A stretch of 64,000 bases of DNA from Dipteris shenzhenensis (taxonomy: Eukaryota), in the NCBI GenBank assembly GCA_047967505.1, contig CM106538.1, one strand, 5' to 3'. The notes below the pieces were generated by a model. The model was not told the DNA's origin. It did no database searches and was given only the letters and a program-made list of their open reading frames with translations. Below, piece after piece: positions 1 through 64,000 of this stretch (its first letter is position 1; each line of letters opens with the position of its first letter). The position numbers and the translations under genes were made by a program.

Positions 1-1311
1 TGAGGCCGACTGCCATGTATGCGGCACCTTTTTGGCGGTGTGATATTTCAGCAACAGAATGGAGAAGATTTGAGCGGCTAGAAGTGATTATGGGCTCTAG
101 GATGATTCGGAGTAAGCCCTCGGTCCCCCATCAGATAGTACAGGAAGAGTTTGCCATGACCCCTCTCCAGGTTGATGCCATTTTTCAGACAGTGGCTTTC
201 CTCCACGGAGTTTGGGACCTACTTTGCGAGAGACTTCCGAGGCTGGCACACTAGTCCTTCATACGACTAGCTAAGAGTGGGGTAGGTACAGCATGGTTTG
301 CACGCATCACCGCATGGTTTGCCAGTCACGGCATTCAGATGGATTGGCTTCCCTTTAGCATGGATGCACTGCCCGAGTTGATCCCACGGGATGAGATTAA
401 CCGCATCTACGGTTAGATCTCCTCCAACTCCACACATCTCGCACTTTAGGGGGGGGGGACCAAGACTTCCCAACCAAAACCCAGCTCTACTATGACCACT
501 TTCTGAGAGTATTGAAGGATGGGCTCATCATCAGACCTCAATATCTCGAGGACAGAAGAGTCTGACACGCACAGAGGATTGCCATCAGACAAATGCGGGT
601 CTCGTCCCATCAACTGAGGATCGAGGCAGGGAGAGCTGCACGCATACTTAGAGAGCAGCGGACTTGCAGGTTGTGCACAATGGGCGTGGTCGAGACAGAG
701 GAGCACTTTCTTTGTGTCTTCCTAGCCTACTATGAGATCCGAGGGCACTACCACTGCCTTTTTCAGGAGGGGCACGACTTTGGCCCACTCTCACGTCTGA
801 TCCACTTCCAGGACCAAGTTTGTATTGGGCTCTACCTGATGGAGATGCGACGACACAAAGAGACACTACTACGACATATCAGAGAGCAGCAAGATGGGAC
901 CACCACACCACAAGGTACTAAGGTAGACCGAGCGCAGAGACAGGTCATGGATTTTTATGCATTTAACTCAGCTCCAAGGCACTCTGGGATAGAGGAGGAG
1001 GAGCTAGCCGACATGAGAGATATATGGATCGGTGGGGAGAGCCGACACAACACTACTAGGTGAGGGACACCGAGAACGTAAATGGTGCGATAGGCGACCA
1101 GAGCACATGATCGAGGTTCGACCTATTTCAGCTCTCCTTAGGGGAGATCGACCGAGGCGAGGGGTCACCCTTAACATAGCCCATCGGATCCAGAGATCGA
1201 GGAGACCACGCCCTCCACCACGGGAGACATCCTGACAGATGCAAATACGTGCGCTCTTTGCATCTCATCAGAGAGCCACCATGAAGCCTGGATACGTGGA
1301 GCCGATCCATG

Positions 1312-4293
1312 TGTAGGCCATCTTTTGGTGGTTCTAGTGATGCCCTATAGACCATGGTATGTGCCTTGTAGGCATAAGTGTAGGCACTTATTGTGTTAGT
1401 GCTTACTATGCCACGTAGGACACTTAGTCCTATGTGACACCTAGGACACTTAGTCCTAGGCCTAGATACAAGTACTTTGTACTTGTGTTTAGGAACCTTA
1501 TCTAAGTTGACGTGACTTCTTCTTCGACTTGTCCTGTACTGCACACTCTCTCTCTCTCTCTCTCTTCGTTTAGCATCTACAGTGGTATCAGAGCAGGTAT
1601 TGCTCTAGCCTTCCAGCTCTCCTCAACCCCGAGTACTCCATTGCTCATTGGAGAGTTTTCTGCCCTGCTGGTCGACACTCTCCCAGATCTGGTTCGAGGC
1701 TCTTCATCGCTATTTGCTCCGTCGTACCTTTAGTGGTACCTGCGCTATACCTGCACGCTGCATCGCCAGTAAGGCCGTACAACCGTACCTTCAGTGGTAT
1801 TCGCGTCGTACAACCATACGGTTCTGCTACGTATTGTGCATCGTTGTACTGTACTGCACGTCGCCGTACAACTGCGCGTCACCATACTGCCCGTCGCCGT
1901 ACATCGTACTGCCCGTCGCTGTACACCATATTGCCCGTCGCTGTACACCTGCGCATTGCCGTACGGAATAAGTATCTGCGACAGCCGTACGCTCTTCTCC
2001 GTACAAGTGTACTCGCACCGTACCTGCTTTGTACAGGTTCGTTTGCTCCGTACGATCATCTGCTCCGTACGTTCCCCTGCACATCAGCCGTCGTACAACT
2101 TGTACCTGCATTCCGTACACGTGTACTTTGAGAACAGCTGACCGTACAGCTTGTACCTACTCCGAGTGTTTTGTACAATTTTGAAGTGCGAATTTACTTT
2201 CAGTGGTATCTACATTTGCAATTTGGGGCTTTTGCAGGACATTGCAAAATTTGGGGCTTTCACACATTTGCCCTCTTTTTGGCCTATTTGCCCTAAATAA
2301 ATTTGGGGCTTTTGCCAAATTTGCTGTTTTTGCATCAGATTGCAGTACATTAAATCAGATTGCAGGACATTCAGTTACATTTGCAGGACATTGAGTCAGA
2401 TTTGCATACATTGGGTCACATTTGCAAAATTTCAGCAAAATTTGGGGCTTTTCTGAATTTGCCCTCTTTTTGGCTTATTTGCCCTCAATAAATTTGGGGC
2501 TTTTGCCAAATTTGCTGTTTTTGCAGTGAACATTGCCTATCACAGTCACATTTGGGTCAGATCTGCATTTGCCCTTTGATTTGGGTCAGAAAATTGCAGA
2601 TATTTGCTGTCATTTTTAGGACAGCCAGCTTATTGCAGTGATAGCCTTGAGGCTTTTGGGTTTTCCGGTCTTTTACAAGTTATCACAGTTGCTATGGCTG
2701 GGAACAATCAAGATTTATTTGGAGTTCTTCGTGAAGATGATAAGTTGGATGGCACCAACTATCCGATGTGGTCTTATCTCATGAAACATATTCTTGTTGC
2801 AAAGCAATTGTGGAATATTGTTTCTGGGGCTGATCTGAGGCCAGCCAATCCTTCAGTGGTTGTTTCTACTGCTGCACCTTCTGCAGGTGGTACTTCTCCT
2901 GATGCCTCTTCCTCTAGCACTCCAGCTGTTGCTCTTCCAACTCAAGAACAGTCTAGATGGGATGCAAGAGATGCAAATGCACATTCATGCATTGCTTTAT
3001 CATGCAAGAGAATCATTATTCCACACATCCGTTCTTGCAGGACAGCAAAGGATGCTTGGGATAAATTGGCTTCTCTATATCAGATTCGCAATAAAGCTCG
3101 TGTTGCATATTTGAGAAGGCAATTACAGGAAGTGAATATGAATGAAGGTGAGTCAATGGATGCATATTTGACAAAGGTCAAGGACCTCATGGAACAGCTT
3201 GCCAACATTGATGAAGTGGTGCCAAATTCACAGCTTGTCAGTACTACATTGAATGGACTACCAGATACATATCAAGGGTTTGCTACAACCCTTCGATTAG
3301 TGGCCATGGGTAATCCATACCACTATTCTTTTGATCAGCTTGTTACTTTGCTTTTGAAGGAAGAGCAAAGTAGAGCTAACAGACAAGCCATTATTCCTGA
3401 TCATGCATTTGCTTCACAGCAAACCATGCATGCTTACACGGATAGTGACTGGGCAAGATGTTCCGACACCAGAGTGTCACATACTGGCAATTGTTTTTTG
3501 CTTGGCAATTCATGTATTTCTTGGCTCAGCAAGAAGCAACCGACAGTTGCCACGTCTAGTTGTGAGGCTGAGTACAGGGCAGCCTTCACCGCTACAGTAG
3601 AGTGTGTTTGGCTTCGACAGTTACTTACAGATCTTGGTATTTGCCAGACATCCTCCACTATTGTCTACACTGACAGCCAGAGTGCTTTGGCCATTGCGCG
3701 TAACCCAGTGTTTCATGTGCGTACCAAGCATATTGAAGTTCACTATCATTATGTTCGGGAGCGGTTGTCAGCAGGCGACATAGAGTTGTCCTATCTTCCC
3801 ACAGAGGACAACATCGCAGATATGTTTACAAAGGCACTTCCTCGTCCCAAGTTCGAAGTCTTCCGACAGGCTTTACACTTGGTTCCCTTTGTTACATGAT
3901 CTGACATTCCTTGTACATTCATAGGTGGCTATATCCTTTTGGATGAACATGTGCCACCATGACCAGAAACTACCAGGTATTCTGAGACGTTTCCAGAGTA
4001 CTTCAGCCCATCCCATGGAGGGGGGTTTGTAGGCCATCTTTTGGTGGTTCTAGTGATGCCCTATAGGCCATGGTATGTGCCTTGTAGGCATAACTGTAGG
4101 CACTTATTGTGTTAGTGCTTACTATGCCACGTAGGACACTTAGTCCTATGTGACACCTAGGACACTTAGTCCTAGGCCTAGATACAAGTACTTTGTACTT
4201 GTGTTTAGGAACCTTATCTAAGTTGACGTGACTTCTTCTTCGGCTCGTCCTGTACTGCACACACTCTCTCTCTCTCTTCGTTTAGCATCTACA
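1312..4293 (+). mobile_element. Non-autonomous Ty1/copia LTR retrotransposon (element A)
   Basis: LTRs 1312-1581 and 4028-4293 (TG...CA, about 4 substitutions plus a microsatellite length change). 5-bp TSD CCATG (1307-1311, 4294-4298); tRNA-Met PBS TGGTATCAGAGC at 1583; PPT at about 4017-4025. Confidence 0.96.
2694..3899 (+). CDS. Copia Gag fused in frame to RNase H (PR/IN/RT absent)
   Basis: Gag (KLDGTNYPMW...LNGLPDTY) followed at about 3427 by copia RNase H (AYTDSDWA...SWLSKKQPTVATSSCEAEY...TKHIEVHYH...ADMFTKAL); no stops. Confidence 0.9.
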   Translation: MAGNNQDLFGVLREDDKLDGTNYPMWSYLMKHILVAKQLWNIVSGADLRPANPSVVVSTAAPSAGGTSPDASSSSTPAVALPTQEQSRWDARDANAHSCIALSCKRIIIPHIRSCRTAKDAWDKLASLYQIRNKARVAYLRRQLQEVNMNEGESMDAYLTKVKDLMEQLANIDEVVPNSQLVSTTLNGLPDTYQGFATTLRLVAMGNPYHYSFDQLVTLLLKEEQSRANRQAIIPDHAFASQQTMHAYTDSDWARCSDTRVSHTGNCFLLGNSCISWLSKKQPTVATSSCEAEYRAAFTATVECVWLRQLLTDLGICQTSSTIVYTDSQSALAIARNPVFHVRTKHIEVHYHYVRERLSAGDIELSYLPTEDNIADMFTKALPRPKFEVFRQALHLVPFVT

Positions 4294-4522
4294 CCATGCA
4301 CTTGGGACTCTAGCTCTGAGCACTTGATATTCTCATGCCACCCTCATGCTATTTTGCTACTTTTTTGCTATTTTGTACTAGTATAGCATTTTAGTACTCA
4401 ACAAGGGCCTTAGTGAGCCCTTTGCCCTAGCCCACAGTGGTTTGTATGAGTTACTTGATTCCGTACTTTGTCCCATAGGCCCGCGAGGCCTCCTGCGGAC
4501 GTCTCTCTCTGTCTCTCTCTCT

Positions 4523-4823
4523 CATGGCAGGAGGCATGGTCGATGGCCATGACTTCCATCATTTCTTTGGATCACAGACCCCTTAGGGAAGACGATGTTC
4601 CTCATATTTCATATTTTACATTTTGTATCTAGGCAATTTTGGTACTCTATTTCATTTCATTTTGTATCTAGGATTTTTGTAGCCATTTTTGGCATCTTAG
4701 CGGTATTACGATGAGGCCACCTAGTTGGCGCATCGTTGATGATGTATTTTCCTTTCGGATGATTTTGTGTCCCATAGGCCATGTATGGCCTTCCGTGGAC
4801 CTTTAATAAAATTTCTTTCTTCT

Positions 4824-4853
<30 letters not shown>
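4523..4853 (+). mobile_element. 5'-truncated RTE-X-like LINE 3' end inserted in the (CT)n tail of the preceding LINE
   Basis: Encodes MAGGMVDGHDFHHFFGSQTP*; near-identical to 47128-47440; stem-loop at 4769-4800 and (TTTC)/(CT)n tail. Confidence 0.85.
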
Positions 4854-4854
<1 letters not shown>

Positions 4855-5359
4855 GCAGTTCTCTTACGTTCCCTCTCACCCCTCGACTCAGCTCCATGCC
4901 CGCCTCCCCGCTTAGTTCTCCCGCTCACCTTTCAACTCAGCTCTCCACTCACCTCCTCGCTTAGCACTCCCGCTCAATGCTCCGCTCAGCTCTCGCGCTC
5001 ACCACTCCGCTCAGCGCTCACCTATCCCGCTAGCTCTCCGCTCAGCTTACCTCTCTTGTTCAGCTCTTTTGGTCGAGGGGGCGTAGATAGCAATATTGCA
5101 AGTTCCATCTGCCAAAGAGAACACTCCTAGCTGCGCTGAACCCCCAGCCCAACTAGGGGGTTAGTACAGCCAAGAGGTAGCAAGAGAATTTGCCAGCAAA
5201 GAGTGGCCCAGCCTAAACCCCCTCAACTCCAGCAGCACTGACCAGTAGAAACATATATGCCACGATTACAGCTCGAACACCCTCTCTATATGCATAGGTC
5301 TATGAATGAGGAGGTCTTTTTGACCGACCCATCATTAGGTATCATTAACATATTTTGTT

Positions 5360-5840
5360 CCTACAAGATCAGGTGAGAGAGTTGAAGATGGAACTGGTGG
5401 ATCCAATCACTAGAATCCAAGTGCTTGAAGGACTTGGTAAGCAGGAAGTAATAGATGACGTTGTCAAGCCTTGCAAGGCTTCCCCCTAACCCCGAGTTAG
5501 CCTCCACAGTCAAAGATTTAGTTCATACTGAAGTATAGACAGCCGAGAAGGAGGCCACTGTGGAGTTTGAAGCAAAGGCAAACAAAGTTGATATTCAAGA
5601 AGAGATCATAGAACATGAAGCTAGAGAGGATAATGCATTAAAAATCAGAATTGAGGGACTTCCGGACAGATGGTACAAAGAGGACTCATTTGATGATACC
5701 TTAGCACATGTCAATGCAGCTATGCCTAACATTGACTGGACAGCAAACGAGGATGACAAGCTTGACAACCCTAATGAAGATGGTGAAGCTAGAGCAGTTC
5801 GTATTGGTAAATGTAAAGGACATGCTGTCATTACATTCAA
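5360..5840 (+). pseudogene. Possible LINE ORF1 fragment
   Basis: Coiled-coil-like stretch followed by EAREDNALKIRIEGLPD, resembling the 'NLxIxGLPE' motif of LINE ORF1 RRM domains; interrupted. Confidence 0.4.
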
Positions 5841-6058
5841 TGTCATTACTTCAGTTTTTCAAGCCCACCTCATATGAGAATTAGTTATGGGATAGAGACG
5901 TTTGTCAGCATCAGCTTACAAGCCTACACATGTGGATTCAGTGGCACCTTGCTCAAGATTGCACTCACTAGTATCATCTTTCTTTGGCTTTTGCAGCACC
6001 ATTGCTTAACAAGTGGCACTTGGCTTCAAAAAATAGGCAGATCCCCAAAGCATTGGTC

Positions 6059-8719
6059 TGATGGGATATCTCAAGGTGTATGCCCCAGGCACACCTTGGT
6101 TTCTATGTGTATGTGCTAGAGGCACAGTTAGGTGCCCATAAGCACTGTTAGGTGGTGGTAGAAGCCACATAGGATGATTGAGAGAATCTAGGAGCAGATT
6201 GAGGAGATGATTGTGGAGCTCAGAGGTCATCAGCGATGTCAGTGATCATGTAAGAGGTGCCTACTTAAAGACCTCACCTTTCTTCATTCTATGAGCAAGA
6301 ATTCTCAGTTTGTGTTCAATCCATGCTTTCCTTTCAGTTCACCAACATGGTATCAGAGCCCTTTGATCCTCCTTGAGCCCATTTGTGCCACATCATCTTC
6401 TTCTTCTCCATCTTCTTCTTCTTCATCTTCACCATTTCTTCCCTTTCTTCCCAAATCTTGCTAAAGCTTGTTCTCCCTCGTTTCGCCGCCATTCTCCAAG
6501 CCCTTCCTGCTGGAGATACCCCTCGAATGGGCGAACTTCCACCTGCAAGCAATTGAAGAAAGGTTGTCGCTGCTGGTCGCCATTCCACGAAAATCGTCGA
6601 AACTGTCTTCTGCGTTTTCTCTGTGTCTGCTCCACCTTTCTCTAATTCCTTTCAGGGGAAGCTTCTCCATACCTTGGGCTATCTTGTGTTGAAATCTGAG
6701 CAGCAATGGTTGCATATTCAAGGAGAACAGAGCCAAAAACCAGTCGATTTTGATGACGCTCCAGCCAGCAATATCGCGCACCATTTCGCCCAACCTCTGT
6801 GCTAGATCTTCTTGGTATATGAGCTTTCTTTCGCTTCAGAAAGCCCTGTTTTCTTTGCTTTGAAGAGTGAGATACAAGCCCTCCAAGTTCAGGCCTCTGT
6901 TTTGGACTGTTTTGACAAGGTTGTGAGTTTGATGCTACATTAGATGCTACTTTAGCATTTCTGAGGTTTTAAAGTATTGAAAAGCATCAGTACAACTGTG
7001 GCTACAACTTTCTTTTAAGTTGATATACTTGGATTTGCTTGGAATACTTTCATTTAGTCACTTCTATGAAGCATGCAAGTGAAAGCATCATTGATTTGTA
7101 GTATGGATTTTGATTGCAAGCCTTTGCTACTCTAAATGCTTGTATTTTGAAGCTCTTCAACTCTTTCTAGCCTTGTAAGAGAGTAGACACTGCCCATTCT
7201 GGGTTAGACCCTCTCATGGCTACCATCTTGAATATGGATAAGTTCAATGGTAAGGGCTTTCACACATGGCAGATGAAGGTTAAGTTTGCATTGATGAGGG
7301 AAAACCTCTGGGGGCTTGTCAAACCGGCTTCAACTTCTTCTTCAACAGCCTCCAATGTTGGAGAATCCTCAGCTCCGACACACCCGGCAAGAGATCCTGC
7401 TAGAGAGGAGAAAGCCTATGGCACCATTGCTCTTGCTTTAGGAGATGACTATATTCATCACATCTCTGATTTGGAGTCTCCTTCTGAAGCTTGGCAGAAG
7501 CTTGATATTATTTTTGGTGCTAGCTCTCACATCTCAAAGTTGTCACTTAAGATTGCTTTCTTTGAATTAAAGATGGCTAGTGGCACTCCTTTGGCTGCCC
7601 ATGTCAATCATATGCGGAGTCTCATGACTCAACTTGCTTCTATCAACTCTTCAATCACTACAGATGATGCAATGGCAGTGTTGCTCAAGAGTATGCCTGA
7701 AGATTATGATCATGTTGTTACCACTTTGAAAAATCTTCCTAATCCTAATCTTGAAGGTCTCATTTCTGCTCTTCAAGAAGAAGAAAGGCACATGGAACTC
7801 CGGAGAGGCAATGACACAGCCTATGCCATAAAAATCCAAAAGGGCAAGTTTTCACCTTGCAAACATTGTGGAAAGACTAATCACCTCCCAAAAGACTGCT
7901 TCAAGATCAATCCATGCAAACACTATTGCAAAAACAATCACCATGAAAAGTTTTGTAGAGCCAAAAAGGAAGCAACTACAAAGTCAGAAATTGCCAATCT
8001 ACTTTCAGTTGATGTGCCTCCACAAGATGAGGCATCCTATGAAGATTATGCTTTTTGAATCATCTCCATATATGCTCCCGATCTCCCTTTTTTATGTTGA
8101 GTCAAGGTACTCAGCCTGGATAGTCCTCCAAAATGAATGAAATGAACTATTGTGTTTTGTAAACACCTCTGGTCACCATATGATGCAGGCCATGTGTATG
8201 TGTTTTACTCCATGGTACCTCCTGCAGACATTGTGTGCATGTACATGCAGGGGAGATAACCATTGGAAGGTCTTTTGTATCCCTTTTGTTTACTTCACAC
8301 CCTTGGGAATCCCTTGCTAGCATGAGAACCTAGCCATAGATTTATCCTTGACCACCATGAGATGGCATGAGAAACTATGAGACTAGATGTATCCTTGACA
8401 TAGTCTGAGGCATTCCCTTGAGGGGGGGTATGATGGGATATCTCAAGGTGTATGCCCCAGGCACACCTTGGTTTCTATGTGTGTGTGCTAGAGGCACAGT
8501 TAAGTGCCCATAAGCACTGTTAGGTGGTGGTAGAAGGCACATAGGATGATTAAGAGAATCTAGGAGCAGATTGAGGAGATGATTGTGGAGCTCAGAGGTC
8601 ATCAGTGATGTCAATGATCATGTAAGAGGTGCCTACTTAAGGACCTCACCTTTCTTCATTCTATGAGCAAGAATTCTCAGTTTGTGTTTACTCCATGCTT
8701 TCCTTTCAGTTCACCAACA
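6059..8719 (+). mobile_element. Gag-only copia-type LTR element (TR-GAG-like, element B)
   Basis: 289-bp LTRs at 6059-6347 and 8431-8719 (about 9 substitutions); TSD TGGTC; PBS TGGTATCAGAGCC at 6348; PPT GAGGGGGGG at about 8420-8428; no pol sequence. Confidence 0.95.
7216..8058 (+). CDS. Copia-type Gag with tandem zinc knuckles
   Basis: KFNGKGFHTWQMK N-terminus, LLKSMPEDY motif, CKHCGKTNHLPKDC plus a degenerate second knuckle; own ATG and TGA. Confidence 0.88.
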   Translation: MATILNMDKFNGKGFHTWQMKVKFALMRENLWGLVKPASTSSSTASNVGESSAPTHPARDPAREEKAYGTIALALGDDYIHHISDLESPSEAWQKLDIIFGASSHISKLSLKIAFFELKMASGTPLAAHVNHMRSLMTQLASINSSITTDDAMAVLLKSMPEDYDHVVTTLKNLPNPNLEGLISALQEEERHMELRRGNDTAYAIKIQKGKFSPCKHCGKTNHLPKDCFKINPCKHYCKNNHHEKFCRAKKEATTKSEIANLLSVDVPPQDEASYEDYAF

Positions 8720-10269
8720 TGGTCGTCCTAGGCTGAGACTATTTATGGGCCTGTAATTAGCCAAGGTGTATTTGAAGAACGATTCATTGCTTGAAACAGT
8801 TTCCCTTTGGTTGCCTTTGACTTTCTATTACGCTCAAGTTAAGGCAACATGACCTCGGAAGGGTCAGTCGACATTTTCCTCTATAAGGATCAATGTTTGT
8901 ATTATATTTATTTGGGCTTCATGTAAATGGTCAAAGGGGTTAATGTCAAGGTCCTTGATGAGGGTGACAAGGCACTGACTAGATCGGTCTAAGGCTATGG
9001 GTCTTAAATGCATTAAGTGGGAAATGTGCCTAAAGGCAAGTGAATAAATTGATATCCCAAGAGAGGGTAAGTAAATATGCATTTAAGAGGTACCCTAGAA
9101 TGAAGACATGTGGCATACTAGATCCATCTAGGGAATTGGGGCTTGGTGGAATATGTAAGCTGGAGCCTTCACGTAGGGGTGGTGTTCTCAGAGTTTGCTA
9201 CCACCAAGATTGGCTAGGAGGAAAATCTGAGTGCCTGCCCCGTGATTGATCGTTGAATTGGCAATATGAAGCAGGTTCAAGTATAGTGATCATTATAATT
9301 TGATATCAGAGCTGCAGGATTAAGTGGTGATGGATATGGGGTTTCATAGCGTATGAGTTTGAGGGCTCTACGTAAGGGTGGACGGAAGAGTCGAAAAGTT
9401 GTTGAAGCGCACATATTACAGATTTCCAAAGAGCTTGTTGATTGCCAAAACATCACCTCCTTCAATCACTTCGTCATTAATCAGCTTCTTCCTTTGAAAC
9501 GTCGAGCAATCAATCGTTCTTGCCTCCTTCTAGATTCCTTCCGCCAAAGTTCTGGTCCAGCAAACCACAGTAATCTTGCCGGAAGACAACGCTACCATTG
9601 ACGGCTGCACCAACGGATGTGTCCAGTAGACACTCAGCGTCGTCAAGATCGCAAGAGCACGGGCGTGGAGAAGAAAAGGGCAGATGGGCGTCGCGTGGTT
9701 TGTATGACAGCGCATGGGTGAATCTATAGCCTAGAAAGTCTGGTGACGGTGAATTGCTCTGGTGGCATTGGTTGATCGCAGTGCTTCAGGACTGTCGATG
9801 GTCACGAGCCCAATCGTTGTGGGGTTTTTGGCTCACGCGAATGTAAGGAATGTACGTAGCTACAAGAGTGTCCACTTGTTGATTGACAAAAGGGATGTTT
9901 GGAGTTTGGAGAAGGTCATGGTGAGGAGACTGCAGAGATACACAGAGGTGTAGAGTGACGTCAGTGCATAGGCAGTGGCAGTTTTGACCAGGGAGCTTTC
10001 CAACCTTTCTTGTTAAAAGAGAAGAAAATTCGATTTTGTTGGGATGTCCCTTTTGCAGTTATTTGGTAATTATAGTTAATTTAAATTGCAAAAGTTTCCC
10101 TAGCATAGGAAAGTGAACTGACAATTTGTAGTTTACAGTTTTATAGTTTGCTATATGCTTGTATAGCGGGGGTTTGAAAAGTTACTATATACAGTTGTAA
10201 ATATTATTTTTGAGTTTGTATCATTTGGATAGTAGGTGAGAGAAAAAAAAAAAACACCCATCGACCTAA

Positions 10270-11905
10270 ATGGAAGTTGAAGAAGAAGCTTCTAGGGCGG
10301 ATCCCGTAGAGTCGAGAGTCCGGCCGACCCCGCACGTGTTGCACCCAGCAGGCCATACACTGTCTGGAAGAATTGCATTATTGGAAAATGCTTTGCAACA
10401 GATTTTAGCGCAACAATTACAAGCAAAAGTAGGGCAATTTGAGCTCATAAAAATGGTTCATGGTATGTCTACTAGACCATCTCGTGAAGAGAAGGGTAAA
10501 GCTCCAATGAAGCCTAAATCCAGTGTTCATACGGTCGAGCCTAGGAGGGCTAAGGTGCCTAATAATGCCAATTATAGGCCAGAAAAGTATTCTGGTTGGA
10601 TGTATGACCGTAGTTCCGATATCATAGACCTGGTTACACAAATGGGACGAGGCCTTCGCCATTTGTGAAATCAGGAATGATATGAAGAAAATTCGCGAGG
10701 CCACCCATATGTTTAATGAGGCAGCAAATAGGTGGTGGATAAGACAACAGAAAGATGGAGTGGCATTCACTACTTGGGAGGGGTTTAAATAAGAATTTAG
10801 AAAGCACTTCTTACCTCCTGACGAAGCATCCCGAGCTTGGGATCAGTATCGAAACCTTCGTCAGAGAAATTTATCAGTGGCGGAATACACTGATAAGTTC
10901 AGAGAAAGTGTAATGAAAGTTTACGAACCTCTACATCAGTCAGTCCAAGTAAAAGATTTCATCTTTGAACTGAATGATCGGATCAAGATGGAAGTTCGGG
11001 CTAAGTATGCGAACACGCTAGATGAAGCAATTGCCATAGCCCTGAACTATGAGGATGCCAAAGGGAACATACCAAGTGGGTTTGTGCAGGTTGTGACTCG
11101 GTATGAGTACCCAAAGAAAACGGGGTTTAAGAAGAAGTGGATTAGCAAAGGGAGTGCCTCACAGCCTAGTGGTCAAGCCAAGCAGGCGAAGCCAATTGAG
11201 ACTCCTAAACCAAGTACCACCATTGGAGTGAAAAAAAAAGTAACACCAATGGCAGCTCGGGCTTGGTCGAAGTTAAACCCTAAACCTAGAGCAAAGAGAA
11301 AAAGCAAGGAGAGAAGCCTTGTGTTTTGGATGCCTTCAACCTCATCAGTGGAAAGATTGTCCACAAAATAAAGATCGTCGGATGGCTGAGATGTTGATCT
11401 CAGAATGCGACGTGGAAATGGAGGAAAGTCCCAAAGCAGAACAGATGAAGATTCAACTAGCGGGATCTTCTCAAAGGTCAGTACCTGTTTTGTTATGTAT
11501 GTCTGTTGCTAAGCTAGTAACCAATGCACCTGATAATGTCCTATCAAAGCCCGCAGCAATGGGGTATACAGCCTTTAACAATACGGACCTAATTAAGATG
11601 AAAGGACAAGTAGCCAATCATGATGTCATTGTGTTGTTTGACTCAACGTCAACGCACAATGTAATTAACTCCAAGCTTATAAAGAGGCTAAAATTAAAGA
11701 CTAGTCCATCTGACTATGCATATGCAGTCAGAATGGCAGACGGAAGTTCAACTGAAGTATGGGACCAAAGGGTTACCCAGTTAGAACTTCGATTTCAGGA
11801 CTATACAGAGAAGCTTGATTTTGAAATGACAAAGCTTGCTCACGCAGATATAGCCCTGGGTAAGGCTTGGCATTCTAGGAAGAACCCAACCATAGATTGG
11901 AATCT
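10270..11905 (+). pseudogene. Ty3/gypsy gag-protease remnant
   Basis: Fragmented gag (AANRWW...F..HFLP, LRQ..SVAEY), knuckle CFGCLQPHQWKDC, protease VLFDSTSTHNVI...DIALGKAW...NPTIDW; frameshifts and stops. Confidence 0.8.
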
Positions 11906-12254
11906 GTGTGTGTGTCAAAGATACCTCAAGGCCAAGCTTGCAGAACCAAGCACAACGCTGTTGGAGCACTCATTACCCTACTCTCAAATCGAGTGCAATG
12001 CATAGATGATGTCTAGCCAGATGTCGACTAGGGTGGCTGCAAAGATCATAAAGCTGGCCGATGCACCTTGCAACCCAAATACACCAAACTATGACAGTTG
12101 TATCAGAGATTGTCCTACACACGTGGAATTCCAATGAGATGATGTGGCAAGGTCACTTGCACACATGGTAGATAAGTGATATTGACTTTGGTAGGTAGAA
12201 ACATATAGCACGTCAATCTGTTGGTTTGTGCACATGTACATGGTGAATTCTCTC

Positions 12255-15200
12255 TGTAGGCCATCTTCTCTCGGTTCTAGTAATGCCCTATGGGCCATGG
12301 TATGTGCCTTGTAGGCATAGTTATAGGCACTTAGTATTTTAGTGCCTTTTATGCCACATAGGACATTTAGTCCTATGTGACACCTAGGACACTTAGTCCT
12401 AGGGTCTAGCTTCAAGTACTATGTACTTTTCATTTTATTATAATCTAGTTGACGTGACGGCTTATTTCCCTCGACTCCTATACTTGCTCTTTTGCACATC
12501 GCCCCTACAGTGGTATCAGAGCCCAGCAGGTTGAACCTGCTTCCTGTCCCCGGACCTTCATTCCTCCCTATGCCCCCTTCCATACAGTCCGTACAACTGT
12601 ACAGACTGTCGTACAAATACATACGGATCCCACATCAGATCCCGTACGTCTTCTACTAGCTGCCCGTTTGATCCGTATGTACCTGCGTAGTACCTGCTCC
12701 GTACGTTGTACCTGTGCCGTGCATTGTACTTGTTCCGTACAAGTGTATTTGCAAAGTACCTGCTCCGTACAATCATTACTGCGATGTACATGCGTCGTAC
12801 AAAGGTACCTGCGCCGTACCTATGTTGTACAGCTGTACATGCAGAGCAGCTGTTCCGTACAAGATACCCACTTCTACAGTGGTATTCTGTACATTGATAT
12901 TCCGTATAGGTATACCTGCAGTGCTTACCGTACAGCTTGTACCTACTCCAGGTGTTCCGTACAGTTTCACACGTGCGAAACTGTCTTCAGGTTCTGTACT
13001 TGCTTTGGCATTGGCTATGAACCAGGTACTTGGTTCTTGCTTGCTACACCTTTTCTGGATCTCACTGCAGTCATCTATAGATATTTGCAGTGTTGGGGCT
13101 TTCAGTTCTTTTCACCTCCTTTGGTTGCAATTTCTTGCAAGAACATTGGAGTTTTGGGATTTGGTCTTCAATTTCTTGTCTAGATTGCAGTCCATTGGGT
13201 CAAATTGCAGGACATTGAGTCACATTTGCAGGACATTGGGTTAGATTGCAATACATTGGGTCACATTTGCAAAAATCTCAGCAAAATTTGGGCCTTTTCT
13301 GTATTTGCCCTCTTTTTGGCCTATTTGCCCTCATTAAATTTGGGGCTTTTGCCAAATTTGCTGTTTTTTGCAATGAACATTGCTTGACACAGTCACAATT
13401 TGGGTCAAATTTGCGTTTGCCCTTTGATTTGGGCTGGAAATTTGCAGAACATTTACTTGCAGACATTTGCTGTCATTTTTGGACAGCCAGCTCTTTGCAG
13501 TGATAGCCTTGAGGCTATTTGTGTTTTCAGGTCTCTTCTTTTCAGAGTATCCCATTTGCACTGGCTGGCAACAATCATGATCTATTTGGCATTCTTCATG
13601 AAGATGATAAGTTGGATGGCACCAACTATCCAATGTGGTCTTATCTCATGAAACATATTCTTGTTGCAAGGCATTTTTGGAATATTGTTTATGGGATTGA
13701 TCTAAGGCCAGCCAATGCTACAATGGCTGCCCCTATTGCTGGTCCCTCTGCAGAGGGTACTCCTGCTGATGCCTTATCCTCTAGCACCCCTGCTACTGCT
13801 CCTCCAACTCAAGAACAATCAAGATGGGATGCAAGAGATGCAAATGCACATTCCTGTATTGCTTTATCATGCAAGAGAATCATTATTCCACACATCCGGT
13901 CTGCAAAGGACAGCAAAGGATGCTTGGGACAAATTGGCTTCTCTTTATCAGATTCGCAATGAGGCATGTGTTGCATATTTAAGAAGGCAATTGCAGGAAG
14001 TCAGTATGAATGAAGGTGACTCTATGGATGCATACTTGACAAAGGTCAAGGAACTCATGGAACAACTTGCCAATATTGATGAGGTGGTGCCAAATTCTCA
14101 GCTTGTCAGTACCACATTGAATGGACTGCCAGATACATATCAAGGGTTTGCTACAACCCTTCGATTAGTGGCCATGGGTAATCCAGACCACTACTCTTTT
14201 GATCAGCTAGTCACTTTGCTTTTGAAGGAAGAGCAAAGTCGAGCTAATAGACAAGCTATTATTCCTGATCATTCATTTGCAAACAGCAGACAGGAAGAGG
14301 CAAGGCTTCCAAGCCTATGGGCAAGCCTAAATATGGGCCTAACAGTGGCAATCCCTCCAATGCATCTAAAAATACAGCAGATAAGTCAAAGAAGAAAAGA
14401 TGCAACTATTGTCGCAAGCCTCGGCATGAAATTTCAGAATGCAGGAAGTGCATTGCTTCACACGCAATTGAATCCCACGAGCCAACAGATGCCTCACATG
14501 CACATGCTCTCCAGGATGATTGGGCATGGCCTGTCCATTGCTCCTTTTATCCCTCCCAAGTTGATGCATTGTTTACTGCTAATGATGCTCAGTCTTGGTA
14601 TTTTGATAGTGGTGCTTCCAAGCACATCACATCTTGCAGACAGTTGTTTCATTCCTTAGCTAATGCACCTCGTGGGGGAACTGTCACATGTGCTCACAAT
14701 GCCTCCTGTGCTGTAAAGGGAATTGGAGATGCGCAGCTCACATCCATTTCAAGCCATCCTATCACTCTGACTAATGTTCTTTTCGTGCCTGGAATAGAAG
14801 TCAACTTGATTTCAATTTCAGCAATTGCCACTTCAGGTTTCAATGTGATTTTTGATGGATACAGATGCCTAGTATATGATCTTCATGATGACAATGCCAT
14901 AGTTCTCACTGGCACTTTGAAAAAGGGGCTTTATCACCTTGATGATCACTCAGCTGCACTCTCTATTGAAGCATTTGCTATTTCAGATTCACAGCTTGCT
15001 GAAACTCATCTTTGGCATGAGAGAATGGGTCATCTCAATTATAGAGCTCTTGCCAAGTTACATTCACAGGACATGGCAAATGATGTACCTCAAATTCACA
15101 CAGTTTCCAAACATGTGTGTGAGGGTTGTCTTTTGGGTAAGATGCATTGGTTTCCTTTTCAAAAGAATTGTCCAAAACTCTCACAAAGGAAATTGCAGCT

Positions 15201-16082
15201 AGTGCACAGTGATGTCTATGGCCCAATGAGGACAAATGCCATTGGGGGGTACAAATATTTCATGACTCTCATTGATGACTTCACAAGATATTGCTGGGTA
15301 TATGCTTTAAAAGCCAAATCTGAAGTGTTCTCATGCTTTCAGAGGTGGCTGAATATGGTTGAGAATGAATCAGGATGCAAGCTTGTCACCCTCAACACAG
15401 ATAGGGGGGGAGAGTATATGTCAAAGGAGTTTGATGCATTTTTGTCTTCACGGGGCATTGTTCACTCATGCACTACTCCTTACACTCCTCAGCATAATCC
15501 TGTTCCTGAAAGGAAGAACAGGTCCACTATGGAGATGGCCAGATGCATGCTTAAGGCCAAGTCCTTGCCCAATAAATTTTGGCTTGATGCGGTGATGTGT
15601 GCCAACTATGTGCTGAATAGATCACCTACAAGGGCATTGAAGACTATTACACCTTATGAAGCATGGAAAGGCAGGAAGCCTTCACTTTCACACATGAGAG
15701 TTTTTGGGTCTCTTGCATATGTTCATGTACCATCTCAGCTGAGACATAAGCTTGATGACAAGGCAATCAAATGCATATTTATTGGTTACAACCAGGAGAG
15801 CAGAGGGTATAGGTTATACCAACCAAATACTGGGAAGATTATTGTCAGTAGAGATGTAATCTTTGCTGAACATTCGGCTTCTCCTCTTGTGGACTGCAAA
15901 GCTAAGCCAGAAGTTGACATGTTTGATGCCTTTGACTCTTGGTTACCTCTGCCTTCCTCGAAGGGGGACTTTGACCAGCAACATGAGCCTCCTGCAAGCC
16001 CTCCAACAAGCAATGATCAGCCAGTATCCCATGCTGATTTGCAGGTTTCTCTTCCAGCACAAGATGATCCCACTATTCATGA
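12255..16082 (+). mobile_element. Ty1/copia element C (full-length-type relative of A): 5' LTR, gag, PR, IN; 3' half missing
   Basis: LTR 12255-12509 homologous to the A LTR; PBS at 12511; gag nearly identical to A; WYFDSGASKH protease, GAG-pre-integrase and rve motifs in ORF 14317-16082; interrupted by element D. Confidence 0.92.
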
Positions 16083-19000
16083 TGTTAGATATGCTCAATG
16101 CCCCACCCTCTTGGTAACCACCAGTGGCGACGGTATAGGGAATATTCCCTGAATATTCCATGGACGACTAGTCGGTTCCACCGACTAGGTTGACTGGTCG
16201 GCTCCACCGACTAGGTCGACTAGTCGACTCCACCAACTACGTTGATCCAACTACCGCCCTCATAGCTATAAAGAGGCGACCTCCCCAGTCCATTGTATTA
16301 GATCAATTCAAATCAGATCATCAGATCTTCTAGCTAGTAGCTCTTCACCTAGTATCTATCTAGATCACCATCTAAGCTCCACTGTGGGAGCGCACGGGTG
16401 GACGGAGCCATCATCTGTACTACATCAGTATTGAAGGAAAAGTTTGTTCCTCTCCAGTTTGCTGTGTACTCTCTATTCTTTGTTCGGTTTCTGTTCCGTT
16501 GCGCCGTGTAATTTAACATGGTATCAGAGCCCAAGCGGCTCTAAGGATCGAAGAATAGAAGAGAGGCGAGGGCTTCAACAACATACGAAGTGATAGCAAC
16601 AGGAAGTGGCTCAACAGGAAGCAGCTCAGCTGCTGCTGCACCAACAATCCATGCGTTGAGGATTCGCCCACCAACCTTCACTGAAGGCAAGCTAGATGGT
16701 ATGAACTACACTCTGTGAAAGTTTAAAATTACTGCTATTTTGCATTCATACGAGCTTTTGGAGACAGTACTGAGGACTGACCCACAACCACAAGGAACCC
16801 CCGACCCAGCAAATCCGGGGAGTATGATACCTCCTAATGCCGACCTTCTATGAGCTTGGAAACACAGGAATGCAGATGCTCTGTGTGCCCTGGTTACAAG
16901 TACTACAGATAGTGTTTTGACCTTGATTCAGCATACATCTAAGGGAACTGTGGCCTGGAACATATTGAAGAGTCAGTATGAGACCCGGAATCAGACAAGG
17001 ATCCAGAACCTGGAGAATTAGCTCGCAGCTGAGAAGTTTAATGAAGGAGAGACAGCGAAGGCGTTCATAACCCGAATCAAAACTCTACGTGACTAGATGG
17101 CTAGCGTTGGGATACAAAAGACTAGCGAAGAGCTAGCTCGGCGGTGTCTCCGGGTATGTCCACCAAGGTTTGATGGACTGGTAACAGTGCTTAACACTCA
17201 GGTGAGACCCCAACCATTGTCATTTGAGGAGTTCTGTGCTTTACTTATGGAGGAGGAATTGAGGCTTAAAGCTCGAGATGGAGGCGGCAATGGGGCTGCT
17301 GCATTCTCTGCCACTGCGAAAGGCAAAGGTGGTTCCTCCACCAAAGGTGAGTCCTCTACTAGTGGTGACAAAAAGAAGAAGGGCGGCAAGAAGAAGTTTC
17401 AAGGAGAATGCTTATACTGCAAGAAGAAGCTTGCAAATTGCCAGGTCAAGAAAGCAGATGAAAAGAATGGTACCCTGAAGAAGACAGATAAGGGGAAAGA
17501 GACAGCTAACATAGCGGAAGCAAGATTGGATCTATTTCTGGCCATTGAGGAAGAGTGTTTCTCAGTTCAAGAAGCTTCAACCACTGATTCATGGGTGTTG
17601 GAGAGTGGTGCCTCCCGTCACATGACCTGCAAGAAGGGTCTATATTGTTCCATGCAGCCTCTACAAGAACCCATCACTGTGACGGTTGGTAATAACGCAA
17701 AATGCCCTATTGAGGGTACAGGCACGGTTTCATTTGTTTCTGTAAATAGAGATGTTAAGAAACTATCTAATGTGTTGTATGTTCCACAAATCAAAGAAAT
17801 TTTCTATCAGTTGCTTCCATAACTGACCTTGACCATGAGGTGAGGTTCAATAAGACAGGAGTAAAAATTCTGGATAGTGCAGGCAATCTTGTTAGCATAG
17901 GAGTAAGGAGGAACAACCTGTATGAGCTAAGTGCTCTTACAGCCACCACTGGAGTGGGCACAAGCAGACTTTGGCATGAAAGATTCGGCCACATCGGATT
18001 TGCAGTGCTGAAGGAGATGCAAAAGCAAGGTATGGATGCTCACTTACCTGCAGTCGCAGAAATCAAAGAACCGTGTGAAGCTTGCATGATGGGCAAGCAA
18101 CAGAGAAAGGCATTCCCACAAGAAAGCAAGAATAGAGCAAACGCTCCTCTAGAGTTGGTGCATGTTGACTTGAGCGGTAAGATGCCTACACAAGCCTTGG
18201 GGGGATCGTCCTATTTTTTATTGATTGTCGACGACTATAGTAGGAAGATGTGGGTGTACTTTCTTCGCGAAAAGACTCAAGCTTTTGGTAAATTTAAAGA
18301 ATGGCTACAGCTTGTTGAAAATGAAACAGGGAGAAAAGTGAAGAAAATCAAATCGAATGGTGGTGGTGAGTTTATTTCTACAGAGTTTGGCGATTTTTGC
18401 AAGAGCAAAGAGATCAAGCGACAAACGACGACACCACATATATCTCAGCAAAATTCGGTTGTTGAACGCCGAATGCGGACCACCATGGAGATGGGGAGGT
18501 GTATGTTGAAAGGTGCTGGACTGCCGAACCACTTTTGGACTGAGGCTGTCAATACTGCGGTTTACATCCTTAATCGCAGCTATACAAAGACACTCAAAGG
18601 TAAAACACCACATCAGGCTTACAGCGGTAAGAAGCCATCTGTCTCCCACTTCAGAACGTTTGGGTGTGAATGCTATGCGCATGCACCAGACAAAGAGAGA
18701 AACAAGCTACAACCAAACAGCACCAAATGTATCTTCTTAGGCTGTTGTGATGAGAAGAAAGCCTATAAGTTGTCTGACCAAGAGGCAAAGAAGATCATAG
18801 CGAGCCGCGATGTGGTGTTCAGGGAGCAGCCACATGCAGTGGAGGTAGAGAAAAGCTCTTCCACTTTATCATCAAGCGAGGAGGTAATTCACTATGGACC
18901 TGTCCCAAGAGCTATAAAGGAGAAGGAAATATCAGATGATGAAGGTATAAGTCACCAACCTGTTGTTACACCACCGGAAAAGCCGCGATGGGTAAGGCAG

Positions 19001-20660
19001 CTCTATGACCATAATAATCAGATGCCTATGTCTGTTGAGCAGCATGCAGATGGACCAAGGCAGTCTCAGAGAATCGAGGAGCACAGGAGGGCTTCTGCTC
19101 ACATAGTCAATATGGTCTTGATGGCTGAGATTATTGCAGAAGAAGCCTGCGAGTTTGGAGGAAGCACTTGCAGACCGAGATTGGAAAAACCCTATGCAAG
19201 TAGAATAGGACAGCATCATGAAGAATGAAACTTGGGAGATCGTAGATCGACCACCTAACAAAAAGGTTATTGACACCAAGTGGGTTTGGAAGGTAAAGTA
19301 CAAGGCCGATGGGACTTTGGAAAAGTACAAAGCCAGATTGGTTGCACAAGAAGGATTTTTGCAGGTTGAAGGGTTTGATTTTCAGGAATCTTTCACTCCG
19401 ACTGCCAGAATGACCACTATTTGCACAATACTATCGGTGGCTGCTCATAAAAAGTGGCAAGTTTATCAAATGGATGTTAAATCAGCATTCTTGAATGGTG
19501 ACCTCAAGGAGGAGGTGTACGTGGCTCAGCCACCTGGGTTTGAGGCCCCCCATTCTGAGAACAAGGTACGTAAGCTGAAGAAGGCTCTATACGGGCTGAA
19601 ATAGGCCCCAAGAGCATGACAAATTCTTTCATAAATTAAACTTCAAAAGATGTGCCTCAGATGCTAACTTGTATGTGTACAAAAAAGGTGGAAAATCTGC
19701 TATTATTGTTCTATATGTGGATGATCTCCTTACTACAGGTGACTATGAAGACATGATCCAGCAGACAAGAAAGGCGTTGAGCACTGAGTTTGAGATGACA
19801 GACTTAGGCTTGATGCACTACTGTTTGGGGATTGAAGTATGTTAAGAGCCAAGCAAGATCTTCATCTCTCAACAGAAATATGCAAGGGAGATCTTGAAGG
19901 CATTTGGTATGTTCGAGTGCAAGGAGATAGCTACACCTATGGAGGTAAATGCAAGGTTGTCTATGGAGGATGCCTCACCACCAGGAGACATCAGGAGGTA
20001 CAGGAAGTTGGTATGCAGTCTCATCTATCTGTGCAACACCAAACCAAACATCAGTTTTGCTGTTGGCGTTTCGAGCAGGTTCTCCAATAAGCCCCGGGAG
20101 AATCATTGGAATGCAGGGATGCGGATGCTCAGGTATGTGAAGGGCACTCTTGATTATGGCATCACCTATGGTACAGACACTTCCTTGGCTGGTCATTGTG
20201 ACTCAAATTGGGCTGGAGATGTTGATTCCAGGAAATCAGTTTCTGGATATTGTTTCTCTTTAGGTTTAGGTATCTTCTCTTGGATCAGTAAGAAACAACC
20301 AACAGTGGCATTGTCTTCCACCGAGGCTGAGTACAAGGCAGCATGTTTTGCTGCATGTGAACTTTGAAGCAGTGTGGCTGAGGAGGATCTTATGGCACAT
20401 GGGAGTGCAAGAGGATGAGGCAACTGTGCTGAGGTGCGACAATCAAAGTTGCATGGCCATTGCTAAAAATCCAGTGTTTCATGCGCGCACAAAACATATA
20501 GAGATTCAGTATCACTACGTGTGTGATTTGATCGAGGACGGGATAGTGGAATTGGTCTACTGTCCAACAGAGCAAAATGGAGCAGATATCTTCACCAAGG
20601 CACTCGGGAAGGATCAGCTTCACGGTCATCTTCAGAGACTCGGCATTGGGCCGAGAAGGG
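16083..20660 (+). mobile_element. Ty1/copia element D (5' LTR plus degenerate gag-pol), no 3' LTR
   Basis: LTR 16083-16518 (TGTTAG...TTAACA), PBS at 16519; PR WVLESGASRHM, IN, RT ([18 protein letters not shown]), RH (DSNWAGD...ADIFTKAL); many stops and frameshifts. Confidence 0.92.
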
Positions 20661-21383
20661 CACATCGCCTCTACATTCTCAACCTTTATTGCTGTGGTTA
20701 CGGTGAACGGTGTTGTCCATCAATGGCTTATACGATTGTAGCATGTCAATGTACATGGTCAGTCTCACCTCATGGAAATGAATATATGATTGAGAAGGTT
20801 GGATTCAACACTTATGGTAAACCCAAACTCAGTTTTAATTATTGTACAACATAACTTCAATCCATCCCTTGGGTTGTAGATTATAATTTATGTGAAATCT
20901 ATACGTAAGAAGTTTACAGACCAAAGTTACATCAATGGTAGTGTTTTTTCCTATAGACCCTAAGGCCAACACCTTGAGGTTCTTTGTAGTAAGGTCATAG
21001 AATGATAACTGAGAGCTCAGGAGATTTGAAGTAGAATTTAACATTGCCACTTGCTTGGAAGTAATATATTTCTTCCCACTAGTGCTTGGCAACTAACAAA
21101 GGAAAAACATGAATTCCATTGACATGTATGCTACTACAGAATCACTCATAACTTAAATCGTTGTTGCAAGTGAAAAAGGAAAACGGCGGTACTTTCATGA
21201 TGGTTTTCTATAGTCAGCCAAAATGTTCTCGATTTTCTCGGTAACCATTGGTTCAACAATACTTGCTATTGTTTCAAGGCAAACCAACCTTCCCCAAACA
21301 TTGAACATAAATAGTAATAAGAACCTTTAAAAACACAAAGGAGAGAGTACAACAATTCAAACCTTAATGGAGAGAACGCTTAC

Positions 21384-21605
21384 CTTCCAGAATCTATGCT
21401 CCTTTACTAAGCGTGACTTTATATGGTCATCATACAGAAATTGTGAGAAGACCAAAAGCTTCTGTGCAAGAAATTGATATACGAAATTTACAGTGGTACT
21501 CATAATGCCCGTGCCATGAGTGCGAATAGAATTCGCAACATGTTTCACACTAATAGTGTTGAGGTACTTCCTTTCACGTACATTTGTGACTCGTTCAAAA
21601 AAAAC
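21384..21605 (-). CDS. WASHC4: WASHC4 homolog exon
   Basis: VFFERV...[62 protein letters not shown] contains the hallmark [11 protein letters not shown]...FSQFxYDxHIKSRL. TTTCAG acceptor, AAG|GTAAG donor; directly continues the 51895 exon in phase 0. Confidence 0.95.
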
Positions 21606-22631
21606 CTGAAATACAAGAAGTATTAATATTAACATATCTTCCAAATTCCTCAGTTTCTGTCCACATCCTTTCATTACAAATCCAAACATCAATCCCTCAT
21701 CAAGGACAATCAACCACACTACAATACACAAAGATTAGCCAAATCAGAACAAGACCTCAAATCAGCTATTGTATATTTACAAATATCATAGAATATAGTG
21801 TTTTTGAAAGCTTATCAGCTTTTCTCCAATTCAATTTCGAGTTGAGTTTTAGTAAACACCAAAATCTATTCAATGTTGTAAACGTCTTGCATAAATTCCT
21901 TGAGCTGCCATAGCTTGTGTCACCAATTCCTATTTATTCCCAGAAATAAAGAGAGAATAGTTTATTTTGACTTCGGTCAAAGTGAGTTGATTTTTGTTTA
22001 CTAGAAAGTTTCTATCTTTTGATTGTTTGCTTAGTTGCATGGCGAGGACGCCGACAAAGGACTAGGATTGGTCCAGAGAATTAGAATGCATGCATTGGCT
22101 AACCGTTAACCGGAGAAATCGTGCTTGGTGGTATTTTATTTCTGGCATGTAGGTGGAGATTATGGGGAAAGGCATGCAAACTGGACATCCAAAGGCTAGA
22201 GGGAAATCACACATTTAAGATTGCTATTTTTAGCAAGAACTGCCATGATTAGCAATCAGCTCGCCTCTACTAAAGAGGGGAGAATTTTGGATTTGGCTGC
22301 TTAGTTGTAACAGTGATTTTGCTGTAGCTTCTTCTGTGTGCTCCCCGAGAGCTGACCTTTGTATTGAAATTCTGAAATAAAAACCTTCAAGGGTTCACCA
22401 ACAGTTACTTCTAGCCCCTAGTGTGCGTGTTCTCTGTTCTTACTCCCCTCTCAGTTTCATTTGATTCCCTGAAGAAATATTCTGCTGTTCCCATCAAATG
22501 AAGCTATCGATACTGTTTTTTCCTGTTATTCCTAAAATGTGAAATTTTCCCTGGAGATTATCTGCGGGTATACCAGGATGATTTCCTTGGTATTAGAGTC
22601 CAGATTCACCACTCTCCCTGGTGGTGACAAT

Positions 22632-25600
22632 GAGAGAGAGCAAGCGAGAAAGAAAGAAAGAAAGAAAGAAAGTGTATTATTGTCCACTAAAGGCCAAAAT
22701 GGGCCCATGGGACATCAAGAACTCTGCGTACAAGATAGCACAAAATCAACGTGCCACAAAGAAGAGGCATCGTCGAATATCATCTAAGTGCTACGCAATA
22801 CAATGCAAGTGAAAGTACATAATGTCAAATCCGAGCCTAAATACAAAGTAAGCTAGATGCAAGGAAACCGCCCCTGGGTGCAAAATGGGGGGATGAGTAC
22901 AATATGTCAATGCAAAGATACAAGTCCATGTATCACGGAGTCTGAGAACCAAAATAATACTGGAAATCCTGTCCATCGACTCTGCCTCCTGCTATGAGAG
23001 TACAAATCTGAGCAAAAGTGAGGTGAGCGGCTGGTAGGGCGAGATCTCCATGAGTAAGTCTCCTCCGAAAAGCTGCCATCATCCTGAATCGTCTGGAGAT
23101 GAAGCGGCGAGTACGTCCCCTATGTAACAAGATCCTGCGGCGTCTACAAACCATCTCATATGTACATCCACAGGGTGGAGGCATGTGTCCTGTGTGAGCT
23201 CTGACCTCCTCGTGCTCCTCCTGATACCTGTCATCTGGTATAGCGTGTGTCTGAGCTCTATCGGGCTGGGCTCTATCACGCTCCGGTCTGTGCTGATGGT
23301 CTCTGAGGTAGTGTCGTCGAAGCATAGTGGCCTCCCTGACATAAAGAGCTAGGCAATGCTGATCCTCATAATCCATCACTCGTGAGAGAGGTCCAAAGCC
23401 ATCCGTGAAGAGACAGTGGAATCTCCCTCTGATCTCATAATATAGCGGGCATCTGCAAATGAAGTGCTCCTCTGACTCCACCTCTCCCATGGTGCAACAA
23501 GGGCAGATCCTGGTCTCTCGGCCTGGACGCCGTCCATCCTCCATGCGTCGCATCCTACCAGCCTCTATCTCGAGCTGATGCGAAGAGACTCTAAGCTGGC
23601 CAAGGGCAATCCTCAGTGAGTGGGACATGTGGATACCTGTGTAGCCTGGTGGAATGACAAATCCATCCTCTGAGATCCGAAGGAAGTGGTCACGATATGT
23701 GGCCATCTTCGTCGGAAGCTGCGTGGGATAAATCCAAGTGCGGTACGTATGAAGCTGCAGCAAGTCTGCTCTCGTGACCTGACTAAGCTCGTGGCGAGTC
23801 AACTCGAGATGAGGGGCATCTATGCTGTATCGGAAGGGAGGCAGTCTATCCATGTCTAGTCCAAGAGATGTGAGCCACCTAGTGAGTCTGAAGTACCAGC
23901 AGTATCGGGCCCCAGATCGTGCCAACTCCATAGAAGATGCAAGTGCTAACCATGGCAACCCAGCTCTGCCTGCTGCTCAGTCTCCAAACTCCCTAACCCT
24001 GTGCAAATACATGACCGACTGAAACGCTGCATCCAATGCAAGGGGAGTAGCTCCAAACTCTGCTAGCATGATCTCGTGCGGAACTGTAGCCTTGGCCCTA
24101 ATGAGCCGAGAGAACATGATGATCTGTAACCTCTCTACTCGTCTCCAATCTGCAGCGCCAAGGTCTCCTGCCCAGAAAGGAGCTGCATACATCGCAGCTG
24201 GTCTCACCAATGTGTCAAATAGCAGGGATTTCGTATCGGGATGCTGAAAGTGGGACTAAAAACACTGACGCTCAAGATGAGCCAACGAAGCATACCCTTT
24301 ACTAATCCTATCTCATGCTGCATATGTCATGGTAAAGATCGGTACCCTGAAAACTGCCCCCAAATAAGTGTACTCTCTAACAAGCTCAATGGGCTGTCCG
24401 TCATAAGTGAAGCAAAACTCATCCGTGCTGTAGATACGATCAGAGGTGTTGAAAACCATAACCTTGGTCTTGCCAAGGTTTACGGTCAATCCCCTGTCCT
24501 GGCAAAACCTGTGGAGTGCCTCAATATGTGCCTGGAGGCCCTGAGCAGTAGAGGAAATGAGAACCACATCGTCCGCATACAGGAGGATAGGAATGGAGCA
24601 TCCTGAGAGAGTAGAGCCCACACCGCCTGTCATCTGTACGAACATCTCTAGCTCATCAATATATAGTCCAAAGAGAGTAGGAGAGAGCGGGCAACCCTGC
24701 TTTACCCCAATCGTGCTGCATACCTCCTCTGAGAGCCCCTCACGAGTCCGAACCCGACCAGTGACCCTCTCATACAAAGCCATGATAGCCCACTGTGTTT
24801 CTCCACTGAAGCCCATCTCGCGAATCCTCTGAAACAATCTGAATCGCGGAACTGTATCAAATGCCTTCCTGAAGTCCACGAAGCAACAATAAAGCCGTTG
24901 CCTTCGTGACTTCGCCTCCTCTACTAGTGCCCTGAGTGTGAGAATGTGGTCAAGCGTCGAATGATCCCTGCGAAATCCAGCCTGTCCTCTGGCTCTGAGT
25001 CCTGTCGTCTCGGCATGGTCATTTATACGGCTTTCCAAAACTGATGCATAGATCTTGGCCATAACGTGGCCAATCATGATGGTCCTGTAATTCGACGGCT
25101 CCATAGGGTCCCCCGACTTGTGGATAGGTACTATGGTATTGCCTAACCAGGACTGTGGTAGGCCTGTACAAACAGACTCATTGAAGAGACGGGAGAGAAC
25201 AAAAGCTAAGGTATCAATCCCATGGATTACATACTCCGCTTGCAATCCATCATGATCCTTAGCTCTCCCGTTCTTCAATCGGTGGACTGCTGCACGAACA
25301 CTCTCCGATGTGAAGAGACTAGATGAAGCTGGCCTAGGGGAGTGGGATAAATCGATATCTGGCTGATCTGGAACATCGTATAGAGCTGAAGTATATGCAG
25401 ACCAGACACGTGGATCTGTGAGGGGGCTCTGAGACTTCGAGCGGAGGAATTTTCTCCAGAATTCCTTGGAGTCACAGCTGAAAAGCAAGCTTCTCAGCTC
25501 CTCCTCATTCCGGGCTAGAAATTGGCGTTTCTTGCGCCTAACCAACCACTTGTAGTCTCTCTTGGTTTCGGCAAGGAGGGGAGACTTCTCCTTGGTCTCA

Positions 25601-26839
25601 AGGTTAAGTTTCCTGCGGAGTTCCTTACACTCCTCGTCATACCAACCGTTGCAAGGAACAAGACCAACCGGTGGGGGACTAGACGAATGACATGTGGCAG
25701 GGAACGACATGTGAGCGGCAGAAACGAGTGAAGTATGTACAAGTTCCCACCGGTCCCGCGTGGATGGTAGAGCATCTAATAGATGAGGACGGAGTAGGCG
25801 GCTGAGGTTCTGGCTATATACATCATCGAACTGGTGGTCGAAATGAACCTCGTAGTAGGGTTGGCGGTCGTGATAACGAGGGGGAGGTGGGTCATGGGAG
25901 ACATGAGTCAAAGTAAAGTGGATGAGTGCATGGTCGGCACAGGGCATGAAGGGGCTAACAGTAAGGCTATGGATGGAAGGGACTAGAGTCGCGGGACCTA
26001 TGATGTAGTCGATCACGCTAGTACCACGCCCAGAAGCAGAAGAGAATGTAGGCATGGAAGACTGTGGCCACCTGGACAAGCCATTATAAATGACCATACT
26101 GTGCGAGGTGAGGAGCTCCAGTAGCTGACGTCCCTGATCTGTGGGCTGTACTGTGCAGTCTGATGAAGTCCGACAGAGGCTATCATCGTGAAATGCTGGG
26201 AGTATGACCGGATCCTCCATGAAGTCATAAGTGAAGGCCTGTCTGTCTGAGGTCCTCGCGTTGAAGTCTCCTAAAAGGATGACTTCTCCGCGACGTGAAA
26301 AATCTGCAATGTCCGCTGAGAGATCCTCAAATATGGACTGGCCTGGTCCAGTGGAAGAATAGATCGACTGCGCCGGGGGGAAGTAGCAAACTGCAATAAA
26401 AAGATCTCGCTGAGGGGCCCTGCGGCAAATGCGTACCCACAAGAATCGGGCATGTGAATCTGCTCTCTCCACTGTGATGATCCGATCGAGATGCTCTCTG
26501 TACAAAATGGCCACTCCTCCAGATCCTCTCACTCCAAATGTCCGGGCGTGCTGCCTGAAGGCAGATCTCCATGTATACCCTGTCACTCGTGGCAAAGGTC
26601 TCTCTGGACTCTCGTGTGTCTCCGTGAAAAAGATGATATCTCTCCCAAAGAATGCCCCCTGTAGATTGCCTGGTTGTGCTGTAAAAGAACCATTGCAGTT
26701 CCATACAGCGATGCGTAGACTATCTGACGGGTGGTGTGTCCCATGGGCCCTGTCCCATCAAGCGGACGGGGCAGGAGGTGGAGGTGGAGGTGGAGGTGGG
26801 GCTGTATCTGCTGGTCTGCCATCTCTAAGCACTGTGGTT
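22632..26839 (-). mobile_element. Near-complete RTE-X-like LINE (APE endonuclease, RT, zinc finger)
   Basis: EN motifs WNCNG, ETH, GDFNA, SVIDY, ADH; RT motifs FVDFRKAFD, QGCPLSP, LLYADD, YTYLG; C-terminal SSHQLEIE.GR...CPCC...HFICRCPLY. Frameshift near 24313 and stops after it; 3' stem-loop at 22682-22713, (TTTC)n tail; flanked on both sides by GA repeats. Confidence 0.93.
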
Positions 26840-27795
26840 GAGAGAGAGAGAGAGAGAGTTCTGGTTGAGAACATCCTACCACAAGCAAAAATCGAAGTCC
26901 AGAAGAGAAGCCAGGCACAACCAGTGTGCAACAAAAATTCGCCCCTGCTTCCATAAGGGAGAGAAGCTTTGGCACAATTGTGAATCAGTTTAAACCTGAC
27001 TCTGTGCAGCCAGCAAAGTTTGGGAAGCGATTTGACCTATCAAGGAGTGGGAACAGCTTGGGTTTTTTGCTGTCTAAAGTGAAACTTGAAATTCAGAACA
27101 GTTTGTTCTGATAGCAAATAAGAGAAGCATGCAGGTTTGAACACCAAGATGCCCCACAAGAAGGGACTAGAGGTACTAGTTGATGATCTGGATGAAGATG
27201 TTGTTAAGGCCAAGATTCAGGAGTATGAATTCCTGAAAAAGAACTCACGATTCCAGCATCTATGTTAGGTAGGTCCCATGGAGAAATCTGTCACGCAGGT
27301 GCCCGTAAATTCTCCCAAGTAATCCAAAAAGAAGCGTTCTTTAAGCCCCTCCTCGACTTTGACTTCAGGTTGATCCAAGAGACGCCATAAATCGCTGTCA
27401 CGAGGACGTGAAATTTTGGGACTTTTGATTTGCGACTCCTGTAATTCGCACAAGACTACCTTGAGCCTCTGGGACGCGAGGGTCCGGCCATGGGGCGGGA
27501 CTTGGGGAATTAAAATTCCTAGTGGGCCCTTGGAAATAGTGAATGTGCGCCCAGTTACTAGGCAATTAATTCCTAGGGCCAAAGTGTGCAACAAGGGGGC
27601 CAAAAGAGTGGTGCAATTAAAAAACACTGCTTTTTGAATTATATTGTGTGATCATTAAGCACCTAGGAAGTTTGGAGATAATATCAGTGGCAACAATAAA
27701 TCTTAGATGAGCATGGGCCTAGGGCTTTAAAAGGGGGAGGGAGCCCTTCTTTTGGATGCAATTGGCCAAATCAGTTCTAGAGGAGCCACATCTTC

Positions 27796-28134
27796 AGTTT
27801 CAGGTGTTCTAGAGCCTGCCAGAGAATTCGTTTTTACCCAAGGGCTAGTTTCAGGTGATCCGGGGCCTGCCAAGGAAATTTGTTTTTACCCAGGGGCCAG
27901 TTTCAGGTGTTCCAGAGCCTGCCATGGAAATTCGTTTTTACCCAGTGGCCAGTTTCAGGTGTTCCAGAGCTTGCCACGGAAATTCGTTTTTACCCAGGGG
28001 CCAGTTTCAGGTGATCCAGGGCCTCCCAGGGAAATTCGTTTTGACCCAGGGGCTAGTTTCAGGTGTTCCAGAGCCTGCCAATGAAACTCGTTTTTACCCA
28101 GGGGCCAGTTCCAAGTGATCCAGGGCCTGCCAGA
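27796..28134 (+). repeat. 52-bp tandem repeat (about 6.5 copies) in the 5' LTR of F
   Basis: Unit GAAATTCGTTTTTACCCAGGGGCCAGTTTCAGGTGTTCCAGAGCCTGCCATG starts at 27875, 27927, 27979, 28031, 28083. Confidence 0.95.
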
Positions 28135-29534
28135 GCAAATCGCAATTAATCCAAGAGTCTGCTGCAGGTGGCGATTCCTGCCAGGGTGTCTGTTCCAGTT
28201 TGCGATTTGCTTTTGGGCTCTTCCAGGCTGTTCCAGGTGCCTGCGATTGGTTCTAGGGCTGTTCTAGGAGTTTTGGACTTGACCAGGCTACTCCAGGTGA
28301 ACTGCGACTTGCTTTTTCAGGCTTTCAAGCTTTGCAGGAGATTTCGACCTGATTTCTGGAGCTTTCTGGGTAATGTGGCTGGTTTTGGTAACTTTCCAGG
28401 CGTGGGTGTTCGCTTCTAAGCTGCTCTTGGGGCTGTGCCAAAGCAGAATCAGCTTATCTCCGCAGGATCTTGGTTTTCTAGCCACGGTAACCTTTCTTCT
28501 GTGGATTCCGGGTAGAAGAAGGCTTGTCTTTGCCTGTTTTTGCCATTTCCTGATTGGTTGCTGGCTAGTTATTGCGTTTGGGTTTCTTTCCTCGCGAAGA
28601 AGGGTTGATTTATGCTCTACCATCGACTTCTTGCTACTATCAGAGCCACATTCGGAGTGGTCACTGAGATCCCCCCCCCTTTCCTGGCATGCCTTCTTCC
28701 TCGGCAGAGGCAATCAAAGCGGACGGGGTGCCTCGAGTTAGGGTCATTGTCTCTGACCCTAACATCTCACATGACCACATCATGCTTTAGCGCCCACATG
28801 GCTCTCTCTTTCGACAGAGAGTCGAGATTGCTGGTAGACAGGACCAGTGCAGGATTTGCAAGACCCTTGGGTACTTTGCTAGAGATTGCCCAAGGAAGTA
28901 AAAAAGACCCAAGAGGTCTTCTGGTGCAGCTCCTTCACGTACAACCCCGACCGCACCTCCCCAGCGCCCTGTACCAAGCACTCCAGGACCACTAGGAGCA
29001 GCAGGGCGCCCTGCTTCGCGCACCCCAGGACCACCAGGGACAGCAGAGCGCCCAAAGCCCACCGCAGCACACCCAGTACCACAATGGACAGCGATCAGAG
29101 CGGCTCCCTTACCTCAGGAGACCTTTGATCCGGTTCAGACAGACGCCATCCAGACTCTAGAGGTAGATATACCTTTGTAAGACTAGAATAAGTCCAATCA
29201 TACAAATTTAGAATTTTTGTTGTTCTAAAGATCAAAAATCTACAAAGAAAATAAAAGAGAAAATGAAAGAGAAGAAAAAAGAGGTAAACAAAAACTTTTA
29301 TGAAAAACAAAAGGAAGACATACTTAGCAAGCAAAGCAACACTTATGTCGTCATCAGTGCCCAAGCATAAGCAGCTATACTGGGTTTCTAAAGACCCGTG
29401 GAGTCTCTTGGGCAAACCTAGTGCTTACTAAAATACGTCAAATAAACAAAAGAGAATGAAAACAAGAAATAAAGAAGTAACAAAGCAGGTGACTAAGCAA
29501 AAATAAACAAGCAAGTGAAGAAACAAAAACTTCC

Positions 29535-29541
29535 AAAAAAC

Positions 29542-29582
<41 letters not shown>

Positions 29583-30336
29583 AATAAAGTCAAGCCACTT
29601 TACAAAGGAGGGAACCGCAATCAACTTACCAATTATAGAACCATAATGGTGAGCTCCACAATGGCAAAACTGTTTAGCACAATAATTGAGTTAGAACTCA
29701 GCCTATGGGCAGAGTTGCATAAAAAAAGGGCCATTGGACAAGCAGGATTTAGGAAAGCTCACAGCACTGTGGATCATCTGGTCAAAAAAGGGTTTTGCCT
29801 TGTAGCCTACTCTCCTCCATTAAAACTCGTATAGTGACCAGATGATCCACAGTGTTGTGAGCTTTCCTAAAGCCTGCTTGTCCCCAATGGCCCTTTTTTT
29901 ATGCAACTCTGCCCATAGGCTGAGTTCTGACTCAATTATTGTGCTAAACAGTTTTGCCATTGTGGAGCTCACCATTATGGTTCTATAATTGGTAAGTTGA
30001 TTGCGGTTCCCTCCTTTGTAAAGTGGCTTGACTTTATTGGAAGAGAGAGAGAGAAAAAAACTCACTCTCTTTCTCTCTTCCAATAAAGTCAAGCCACTTC
30101 ACAAAGGAGGGAACCGCAATCAACTTACCAAGTATAGAACCATAATGGTGAGCTCCACAATGGCAAAACTGTTTAGCACAATAATTGAGTCAGAACTCAG
30201 CCTATGGGCAGAGTTGCATAAAAAAAGGGCCATTGGACAAGCAGGCTTTAGCAAAGCTCACAGCACTGTGGATCATCTGGTCACTATACGAGTTTTAATG
30301 GAGGAGAGTAGGCTACAAGGCAAAACCCTTTTTTGT
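29535..30336. repeat. Direct-inverted-direct triplication of the LINE 5' junction
   Basis: Copy 1 at 29535-29784 (+), copy 2 at about 29785-30053 (-), copy 3 from about 30055 (+); the ORF track shows the same peptide on both strands. Confidence 0.93.
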
Positions 30337-32030
30337 TGCTTTATAGATTTTAAGAAAGCATTCGATATGGTGCCCAGAAACAGTTTATGGGAGAGAATGT
30401 TGCAGTTGGAAGTACCACACCAACTCAAGATAGCAGTTTTCAGGCTATATGAGAAGGTAACAAGCCAACTCAAGGGAAAAAATGGGCTATCAACAGCATT
30501 CTACAGCAATATGGCGGTGAAACAGGGATGCCCACTGTCACCTACATTGTTTGGCTTATGCATTGATAGACTAGAAGAATCGGTCGAGGAGACACTACAA
30601 GAAAAGAGCATAGACAGCCCTCAAATCTTGGGATATGCTGTATTACTGCTGTTGTATGCAAATGATGTTGTCTTCTTCTCACACACAGCAGAAAAGGTGG
30701 GATGGATGATGCATGTACTTCATAAATTTTGTGTGGAAAGTGGCTTTGCTGTTAATGTCAACAAAACAAAGATGATGATAGTCAAAACAGTACAGCCAGC
30801 AAACACACCAAATATTATGTACAATGGCCAGCAAATTGAAAGAGTGCAAACTTTCAAATACCTAGGGGTGGATATACCAGCAAATCACAGGTGGAGTGAT
30901 TGTGTTCAAAGAAGGATTGATGCAGGGTGGGGTAAGTACTATCAGTTTGAGAATGATTGCAGGAATAGTGACACTATAAGATGGGGTATTAGACAAATCC
31001 TTTTTGATGCATATGTTGTACAGACAGTGTTATATGGGGTGGAAGTTTGGGGAGGAAGTATCTCAGCATCAAAATGGGATGATATTGAGAAGATGCAAAA
31101 ATCATTCATCAGAAGGCACTTGGGAATCAAAATTACCACACCCTACTCAATCATGCTTCTAGAGACTGGCACCAAACCAATTGAAATAAGGGCATTGGAA
31201 AGAGTTTTCAAATACATCAAGAAGGTCAAGGCCATGGACATACACAGACTACCAAGAAAGGCATGGGAAGCAAGTAGAAGACTTCAAAAAACAAATAAGA
31301 GTAAGATACTATCCTCAGGATGGTGGCTAGATATTCATGGCTGGTTCCAAAGGTGGGAAGTTGCCTCATATTTAGATAGCCCCTCAGACAAAATGGATGA
31401 GGAGGCACTGCAAAAAGTGCTCCTTGAAGCATTGCATCATAAATGGCAATCAGCTAAGAAAAGAGCTAAGTTTGAATACTATTGCCAACATATTGGTCCC
31501 AGCTATTGGAGCACATATGCTCAAGCAAAGGACAATGTTCAAAGATACATAAGCATGCCCATACCTATTAATGTCAGGCGTAATATTGCAAGTATGCGTA
31601 CCCGTTCTCATATGCTAGAGGTGGAGAGAGGAGCCTGGGGAGATACTTCAAGAGATCGATGAATTTGCCAAATGTGTGATTTGCAGGACGTGGAGACAGA
31701 AGCGCATGTTTTATTGACATGCCCACAGTATGCCCACATAAGGAAAGATTTTCAGAATGTCGTAGAGAGGCACTCAAATCTTGTGAGCCTACTCACGCAT
31801 GTACATCCTCCTATCTTATATATTGGTAGGATTCTTAAGCACAGAGAACAATGCACGATGTCGTAGGCTATAAAGCAGTGATACTGTGTTACTTTATCGT
31901 CCCTTCCTCTTTGGAGGACAGAGACTTCCTTTTTTGTATCTTCTCTGATCAGATGAGGTCCCATGGGTCGTTTTTCAGCCCCCAGAGGACGATAATACAA
32001 CATTCTATTCTATTCTATTCTCTCTCTCTT
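30081..32030 (+). mobile_element. 5'-truncated RTE-X-like LINE (second family): RT and zinc finger
   Basis: ORF with FIDFKKAFD, KQGCPLSP, LLYANDV, FKYLG; then RSHMLEVERG...CQMC...EAHVLLTCPQY; stem-loop at 31958-31990; (ATTCT)n/(CT)n tail; preceded by (CT)n. Confidence 0.92.
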
Positions 32031-35000
32031 ATTTAAAACATAAAAATCTAAATGGCCCTTTACACTTATGTATTGTTTCTACAAAGAGGCAAAAATACAT
32101 TTCTAACTTAGAAAGCACAAGCATACTCAAACAAACTCTCTTTTGAAACTACAAGAAAAACGGGCTATTCAGCTCCCCACTTTTTGTTTTCAGCTATGTT
32201 CAATCATTCTAAACAAACCTAAGGCCGAAACACCATAGAAGGTAGATGTTGCTGCAGCCCCAGACACTACAGTTCCACATCAGGAGGGGCCTGTAGAAGC
32301 ACCAGTACCAGCCCCAATCACTTTGGTTTCTGATCATGAGGGGGCTACCGATACTTCTTCCGATACTTCTTCCCCACACACTATTCCTGCCACAGTCAGG
32401 ACGACCGAGGGAATGCATGGACAGATGAGGACTCCATATTCCTCTTCAGCCCAACCACAGGCCTCCTCAGCCCCCAGCTCCAGTTCTGCTGAGAGTGGCC
32501 GGCAGGTCCTTCTCCTCCATCTTCCACGAGTGCAGGTCTTCTTCGCACTCCTCGGCAAAACCTGCTTCTCAGGAACTCTTTTTCGGCACTGGCTGACTCG
32601 GCGACTTTCATGGATGAGGAGGAGTTTGTGCCCTCCACCTTAGGGGTCCCGGTCATTGGGATTCCTTTTGATAGGGCCTCCCCCTCAGCAGGGGTGGGGA
32701 TCCTTTCACCTATTGAGTTTCCTGCCCTCAGTAGGAGAGTTTCGGCCCAAGGGAAGCTGGTCTCCTCTACTAGGTCGGGTAAGCCTTTCCACCCAGCATC
32801 CTCCTGTCGATGAGGATAGTCAGCTGGAACATACAGGGCCTAGGCGGAGTTTCACACCGTCGCCGTAGGCAACTGATCCGGAATCAGCTTCATCCAGGTG
32901 TCATTGGAGGTGCTATTGATATCCTTTTTATCCAGGAACACAAGTTGGATGCCAGTGATTGCTCTAAGTTTGGCAAACTTCTTTCAAGACATACCTTTTG
33001 GTCGCCTGCTATGGGCACAAGGGGAGGTACTTGCATTTCGGTCTCTCCTTCTATTCTACCCTTGGTTGCTGGTCATGGTATTATCTCCCCCTCTAGAGCT
33101 CAATGGATCATTATGTCGATTGGAGGGTGTAAGATTGGTCTTCTCAATATGTATGCCCCCAACAACAGAGGGGAGCGAGTCTCCTTTTGACAGGAGTTAC
33201 TATCTTGGCCCCCATTGCAGATTCTTGGATCATTGGTGGCGATTTCAACATGGTTGAGTTGCCATCACACAAAAAGGGAGGCAAATAGGGTGGAATTCAT
33301 TCTTTGAGAAGAGCAGCTTGGGATGCCTTCCTCTTTCAGCACAGTGGCATGGACACTTGGTTTGATGATGCCTTTCATGTTATGCCACAATTACTCATGT
33401 ACTCTTGGTCGAACAGGAGAGTACACATGCCCATCCATGCACGTATTGACAAATTCTATGTAGACGATTGGGTACTTGATAGAGGTGGACCTGTATGCAT
33501 TTCTATTGGGGTTACCACTTCATATCATTTTCCAGTGGTGTTACATATTCTTAAGCCTCATGGGAGAGGACGCTCTGCCAGTGTCAAGATTCCCGTTGCT
33601 TTTTATGCAGAGGAGAGCCTCACGGAGGATATTTTACAGATTTGGGTTTCTCACATACAGGGTGGAGTTGTCTGTCCATCTCAAGTAGCTACAGCCTTAT
33701 CCGGAATTAGTGACTATTATCATACAGTCGTTGATTCCAGGAGACGCGAGATTCTCAGACATGAGATTGGTATACGCCAGCAGTTAGCGTCCCTTCAGAA
33801 GGAAGAGCAGAAGAGGCCCACAAATGCTTGGATTCAGAAGCGCCTTGCTGCAGCAAGGGCTCATATACAGATATTGTTGGATCAAAGAGCGGAGTATGCC
33901 TTTCATGCACAGGAATCCTTTTGGATTCAGATGGGTGGCAGGGTCAACAAACACTTTTTCTCTACTCATGGGCCTAGACATAGTAGAGATAGTGTCTCGC
34001 AGCTTGTTGACTCGGACGGGGTGTTACAGTCAGATCTTGATGCCGTCATGCGTGTAGCTTCAGATTTTTTATGCATCCCTTTTTACCATAGATCCGGGCA
34101 CACATGCCATAGATGATGCCAGAGAGGTTATTTGGCAGTGTATCCCTGTATTGGTGAAGGATGAGATGTATGTTTCTCTTGACGCACCTTTCACCAATGC
34201 AGAATTCAAGACTGCATTACTTGCCCTTCACAAGGGCAAGTGCCCAGGTTCGGATGGACTTACCCCTTCTTTTTTTATTACTTTTTGGGAGAAGATTGGT
34301 GATCACATTACATCAGCCCTGCAAGGCGTGTGGGACTCTGGTGAGATGCCTGACTCACTTACAGATGGTCTCATTCATCTCATCCCAAAGGGGGGTAATA
34401 GGAATGTAGTGTCACAATGGAGACCCATCACTCTATTTAGCACTTTTTACAAGATTCTGGTGAAAGCCATCAGTCTGCGGCTACAGGTTTTTCTTCCAGA
34501 TTTGATTCATGACACACAGACAGGGTTTGTGCATGGCAGAAGTATTTTTGATAATATTTCCTCATTATGGGAGGCCTCAGAATGGGCCATGCAGAGCCGC
34601 CAGAGGTTGGCCATTCTACTCTTGGACTTTTAGAAAGCTTACGACACAGTAGACTTGGGATTTTTTAGAGGGTACTCTATCTCGCTTTGGTTTTTCAGAT
34701 GCATGGATTAGAGGAGTATCCTCTCTCTACAGATCAGCCCATAGCCAAGTGATTATTGGGGGCGTAAGAGGGGACAGATTTCAGATCCGTAGATCAGTCC
34801 GCCAGGGATGTCCTCTTGCCCCTTTTTTTTTCTGTTTGTGGCGGAAGCTATGAGTATCTATCTTAGATATCAAGTTGATATTTATGGGCTGAGGCTTCCT
34901 CTCCGCCGGGAAGAAGAGCTCCTGATAGTGAGTTGGCACATGACACGGCTGTTTTTTTGGATGCCTCCCCCAAGACACTCACTTCCTTCCGGACAGCCTT

Positions 35001-37819
35001 GGATTTATTTTGCACGGCTGCAGGTGCACACATTAATTGGCATAAATCCAATGGTTTTTGGATTTCCGATGATGACACCCCGGATTGGGGTAATGATATT
35101 GGTTTCACTTGGGTACAAAGGGGTGTCTCCGTCAAATATTTGGGCTGCCAGGCTGGGGTGGGCATGTCTCCTTCACAATAGTTTGCTCCGGTGTTGGAGA
35201 GCATCAGAAGAAAGCTCCTTTTCTGGAGCTCAGCCAAACTTGACTTGGCATCTAGAGTGGTGGTGGTTAACCAGGTTCTTCTAGCCACAGCATGGTTTGT
35301 ATGCTCTTGTTGGTGCCACTGTAGGGATTGTATCACTCAGCTCAAGAGGCCTGTACGAAACTTTTTATGGAGTGGTCTAGATGGCACAACTGATGTTACA
35401 GCCAGGGTGGCTTGGGAGACCTTGATTCTTCCTACAAGAGAAGGAGGTTTGAATATCATCGACCATGATCTATAGTGCAAAGCCTTACTCTGCAAGGTCG
35501 TTGTGAGAGGACTTATGCCAGGGCAAGAGCCTTGGAAGGATTTTTTTCTCAGATGCATACAGTCTCGCACGCCCACTTTAGGAGATGATTGGATGCACAG
35601 TACCAAATGGGTTTTCACCACAGCCCACCTCAGATCTCCTTCTTCCCCTCTTATGGTTGCTATCTTGAAAGCATGGGCCAGCTTCCAGAGTACTCTTCGC
35701 AGGATTCCCCCGTCCACCCGTGAAGAGATTGAAAGGCAGCCTATCATGTGGAACGACAATATTTTGGATGAGCATGGCAGACCACTTGGAGCTTCTCTTT
35801 ACATGCAATGGCCCAGATGGGAGAGGGGCCCTGCATCTACTGTGGGAACATGGAAAGCTTCAGGAGGCTTCCTGCAAACCGACAAACCCAGGTGGTTCAT
35901 AATCTCAGAGGGAGTGCAGGGAGAGTTCAACAGATTGATGCAGCCTTGCCCTTGGATTAGGTGGACACAGATGACATGCCTATTACTTGTTCCACCTGGA
36001 TGGGGGCATTTTCCAGATCAGGCATTCCTTTGCACGTGATTGCTTTACGTAACACACATGAGGATACCCTAGTCTTTGATGTTTCTTCGGGGGGCAGGCT
36101 GTCCAAATCCACAAATGATATATTGTTGGAGGTACCGTTTCAACCAGTCAGGATAGTGGGCTTCATGGAGCATGGCTCTCTTCACAGTGGTACTTGGATC
36201 CTGACCCACTACTCATTGCCCTGGGCTCATGGAGGCTGTGGTTCTATGGAGGTGTCCCAATTTTGCAATGGGACCCTGGGGAATGGGAGTGGTTAGATGA
36301 AGGGCACCAAGAGAAGGGCATCCCCTTCTTTCGTTACACGGTCAGTAATGCCAGGAAATTCCAGCTCAGCTGTAGGGGTTGGAGGCCCAGCAGAGCTCCT
36401 CATTGGGAGAATTATCAAATTTCTGCAGACTTGCAGAAATTTTTTTGGCAGAGGCTCTGGAAATCCCATCGGAATAGAAAATTCACTCTTCTTTTGGCTT
36501 TCTATTCATGGTGGGATAGCAGTGAACCATTGGAGATATAGGTTCCGGGCTGACCCTACTTGCCCTCGTTGCCTTTCTGCTTCGGAGACCGCCCGTACAG
36601 CACTGCCTTTGAAATTGCAGACAGGCGAGAATCATATGGAAGGGGATTGCAAGACTTCTCAGCACTTTTGTTCACCTCCCCTTCTATATGACCTGGGGAT
36701 CAGTGGCTTGGCTCACTCTTTCAGGGCCCCAGGTTTTCTTTGAGAGACGTGACTCGTCTTGGGCTCTACACATCCGACGACACCTTGTGGAGTCGTGCTC
36801 TTTAGATGATGTTCCGGCCACTCTCTTCAGGGCTGCTCATTCCTCGGTTAACTCTCCATGGGAGGTTGTAGCTAGCATTGCAGCATGGCACATTTGGAGA
36901 GCCAAATGCACTGAGGCTATGGAGGGTTCTCAGGTTTACCCTTCTCAGATCTTGGCCAGTATACTTGGACAGATACAGTACACACTCTGATGGCCACATG
37001 GGCGACCATGCACGGATCCTCTTGAGCAGCCTCCTCCAGGAGAGTTACTTTTCTCAGGATTTGGAGAGACTCTCCCTTCGTTGCTGAGACTTCTACAGGG
37101 TTGAGTTGGCATTTTCAGCCTCAGCCTTGGTTTCTTTCTACCTCATTCTTCTGAGGTATTTTTTATTACATGCTTAGCATGTTGTATTTCCGCACAGAGC
37201 TTGCTCTAGCGAGTTTCTTTCAATGGCCGTGGGGATAGAAAAATCTATATAAAGGTACCATGTGCCCTCGGGTCGTCGCCATAGCAGTTACAACCAAACT
37301 GTCAAAATTCTATCGAAAATCTCCTAGCCCCCTTCCCTCCTCCAAATAGCAATTCAACACTTAGTGCATGTCCTCATGCCCCTCCTATTCTACTGATTCC
37401 CTCCTCACTCAGTTGCCATCCTTTTTTCCTATGGACCCGGAGAACGAGTTTTTTGAGTTTGAGACAGGAGCTTGACCTCCACCCCCAACCCCCTATCTCG
37501 CAAGCCACCGGTCCCTCCAACTCACAGAGAATGCCCTCGGCCATGATCCGTATGCCTCCAACTTCCCAGCATAGAACATGATGTATGCAAATGTTGGAGC
37601 AGCCCAAGGGATGCAAACAGGTATGCATAATGTAGCAACAGGTAGCCTTGCTTTGGGAAATATGCAAAATTTGGGTGCTGGTCTGAATAGTACAGCTTTT
37701 CCTAATGCTAGTAGTGTGGGGGATAGAGTGAGTGCTGCTGTCCCTTTTGCCCAGGCACCTGTTTATGACAATTTGGCACCTCAAGGGAAGTTGAAGGACT
37801 TTAAAGAGGCAGGTGAGCC

Positions 37820-40800
37820 ATAAAATTTGAGACATTCAGTGGGGTGCAAGACAAACTTAAGGCCTTGACCTTTTTGCAGCAGTTCGATGCAGCCTACACA
37901 AGAGGGAATTTCACAGAGTCATCCAAAGCACGCCGGGCTGCAAGTTTTCTAAAGGGGAATGCACTTCAGTGGTGGACAACTATGCGTATGCAAAACACTG
38001 CACCAAACATGTGGGTAGGTTTCAAGCATGTGTTTTCAGCCACGTGGCTTACCACGACTTTTAAAGTGGCTATCATGATTGCTTGGCATGAGCTGAATTC
38101 CAATACTTGCCGTAATTTAGAGGAGTATAACAGCAAGTTTTGGGCGGCTTTGTTGCCCGTTAGCTCCTACCTGAAGGAATAGGAAGTGAGTGAGAGCAAG
38201 AGAGATTTAGAGAGCAGGAAGCTTGCAATAGAATAGAGTGTAAAGAGTACAACTCAAAGTGAGAAAAGATAAGGTTTTGTCCTAGTGACAAAACCTTAGT
38301 AGTCACTAACCATAGTTAGTGAACTAACTGCGGTTAGGGGGAAAAACCTCTTAAAGAGGGAAAAGTGCCCCTAACTAGCTTATTATATTACATTGGTCAC
38401 TGCTGAATTATATCTATAATTCTAACACCCCCCTGCAGTGCCAATGTCATGTACAAGGCTGATCAATCGCCAAACGGATATAAGTTCAGGGCACTGCGAA
38501 ATGCCTCAAACTTTTCACGTGGTAGTGCTTTGGTGAAAATATCTGCAACGTTGTCATGTGTGGACACAAAGATCATACTGATCTCTCCTGCATGCAACTT
38601 CTCTCTGACGTAGTGATAGTGAACCTCAATGTGCTTCGTGCGAGCATGAAACACTGGATTCTTTGCCACTGCAATGGCACTCTGACTATCAGTGAGAATT
38701 GGAGAAGGACCCTCCAAAGACAGATGAAGATCAGCAAATAAACGTCTCAGCCAGACACATTCAACTGTTGCTGTGAAAGCTGCCCTGTACTCAGCTTCAC
38801 ATGATGAGGTAGCCACTGTAGATTGTTTCTTGCTCAGCCATGAAATGCAAGACTTACCCAAAAAGAAACAATTGCCACTAGTGGACTGCCTAGTGTCATA
38901 ATCACCAGCCCAATCTGAATCACTGTAGGCATGCATCTGCAAGTCACCCCCCCTGGGAAATAGTAAGCCAAAAGATTTTGTGCCCTGCAAATAACGGAAG
39001 ATGCGCTTAACTGCCTGCCAATGCATAGTTTTTGGGCTGTGCATGTACCTGCTCACCTGAGATACTGCAAACTGAATATCAGGTCTAGTGTTGCAGAGAT
39101 ATATGAGGCATCCAACAGCTTGACTGTAAAGTGTGGCATCAACTGATTCTCCTGCATCATGCATTGTGAGTTTCAGCCCCGGCTCCATAGGAGTGGCTAT
39201 GGGCTTACACTCTTGCATGTTAAATCTGTCCAAGAGTTTCTGTACATACTTGGACTGAGACATAACAGTGCCACGTCTCTCATGAGAGAACTGGATCCCC
39301 AAATAAAAGTGAAGCAGCCCCAAATCTGACATGTCAAAGTTGGTCTGCAAATCAGCTTTGAAATCTGCAATTTTTTCTTCATTGGACCCTGTGAGCAGTA
39401 AGTCATCGACATAAAGAAGGATGACTAATATTTCCCCCCCATCCATCTTGATGTAGAGGGTGCTCTCAGTAGGACTATTGTGCAGCCCCTTGCTGGTCAA
39501 AAAGGCATGTATCTTAGCATACCATGCACGAGGGGCCTGTTTCAGCCCATATAAAGCTTTATTGAGTTTGCATACTTGAAGTGCATTTGCTGTAATTTCA
39601 AAGCCCGGAGGTGGTTTGACATACACCTCTTCCAGCAAGTCCCCATTTAAGAAGGCTGTTTTTATGTCCAACTGATGAACATTCCACTCAAAATGTGCAG
39701 CCATTGCAATTACTGATCGGATGGTGGTCATCCGGGATGTAGGAGCAAATGTCTCCTCATAATCTATGCCCTTTTTCTGAGCATAGCCCTTAGCAACCAG
39801 CCTGGCCTTATATCTGTCAATGGAGCCATCTGGCTTCCGTTTGACTTTAAATACCCATCGTGTGCCAATAGCATGTTTACCCTGTGGCAAGTCCACAACA
39901 TCCCAAGTCTGATTTTTTGCAATGGACTGCAACTCATCGTGCATGGCATTCATCCAATGCACATTACCTTTTGCTTCTTCAAATGTGGCAGGCTCCTCCT
40001 CATCAAGGAGAGTACCTGCATATGCTGATTCAACTGAATTAGCACCTTCCATGTGCCTTGCTGCACTGCGAGTCCTGCCAGGTAACGGAGCATCAAGTTT
40101 ACTCTCCCTGAGAGTCTGTAACAGCCAGTTTGGGACTGTTTTTGCTGCATGTATGTCTGCAATTTCTTGCTGCACCACTTGTTCCACTGCCTGTGGAGGA
40201 GGCAAGACATCTTGTGGCGGAACTGAAGCATTTGAAGGTTGCTGTAAATTCTGATTTGGATCAGAAAAATCAGCAGAGGAACCCAAAGCAATGGGTAGCA
40301 ACCCTTGAAAGACATCCTCTGAAGATGAAGGCATTTGAAATTCAGCCTGAGTGTGAGCTGAATTTTCAGAAAATATCACATCTCTACTTACAATGATTTT
40401 GCGTGTAGCAGGATTGTAGAGACGATACCCCTTGCTTTCTGCACTGTATCCAACAAATATGCATTTGATGGCTTTATCTGACAATTTGTGCCTAAATTCA
40501 ACTGGCACATGTGCATAGGCAAGGCATCCAAAGACTCGGAAGTGATCCACTGAAGGCTTCTTGTCATTCCAGACCTCAAAAGGAGTTTTTGTTTTTAAAG
40601 CCTTAGTGGGAGCCCTGTTCAAAATGTAATTGGCACACATCAAACCCTCTAGCCAGAATTTATGAGGCATGTGTTTGCTTTTCAGCATACATCTGTCCAT
40701 CTCCATGAGGGTTCTATTTTTCCTCTCAGCTTTGCCATTTTGCTAAGGGGTCAGCCTGACTGTGAGCTGATGCACAATACCCTTTTGCTTGAGAAAAGCA

Positions 40801-43800
40801 TCAAATTCTGCAGATAGGTATTCCCCACCTCTATCCGTGCGTAATGTCTGTATCCTGAGTCCGGTTTCATTTTCAACCATGGCTGAAAAGTGTTTAAATA
40901 CCGTGAACACTTCAGATTTCTTTTTCAGCCCATAAACCCAAGTAAAATTGGAGTAGTCATCAATAAATGTGACAAAGTAGAGATGACCACCCAATGACGG
41001 AGTCCTCATGGGACCACAGACATCACTGTGTATAAGCTGCAATTTGCGAACAGCTTTAACTGAACCATCCTTCTTGAAGGGGAATCTATGCATCTTACCT
41101 AAAATGCACCCTTCACAGGCATGTGGAGGAGGTATCTCAAGAGGTGGCAATGCATCAACCATTGAAAATTTCTGAAGTGTCATTAAGCTGTTGTAATGCA
41201 TGTGGCCATATCTCGCATGCCATAATTCTGCATTTTGCATGACAGCTGTAGGAGTAGAAACTGCCAGAGCATGGGCTGCTCTTTTCTCAAAAATATCAAG
41301 CTGAAAAAGCCCACGCAGCAGAGTACCAGATAACATTAAGGCATAGTTAGCTTCCCTGTCTCGGACAGCACATTTGTCATCCTCAAAGATGACCTGAAAT
41401 CCCCCTCTGTTAAGAGTGGACACTGAAAGGAGATTTTTGGTTATGCCAAGCACATATAAGACATCAGAAAGTCTGAAAATTGAGCCATCAATTGCAGTGA
41501 GCTCAACTTCTCCTGTGCCACGTACTGAATATGAGGAGTTGTTGGCACAAGTGACTTTCTTACCAACAGGAGGTGGATGCAAGGAAGTAAAAAGACACTT
41601 CCTAGAAGTGATGTGCTTGGATGCACCGCTATCAAAATACCATGTGTTCAGTGTTTCATTAACACTGAAAGCAGATGCATCTGTAGAAGAGTCAAAGCTG
41701 CAAGTCAAAAAAGCATATGTATCATCACTGCAAGAGGCTGTACTATCCCAAGCATCTGGAACAGCCAACCTAGAATCTGAAATGCAAGATAAAAAGGCAT
41801 AATCTTGACCAACAAAGTTGGCTGTAGCATCCCCACTATCAGATGCACAAGGGGCTGAATCTGAAACAGCCATTCCTGAGCTGTTTTTCTTTTCTTTTGC
41901 AATCCTTTTCCTGCATTCTGCTATGTGATGACCTGGCTTTTTGCAGTAGTGACAAAAACCCTTCTTTTTGGGCTTACTTGCATCACTTTTAGCCTTTTGT
42001 GAAGGCTGTCCTGACCCACTGGAAGGCTGATTTGCTGCTGTCTTTGCCTGTCCCTTTGTTTTTGATTTAAATTTTGAGAGCATGGCTTGTTCACCTGCAC
42101 GTGAAGCCAAATTTTTCCTGGTCTGCTCTTCCTGAAGCAGAAGTCCTATCAACTCATGAAAAGTGAGAGGATTTGCACCCCCCCTCAATGATAAATTCAG
42201 CGAAGTGTGAAAGTTGAGATAAGACTCAGGAAGAGAATTCAGAGTGGTTGTAATCATCTCTGAATCAGGAACAATTTCATCTATGTTTAACAATTGCTCT
42301 CTGAGATCCTGTAGCTTTGTGAGGTGGACTGACATGGAGTCACCCTCCTCCATATGTGTATTGCTCAACTCTCTTTTTAAGAGAGATACCCTGGCATCAT
42401 TCCGTGCTGCATACATGCTTTCCAAAATATCCCACGCTGCCCTGGAGGTCTTACACGACCGGATATGCGGAATGATTGATCTTTTCACTGAAAGAGAGAT
42501 GCATGACAAGGCTAAGGCATCCCGTGAATCCCATCTTTTCTGCTCTGGAGTATTGACTGTAGCTGCACCAACAATTGTCCTGCAGCTGCACCCTGTGCAC
42601 GACCTCTTCCACCTCCTTGCTGAGGAGGGGTAGCAGGTGCAATATCTGCTGGTCGGATTTCATCCCCATTGACATAATCCCATAAATTGCGAGAAATCAG
42701 AATATTACGTACCATGAAACTCCAGAGGGAGTAGTTGGTACCATCCAACTTGTCTTCCTGTGAAAGACCACCGAACTGGAACTCATTCTGATTTTGATGG
42801 GCCATATCTGAGAAAGAGATTGAAGCAGATACAAAGCTGAATTCCCTTACTGGGAATAAAATGCACAACTCCCAAAAACACAGCCAAGCACGGGCTGTAT
42901 ATGCAACTTAGATTTCTGTACTTGAGCTGTCAGCAATCTGTCCAAGCATCAAACACTCTCCAAAATCTGCCAAAAGTGTTCCAAACACTCCAAGAAAGGC
43001 AGTATGTACTGAATACTCCAAAAAATGCTCTCTCAACACAAAAGCCCCAATTTGTGGCTAGAAATTGCAGCCAGAAAGGGGCAAAATTACTAAAAACCCC
43101 AAATCTGCAATTTTTAAACAAAAGCCCCAAATTTCAGACTAGATCTGCAATTTTGCTCCAGATGTAGCTCCAAAATTGCACAATGATTGCAATGTCTGCA
43201 ATATGCAAAATGCCCCAAATGTACTCCCAAACAACTGAACCAAACTATGGTTTTCTGCAAGATGTGCCTACCAAAGAACACCTGTGGCTGAAGGCAACCT
43301 GTGTAAATCTGCAAGTACAGATCTGAAAATGCAGAAATGCACACAAATCTGTGAAGAGTGCAGGTGGTACGGTACAGTACTAACTGTACGGTGGTACGGT
43401 ACAGTACGGACTGTACGGTACAGTTTGTACGATCAGTACGACAAGATTGTCCAAGTGCTCCTGCTCAAGTACGGCGATGTACGGATGGCGATGTACGGAA
43501 TCTTGCGCAGGTACGATGACCTGCACTGTGCTGTACGGGCGATCTGTACGGAGCAACGACGATCTATACGGGAGCAGTACGGATGTTTTACGGGAGCTGT
43601 ACGGAGGTATTACGGGAGCTATACGACACTATGCGTCAGGATTCCGTACAGTCGTACGGACTGTACGGACAGGTTGGAGTAGACTAAAGCTTGAGGCTAA
43701 GCGCTGGAACTGAAGGGAGCAATGAGCTCAAAGCTCTTGAACCTACTCTGATACCAAATGAAGGAATAGGAAGTGAGTGAGAGCAAGAGAGATTTAGAGA

Positions 43801-44410
43801 GTAGGAAGCTTGGAAGCTGAAGACGTAGTTGCAATAGAATAGAGTGTAAAGAGTACAACTCAAAGTGAGAAAAGATAAGGTTTTGTCCTAGTGACAAAAC
43901 CTTAGTAGTCACTAACCATAGTTAGTGAACTAACTGCGGTTAGGGGGAAAAACCTCTTAAAGAGGGAAAAGTGCCTCTAACTAGCTTATTATATTACATT
44001 GGTCACTACTGAATTATATCTATAATTCTAACACTACCGGCTTGTTCCTTTCACTGAGCAGGTTGAGAAATATTGTTACGGGCTGCCTAAGGAGTTGAGA
44101 GACTACTGCACGAAGACTGAAGTCTCCAATATGTCTTAGCTTATCGAGAATGCTAGCACGGCATATGCTTTGATGCAGGGGAGGACTTCTGGGTTCAAAG
44201 GTGGACAGAAGCAGGAATCTAAGAATGGATCTCGCGGATAAGTCTAATAGAAAAGCTAATCGTCAAAAGGCTGAATGTAATCGTTTGTCTCCAGAGGAAC
44301 GACACGCTTTATATGAAGCTGGCAAATGTTTTATTTGCAAAGAGGAGGGACATCGGTCCCGACCGTAAGAGGAAGGAGTCGGCTGGTGACTCAGATGAGC
44401 CACGGAATGT
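37820..44410 (+). pseudogene. Gypsy-type gag of element F, split by copia E
   Basis: AASFLKGNALQWW...LEEYNSKF...LPVSSY|RLVPFTEQVEKYCYGLP...GKCFICKEEGH reads through the insertion point; contains stops. Confidence 0.82.
38172..44033 (-). mobile_element. Near-intact Ty1/copia LTR retrotransposon (element E)
   Basis: LTRs 43759-44033 (5') and 38172-38427 (3'), 3 substitutions plus a 19-bp indel; TSD CTACC; PBS at 43756-43745; PPT at 38428-38434. gag-PR-IN-RT-RH across 42805-38463 with breaks near 42510-42600 and 40745. Confidence 0.97.
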
Positions 44411-44587
44411 TCCAAAGGGCAAGAGTTCCTAATTCCATAGCGGGTTGTTTACGGCTCATTTTGCATAGCGTTGTATACAAGTACTTGTAAAAAGAATTTT
44501 GTATGGCAGAGTCTGCCACTCTTTTTGGCATCCGATTCTGGATGATGTATACGGTTTGCAAGATGGTGTTTTCCCTGCTACTTTTGG

Positions 44588-44770
44588 ATGCTCTTTTGTC
44601 ATGAGGTTTCGACAAAATGAGATTGCTATTTTTGTCATGAGGTTTCGATAAAAATAAGAATGCTATTTTTGCCATGAGGTTTTGGTAAAATATGCATGTT
44701 ATTCTTGTCATGAGGATTCGACAAGATGGGAATGCTCTTTTTTGTCATGTGGTTTCGACAAAAAGAGAAT
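44588..44770 (+). repeat. Five tandem 36-37-bp hairpin units downstream of gag in element F
   Basis: TTTTGTC-ATGAGGTTTC-GACAAAA with loop starts at 44601, 44637, 44674, 44710, 44747. Confidence 0.9.
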
Positions 44771-45707
44771 GGATTCCCCTAGACCTTGGTTCCGGATGCG
44801 CAATTCCTGGAAGTGGTCTATGTCGTGCATCATTGGCCGCGATGTACGTCACACGTGGTGTACTAGTCACAGTGGGTGTACTAGTCGCTTGGTTTGCAAT
44901 GCTATACGTATTTGTTATCTGTAGCTCTACAAATCGTATATGCATTGTTGGTGATCTGTTGGCGGCATGGTTGGCTGTCCACTCAAATTTGGATTTGATA
45001 TCTCAGCTACTTCAAATGTTCATGATGTACAACTAGTGTGGGTCTGAAGAGATCGCCACAGGTGGGTAAAGCATGCATGAACTATTCCTGGGAAGTACAG
45101 TCTGAGTATCTATGTGCATGCATTAAGTGTTTACATATGCTCATGATGTACCATTGGCAGTGGGTCCTTAGGGATGGCCATACGTGAGGTGGATCGGACA
45201 TCGTCGGGAGCATATTGTTTGTGTATGCATGTATGCATGTATGTGGAATGTTTGCTTGTCTTTTGCCTGACAAACATTGTAGTGTTTCCACTTGGTTTTC
45301 TTTTGCAGGCAATCAAGGACATTTGCCTTCTTTCAAGAGGGGGGTATGTCACGAGGACGTGAAATTTTGAGACTTTTAATTTGCGACTCCTGTAATTTGT
45401 GCATGACTGCCTTGAGCCTCTGGGACGCGAGGGTCTAGCCATGGGGCGGGACTTGGGGAATTAAAATTCCTAGTGGGCCCTTGGAAATAGTGAATGTGCG
45501 CCCAATTACTAGGCAATTAATTCCTAGGGCCAAAGTGTGCAACAAGGGGCCCAAAAGAGTGGTGCAATTAAAAAACTGCTTTTAAAGACCAAAAGAGTGG
45601 TGCAATTAAAAAACACTGCTTTTTGGAGCCTAGGGCTTTAAAAGGGGGAGGGAGCCCTTCTTTTGGATGCAGTTGGCCAGATCAGTTCCAAAGGAGCCAG
45701 AGCTTCA

Positions 45708-46046
45708 GTTTCAGGTGTTCCAGAGCCTGCCAGGGAAATTCGTGTTTACCCAGGGGCTAGTTTCAAGTGATCCAGGGCCTGCCTGGGAAATCCATTTTTA
45801 CCCAAGGGCCAGTTTTAGGTGTTCCAGAGCCTGCCATGGAAATTCAATTTTACCCAGGGTCCAATTTCAGGTGTTCTAGAGCCTGCCACAGAAATTCGTT
45901 TTTACCCAGGGGCCAGTTTCAGGTGATCCAGGGCCTACCAAGGAAATTCGTTTTTACCCAGGGGCCAGTTTCAAGTGTTCCAAAGCCTGCCAGGGAAATT
46001 CGTTTTTACCCAGGAGCCAGTTCCAGGTGATCCAGGGCGTGCCAGA
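45708..46046 (+). repeat. 52-bp tandem repeat (about 6.5 copies) in the 3' LTR of F
   Basis: Same unit at 45735, 45787, 45839, 45891, 45943, 45995. Confidence 0.95.
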
Positions 46047-46206
46047 GCAAATCGCAATTGATCCAGGAGTCTGTTGCAGGTGGCGATTTCTGCCAGTGTG
46101 TCTATTCTAGTTTGCAATTTGCTTTTGGGCTCTTCTAGGCTGTTCCAGGTGCCTGCGATTGGTTCTAGGGCTGTTCCAGGAAATCTGGACTTGACCAGGC
46201 TACTCC

Positions 46207-46494
46207 GGGCACCGAGCGACAACTCAATAGACACAGATACGAGAGCTTCTCACATCTCATCAGAGAGCCACCAGGTCACCTAGATATACAGAACCTGAGC
46301 ATGTACTAGGAGCGCTAGGTCTGAGCACCTGATACTCTGCTACTCTGGTATTTTGTTCACTAGTTTAGCAATTTAGCTTTTAGCGAGGGTCATAGTGAAC
46401 CCTTTGCTTGAGCCCTCGGTGGCATGTATGAGTTACCTTTTGGTTTTGCACTTTGTCTCATAGGCCCGCAAGGCCTTTTGCAGATGTTAATACA

Positions 46495-46535
<41 letters not shown>

Positions 46536-46988
46536 TTGAGATTTTGTTGAGATCATTAGCTTAGCTTAGTACTCAAGAAGGGCCTTAACGAGCCCTTTGC
46601 TTCGACCCATGGCGGCTTGTATGAGTTATTCTGCTGATTGTAGTTTCTCTCATAGGCACGTGAGGTCTCCCAAAGACGTTAATACAACACACACACACAC
46701 ACTCTCTCTCTCTCTCTCTCTCTAACTCTAACACACATATACCTCTGTGGGGCCGCTTGCATGGACCAGTGTCAGCCAGCCCTGATGGTGACTGACCCGA
46801 GTATGAGGATGATGAGGATGTTGATGACGATGATGATGATGTCACTACTAATGATATGACTATGTACTACTTAGCATTCATCATGGGTGATGATGTTTGT
46901 TTTGTAGCTCCACCCTTTCTGCTTGATTTGTATTAGCTTTCTATCAGTCTCATAGACCCATCGGTCTTCCAAAGACTTTAATAAACTT

Positions 46989-47043
<55 letters not shown>

Positions 47044-47460
47044 GCCAGCAGATTTTCGGAGGAGATTGCTCCATGGAGACTTGGCACCGCCAGCAGCCCA
47101 TTTGACACTTGCCCAGATCTTCACACTCATGGCAGGAGGCATGGTCGATGGCCATGACTTCCATCATTTCTTTGGATCACAGACCCCTTAGGGAAGACGA
47201 TGTTCCTCATATTCCATATTTTACATTTTGTATCTAGGCAATTTTGGTACTCTATTTCATTTCATTTTGTATCTAGGATTTTTGTAGCCATTTTTGGCAT
47301 CTTAGCGGTATTACGATGAGGCCACCTAGTTGGCGCATCGTTGATGATGTATTTTCCTTTCGGATGATTTTGTGTCCCATAGGCCATGTATGGCCTTGGC
47401 CTTCCGTGGACCTTTAATAAAATTTCTTTCTTTCTTTCTTTCACACACACACACACACAC
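46207..47460 (+). mobile_element. Stack of four 5'-truncated RTE-X-like LINE 3' ends, each ending in a stem-loop plus microsatellite
   Basis: Units at about 46207-46530, 46531-46722, 46723-47040 and 47041-47460; hairpins at 46455, about 46647, 46947 and 47374. Confidence 0.85.
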
Positions 47461-49960
47461 AAAAACCCCAACGCCTCCCCCTACCTATGGGGGCGGGGAC
47501 TGTGAGACTCAGAATACCAAGACCTTGTCCTATACCATTTGGAACGGTAATGGTACCTTATGGTCAAAACCAGGTCAAGACATAGTCTTTTATACAGAGA
47601 CACACCAGAGCCCAGAGCGTCCACTACCAGCTGTCAGTGGCCTTATAGAGATGAGGCGAGGATACGGGTGGAGTACGAAGTTCAAGAGTGGCAGCACGAG
47701 TGTAAAACTGCCTATTGTCGTGCCGACACTCTACAAGTTCTCTTTTCGGGGCAAACTGGGTAGAGAGAAGAGACATTCATTCCAAATTCCTATGGATCCG
47801 GATGCGGCGTACGGACAGCAAGGACTTGTTCATTGCCATGTGCTACTTTCCGCCTAAGACCTCCCACTTTGCTCGGGATATCTAGGAGGAGACTTGGAGG
47901 TCACCTTATGCAGCACTCTATCCACTCATTGTGGAGGACTTCTCGAGTCGCGGAGAAGTCCTTATTGGGGACTTTAATGCATGAATATGGGTGCGTCTGG
48001 TGCCACTTCTTGATTTCAGAGAAGATTCAATCTTGCTGCAAGACTTCGACTTAAATGATGTAGGTATGTCACGAACTCAGCTGATAGGTGGGCCCCGGGG
48101 GCGGGCGCTACTGGATTTGGGTAGGATGCATGATCTCATTATTTACAATGGTCTCAACCGATGGCCCTCCTCAAGTCATTTCACCTGTTTTCCACAGGGG
48201 GGTTTTCCAACGTAGTCGATTACATCATGGGATCCCCCCCCTTTCCTTCTCATATCACTGACTTCACTATTGCACCACCTCCTCCAAGAGCAGACCACAC
48301 TTACCTCTTCTTTCGCATCTCTACTCCTCTACCACATACACCGCCGATCGTTCATACCACTTACACTTTGACCGCATTCTTTCACCTGGTTAATCTGCTC
48401 GACTTTATACATTGCTCACATATATAGATTTCATAGCTCTTCTAGAGGATCGTGTAGCTTTGATCACTCGCTCACTTCACGAGGCTGCACTTCACGCCTT
48501 TCCCTACACTACCCGCTCCTCGTGTCCACCACCTCTTGGGACTGTCCTAGGTGGTACGACAATGAGTGTAAGACTCTATGCCGCCAACTCAAATTCGAAA
48601 CCAAACATAGCCTTCCAAATGAACCAGAGATGATACGTGAGTATCGTCGATTGGTCCGCCGGAAGAAGTAGGCTTTTATACACCGGAACAAGGAGGAGCT
48701 TCTAAATGTCCTGTCTAGTAACAACTCCAAAGGCTTCTCACGGAAATTCCTTGAACGACGGTCCCCCTCCCCTCTCACAAGTACTCAAGTTTGGCATGCC
48801 TATGCACCCACATTATATGGCATCCCTCATCAGCCCACTCCTGACCTGTCGTACTTACCCCGCCCCACCTTTTGCACTCTTTTCACTAAGGTGGTGTTAA
48901 GGACGCTGTAATGAAGCTTCACAATGGCCAAGCGAAAGATCATGAGGGTTTATGTACTGAATTTATTAAATATGGGATTTATATCCCAGCCCTGATCTTA
49001 GCGAAGCTCTTTAATGAAGCTATTTGCCTTGGCTTTCCATGTACCTGGACTCTTAACACCATTTCACCTATTCATCCCATGAACTAAAAGACCATCATGA
49101 TAGGATATCACATGTCCCTATGCATCAGTACTTGACACTGAGGTTAGCCATTTCGCAGATATGCAAGGGCTTTGAGCAAAGGGGCAAGCTCAGTTCCGAC
49201 ATGATCACAGGACCATGGACCATATACTCACACTCAGGTGCCCATTGAGGAGCCCACAGCATGGAAGCACAGGGTTTATTGTTGCTTTGTGAATTTCTGC
49301 AAAGCCTTTGATACCGCCACATTAGACGACTGCAAGAGTTGGGATATGACAAGGAGACCATTTGGGCGGTCATGGCACTTTATGAGAGTCTCAGGCAAAG
49401 TCCGGAAGGGGGCTGGATAGACATATGAGATCATGAGTACCATTGGGGTGAAACAAGTGTGTCCTATTTCACCCACCCTATTTGGCCTCTACATAGATGA
49501 GCTCGAGACTTTTATGCAGACTTTGGGAGGGCCTGATTGTTCCCTTACTGGTTCTTTGATTCTCTCTCTCTCTCAGAGTACGATCGTAGAGTTCGTCCAG
49601 GAAGAGCATGTTGCTATCCCAGCCACAGTTAGCAGGAGAGGAAGAGACCCTGGGACCGAGACGCAGCACACCCAACAGAGGACAGATGCATAGATCACAC
49701 TCACTGACATCTCCTCTATTTTCAGAACTGGGGTGCAGCCGACCGGGGTTACAGTAGCGCTCGTCAGGCATCGAGTAGCGGCCAGGAGGGCACAACGGAT
49801 TACTCATCCAGATAGCAGACATCGATCAATTACGGGCTTCTTGCCTATACTACCACTGGCTGACTTGATGATACAGATTCTACTATACCCGGATGATTTA
49901 GTCCTCCTGTCATCTTCGCCAAAGGGACTACAGAGACATCTAGATGATTTTGGCCGTAGT
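47461..49960 (+). mobile_element. Heavily degenerate RTE-X-like LINE (EN and RT)
   Basis: IWNGNG...TETHQSPERPLP, GDFNA, VVDYIMG, CCFVNFCKAFD, VKQVCPISPTLFGLYIDE, ILLYPDDLV; colinear with the LINE at 22.6-26.8 kb; extra insertion at the (CT)n near 49561. Confidence 0.85.
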
Positions 49961-50088
49961 TTGTTGCTCCTACTTGCTCCAACCACTCAGCCCCTCCTCT
50001 CACCCACTCAGCCCCCTTGCAAGCCCCCATTTTATTTGAATATTTTGGTATGTTTCCATGTGATTTGATGACGTGTCTTATGACATGG

Positions 50089-50189
50089 CGTTCCCGTTCC
50101 CGTTCCCGTTCCCCCATTCCCTCTTCCCAATACGTTCCCGTTCCGACCCCCCACATTCCCGAAACGTTCCCGTTCCCTGGTAACTATGA
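50089..50189 (+). repeat. CGTTCC-rich subterminal repeat, possible DNA-transposon (hAT/MITE-like) end
   Basis: (CGTTCC)n runs ending ...CCCTGGTAACTATG; no partner end found. Confidence 0.4.
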
Positions 50190-50835
50190 TATCAAAGAGC
50201 AGCAAGATGGGACCACCGCACCACAGGGTACTGAGGTAGACCGAGCGCAAAGACATGTCTCAGATTTCTATGCATTTGACTCAGCTCCAGGGCACTCTGG
50301 GGTAGAGGAGGAAGAGCTAGCCGACTTGAGAGATATATGGATCGATGGAGGGATCCGACAAAGCACTGTTGGACGAGGGACATAGAGACCGTACACAACA
50401 CCACAGTCGACCAGAGCACACACGATCGAGGTTTGATCTATTGCAGCTCTCCTTAGGGGAGATCGACCGAGGCGAGGCGTCACCCTTGACATAGCCCATC
50501 GGATCTAGAGATCTAGGAGACCACGCCCTCCACCACCACGGGAGAGAGCCCGACAAAAGCAGATACGTGAGCTCTTTGCATCTCATCAGAGAGCCACCAT
50601 GGAGCCTAGCTACGTGGAGCCAGTTCATGCACTTGGGACTCTAGCTCTGAGCACTTGATATTTCATGCCACCCTCATGCTATTTTGCTACTTTTTTGCTA
50701 TTTTGTACTAGTATAGCATTTTAGGACTCAGCAAGGGCCTTAGTGAGCACTCTGCCCCAGCCCACAGTGGTCTGTATGAGTGAGTTGATTCCGTACCTTG
50801 TCCCATAGGCTTGCGAGGCCTCCTGCGGACGTTAA

Positions 50836-50869
<34 letters not shown>

Positions 50870-50990
50870 TAGCGCGCCCTTTGCCTCAGCCCTTTGTGGC
50901 TTGTATGAGTTTTCCCCTTTGTCCCATAGGCCAGCGAGGTTTCCCGTGGACATTAATCTCTCTCTCTCTCTTTCTCTCTCTCTCTTTTCA
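50190..50990 (+). mobile_element. Two stacked RTE-X-like LINE 3' ends
   Basis: 50190-50865 is homologous to 878-1311 joined to 4299-4522; a second short tail spans about 50870-50990; hairpins at 50800 and 50921, each followed by TAAT(CT)n. Confidence 0.88.
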
Positions 50991-51894
50991 CACATACGTG
51001 CACACCCATACAATCATGCACACACACAAAGAAAATAGTGCACGGTGCACACACACGTACACATGATAAATGGTCAAATTAAGATGAGGGAAGAGAGAGA
51101 GAAAGGGAGGAATCCCCCAAATGGAAAAGATATGAGGGAGAACTAGCTAGTGTCCAAAACAGCCAGCCTGGGCTTCCAAGAGCCCCAAACTCTCCAATAG
51201 GGCACGGGCATATGGGCCTGCAATGTGCACAAAGGACAGGCCCAATAGTGGCCAAGAGGCATAGGAAGAAGAGATGTCTTTTGCCAGAATCCTCTACTAC
51301 GAGCTCCTCTTATGCCCCAAAATCTCTGCTGTGAAATAGTCTCCACCACTTGTTACTTTTCTGTCATGATCAAAACCCCTCTTCAAGTCATCAGTTCCAA
51401 TTATTCTGTCACTCCCTGCCCTGCTTCCTTTAACTTGATATTCTCAGATTTGCCAATCGCATACTGTAGGCTGCCCTCTTGTTTGCAATGTGCCAGTTTT
51501 CCCTTGTCCAGCCCCTCCCACTGCAGTCAATACGTAGTCTCTCATCAACTGGCCATGACTGCAAGCATCCACAACAAGAAGTGCCTCAAAGCTGTCGGGC
51601 ATTCTCTGCTCAAAACCCAGATGAAAGAACCAGTATCAACTTCAGTTTTCAATAATGTTGCTCTCATTCCCTAGCCTGATTGATCTAGAGATCAGCCAAT
51701 TGCTAGGCACATTGATCTGTTATAGAGCTGATGGACAGGACTAAACATGGCACATGGCTGAAATGTCAATATGTCAGTCTTTTATCCCAAGTCTTTTAGC
51801 CAAACGTTAGTGCCATGTGGCAGTGAGCGCCCCTCGCTCTTAAACATGATAAGCAAAAGTTTTTCTGGAATCTATGTAATCTTGTTGTACAAAC

Positions 51895-52056
51895 CTGTGT
51901 ATTGAGATTGTATGTGTAACAAGCCACAAAATTGTGAATATTCCTCATTATATCCAGCACGTCCACCCCTTGCTCTATCATTTGACCAGGCAGATGGATG
52001 TCATCAAGTTGCAATCCATACTTCTGCTCTGCAAGGTGCCTCATTTCACAATATGT
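51895..52056 (-). CDS. WASHC4: WASHC4 homolog exon
   Basis: TYCEMRHLAEQKYGLQLDDIHLPGQMIEQGVDVLDIMRNIHNFVACYTYNLNTQ matches WASHC4 (TYxEMRxLAxQxYGL...LEQGLDVLEIMRNIH...YNLNxQ); TTGCAG acceptor, CAG|GT donor. Confidence 0.95.
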
Positions 52057-52144
52057 CTGCAATAAATGACCCAAATTAGAAAGCATCTTTTTTAAAAAAC
52101 TTCAGGAACTTTAGGATTGTAAGAGGGATGATATCAGAACAAAC

Positions 52145-52288
52145 CTTCCAATTGTGAAGAGCCATTGCTGTATGATTATAGAAAGCTGCATTTAGATATG
52201 TTTCTACACGAGTCTTGATGTGAACAAATTTGGAAGGTAGCCTTAAAGGTTTGATAAAAAGAAACCAAGATAAATCACGAACCCCTGT
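52145..52288 (-). CDS. WASHC4: WASHC4 homolog exon
   Basis: TGVRDLSWFLFIKPLRLPSKFVHIKTRVETYLNAAFYNHTAMALHNWK matches the WASHC4 motif YLxxxFYNxTxxALHxW; AG/GT boundaries, 144 bp. Confidence 0.93.
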
Positions 52289-52407
52289 CTAATCGCAGGC
52301 CAACACAAATTTGCACATGTTAGAATGTAGCAGAATGGATTATACAGAACACTGAAAAGAGCTTAGCCCTCCATGTGAGATCAAAGCTAAGCTTCCCAAA
52401 CTAATAC

Positions 52408-52506
52408 CTTGGTAGGATTGACAGTTACTGAACCCTTTAAATGGGCTGAGTGAACATGCAAGCGAAGATCGGTTTCAATGTCTCTACAAAGCGGCTCAAT
52501 AATTTC
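52408..52506 (-). CDS. WASHC4: WASHC4 homolog exon
   Basis: EIIEPLCRDIETDLRLHVHSAHLKGSVTVNPTK matches the WASHC4 motif LCxxIExDLRLxVH; AG/GT boundaries, 99 bp. Confidence 0.92.
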
Positions 52507-52594
52507 CTAAAATCAATCAAAAGAAACAAATTAAGGGATGTGCTTGATTTCCATAAACAGATTGTAAGCACGTCTCCCAAAAACTTCATCTCAC

Positions 52595-52703
52595 CTTGGT
52601 AAGTGCAGCCTCAATCTCATCTTCGTAACGAGAAATAGTAATTTCTTCTCCATTCCCCCTCTTCAACAGCTTAACTCCATCACAAAAGGCATTCAAAACT
52701 AAC
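52595..52703 (-). CDS. WASHC4: WASHC4 homolog exon
   Basis: CCAG|G acceptor completes a phase-2 Gln codon. Encodes LVLNAFCDGVKLLKRGNGEEITISRYEDEIEAALTK; AAG|GTGAG donor. Confidence 0.85.
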
Positions 52704-52803
52704 CTGGCAGAATATTCAGGCACCAAAATCCAGTTTATGGGCTTGCTCAAAATGTTACCTTTTAGAAAACCTCAACAGACTTGAAGCCAGAGTTAAAGCT
52801 TAC

Positions 52804-53015
52804 TGTAATTGTAAAGCCCTTTCTGCCTGGCCATATATCATGGGAAACCATGTTAACATCATCTCCCTTCTCAGGTACAGAAAGCTGCAATCAGTGGAAG
52901 TTTCTACAAGGGTACTGATGTCTGCAGCGATATTTAATTCTGACAAGAAAGCAGTCATTCTTGTGCGAAATTCATCTTGAAGTCCAGGTTGCTGCGACCA
53001 AATGATTTTCAATGT
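52804..53015 (-). CDS. WASHC4: WASH complex subunit 4 (SWIP/KIAA1033) homolog, first exon visible in window
   Basis: Encodes TLKIIWSQQPG...LVETSTDCSFLYLRREMM...ERALQL, resembling the animal WASHC4 segment '...QTQCDCCFLYWHR...' as recalled. AG at 53017-53016 (acceptor position less certain); GTAAG donor after 52804 (phase 2). Confidence 0.8.
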
Positions 53016-54499
53016 CTAGATTAGAAGGAAGAACTTTTTACAAGACAATTTTTTCAAAATGACCCATAAAATGAGTCACACAGGAAGTAAACATTTGGTT
53101 TAGCATATTCTCAGACCTAAAATCAAAGGTGTGAAAGTACAGCATGGCCCTTCACTGCCAGTCAGCATTATACAGTATGGAAGACATACCCTCATCATTA
53201 GGATGTTATTACAGCAGCCAAAGTCCAGCAATGTTCAGAAAAACAGATGAACCAACTTTGTTCCATGGACGGACATAGAGTTTGTTTAAAAATGCAGCTT
53301 GTAGAATGCCTAGAGCTCCAAAAAGAATCTGACTAATTGTAATTTATTAGGGTTTGGACTGCCAAGCATCTCGTCTTCTTAAGTTGTAGTGTACATTGAG
53401 CCAGTTGTTTCAAACCTAAATGTTTAGTGTTTGGTATGTACATGTACCTTACCTTTACTTCCATATACTTGTACATGCAACAATAAACTATATAGCACAA
53501 TTCTGTGTATTTTCTTTTGAATTTAGAAGTAAAATATGTAAATCCTGACAAAACGTCAAAATTTTTCCCATAAAAGTTTCAAATCCAATGTTTCAAACAT
53601 TTATTTTTATTAGGGCATACAAAATAAGATTGATGCTAATAGCAAGGCCCCATGTCCTCTACTTCTATGTTTACCACACTGTTTGAATCACACATGTACA
53701 TGCAACAATAAACCAACACATCCCATAGCACTATAGCCCATCCTGAGGGTATATTCATTCTTCCCTCACTCAATTAGGCTACACAGGACATCAAGCTCCA
53801 CAACACTTGATGCCCAAATGATGAGGGCTATACTTCTTATGGTGCATTAGCCCCACATCTATTATATTAAATCTTCCAAGTGTGCCCTGTGTTGCCCCAT
53901 GGATGCCTATCTCCATTGCCAGTCCCAAGGGTCGTCTAGCTTATACCTATTCTTCCTAGGCTATACATCTCCCAAGTTAGATGCAAGCCATGGTTACGTA
54001 ACACTCACCTTAGCCTCCTACTCCTCCATGGTCTTCAAAGAATCTAAGCAGCTGTCAATCCACATCAAGGAGAGTCATAGTAATTCTAGTGGGAGGTAAG
54101 GCAGCGGACGTGGAGAAAAGATGATACACCCACATAGCTCTTATCTACTATGCAAAACAAAGCAAAGACCGTAAACAAAATACTTGAAGCATATTGCAAA
54201 GACCTGCTCATACAAGAAATAACCCATGCAAATCATTCATCCAAAAGCAGCAGTAAGTAGATAAGTATAGCAAGAAGTATATTTAAAAAGCACTAGTGAG
54301 GTACAAGTCTTTGAAAGTAAGACCTACACCAAAGGAATTGTGAAGATCACTCACCTATTGAGATTGCTATTTGGTTGGACATTAAAAGAACCCTGATTGT
54401 ATCTAAACTTGCTCAATTATCCTTTAACAGCGAAGAGAGCTCTTATTGAGCTAAGAAAGAGTTAGGGGCAGCATTCGCATCACGGTGTGACTTCATCTA

Positions 54500-56040
54500 G
54501 TGGTAGCCTAGTCTAGGCATGTGCATGTACCTGCTCAACTGGGAGACGGCATACTAAAGATCAAGCCGGGTATGACATAAATAAATAAGGCAGCCCACAG
54601 TCTGCTAATAAAGGGTGGCATCAAAGGGTGCACTCCCATCCTCGGAGGAGAAATGAAAAAGCCAGGCTCCAATGGTATAGAAACTGGCTTGCAATCTTCG
54701 AACCGGAAGCGGTCTAAGAGCTGTCCAATGTACTTGGACTGACTCATCATTATACCCCGGTCCCCCCCTTAACGTATTCAAACTGGATGCCCAAGTAATA
54801 GTGCATCCAGCTGATGTTTGTCATTGCAAATAATTTCTGCAAATCAGCTTTGAAATCTGCAATTTTGTCCATATCTGGACAAGTGACAAGCATGTCATCC
54901 ACAAAGAATGGAATTAAAAATTCTGCAGCACTTTTTTGGACATATAGAGTTGGTTTTTTATGGCTGTTCTGAAAGCCACAGGCTGGCAAATATGCATGTA
55001 CCTTGGCATACCATGCCCGGGGTACTTCCATAAAGGCCCTTTTTGAGCCGGCAAACCTAATGTTCAGAACCTTTTATCTCAAAGCCAAGAGGTTGAATGA
55101 CATGGACCTCTTCCTGTAAATCACCATGAAGGAAGGCGGTCTTAATGTCCAACTGATGCACCTCCCACTATCTATGACATGCAAGAGAAATGATGCACCG
55201 CATCGGCGTGATTCGTGAGGTGGGAGAAAAGGTCTCTTCCAAATCAATGCCATGTTGTTGTGCATAACCCTTTGCAACCAGACGAACTTTGAAGCGGTCA
55301 ACGCTGTCATCAGCTTTCCGTTTGACCTTGTAAACCCATTTTGTGCCTACAGCACACTTGCTTGCAGGCAAGTCACACAACTCCTAAGCGCCATTTGCAT
55401 GAAAGGGGACTCAAGTTCAGCATTCATAGCACCCATCCATTCTCTGCTGTCAAAAGCATCGTGGCTCTTCATTACAGGCACTCACAATGCCTTGCATCTG
55501 TTTGTGCAGGGCAAGTCTCAGCCTGCTTGCTTTCCCTGAGGGTATCAAAAAGCGAACAAGGGACTGATTTTCCACCGCTTGATAGCATGGCCATCTAGCG
55601 GTGGAAAATCACGCTAAGCAAAAGCAACAAGAGGAGGATTGGAGCTGTTAGAAGCATGAGGCATGGCGCTCTGCACTGTGTCATCTATATATGTGAAAGG
55701 CGGAATAGAATCAAACACATCAAAGGCTTCCACTGAAGGCTGTATTTTACACTCCAACCAAGGTACAAGGGCATGCTCAACAAAAACCACATCCCTACTG
55801 ACAATCAACTTGCCTGTGCTAGGCTTAAACAACTTGAAACCTTTGCTTTGTGAGCTCTAGCCAATGAAGATGCATTTGACAGCCTTATCATCAAGCTTAT
55901 ACCTCAATTGAGAGGTACATGCACATACGCGAGAGACACAAACACTCGCATGTGAGATGACAGGCTTAGAACCTATCCATGCTTCATAGGGAATCATGGT
56001 CTCAATGCCCGAGTGGGTGCTCGATTGAGCACATAGTTGG
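54500..56040 (-). pseudogene. Degenerate Ty1/copia IN-RT fragment
   Basis: KLDDKAVKCIFIG, IVSRDVVF, GTKWVYKVKRK...RLVAKGYAQ, PRAWY, FVDDML, SQSKY; many frameshifts. Confidence 0.85.
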
Positions 56041-56360
56041 CTCAATTATCCTCTCACAGCGAAGGGAGCTCTTGTTGAGCTAAGAAGGAAATCACAAGAG
56101 TTAGGGGCAGCATTCGAATCATTATGTGACTTCATTTAGTGGTAGCCTAGTCTAGGATTGTGCATGTACCTGCTCAACTAGGAGACGGCATACTGAAGAT
56201 CAGGCCGGGTATGACATAAATAAATAAGGCAGCCCACGGCCTGCTGATAAAGGGTGGCATCAAAGGGTACAATCCCATCCTTGGAGGAGAAATGAAATCA
56301 ATCTCATTGAAGATTCAATATGCGACTAGCATTGAGACAAATAAAAACAAGAGTACGACA

Positions 56361-58200
56361 CCCCCTCTCAAGTCCAAACTAGTACACTCTTGCCATATCA
56401 ATGAACTTCAGTGCTCCATGACAACTGGCATATAACAGCTCTCAAGGATCAATCAATTGTGTTAGGATTCGCGCACTGGCAATCTACTGACCCATCCGGA
56501 TCTCAAGCAGCATCAGACAATAGCTACAACTGAACACTAGGAGATCACCTTGGAATCTGCTAGGTCATAACATCCAAACAAAATATATATAGATAACATA
56601 CTACCACCTGAGTCAACAGGAACAACTCCTCGTGGCTCAAGGTCCTACCTGAAAGCCTGCCTCGATCTCAATGACTCCCTTCCCCTGGCACCTGATTGGC
56701 AGGTCCTACTGCCACAAACAAGCAAGCAATCCTCCACTTGGATCCAAAAAGCCTGCTGGTAGCACCTGCCTCGTGCTACTAGAAGGCTGGAGTATACATC
56801 ATTGCGGCGGTAACACTATTGGCCAACTGGTTATTATTGGGTCCCTCAATGTTCCTTGGGGGACACTGCCGCCAATAATGACCTTTCTGGCTACATCACT
56901 TACACATCGGGATGCCTTGAGTGCTTCTCGTCAACTGCTTTCTACCTTTCTGCTAAGCTGCTAAAGCCTCAGGCTGACTTTCATAGGTACAATCTACAAA
57001 GCGCTCCTCATGTTCAAGCAACATCGGCTCCCAGGTCAACTCATTCATCCTTCCACTTGAGATCAAGGACGAATAGAAGGCCCCATATTGAGAGGATAAC
57101 TAGGAAAATAGAGTTATGGCCATGTCCTCGGACGATATCTGCTTCCTTGCCTCGAGGATCCCCTGCTGAAATTCCTGTAACTTGCTGATGTTGTCCTGCA
57201 GTGGAGACTTCTTGGGATCCAATTGTGAGAAGTGCAGCGGAAATGAACGGAAGAGAGAGAGAGAGCACGCCTCATACACACACACTGAAAAGGAGAGAAA
57301 GGAGAGAGAAAGGCACAAGAGAACTGCAAGTGGTCTCTGGAGAAAACCCCACTACAACTCGGGGAAACTCTAAAACGACAGGCTGCTCAAGAAACCGCTC
57401 AACGACAAAGTGGAAGGGAGCACAAGGGACTGGATGAACTGCTCCACAAGTGCTAGACTGGGCTTGCTCTGCTCCTCTGCTAGGCTCTCAATGATGTGAT
57501 GAAATGAGCAAGTGGGGGGGGGGCTATAAATAGCCCCCAACCTCCTAGTCGGCCCGCAAGGGGCTGGGCCGACTTGCTGCCTCTCGCTATGTTTCCCATG
57601 GAAAGACCTCCTCTCTGATCTGAAAACACCCTTCAAAGTCACCCTTTGCTGGACACCCGAACAGTCCACTCCTCGCACACGTTCCTCCTCAAAGACACCT
57701 CCGAACAGCACCCTAAACGTCCTCTATGTGCTGGCTCAACACTCCCTCCGCTCCTCGGGTCTCAAGCAAACTGTGGCTCTGATATCATGTGGACCAGGCT
57801 GCCATAGCCTGCAGCCCTACAGGAGGCTGCCACAGTGCCACCCAGTCTGCCCTATGCCTCCAAGTTTGGGCAGACACATGGTGGCTAACCTACCCTAGCC
57901 TACCCTCATGGGGAGCAGCCACACCCACAACACAGGCCCTCACTCATCTACCCTAGCCTCACACTGGGCGGGCACACCCATAAGCAAGGCCCTCTCTCTC
58001 TAGGTGACATCAGGAGATGTTGGCCTCCAACATGCACATGCCGTGTATCCCTATTTGGTCGGGGCAGGGGTTTCCAACTAGGGGCTCTACTCAAGGGTGC
58101 GAAACTTCCATGAGACCTTCTAGGGTAGGGACATTATGGTCTAAACATAATCAACACCTTGAGAGGGGCCTCCCTATTGTACATCAGTACACTTAAATGA
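56361..58200 (-). mobile_element. Probable LTR-element remnant, no coding domain recognised
   Basis: PBS-like TGATATCAGAGCC (plus strand 57775-57787) next to TG at 57788; PPT-like TGAGAGGGGG near 56361-56370; no matching LTR pair found. Confidence 0.4.
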
Positions 58201-58249
58201 TTGTAGAGCAGACACAGAAGCCATACGGGTTTCCTGGGACAAGTGGAAT

Positions 58250-60510
58250 GCAAGTCCTGTTTTGCTCACACTTACAGTCATACATGCTGTGCCAGAAACT
58301 TATGTGCATGCCCGCTATTTATTGAGAATCTTCCACCGGCATACTACTTCTCTCTACAGTCATTGGATTATGCCAAGGCTCCACAGATAGAGCACAAATG
58401 TCACCATTTTTGGCACTATTTGAGGATCTGTAGGGTATGGACAATAAGGTGAGATGCAACGTGGGGGATTTAATGGTTGGATGGAGACTTAAGGCAAAGA
58501 TTTTGGACTTTCTCGGAGGATGCCAACTGCTCTCATTGGTAGATAGTGTGATGGCATTTAGGCACAAATCCAAGGACACATAAGGTCACACCTATTTCAC
58601 AGGCTATAGTAGTACTTGCTTTGACATGCGTGCGACCCAAGAGATGTATTGTACGAGGGTCCATAGAGATGGTCAGGGTCAAAGCACTGTACATTAAGCC
58701 CTCATGGGAGTGGCCAAGTGTCATTGGGGTCTCATGCTCTTACCTCATATTCTTGATCACAGTATCTAGTTATACCAGGTGCTGATCAATCACATAGATC
58801 CTCTCATCTAGCCCTTGGCTCACCCAACCCAGCCTCTACCCACCACTAATTGTTTGCTTACACTCATTATGACTTCAACCACTCCCTAGACCACATCTCC
58901 TGTAGTTATTGTCTATTTTTCTCAGAAATATAGACAATCAACCATCCTTGGATGCCAAAGCATAGCCTCTTACTCATTCACTTTGTAGCACAACACGCAT
59001 TCTCTTGCAAAGTCAGGTCTGGCTGTTACAATGATGAATGCAAGTGCTTTGTGACTCAAACAAGGGTGTCTAGACAAAGAATGAATTGGGAGAGAGTATC
59101 AGTTCTTTTGGAAGGCCTATGCTGAGACATTAAATGAGCCCACACTTGAAGTTATGGACACCCCTTGCCCAAGTAGTTTTTTACTCTTCTCCATTGCCTG
59201 GTTTAAGGAAGTCACTGAGAAACATTAGAATGACAACCTACAATCATGAGCAGCTTCAAACAAAGTTTTGACCATAGTTGGGAAGTACTTGCACTTATCC
59301 TAGCCAAGCTCTTTAATGAAGCTATGCTATATCCCAATCCACAAAGCAAGAAGCCCTATTTATGCAGGCGAGTAGTCGACCATTATGCTAGCTCTGGATG
59401 GTCCGTCTCCACTCCAAGAGGGAGAGTGAAAACAACCTCTATAAAAACTCATTGTACATAGTGAGAGTTCGATACTACTAAAATATACATGTGCCATAAA
59501 TCGACCCGCACGATCTGATGGATTTTCTATCATGTTCAACTAAGAGAAATTGCAAACCAAGGAGTATTGGTATAGTGGGAGGTGGTCAACAGACATGCCT
59601 TGAGAGTGAAACCATTACCATGGGAAATTTTCTCTGCTTCATTGAGACTGGATTTATGAGGAACCAGATTATTCATGGTCACCTGCTGTGACCATAGCCA
59701 TGGTCCAGCTTCAAGTATCATCCCATCAATTCCACATTGAGACACGATGGGAGGTTGAGGCCATACCACACCATTCCAAGGTGGGATTCCACACCTTATG
59801 CGAGATATAGGAGGTGGAATAGAGGAGCATATGCTCATGAGATGTCCTCCAATATTATGAGATCCGAGGTGGATACCACTGTATTGAGAGCAAAGGTTCC
59901 AAGACATGGGTGATCTAGATGTGCTACTCTTTAGGTTAGAAGTTAGAATAGTCATATAGTCATGCTACGCAAACTAGACAAGGGATATAGATAATCAAAG
60001 GGTCACAAATTTCTATTTGACATGAGAGGTGACCACAATGGCTAGATATTGTAGGGCACAAATGATGCCAAGCTAGCTTGAATACGGATGTAGCAAGTAT
60101 TTTGACCGATATACTATCCTTACTGCATCACAATGTTATGTAGCCTCTCAACTCTCACGGTGTGCGCTCCATGGAACATAATCAAGGGCAACAAAGGTAG
60201 ATCTCAAATATGTTCAAGAGGCATGAGACCTCCCATTGCGACCCTAGTCACGCTTCCATGCAACTTAGATTGCTCAGCACAAATTAGGGACATGACACAT
60301 CCATCCAATATGTGCACACAACACAAAGGAAACACTCCTGTCCTAATTTCCATCAGTTTTCACTTTTTCTTTAGATTACATATATTAGAGGTGTATGGGA
60401 CACCTCTAGTTCTTCTATAGGGACTGTTTCTTATCATGATGTGTTACAATTCTTTGGTCTCATAGGCCTTTTTCGCCTTTCTCATGTGTTTATAAACCTT
60501 TTTTTTTCTT
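58250..60510 (+). mobile_element. Ancient, highly eroded RTE-X-like LINE
   Basis: GDFN remnant near 58463; ALILAKLFNEA at about 59290 (matches about 49000); zinc-finger remnant near 59810-59880; GTCTCATAGGCC hairpin start at 60457. Confidence 0.6.
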
Positions 60511-60805
60511 TCTCTCTTTCTTGGAAAAACCAAGGTCATATATGATCTTCAACCATTCTTGGGCAGTCGTCCATTGAGAGTAGTCCACCTTCCTTCCGGC
60601 ACCGGTGGAGATTTTTGCATCTTGTACGTACTTGGGGATTCTCTTTTTAGGCTTAATCAAATAATCTCCCAAACGGAATCGATAGGACGGTAAGGTCTAT
60701 GCATAGATACTGGTTATGCATCATAAGTTGAGGGAGTTCTCTTAGAATCCAAATCGTTTTGGCTCATAGAGTCAAGTCCTCTTGTGTTTTGTGTGGGTTG
60801 TGGAG

Positions 60806-63200
60806 TTTTTTTTTTTTTGGGGCAAAAAAGAGACTTCTATTAAGTAAGAAAGAAACTCGCTAGAGCAAGCTCTGTGCAGAAATACAATATGCTAAGCATG
60901 TAATAAAAGACACCTCAGAAGAATGAGGTAGAAAGAAACCAAGGCTGAGGCTGAAAATGCCAACTCAACCCTGTAGAAGTCTCAGCAAGAAAGGGAGAGT
61001 CTCTCCAATCCCTGAGAAAAGTAACTCTCCTAGAGGAGGCTGCTCGAGAGGATCCCTGCATGGTCTGAGAAGGGTGAACCTGAGAACCCTCCATAGCCTC
61101 AATGCATCTAGCTCTCAAAATGTGCCATGCTGCAATGCTAGCTAAAACCTTCCATGGAGAGTCAACCGAGGAATGAGCAGCCCTGAAGAGAGTGGCCGGA
61201 ACATCCTCTAAAGAGCACAACTCCACAAGGTGTCATCGGATGTCAAGAGCCCAAGACGAGTCATGTCTCTCAAAGAAAACCTGGGGCCCTGAAAGAGTGA
61301 GCCAAGATACTGATCCCCAGGTCATATAGAAGGGGAGGCGAACAAAAGTGCTGAGAAGTCTTGCAATCCCCTTCCATATGATTCTCGCCTGTCTGCAATC
61401 CCAAAGGCAGTGCTGTACTGTCTCCGATGCAGAAAGGCAACGAGGGTAAGTAGGGTCAGCCCCGAACCTAGATCTCCAATGGTTCACTGCTATCCCACCA
61501 TGAATAGAAAGCCAAAAGAAGAGAGTGATTTTTCTATTCCGGTGGGATTTCCAGAGCCTCCGCCAAAAAAATTTCTGCAAGTCTGCAGAAATCTGAAAAT
61601 TCTCCCAATGAGGAGCTCTAGTGGGCCTCCAACCCCTACAGTTGAGCTGGAGCTGGGGGCTAAGGAGCCCTATGACTGGGCTGAAGAGGAATCTGGAGTC
61701 CTCATCTGTGCATGCATTCCCTCGGTTGTCACAATTAGGAACAGTCTGTGGGGAAGAGGTACCGGTAGCCCCCTCATGATCAGAACCAAAGTGACTCGGG
61801 CTGGTACTGGTGCATCTAAAGGTCCCTCCTGATGTAGAACTGTAGTGTCTGGGGCTGCAGCAACATCTACCTCTGGAGTGTGGATAGCGTATGTCTGAAC
61901 CGGATTAAAGGTCTCCTCCTGAGGTAAGGGAGCCGCTCTGATCACTCTCCATCGTGGTACTGGGTGTGCTGCAGGCTTTGGGCACCCTACTGCCCTGGTG
62001 GTCCTAGGGTGCACGAAGCAGGGCGCCCTGCTCCCAGTGGTCCTGGAGTGCGTGGTACAAGGCGCTGGGGAGGTGCAGTCGGGGTAGTATGTGAAGGAGC
62101 CGCACCAGAGACCTCTTGGGTCTTTTTCCCTTCATTGGGCAATCTCTAGCAAAGTGCCCAAGGGTCCTGCAAATCCTGCACTGGTCCTGTCTACCTGCAA
62201 TTTCGACTCTCTGTCGAAGGAGAGAGCCATCTGGGCGCTGAAGCATGATGGGGTCATCTGAGATGTTAGGGTCAGAGACAATGACCCTAACTCGAGGCAC
62301 CCCGTCTGCTCTGACTGCCTCTGCCGAGGAAGAAGGCATGCCAAGAAGGGGGGGGATCTCAGTGACCACTCCGAATGTGGCTCCGATAGTAGCAAGAAGT
62401 CGATGGTAGGCCTGAGGAAGACCACTTCCTCAGGAAATCTAATGAACAGTGGTGTGACCTGACTGTCTTCCTCAACCGGATCGAAGCCCAAGGTGTAGGG
62501 CAAAAGAAAAATCCTCCTTGAACCCAAAGCCACGGGATTAACTTTGAGAACAAGGGCTGTGGACTCCTGGGAGTCGAAAACCACTTGGAAGAATCCACAT
62601 CCCAAAAGTCAAATATCTTTGAGGTGTGCGGCGAGATCTCCTGGTAACGCCGCCAGCATCCAGTCTCTAGCCTGTGATCTGGAAGGGTGTGACCCAAAGA
62701 TGCGGGCGAAAAGTGATGTGGAGCCCTCTAGTTCCACATCTTTCTTGAGCTGCTGCAACTCATCTTTTGAAAAAATGACGGTTCTGGCGGCCAGTGGAAG
62801 TGGACGAAGATTGGCTGAATGGGGATCCATTCGCCAATCGATGTGAAAAGGCCAATTCAAACACTGAAAAAGTTCAGTCCGTGAAACTGCTGCCCAAGAT
62901 GCCCTGGAACACGGGCGCTGGAGGAAGGAGAACAGGAGAGGGTAGGAGAGAGGGGAAGAGGAGGAGAGAAGGCGGGGGGGGGGGGGGGGGGGGCGGGGGG
63001 GGGGCTGCAGGGGGGGAAGAGGAGAGCGAGGGTATAGGCTGCGGGAGGGAGAAGGGGGCAGGGGGGTAGAAGGGGGAGGGGAAGGCAACAGCGGGCGGGG
63101 AGGAGGGGAGCGGGGGGGAGGAGGCGGGGGGAGGCGGAGGGGAGCTGCGGATTAGGAAGGGAGGGGGCCCGGGGGGGGGGGGGGGGGGGGGGGGCTGGCT
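60806..63200 (-). mobile_element. L1-clade LINE with internal deletion of EN and RT; same family as 28617-37221
   Basis: Poly(A) tail (T13 at 60806-60818 on plus); 3' end matches 36360-37221; ORF1 has an RRM/DUF4283-like region (GCGFFQVVF) and a CRICRTLGHFARDC knuckle; deletion junction near 61640-61650. Confidence 0.9.
62940..63195 (+). repeat. G-rich low-complexity tract at the 5' end of the L1
   Basis: Two G runs of about 20 nt and many GGG+ runs with short linkers. Confidence 0.9.
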
Positions 63201-64000
63201 CCCATTTCGATGTTTTTTTCTTAGTCCCCAATTATAGATTCTCTAGTTTCAATACTTTACTCTCTAAAAAAACTATGTTTCATTTCAAATTGCTTCATTT
63301 TTTGTTGGTCTTTGAATTTTCTAATGAAATGAACTTCTATAGCAGCATCTACGAAAGAAATCTCTTTAGTTTCTTTTAGCTATCATAATAGCTCTAGCCT
63401 TCTTTATTCCAAGTACCTTTATCTTAATATACACTTCATGTGTAGGTTATAGACTATTTTTAAACTAGGTGTAAGACTTGTATAAGTGTCTAAATCAACT
63501 TCTGCCAACAAAAGAAACATGATACAATAAACACCAACATCCACAGAAGATATCATTGTCAAACAAGATTACAAATCAAATGGTAAAACCTCTACAAGTA
63601 TTTTGATAAGCTAGAAAATAAATATCGAAAAAGCCTTATCAGTGTCTGAGCCAATGAAGTCTAGATATGTTGATGAAGCAAAGCAGGTATGGATGTGTTG
63701 ATGAATCATGGCTTATTGACCAAGAAGTTTAGTTACTTTCACTTATCACAAAGTATGGAGAACAATGATGATTTAATGAAGACATCCATCTCACTGGAAA
63801 CAAAGCTAAGGACTTCAAATTAGCCAACAAGGTTGAAGACAGAGACTTGTATACATTGATAATTTCCATACTATCTTTAAATCCTATATCTCTCAGCAGG
63901 TATGCTTAAATGGAGCAAAGCAATACTTAGAGTAGTATGCCATAACCCACCATGCAGCTAAGGCTTTTCTGAAGAAAACTTCTTAAGAGGCTTTTACAAG

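Follow-up and report, generated by a model that had tools for sequence, protein, structure and literature searches.

A covarying two-helix module in the 3' tails of divergent LINEs from Dipteris shenzhenensis: a candidate reverse transcriptase recognition element

Recognition of a 3' RNA hairpin by the reverse transcriptase (RT) of a LINE is a well-known principle, and work on the eel element UnaL2, a stringent LINE of the L2 clade, reportedly describes such a stem-loop in its 3' tail. The stretch of Dipteris shenzhenensis DNA analysed here (64 kb, referred to throughout as the window) raises the question of whether a short motif that recurs at the ends of its LINEs is a signal of this kind, or is better explained as a 3'-end formation signal, as a feature of the DNA, or by common ancestry.

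The motif and its distribution in the window

The motif reads GTCY-CAT-[5-bp stem, 4–8 nt loop]-5 nt-RGAC, and all ten of the copies originally predicted are present, as seen by regular expression, direct reading and covariance model. In the sense-RNA model, a 4-bp outer helix (GUCY/RGAC) is stacked with a 5-bp inner helix (RGRYC/GRYCY), and between them lies an asymmetric internal loop with an invariant CAU on its 5' side and YYNRN on its 3' side. The module is followed by a UAAU(A) box and then a pyrimidine-rich microsatellite, and its apical loop varies freely. By 3' UTR similarity the copies fall into approximately six lineages, namely F1a (4470, 50800 and 50921), F1b (46455 and 46647), F2a (4769 and 47374, 97.5% identical), F2b (22713), F3 (46947) and F4 (31958). 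The elements concerned are the following.

1..1311, plus strand: body of L_G, the C-terminal coding region and 3' UTR of a LINE that exceeds the left window edge; split by an LTR element at 1312-4293, and resuming at 4295-4523
4470..4500, plus strand: module copy ending L_G, F1a; TAAT absent, (CT)n tail to 4523
4524..4857, plus strand: D1, a 5'-truncated LINE fragment, F2a, beginning right after the (CT)n of L_G; module 4769-4800, with TAATAAA and a (CTTT)/(CT)n tail after it
22640..26841, minus strand: L_A, a near full-length single-ORF LINE of ~4.2 kb, F2b; APE and RT in ORF 24313-26757, a CCHC-like motif in the C-terminal ORF 22933-23976, 3' UTR of ~220 nt; module 22713-22682, then TAATACA, (CTTT)6 and (CT)4; 5' end adjoining (CT)9
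29580..32030, plus strand: L_B, a LINE, F4, beginning right after (CT)19; rearranged RT fragments 29583-30098, RT ORF 30022-31662; module 31958-31990, then TAATACAAC, (ATTCT)3 and (CT)5
46225..46530, plus strand: 5'-truncated fragment, F1b, the left-most of an array, with its 5' junction not at a microsatellite; module 46455-46485, the outer helix closed by G·U, then TAATACACAT and (CT)17
46531..46723, plus strand: 5'-truncated fragment, F1b; decayed module 46647-46677 with 2 pairs broken; (CA)n(CT)n tail
46735..47040, plus strand: F3 fragment, 5' limit uncertain; module 46947-46976, the compensatory variant GTCT/AGAC with AGACC/GGTCT, then TAATAAA and (CT)26
47041..47460, plus strand: D2, an F2a fragment longer than D1; module 47374-47411 containing a duplicated 6-nt GGCCTT; tail of (CTTT)n(CA)n
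47461..50869, plus strand: L_C, a decayed single-ORF LINE of ~3.4 kb with a complete 5' end, F1a; putative ATG 47487, APE from 47516, RT to ~49945; module 50800-50830, then TAAT and (CT)n
50870..50990, plus strand: the shortest fragment, ~80 nt, F1-like; module 50921-50951 with two pairs retained as G·U, then TAAT and (CT)n
60457..60520, plus strand: an eleventh, decayed copy (15.7 bits, E 0.55; 11.2 bits, E 1.6 with the held-out model described below); 5' half GTCTCATAGGCC intact, inner helix down to 4 bp, outer 3' strand gone; ~575 nt 3' of a stretch, 59583-59897, weakly homologous to a LINE C-terminus

A loose regular expression returned 16 matches in the window, eight of them listed copies (4470, 4769, 31958, 46455, 46947, 50800, 50921 and, on the minus strand, 22713) and eight look-alikes; the copies at 46647, where CTCT replaces GTCY, and at 47374, with its duplication, were found by direct reading and the covariance model. 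CAT was predicted to be invariant and is kept in all ten copies, and the TAAT and microsatellite said to follow usually do so, TAAT lying 2–3 nt past the outer helix in nine of ten (the exception being 4470) and a (CT)n-type microsatellite downstream of every copy. With at most one mismatch, GTCYCATRGRYC has 16 matches in the window against 3.79 ± 1.93 in shuffled sequence, where 16 was reached by none of 100 shuffles, and its ten exact matches comprise eight tails together with 26738 and 60457.

Searching with cmsearch, filters off, returns exactly the ten copies (E 1.5e-13 to 7.7e-10; next match E 0.55), a circular recovery, since these same ten went into the model. A covariance model was accordingly built from seven copies, with lineages F3 and F4 excluded, and it still recovers both 46947 (F3; 29.4 bits, E 1.1e-5) and 31958 (F4; 23.7 bits, E 4.5e-4), the best background match scoring 12.9 bits (E 0.5). 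Rfam 15 gives no match to the whole window at gathering scores, and at E <= 10 no match within 46200-47500 and 22550-22950 is centred on the module, the matches being mostly to repeat runs and flanks.

The host LINEs and their lineages

All ten copies terminate LINE sequence; four of them (those of L_A, L_B, L_C and L_G) are continuous with ORF2 or C-terminal coding sequence, and the remainder are 5'-truncated pieces of these 3' UTRs, the shortest ~80 nt. Occurrence of the motif away from LINE 3' ends had been named as evidence that would count against the prediction, and within the window every one of the ten lies at such an end. The C-terminus of L_A matches L_G at 53% amino acid identity (tblastn), and L_G and L_C are close relatives, aligning by blastn at 85% (876-1311 with 50189-50629) and 92.7% (4295-4523 with 50626-50857). 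The ends of the LTR element inserted into L_G (1312-1581 and 4028-4293) are 96.7% identical (blastn).

In an RT tree of 44 rows, made up of these LINEs and unlabelled homologues, L_A, L_B, L_C and three database proteins (P0001-P0003) form one clade apart from 38 other homologues (SH-aLRT 97). L_A and L_C start immediately behind another repeat, ~25–100 nt upstream of where the ORF/APE region begins, and have a single ORF with APE and RT and no ORF1. The CCHC gag-like ORF at 28617-29168 belongs to the window's L1-type element (~61865-62409). The prediction called the elements RTE-X-like, a tentative label; their single-ORF build and microsatellite tails do suit the RTE group, but the tails consist of (CT)n, (CTTT)n, (CA)n or (ATTCT)n and not of the (TTG)n/(GTT)n given for angiosperm RTEs in Table 3 of PMC3747384 and in PMC6007223, and RT is followed by a CCHC-like motif. 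Residue 229 of the angiosperm RTE endonuclease (EN) is described in PMC6007223 as Gln in place of Asp; the APE domain of L_A ends ...CADHAL..., which, judged by eye, would retain Asp-His. The RT matches R2 (E 2e-25) and human L1 ORF2p (E 2e-19) among PDB structures. No Pfam family, hence no zf-RVT domain as in plant L1, was found in the C-terminal ORF of L_A, which ends, like the others, in a microsatellite. The window also contains an L1-type (zf-RVT) LINE, which has no motif and ends in poly(A) (A13), and no SINE partner with a shared tail was found within the window (0 tRNA-like genes; the short copies all match LINE 3' UTRs).

The original prediction spoke of at least ten divergent tails. 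Ten tails are indeed present, and their independence was overstated, as they represent about six lineages. Between lineages, RT identity is about 30–45% and the 3' UTRs cannot be aligned beyond the module, similarity ending at its edges. Local alignments of the upstream 300 nt score 11–19 between lineages, which is the shuffle level (12.6 ± 2.3, maximum 20), the higher scores that involve 46947, 46647 and 50921 being due to overlap with adjacent array members. Among six lineage representatives, 13 module columns are invariant compared with 0 of 20 aligned upstream columns. The divergence predicted for the upstream UTRs is observed, as is that of the apical loop, which is variable and 4–8 nt long.

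RNA structure and covariation

The paired changes quoted in the prediction (GTCC/GGAC to GTCT/AGAC, and AGGCC/GGCCT to AGACC/GGTCT) are both genuine, and the module is a conserved, covarying two-helix element in which 96.7% of 90 cells are paired across the ten sequences and three of nine pairs have changes on both sides; sliding the partner strand by 1–3 columns lowers pairing to 20–53%. The covariation score of the ten sequences was reached by 0 of 500 shuffles and, when each lineage is represented once (98.1% of 54 cells paired), by 5 of 500, for a sample of ~6 lineages from one 64-kb window that is too small for an R-scape-grade statistic. The count of pairs changed on both sides is more easily matched, by 36 of 500 shuffles for ten sequences and 37 of 500 for the lineage-reduced set.

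Both helices are recovered unaided by RNAalifold and appear in nine of ten single-sequence minimum free energy folds, 46647 being the copy that does not fold into the module. Folded in a 130-nt context the module is kept in five of six cases; in that of L_B, the outer 3' strand pairs instead with an upstream GUCC. Fold stability alone is unremarkable (z-scores -0.75 to -4.76, with one copy in ten beating all 200 shuffles). The ten cells that are not Watson–Crick include seven G·U/U·G and one A·C (one-sided binomial p = 0.035), and this excess of wobbles points to pairing in sense-strand RNA. The primary sequence of the module is largely conserved as well, so that the CAU and UAAU parts may have a sequence-specific function independent of structure.

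Proposed role, alternatives and known systems

We consider that the module is probably a 3'-terminal cis-acting RNA, the RT-recognition element of a clade of stringent-type, single-ORF LINEs. Its position, conservation, structure and covariation are read from the DNA itself, and protein binding and priming are inferred by analogy. The protein encoded by the element's own ORF would bind the module, likely through the helices and the CAU loop and not the apical loop; the (CU)n/(CUUU)n tail would then pair with a nicked (GA)n target strand, and target-primed reverse transcription would begin in the tail. The analogy is with stringent-type LINEs (PMC3747384), whose ORF2 is described as binding the 3' stem-loop via a segment between EN and RT (PMC4176376); in L_A and P0001-P0003 that segment (WYDEEC...RRLVRRKKRQFLA) is conserved and strongly basic.

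Such a mechanism would account for retention of the module in every copy, however 5'-truncated, and for the arrival of new copies at (CT)n runs, those in the tails of earlier copies among them. Runs of (CT)>=6 make up 0.47% of the window, and six of nine element 5' ends lie directly after a (CT)n run, a seventh after (CTTT)n(CA)n and one not at a repeat. The elements are inserted head-to-tail at (CT)n in arrays of the same orientation, new members lying 10–60 nt downstream of an older module.

The box beyond the outer helix suggests another reading, in which the module is mainly a signal for 3'-end formation or RNA stability, a hairpin with a UAAUAAA-like near-upstream element and not an RT recognition site. 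TAAT is near-universal, extends to TAATAAA in F2a and F3, and has positions T54 and A56 invariant across the six lineages; however, the copies terminate in microsatellites instead of poly(A), that at 4470 inserted despite having no TAAT, and neither the helix covariation nor retention in 5'-truncated copies across ~30–45% RT identity would be explained. As the main role we think this unlikely, the two roles being in any case compatible. Alternatively the module could act as DNA or cDNA, either as an endonuclease site near the target or as a second-strand priming site in first-strand cDNA, with the palindromic inner helix and an inverted copy near the L_A 5' end serving as terminal inverted signals. 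The start-codon region of L_A does contain an exact 13-nt reverse complement of its own motif 5' half (0 of 2000 shuffles reach 13) and that of L_C an 8-nt one (66 of 2000), and the spacing of the array members would suit this reading, but the complementarity is known from these two elements only, and L_A and L_B follow (CT)n runs with no module upstream, so the module is dispensable in the target. Wobbles outnumber A·C by 7:1, which also favours sense RNA over duplex DNA or the complementary strand, and we hold such a role to be improbable.

Passive similarity, through recent ancestry or exchange of tails between LINE families by recombination or template switching, with the structure unselected, seems to us very improbable. 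Some copies are certainly close kin (D1 and D2, L_G and L_C), and kinship alone can beat shuffle controls without any structure; yet recent exchange would have carried flanking sequence, and the likeness between lineages ends at the module edges. Changes within the module favour pairing (three compensatory pairs and seven wobbles against three broken cells), and the slid-partner control, in which relatedness is kept, leaves at most 53% paired.

Read as a recognition element, the module is a further example of a known principle. The claim that it had not been described holds for the motif itself, of which the literature searched gives no earlier description and Rfam no match, but not for its kind, since plant LINE 3' hairpins with compensatory changes are already published (PMC6007223, PMC3472496). 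Among related systems are the angiosperm RTE LINEs and Au-like SINEs of Nishiyama and Ohshima (2018, PMC6007223), in which single-ORF plant LINEs have a conserved 3' hairpin with compensatory mutations and a microsatellite-like tail, whose repeats were proposed to guide cleavage-site choice or priming through base pairing. The hairpin described there is single and 18 nt long, its tails are (GTT)n or T-stretches and it has SINE partners, whereas here a ~31-nt two-helix module with a UAAU box precedes (CT)n/(CTTT)n tails, with no SINE in the window. The monocot L1 lineage and the maize and sorghum SINEs (Ohshima 2012, PMC3472496; 2013, PMC3747384) were likewise inferred to be of stringent type, with a hairpin showing compensatory changes; as described there, they belong to the L1 clade and conserve the loop (UCU) and 3' flank (CGAG), whereas the LINEs here lack zf-RVT and a poly(A) end, and it is the window's L1-type LINE that lacks the motif. 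Kibi, an APE-type LINE described as targeting (TC)n (PMC3812793), resembles these elements in lying inside (TC)n/(CT)n repeats, with no phylogenetic relation implied; in the present case targeting amounts to a preference, observed in one window, with one of nine junctions not at a repeat.

The stringent-type LINEs of the L2 clade (zebrafish ZfL2-1/ZfL2-2, PMC4176376, and eel UnaL2) similarly carry a short hairpin at their very 3' terminus, directly upstream of a short tandem-repeat tail, which is retained in 5'-truncated copies, and their ORF2 binds it through the EN–RT region that is basic and conserved here. Their loop gives specificity, each LINE discriminating its own tail, whereas in the present module the apical loop is not conserved, the invariant part is the CAU internal loop, and one module is common to lineages at ~30–45% RT identity.

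The 3' module and the LINEs that carry it

The two-helix element at LINE 3' ends, GTCY-CAT-[5-bp stem with a loop of 4-8 nt]-5 nt-RGAC and referred to here as the module, is real and was correctly described in the original prediction, ten copies being present by regex scan, direct reading and alignment. It had been presented as shared by at least ten divergent tails; the count of ten copies stands, but by 3' UTR similarity they belong to about six lineages.

Module copies, named by start coordinate, with strand and LINE lineage
4470, 50800 and 50921, plus: lineage F1a
46455 and 46647, plus: lineage F1b
4769 and 47374, plus: lineage F2a, 97.5% identical to one another
22713-22682, minus: lineage F2b
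46947, plus: lineage F3
31958, plus: lineage F4

The remaining features claimed for these tails hold up well: the CAT bulge is unchanged in all ten, TAAT lies 2-3 nt past the outer helix in nine (that at 4470 lacks it), and each is followed by a pyrimidine-rich microsatellite of the (CT)n, (CTTT)n, (CA)n(CT)n or (ATTCT)n(CT)n kind. The two F2a copies differ in truncation points and flanks and are therefore two insertions of one family, with a 6-nt GGCCTT duplication in 47374 relative to its near-twin 4769. The 46647 copy is decayed, with two broken pairs, and an eleventh, more decayed copy at 60457 has an exact 5' half, an inner helix of 4 bp and no outer 3' strand. A supposed twelfth tail at 26738-26767 (plus) was rejected, since it is the start-codon region of the long copy L_A read in antisense, lacks a partner for the inner helix and was reported by neither covariance model.

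The 12-nt 5' half GTCYCATRGRYC occurs 16 times in the window with at most one mismatch, against 3.79 +/- 1.93 in shuffled sequence, where 16 was reached in none of 100 trials. A covariance model of the ten copies, run with filters off, found only those ten (E 1.5e-13 to 7.7e-10; next match E 0.55). Because this test is circular, a second model was made from seven copies, with F3, F4 and the 47374 twin excluded; it recovered the held-out 46947 (29.4 bits, E 1.1e-5), 31958 (23.7 bits, E 4.5e-4) and 47374 (39.8 bits), with a top background match of 12.9 bits (E 0.5). Rfam 15 families gave no match at gathering thresholds over the whole window, and nothing relevant at E <= 10 in two regions, and the motif pattern had no match in a prokaryotic genome collection, as expected and uninformative. 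The position of the module at LINE 3' ends, its conservation and its structure are matters of observation.

In Pfam and tblastn searches, four copies prove to be preceded by LINE sequence that codes for APE and RT.

Longer LINE copies ending in the module
about 26841-22640, minus: L_A, an 814-aa APE+RT frame and a 347-aa C-terminal frame
29580-32030: L_B, rearranged in its 5' part
47461-50869: L_C, decayed
1-1311 plus 4295-4523: L_G, interrupted at 1312-4293 by an LTR element of copia type

The other six copies stand at the ends of 5'-truncated fragments of about 80 to about 420 nt. Five of these can be matched to a 3' UTR or to C-terminal coding sequence in the long copies, and the window contains no relative of the F3 fragment. 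In both L_A and L_C no more than about 25-100 nt precede the ORF/APE region, so the element has one ORF, and a CCHC-like motif lies C-terminal of the RT. In a quick maximum-likelihood tree of the RT region (44 rows: three window copies and the 41 of 42 homologues aligning over >150 residues), L_A, L_B and L_C form one clade (SH-aLRT 97) with the three sole close database relatives, P0001, P0002 and P0003 (the first two 1225 and 1217 aa long), apart from 38 other homologues; the branches of L_B and L_C are inflated because these are pseudogenes. Identities between lineages are 32-42% for L_A/L_B, about 39-45% for L_A/L_C and about 30% for L_B/L_C. A module of about 45 nt (two helices, invariant CAU loop and UAAU box) is constant across LINEs with RT identities of only ~30-45%. 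The upstream UTRs have diverged as claimed: over 300 nt upstream, local alignment scores between lineages are 11-19, no better than shuffles (12.6 +/- 2.3, maximum 20), the few higher scores with 46947, 46647 and 50921 being due to overlap with neighbouring array members.

Several minor points concern these hosts. The 5' part of L_B (29583-30098) is rearranged: directly ahead of the main RT frame, one and the same RT segment occurs in forward orientation (29583-29783, 94% aa) and again in inverted orientation (29761-30098, 76-89% aa), which looks like an inversion/duplication that arose during insertion. In the prokaryotic genome collection 32 sequences matched the L_A protein by peptide pattern, none confirmed by tblastn (expected, and uninformative); the ESM Atlas returned generic APE+RT clusters only (Ctenophora, Arthropoda, Chlorophyta), carrying no clade information, and a PDB search with the APE domain alone gave spurious WD40 repeat matches and no L1-EN alignment. 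Two candidate additions were discarded. The stretch 45706-46485 is not an internal-deletion derivative joining 5' UTR to 3' UTR, since 45347-46209 is a separate repeat (86.6% identical to 27396-28297) that an F1b fragment adjoins, and the CCHC gag-like ORF at 28617-29168 is not part of the module-bearing LINE, as it matches an L1-type element at 61865-62409 (90.8%).

Pairing and folding of the module

The paired changes on which the prediction relied are borne out. Across the ten sequences 96.7% of 90 pair cells hold standard pairs, against 20-53% when the 3' partner is slid by 1-3 columns, and three of the nine pairs change on both sides: in the outer helix C-G becomes U-A in three sequences, and in the inner helix G-C becomes A-U, and A-U becomes G-C with a G·U intermediate. 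Neither the covariation score nor the percentage paired was reached in 500 shuffles, and the compensatory-pair count was reached in 36. When each lineage is represented by a single sequence, pairing holds in 98.1% of 54 cells, the covariation score is reached in 5/500 shuffles and the compensatory-pair count in 37/500; a sample of ten copies from about six lineages is too small for an R-scape-grade claim.

RNAalifold, unprompted, returned the same two helices, and single-sequence MFE folds contain both in nine of the ten copies (the exception is 46647); in seven of the ten folds the C of CAU also pairs with the G at position 4 of the 5-nt strand. Taken by itself, stability is nothing unusual, with z-scores from -0.75 to -4.76 and only 46947 beating all 200 shuffles. 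In 130-nt context the module is a separate domain in five of six lineage representatives; in L_B an alternative upstream GUCC takes the outer 3' strand. The kink-turn consensus has tandem G·A pairs, and the CAU loop was set aside as a candidate for this fold, being by inspection a 3x5 internal loop that has none.

In the F1 copies another hairpin, AAGGGC ... GCCCTT, precedes the module by about 50-65 nt (4403-4422, 46388-46407, 46578-46597 and 50733-50752), with one C-G to U-A compensatory change in the 46455 copy, and an invariant 10-nt block, TGTATGAGTT, lies about 30 nt upstream of the module. In F2 (L_A and the 5'-truncated F2a fragments D1, 4524..4857, and D2, 47041..47460) the upstream hairpin is of another kind. 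Such hairpins were rejected as a common part of the module: there is one per lineage, but no alignment between lineages is possible, and neither the hairpins nor the F1 block recur from one lineage to another.

Integration pattern and possible roles of the module

The stretch 46225-50990 is a head-to-tail array, all in one orientation, of six elements from five lineages, each starting where the preceding tail ends, and similar pairs occur at 4295-4857 and 50800-50990. A (CT)n run directly precedes six of the nine placeable 5' ends (D1, D2, 46531, 50870, L_A and L_B), runs of (CT)>=6 making up 0.47% of the window; that of L_C comes after (CTTT)n(CA)n, that of F3 is uncertain and that at 46225 is away from any repeat. 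As L_A and L_B follow (CT)n with no upstream module, the repeat rather than the module appears to be the preferred target, and the arrays suggest integration into (CT)n repeats, or template jumping. Short (CT)n runs also lie past the tails of L_A and L_B themselves, which fits a (CU)n-type RNA tail priming on a nicked (GA)n strand. Pairing of tail and target for priming has been proposed for RTE-related elements (PMC6007223), and LINEs specific for (TC)n are on record (PMC3812793).

By analogy, we consider the module likely to be the element through which a stringent-type LINE recognises its template. In this scheme, modelled on ZfL2 (PMC4176376), the helices and the CAU internal loop would serve as binding site for the ORF protein, and reverse transcription would begin in the tail, which would itself be paired with the target; a candidate binding region is the basic, conserved APE-RT segment, which reads WYDEEC...RRLVRRKKRQFLA in L_A, P0001, P0002 and P0003. 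We infer both the protein binding and the priming role from this likeness. The module might instead be a signal for 3'-end formation or stability centred on the UAAU(AAA) box, which the 4470 copy lacks; we think this unlikely, and it could coexist with a recognition role. There are ten non-Watson-Crick cells, and G·U or U·G accounts for seven of them against a single A·C (binomial p = 0.035), an excess expected if pairing matters in sense-strand RNA and not in duplex DNA or the complement, and a signal acting at the DNA or cDNA level is quite improbable. In the six-lineage alignment 13 columns of the module and TAAT box are invariant against none of 20 aligned upstream columns, and it is highly improbable that the tails are alike passively.

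A further reading concerns the other end of the element. On the sense strand, the start-codon region of L_A (26750-26738) reads GGGCCCATGGGAC; these 13 nt are an exact reverse complement to the 5' half of its own module, a complementarity reached in none of 2000 shuffles. At the ATG of L_C (start region 47480-47495) stands CCTATGGG, complementary over 8 nt to its own CCCATAGG, a length reached in 66/2000. The variable base agrees within each element, and the P0003 protein likewise begins MG. With two elements only, this may be chance, or a palindrome plus start-codon context. Were the module part of a two-ended system, with the region CCYAUGGGAC complementary to its 5' half, pairing of both ends could circularise the RNA, or the RT-binding sequence would be present as DNA at the end of the first-strand cDNA and could there recruit the protein for second-strand synthesis; tail-target pairing would steer integration into (CT)n and so build head-to-tail arrays. 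We view this combined reading as unlikely.

For template recognition itself, the reading we prefer, the 3' recognition practised by stringent LINEs is a textbook principle. The kind of feature is also already known in plants from two earlier reports: a monocot L1 lineage has a hairpin with compensatory changes (PMC3472496 and PMC3747384), and angiosperm RTE LINEs with Au-like SINEs have an 18-nt hairpin, compensatory changes and (GTT)n tails (PMC6007223). Going by these descriptions, the element here is set apart from both by its two helices, invariant internal loop and free apical loop, by its UAAU box and (CT)n-type tails, and by being common to deeply diverged lineages. Searches of open-access full text, with Repbase outside the scope, turned up no account of the motif or of LINE tails in ferns, and the motif strings matched only unrelated primers or guides.

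To our knowledge, LINEs of seed-free plants are hardly characterised past RepeatMasker tables. The definitions of RTE and RTEX are said to go back to Malik and Eickbush in 1998 and Kapitonov et al. in 2009. The single-ORF build and microsatellite tails fit the candidate label RTE-X, which RepeatMasker reports in a fern (PMC6890710, Table 2, where Ceratopteris has 8,733 'RTE-X' and 19,047 'L2' pieces), and all green-algal RTEX families listed in Table 1 of PMC3472496 have microsatellite tails. The bearer of the module is a little-studied plant LINE clade. The module provides a marker to find and delimit these LINEs and any tail-borrowing SINEs, and a concrete RNA for testing template choice by a plant LINE protein; it explains many (CT)n-type microsatellites of the window and, being common to deeply diverged lineages, bears on cross-mobilisation between related LINE families, while leaving the general picture of LINE biology unchanged.

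Other elements in the window

The window is nearly all transposable-element sequence, with no host gene seen and no tRNA-like SINE heads.

Further elements
60807-63151, minus: L1-type LINE copy
36356-37215, plus: L1-type LINE copy
28617-29168, plus: L1-type LINE copy, corresponding to 61865-62409, minus
1312-4293, plus: short copia-type LTR element with a gag-only ORF (2580-3899)
1312-1581 and 4028-4293: its LTRs, 96.7% identical
7171-8058, 11277-12005, 13706-16152, 17097-19228 and 38463-42659 (minus): copia-type LTR retrotransposon fragments (gag, protease, integrase, RVT_2)

The L1-type copies, with a zf-RVT domain, a CCHC gag-like ORF1, an A13 tail and no GTCYCAT module, form an in-window contrast to the microsatellite-tailed clade; the one with its zf-RVT domain at 61233-61904 (minus) ends in an A13 run and has no motif. 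The short LTR element sits in the 3' UTR of L_G, and a related LTR lies at 12255-12484. The two copies of the unclassified repeat (27396-28297 and 45347-46209, plus, 86.6% identical) each hold 6-7 tandem units of 52 bp, at 27795-28140 and 45706-46045. The host genome is that of a plant: for a copia polyprotein from the window, the best named matches are two proteins of the fern Adiantum (58% and 55% identity), with angiosperm matches lower, mostly 34-49%.
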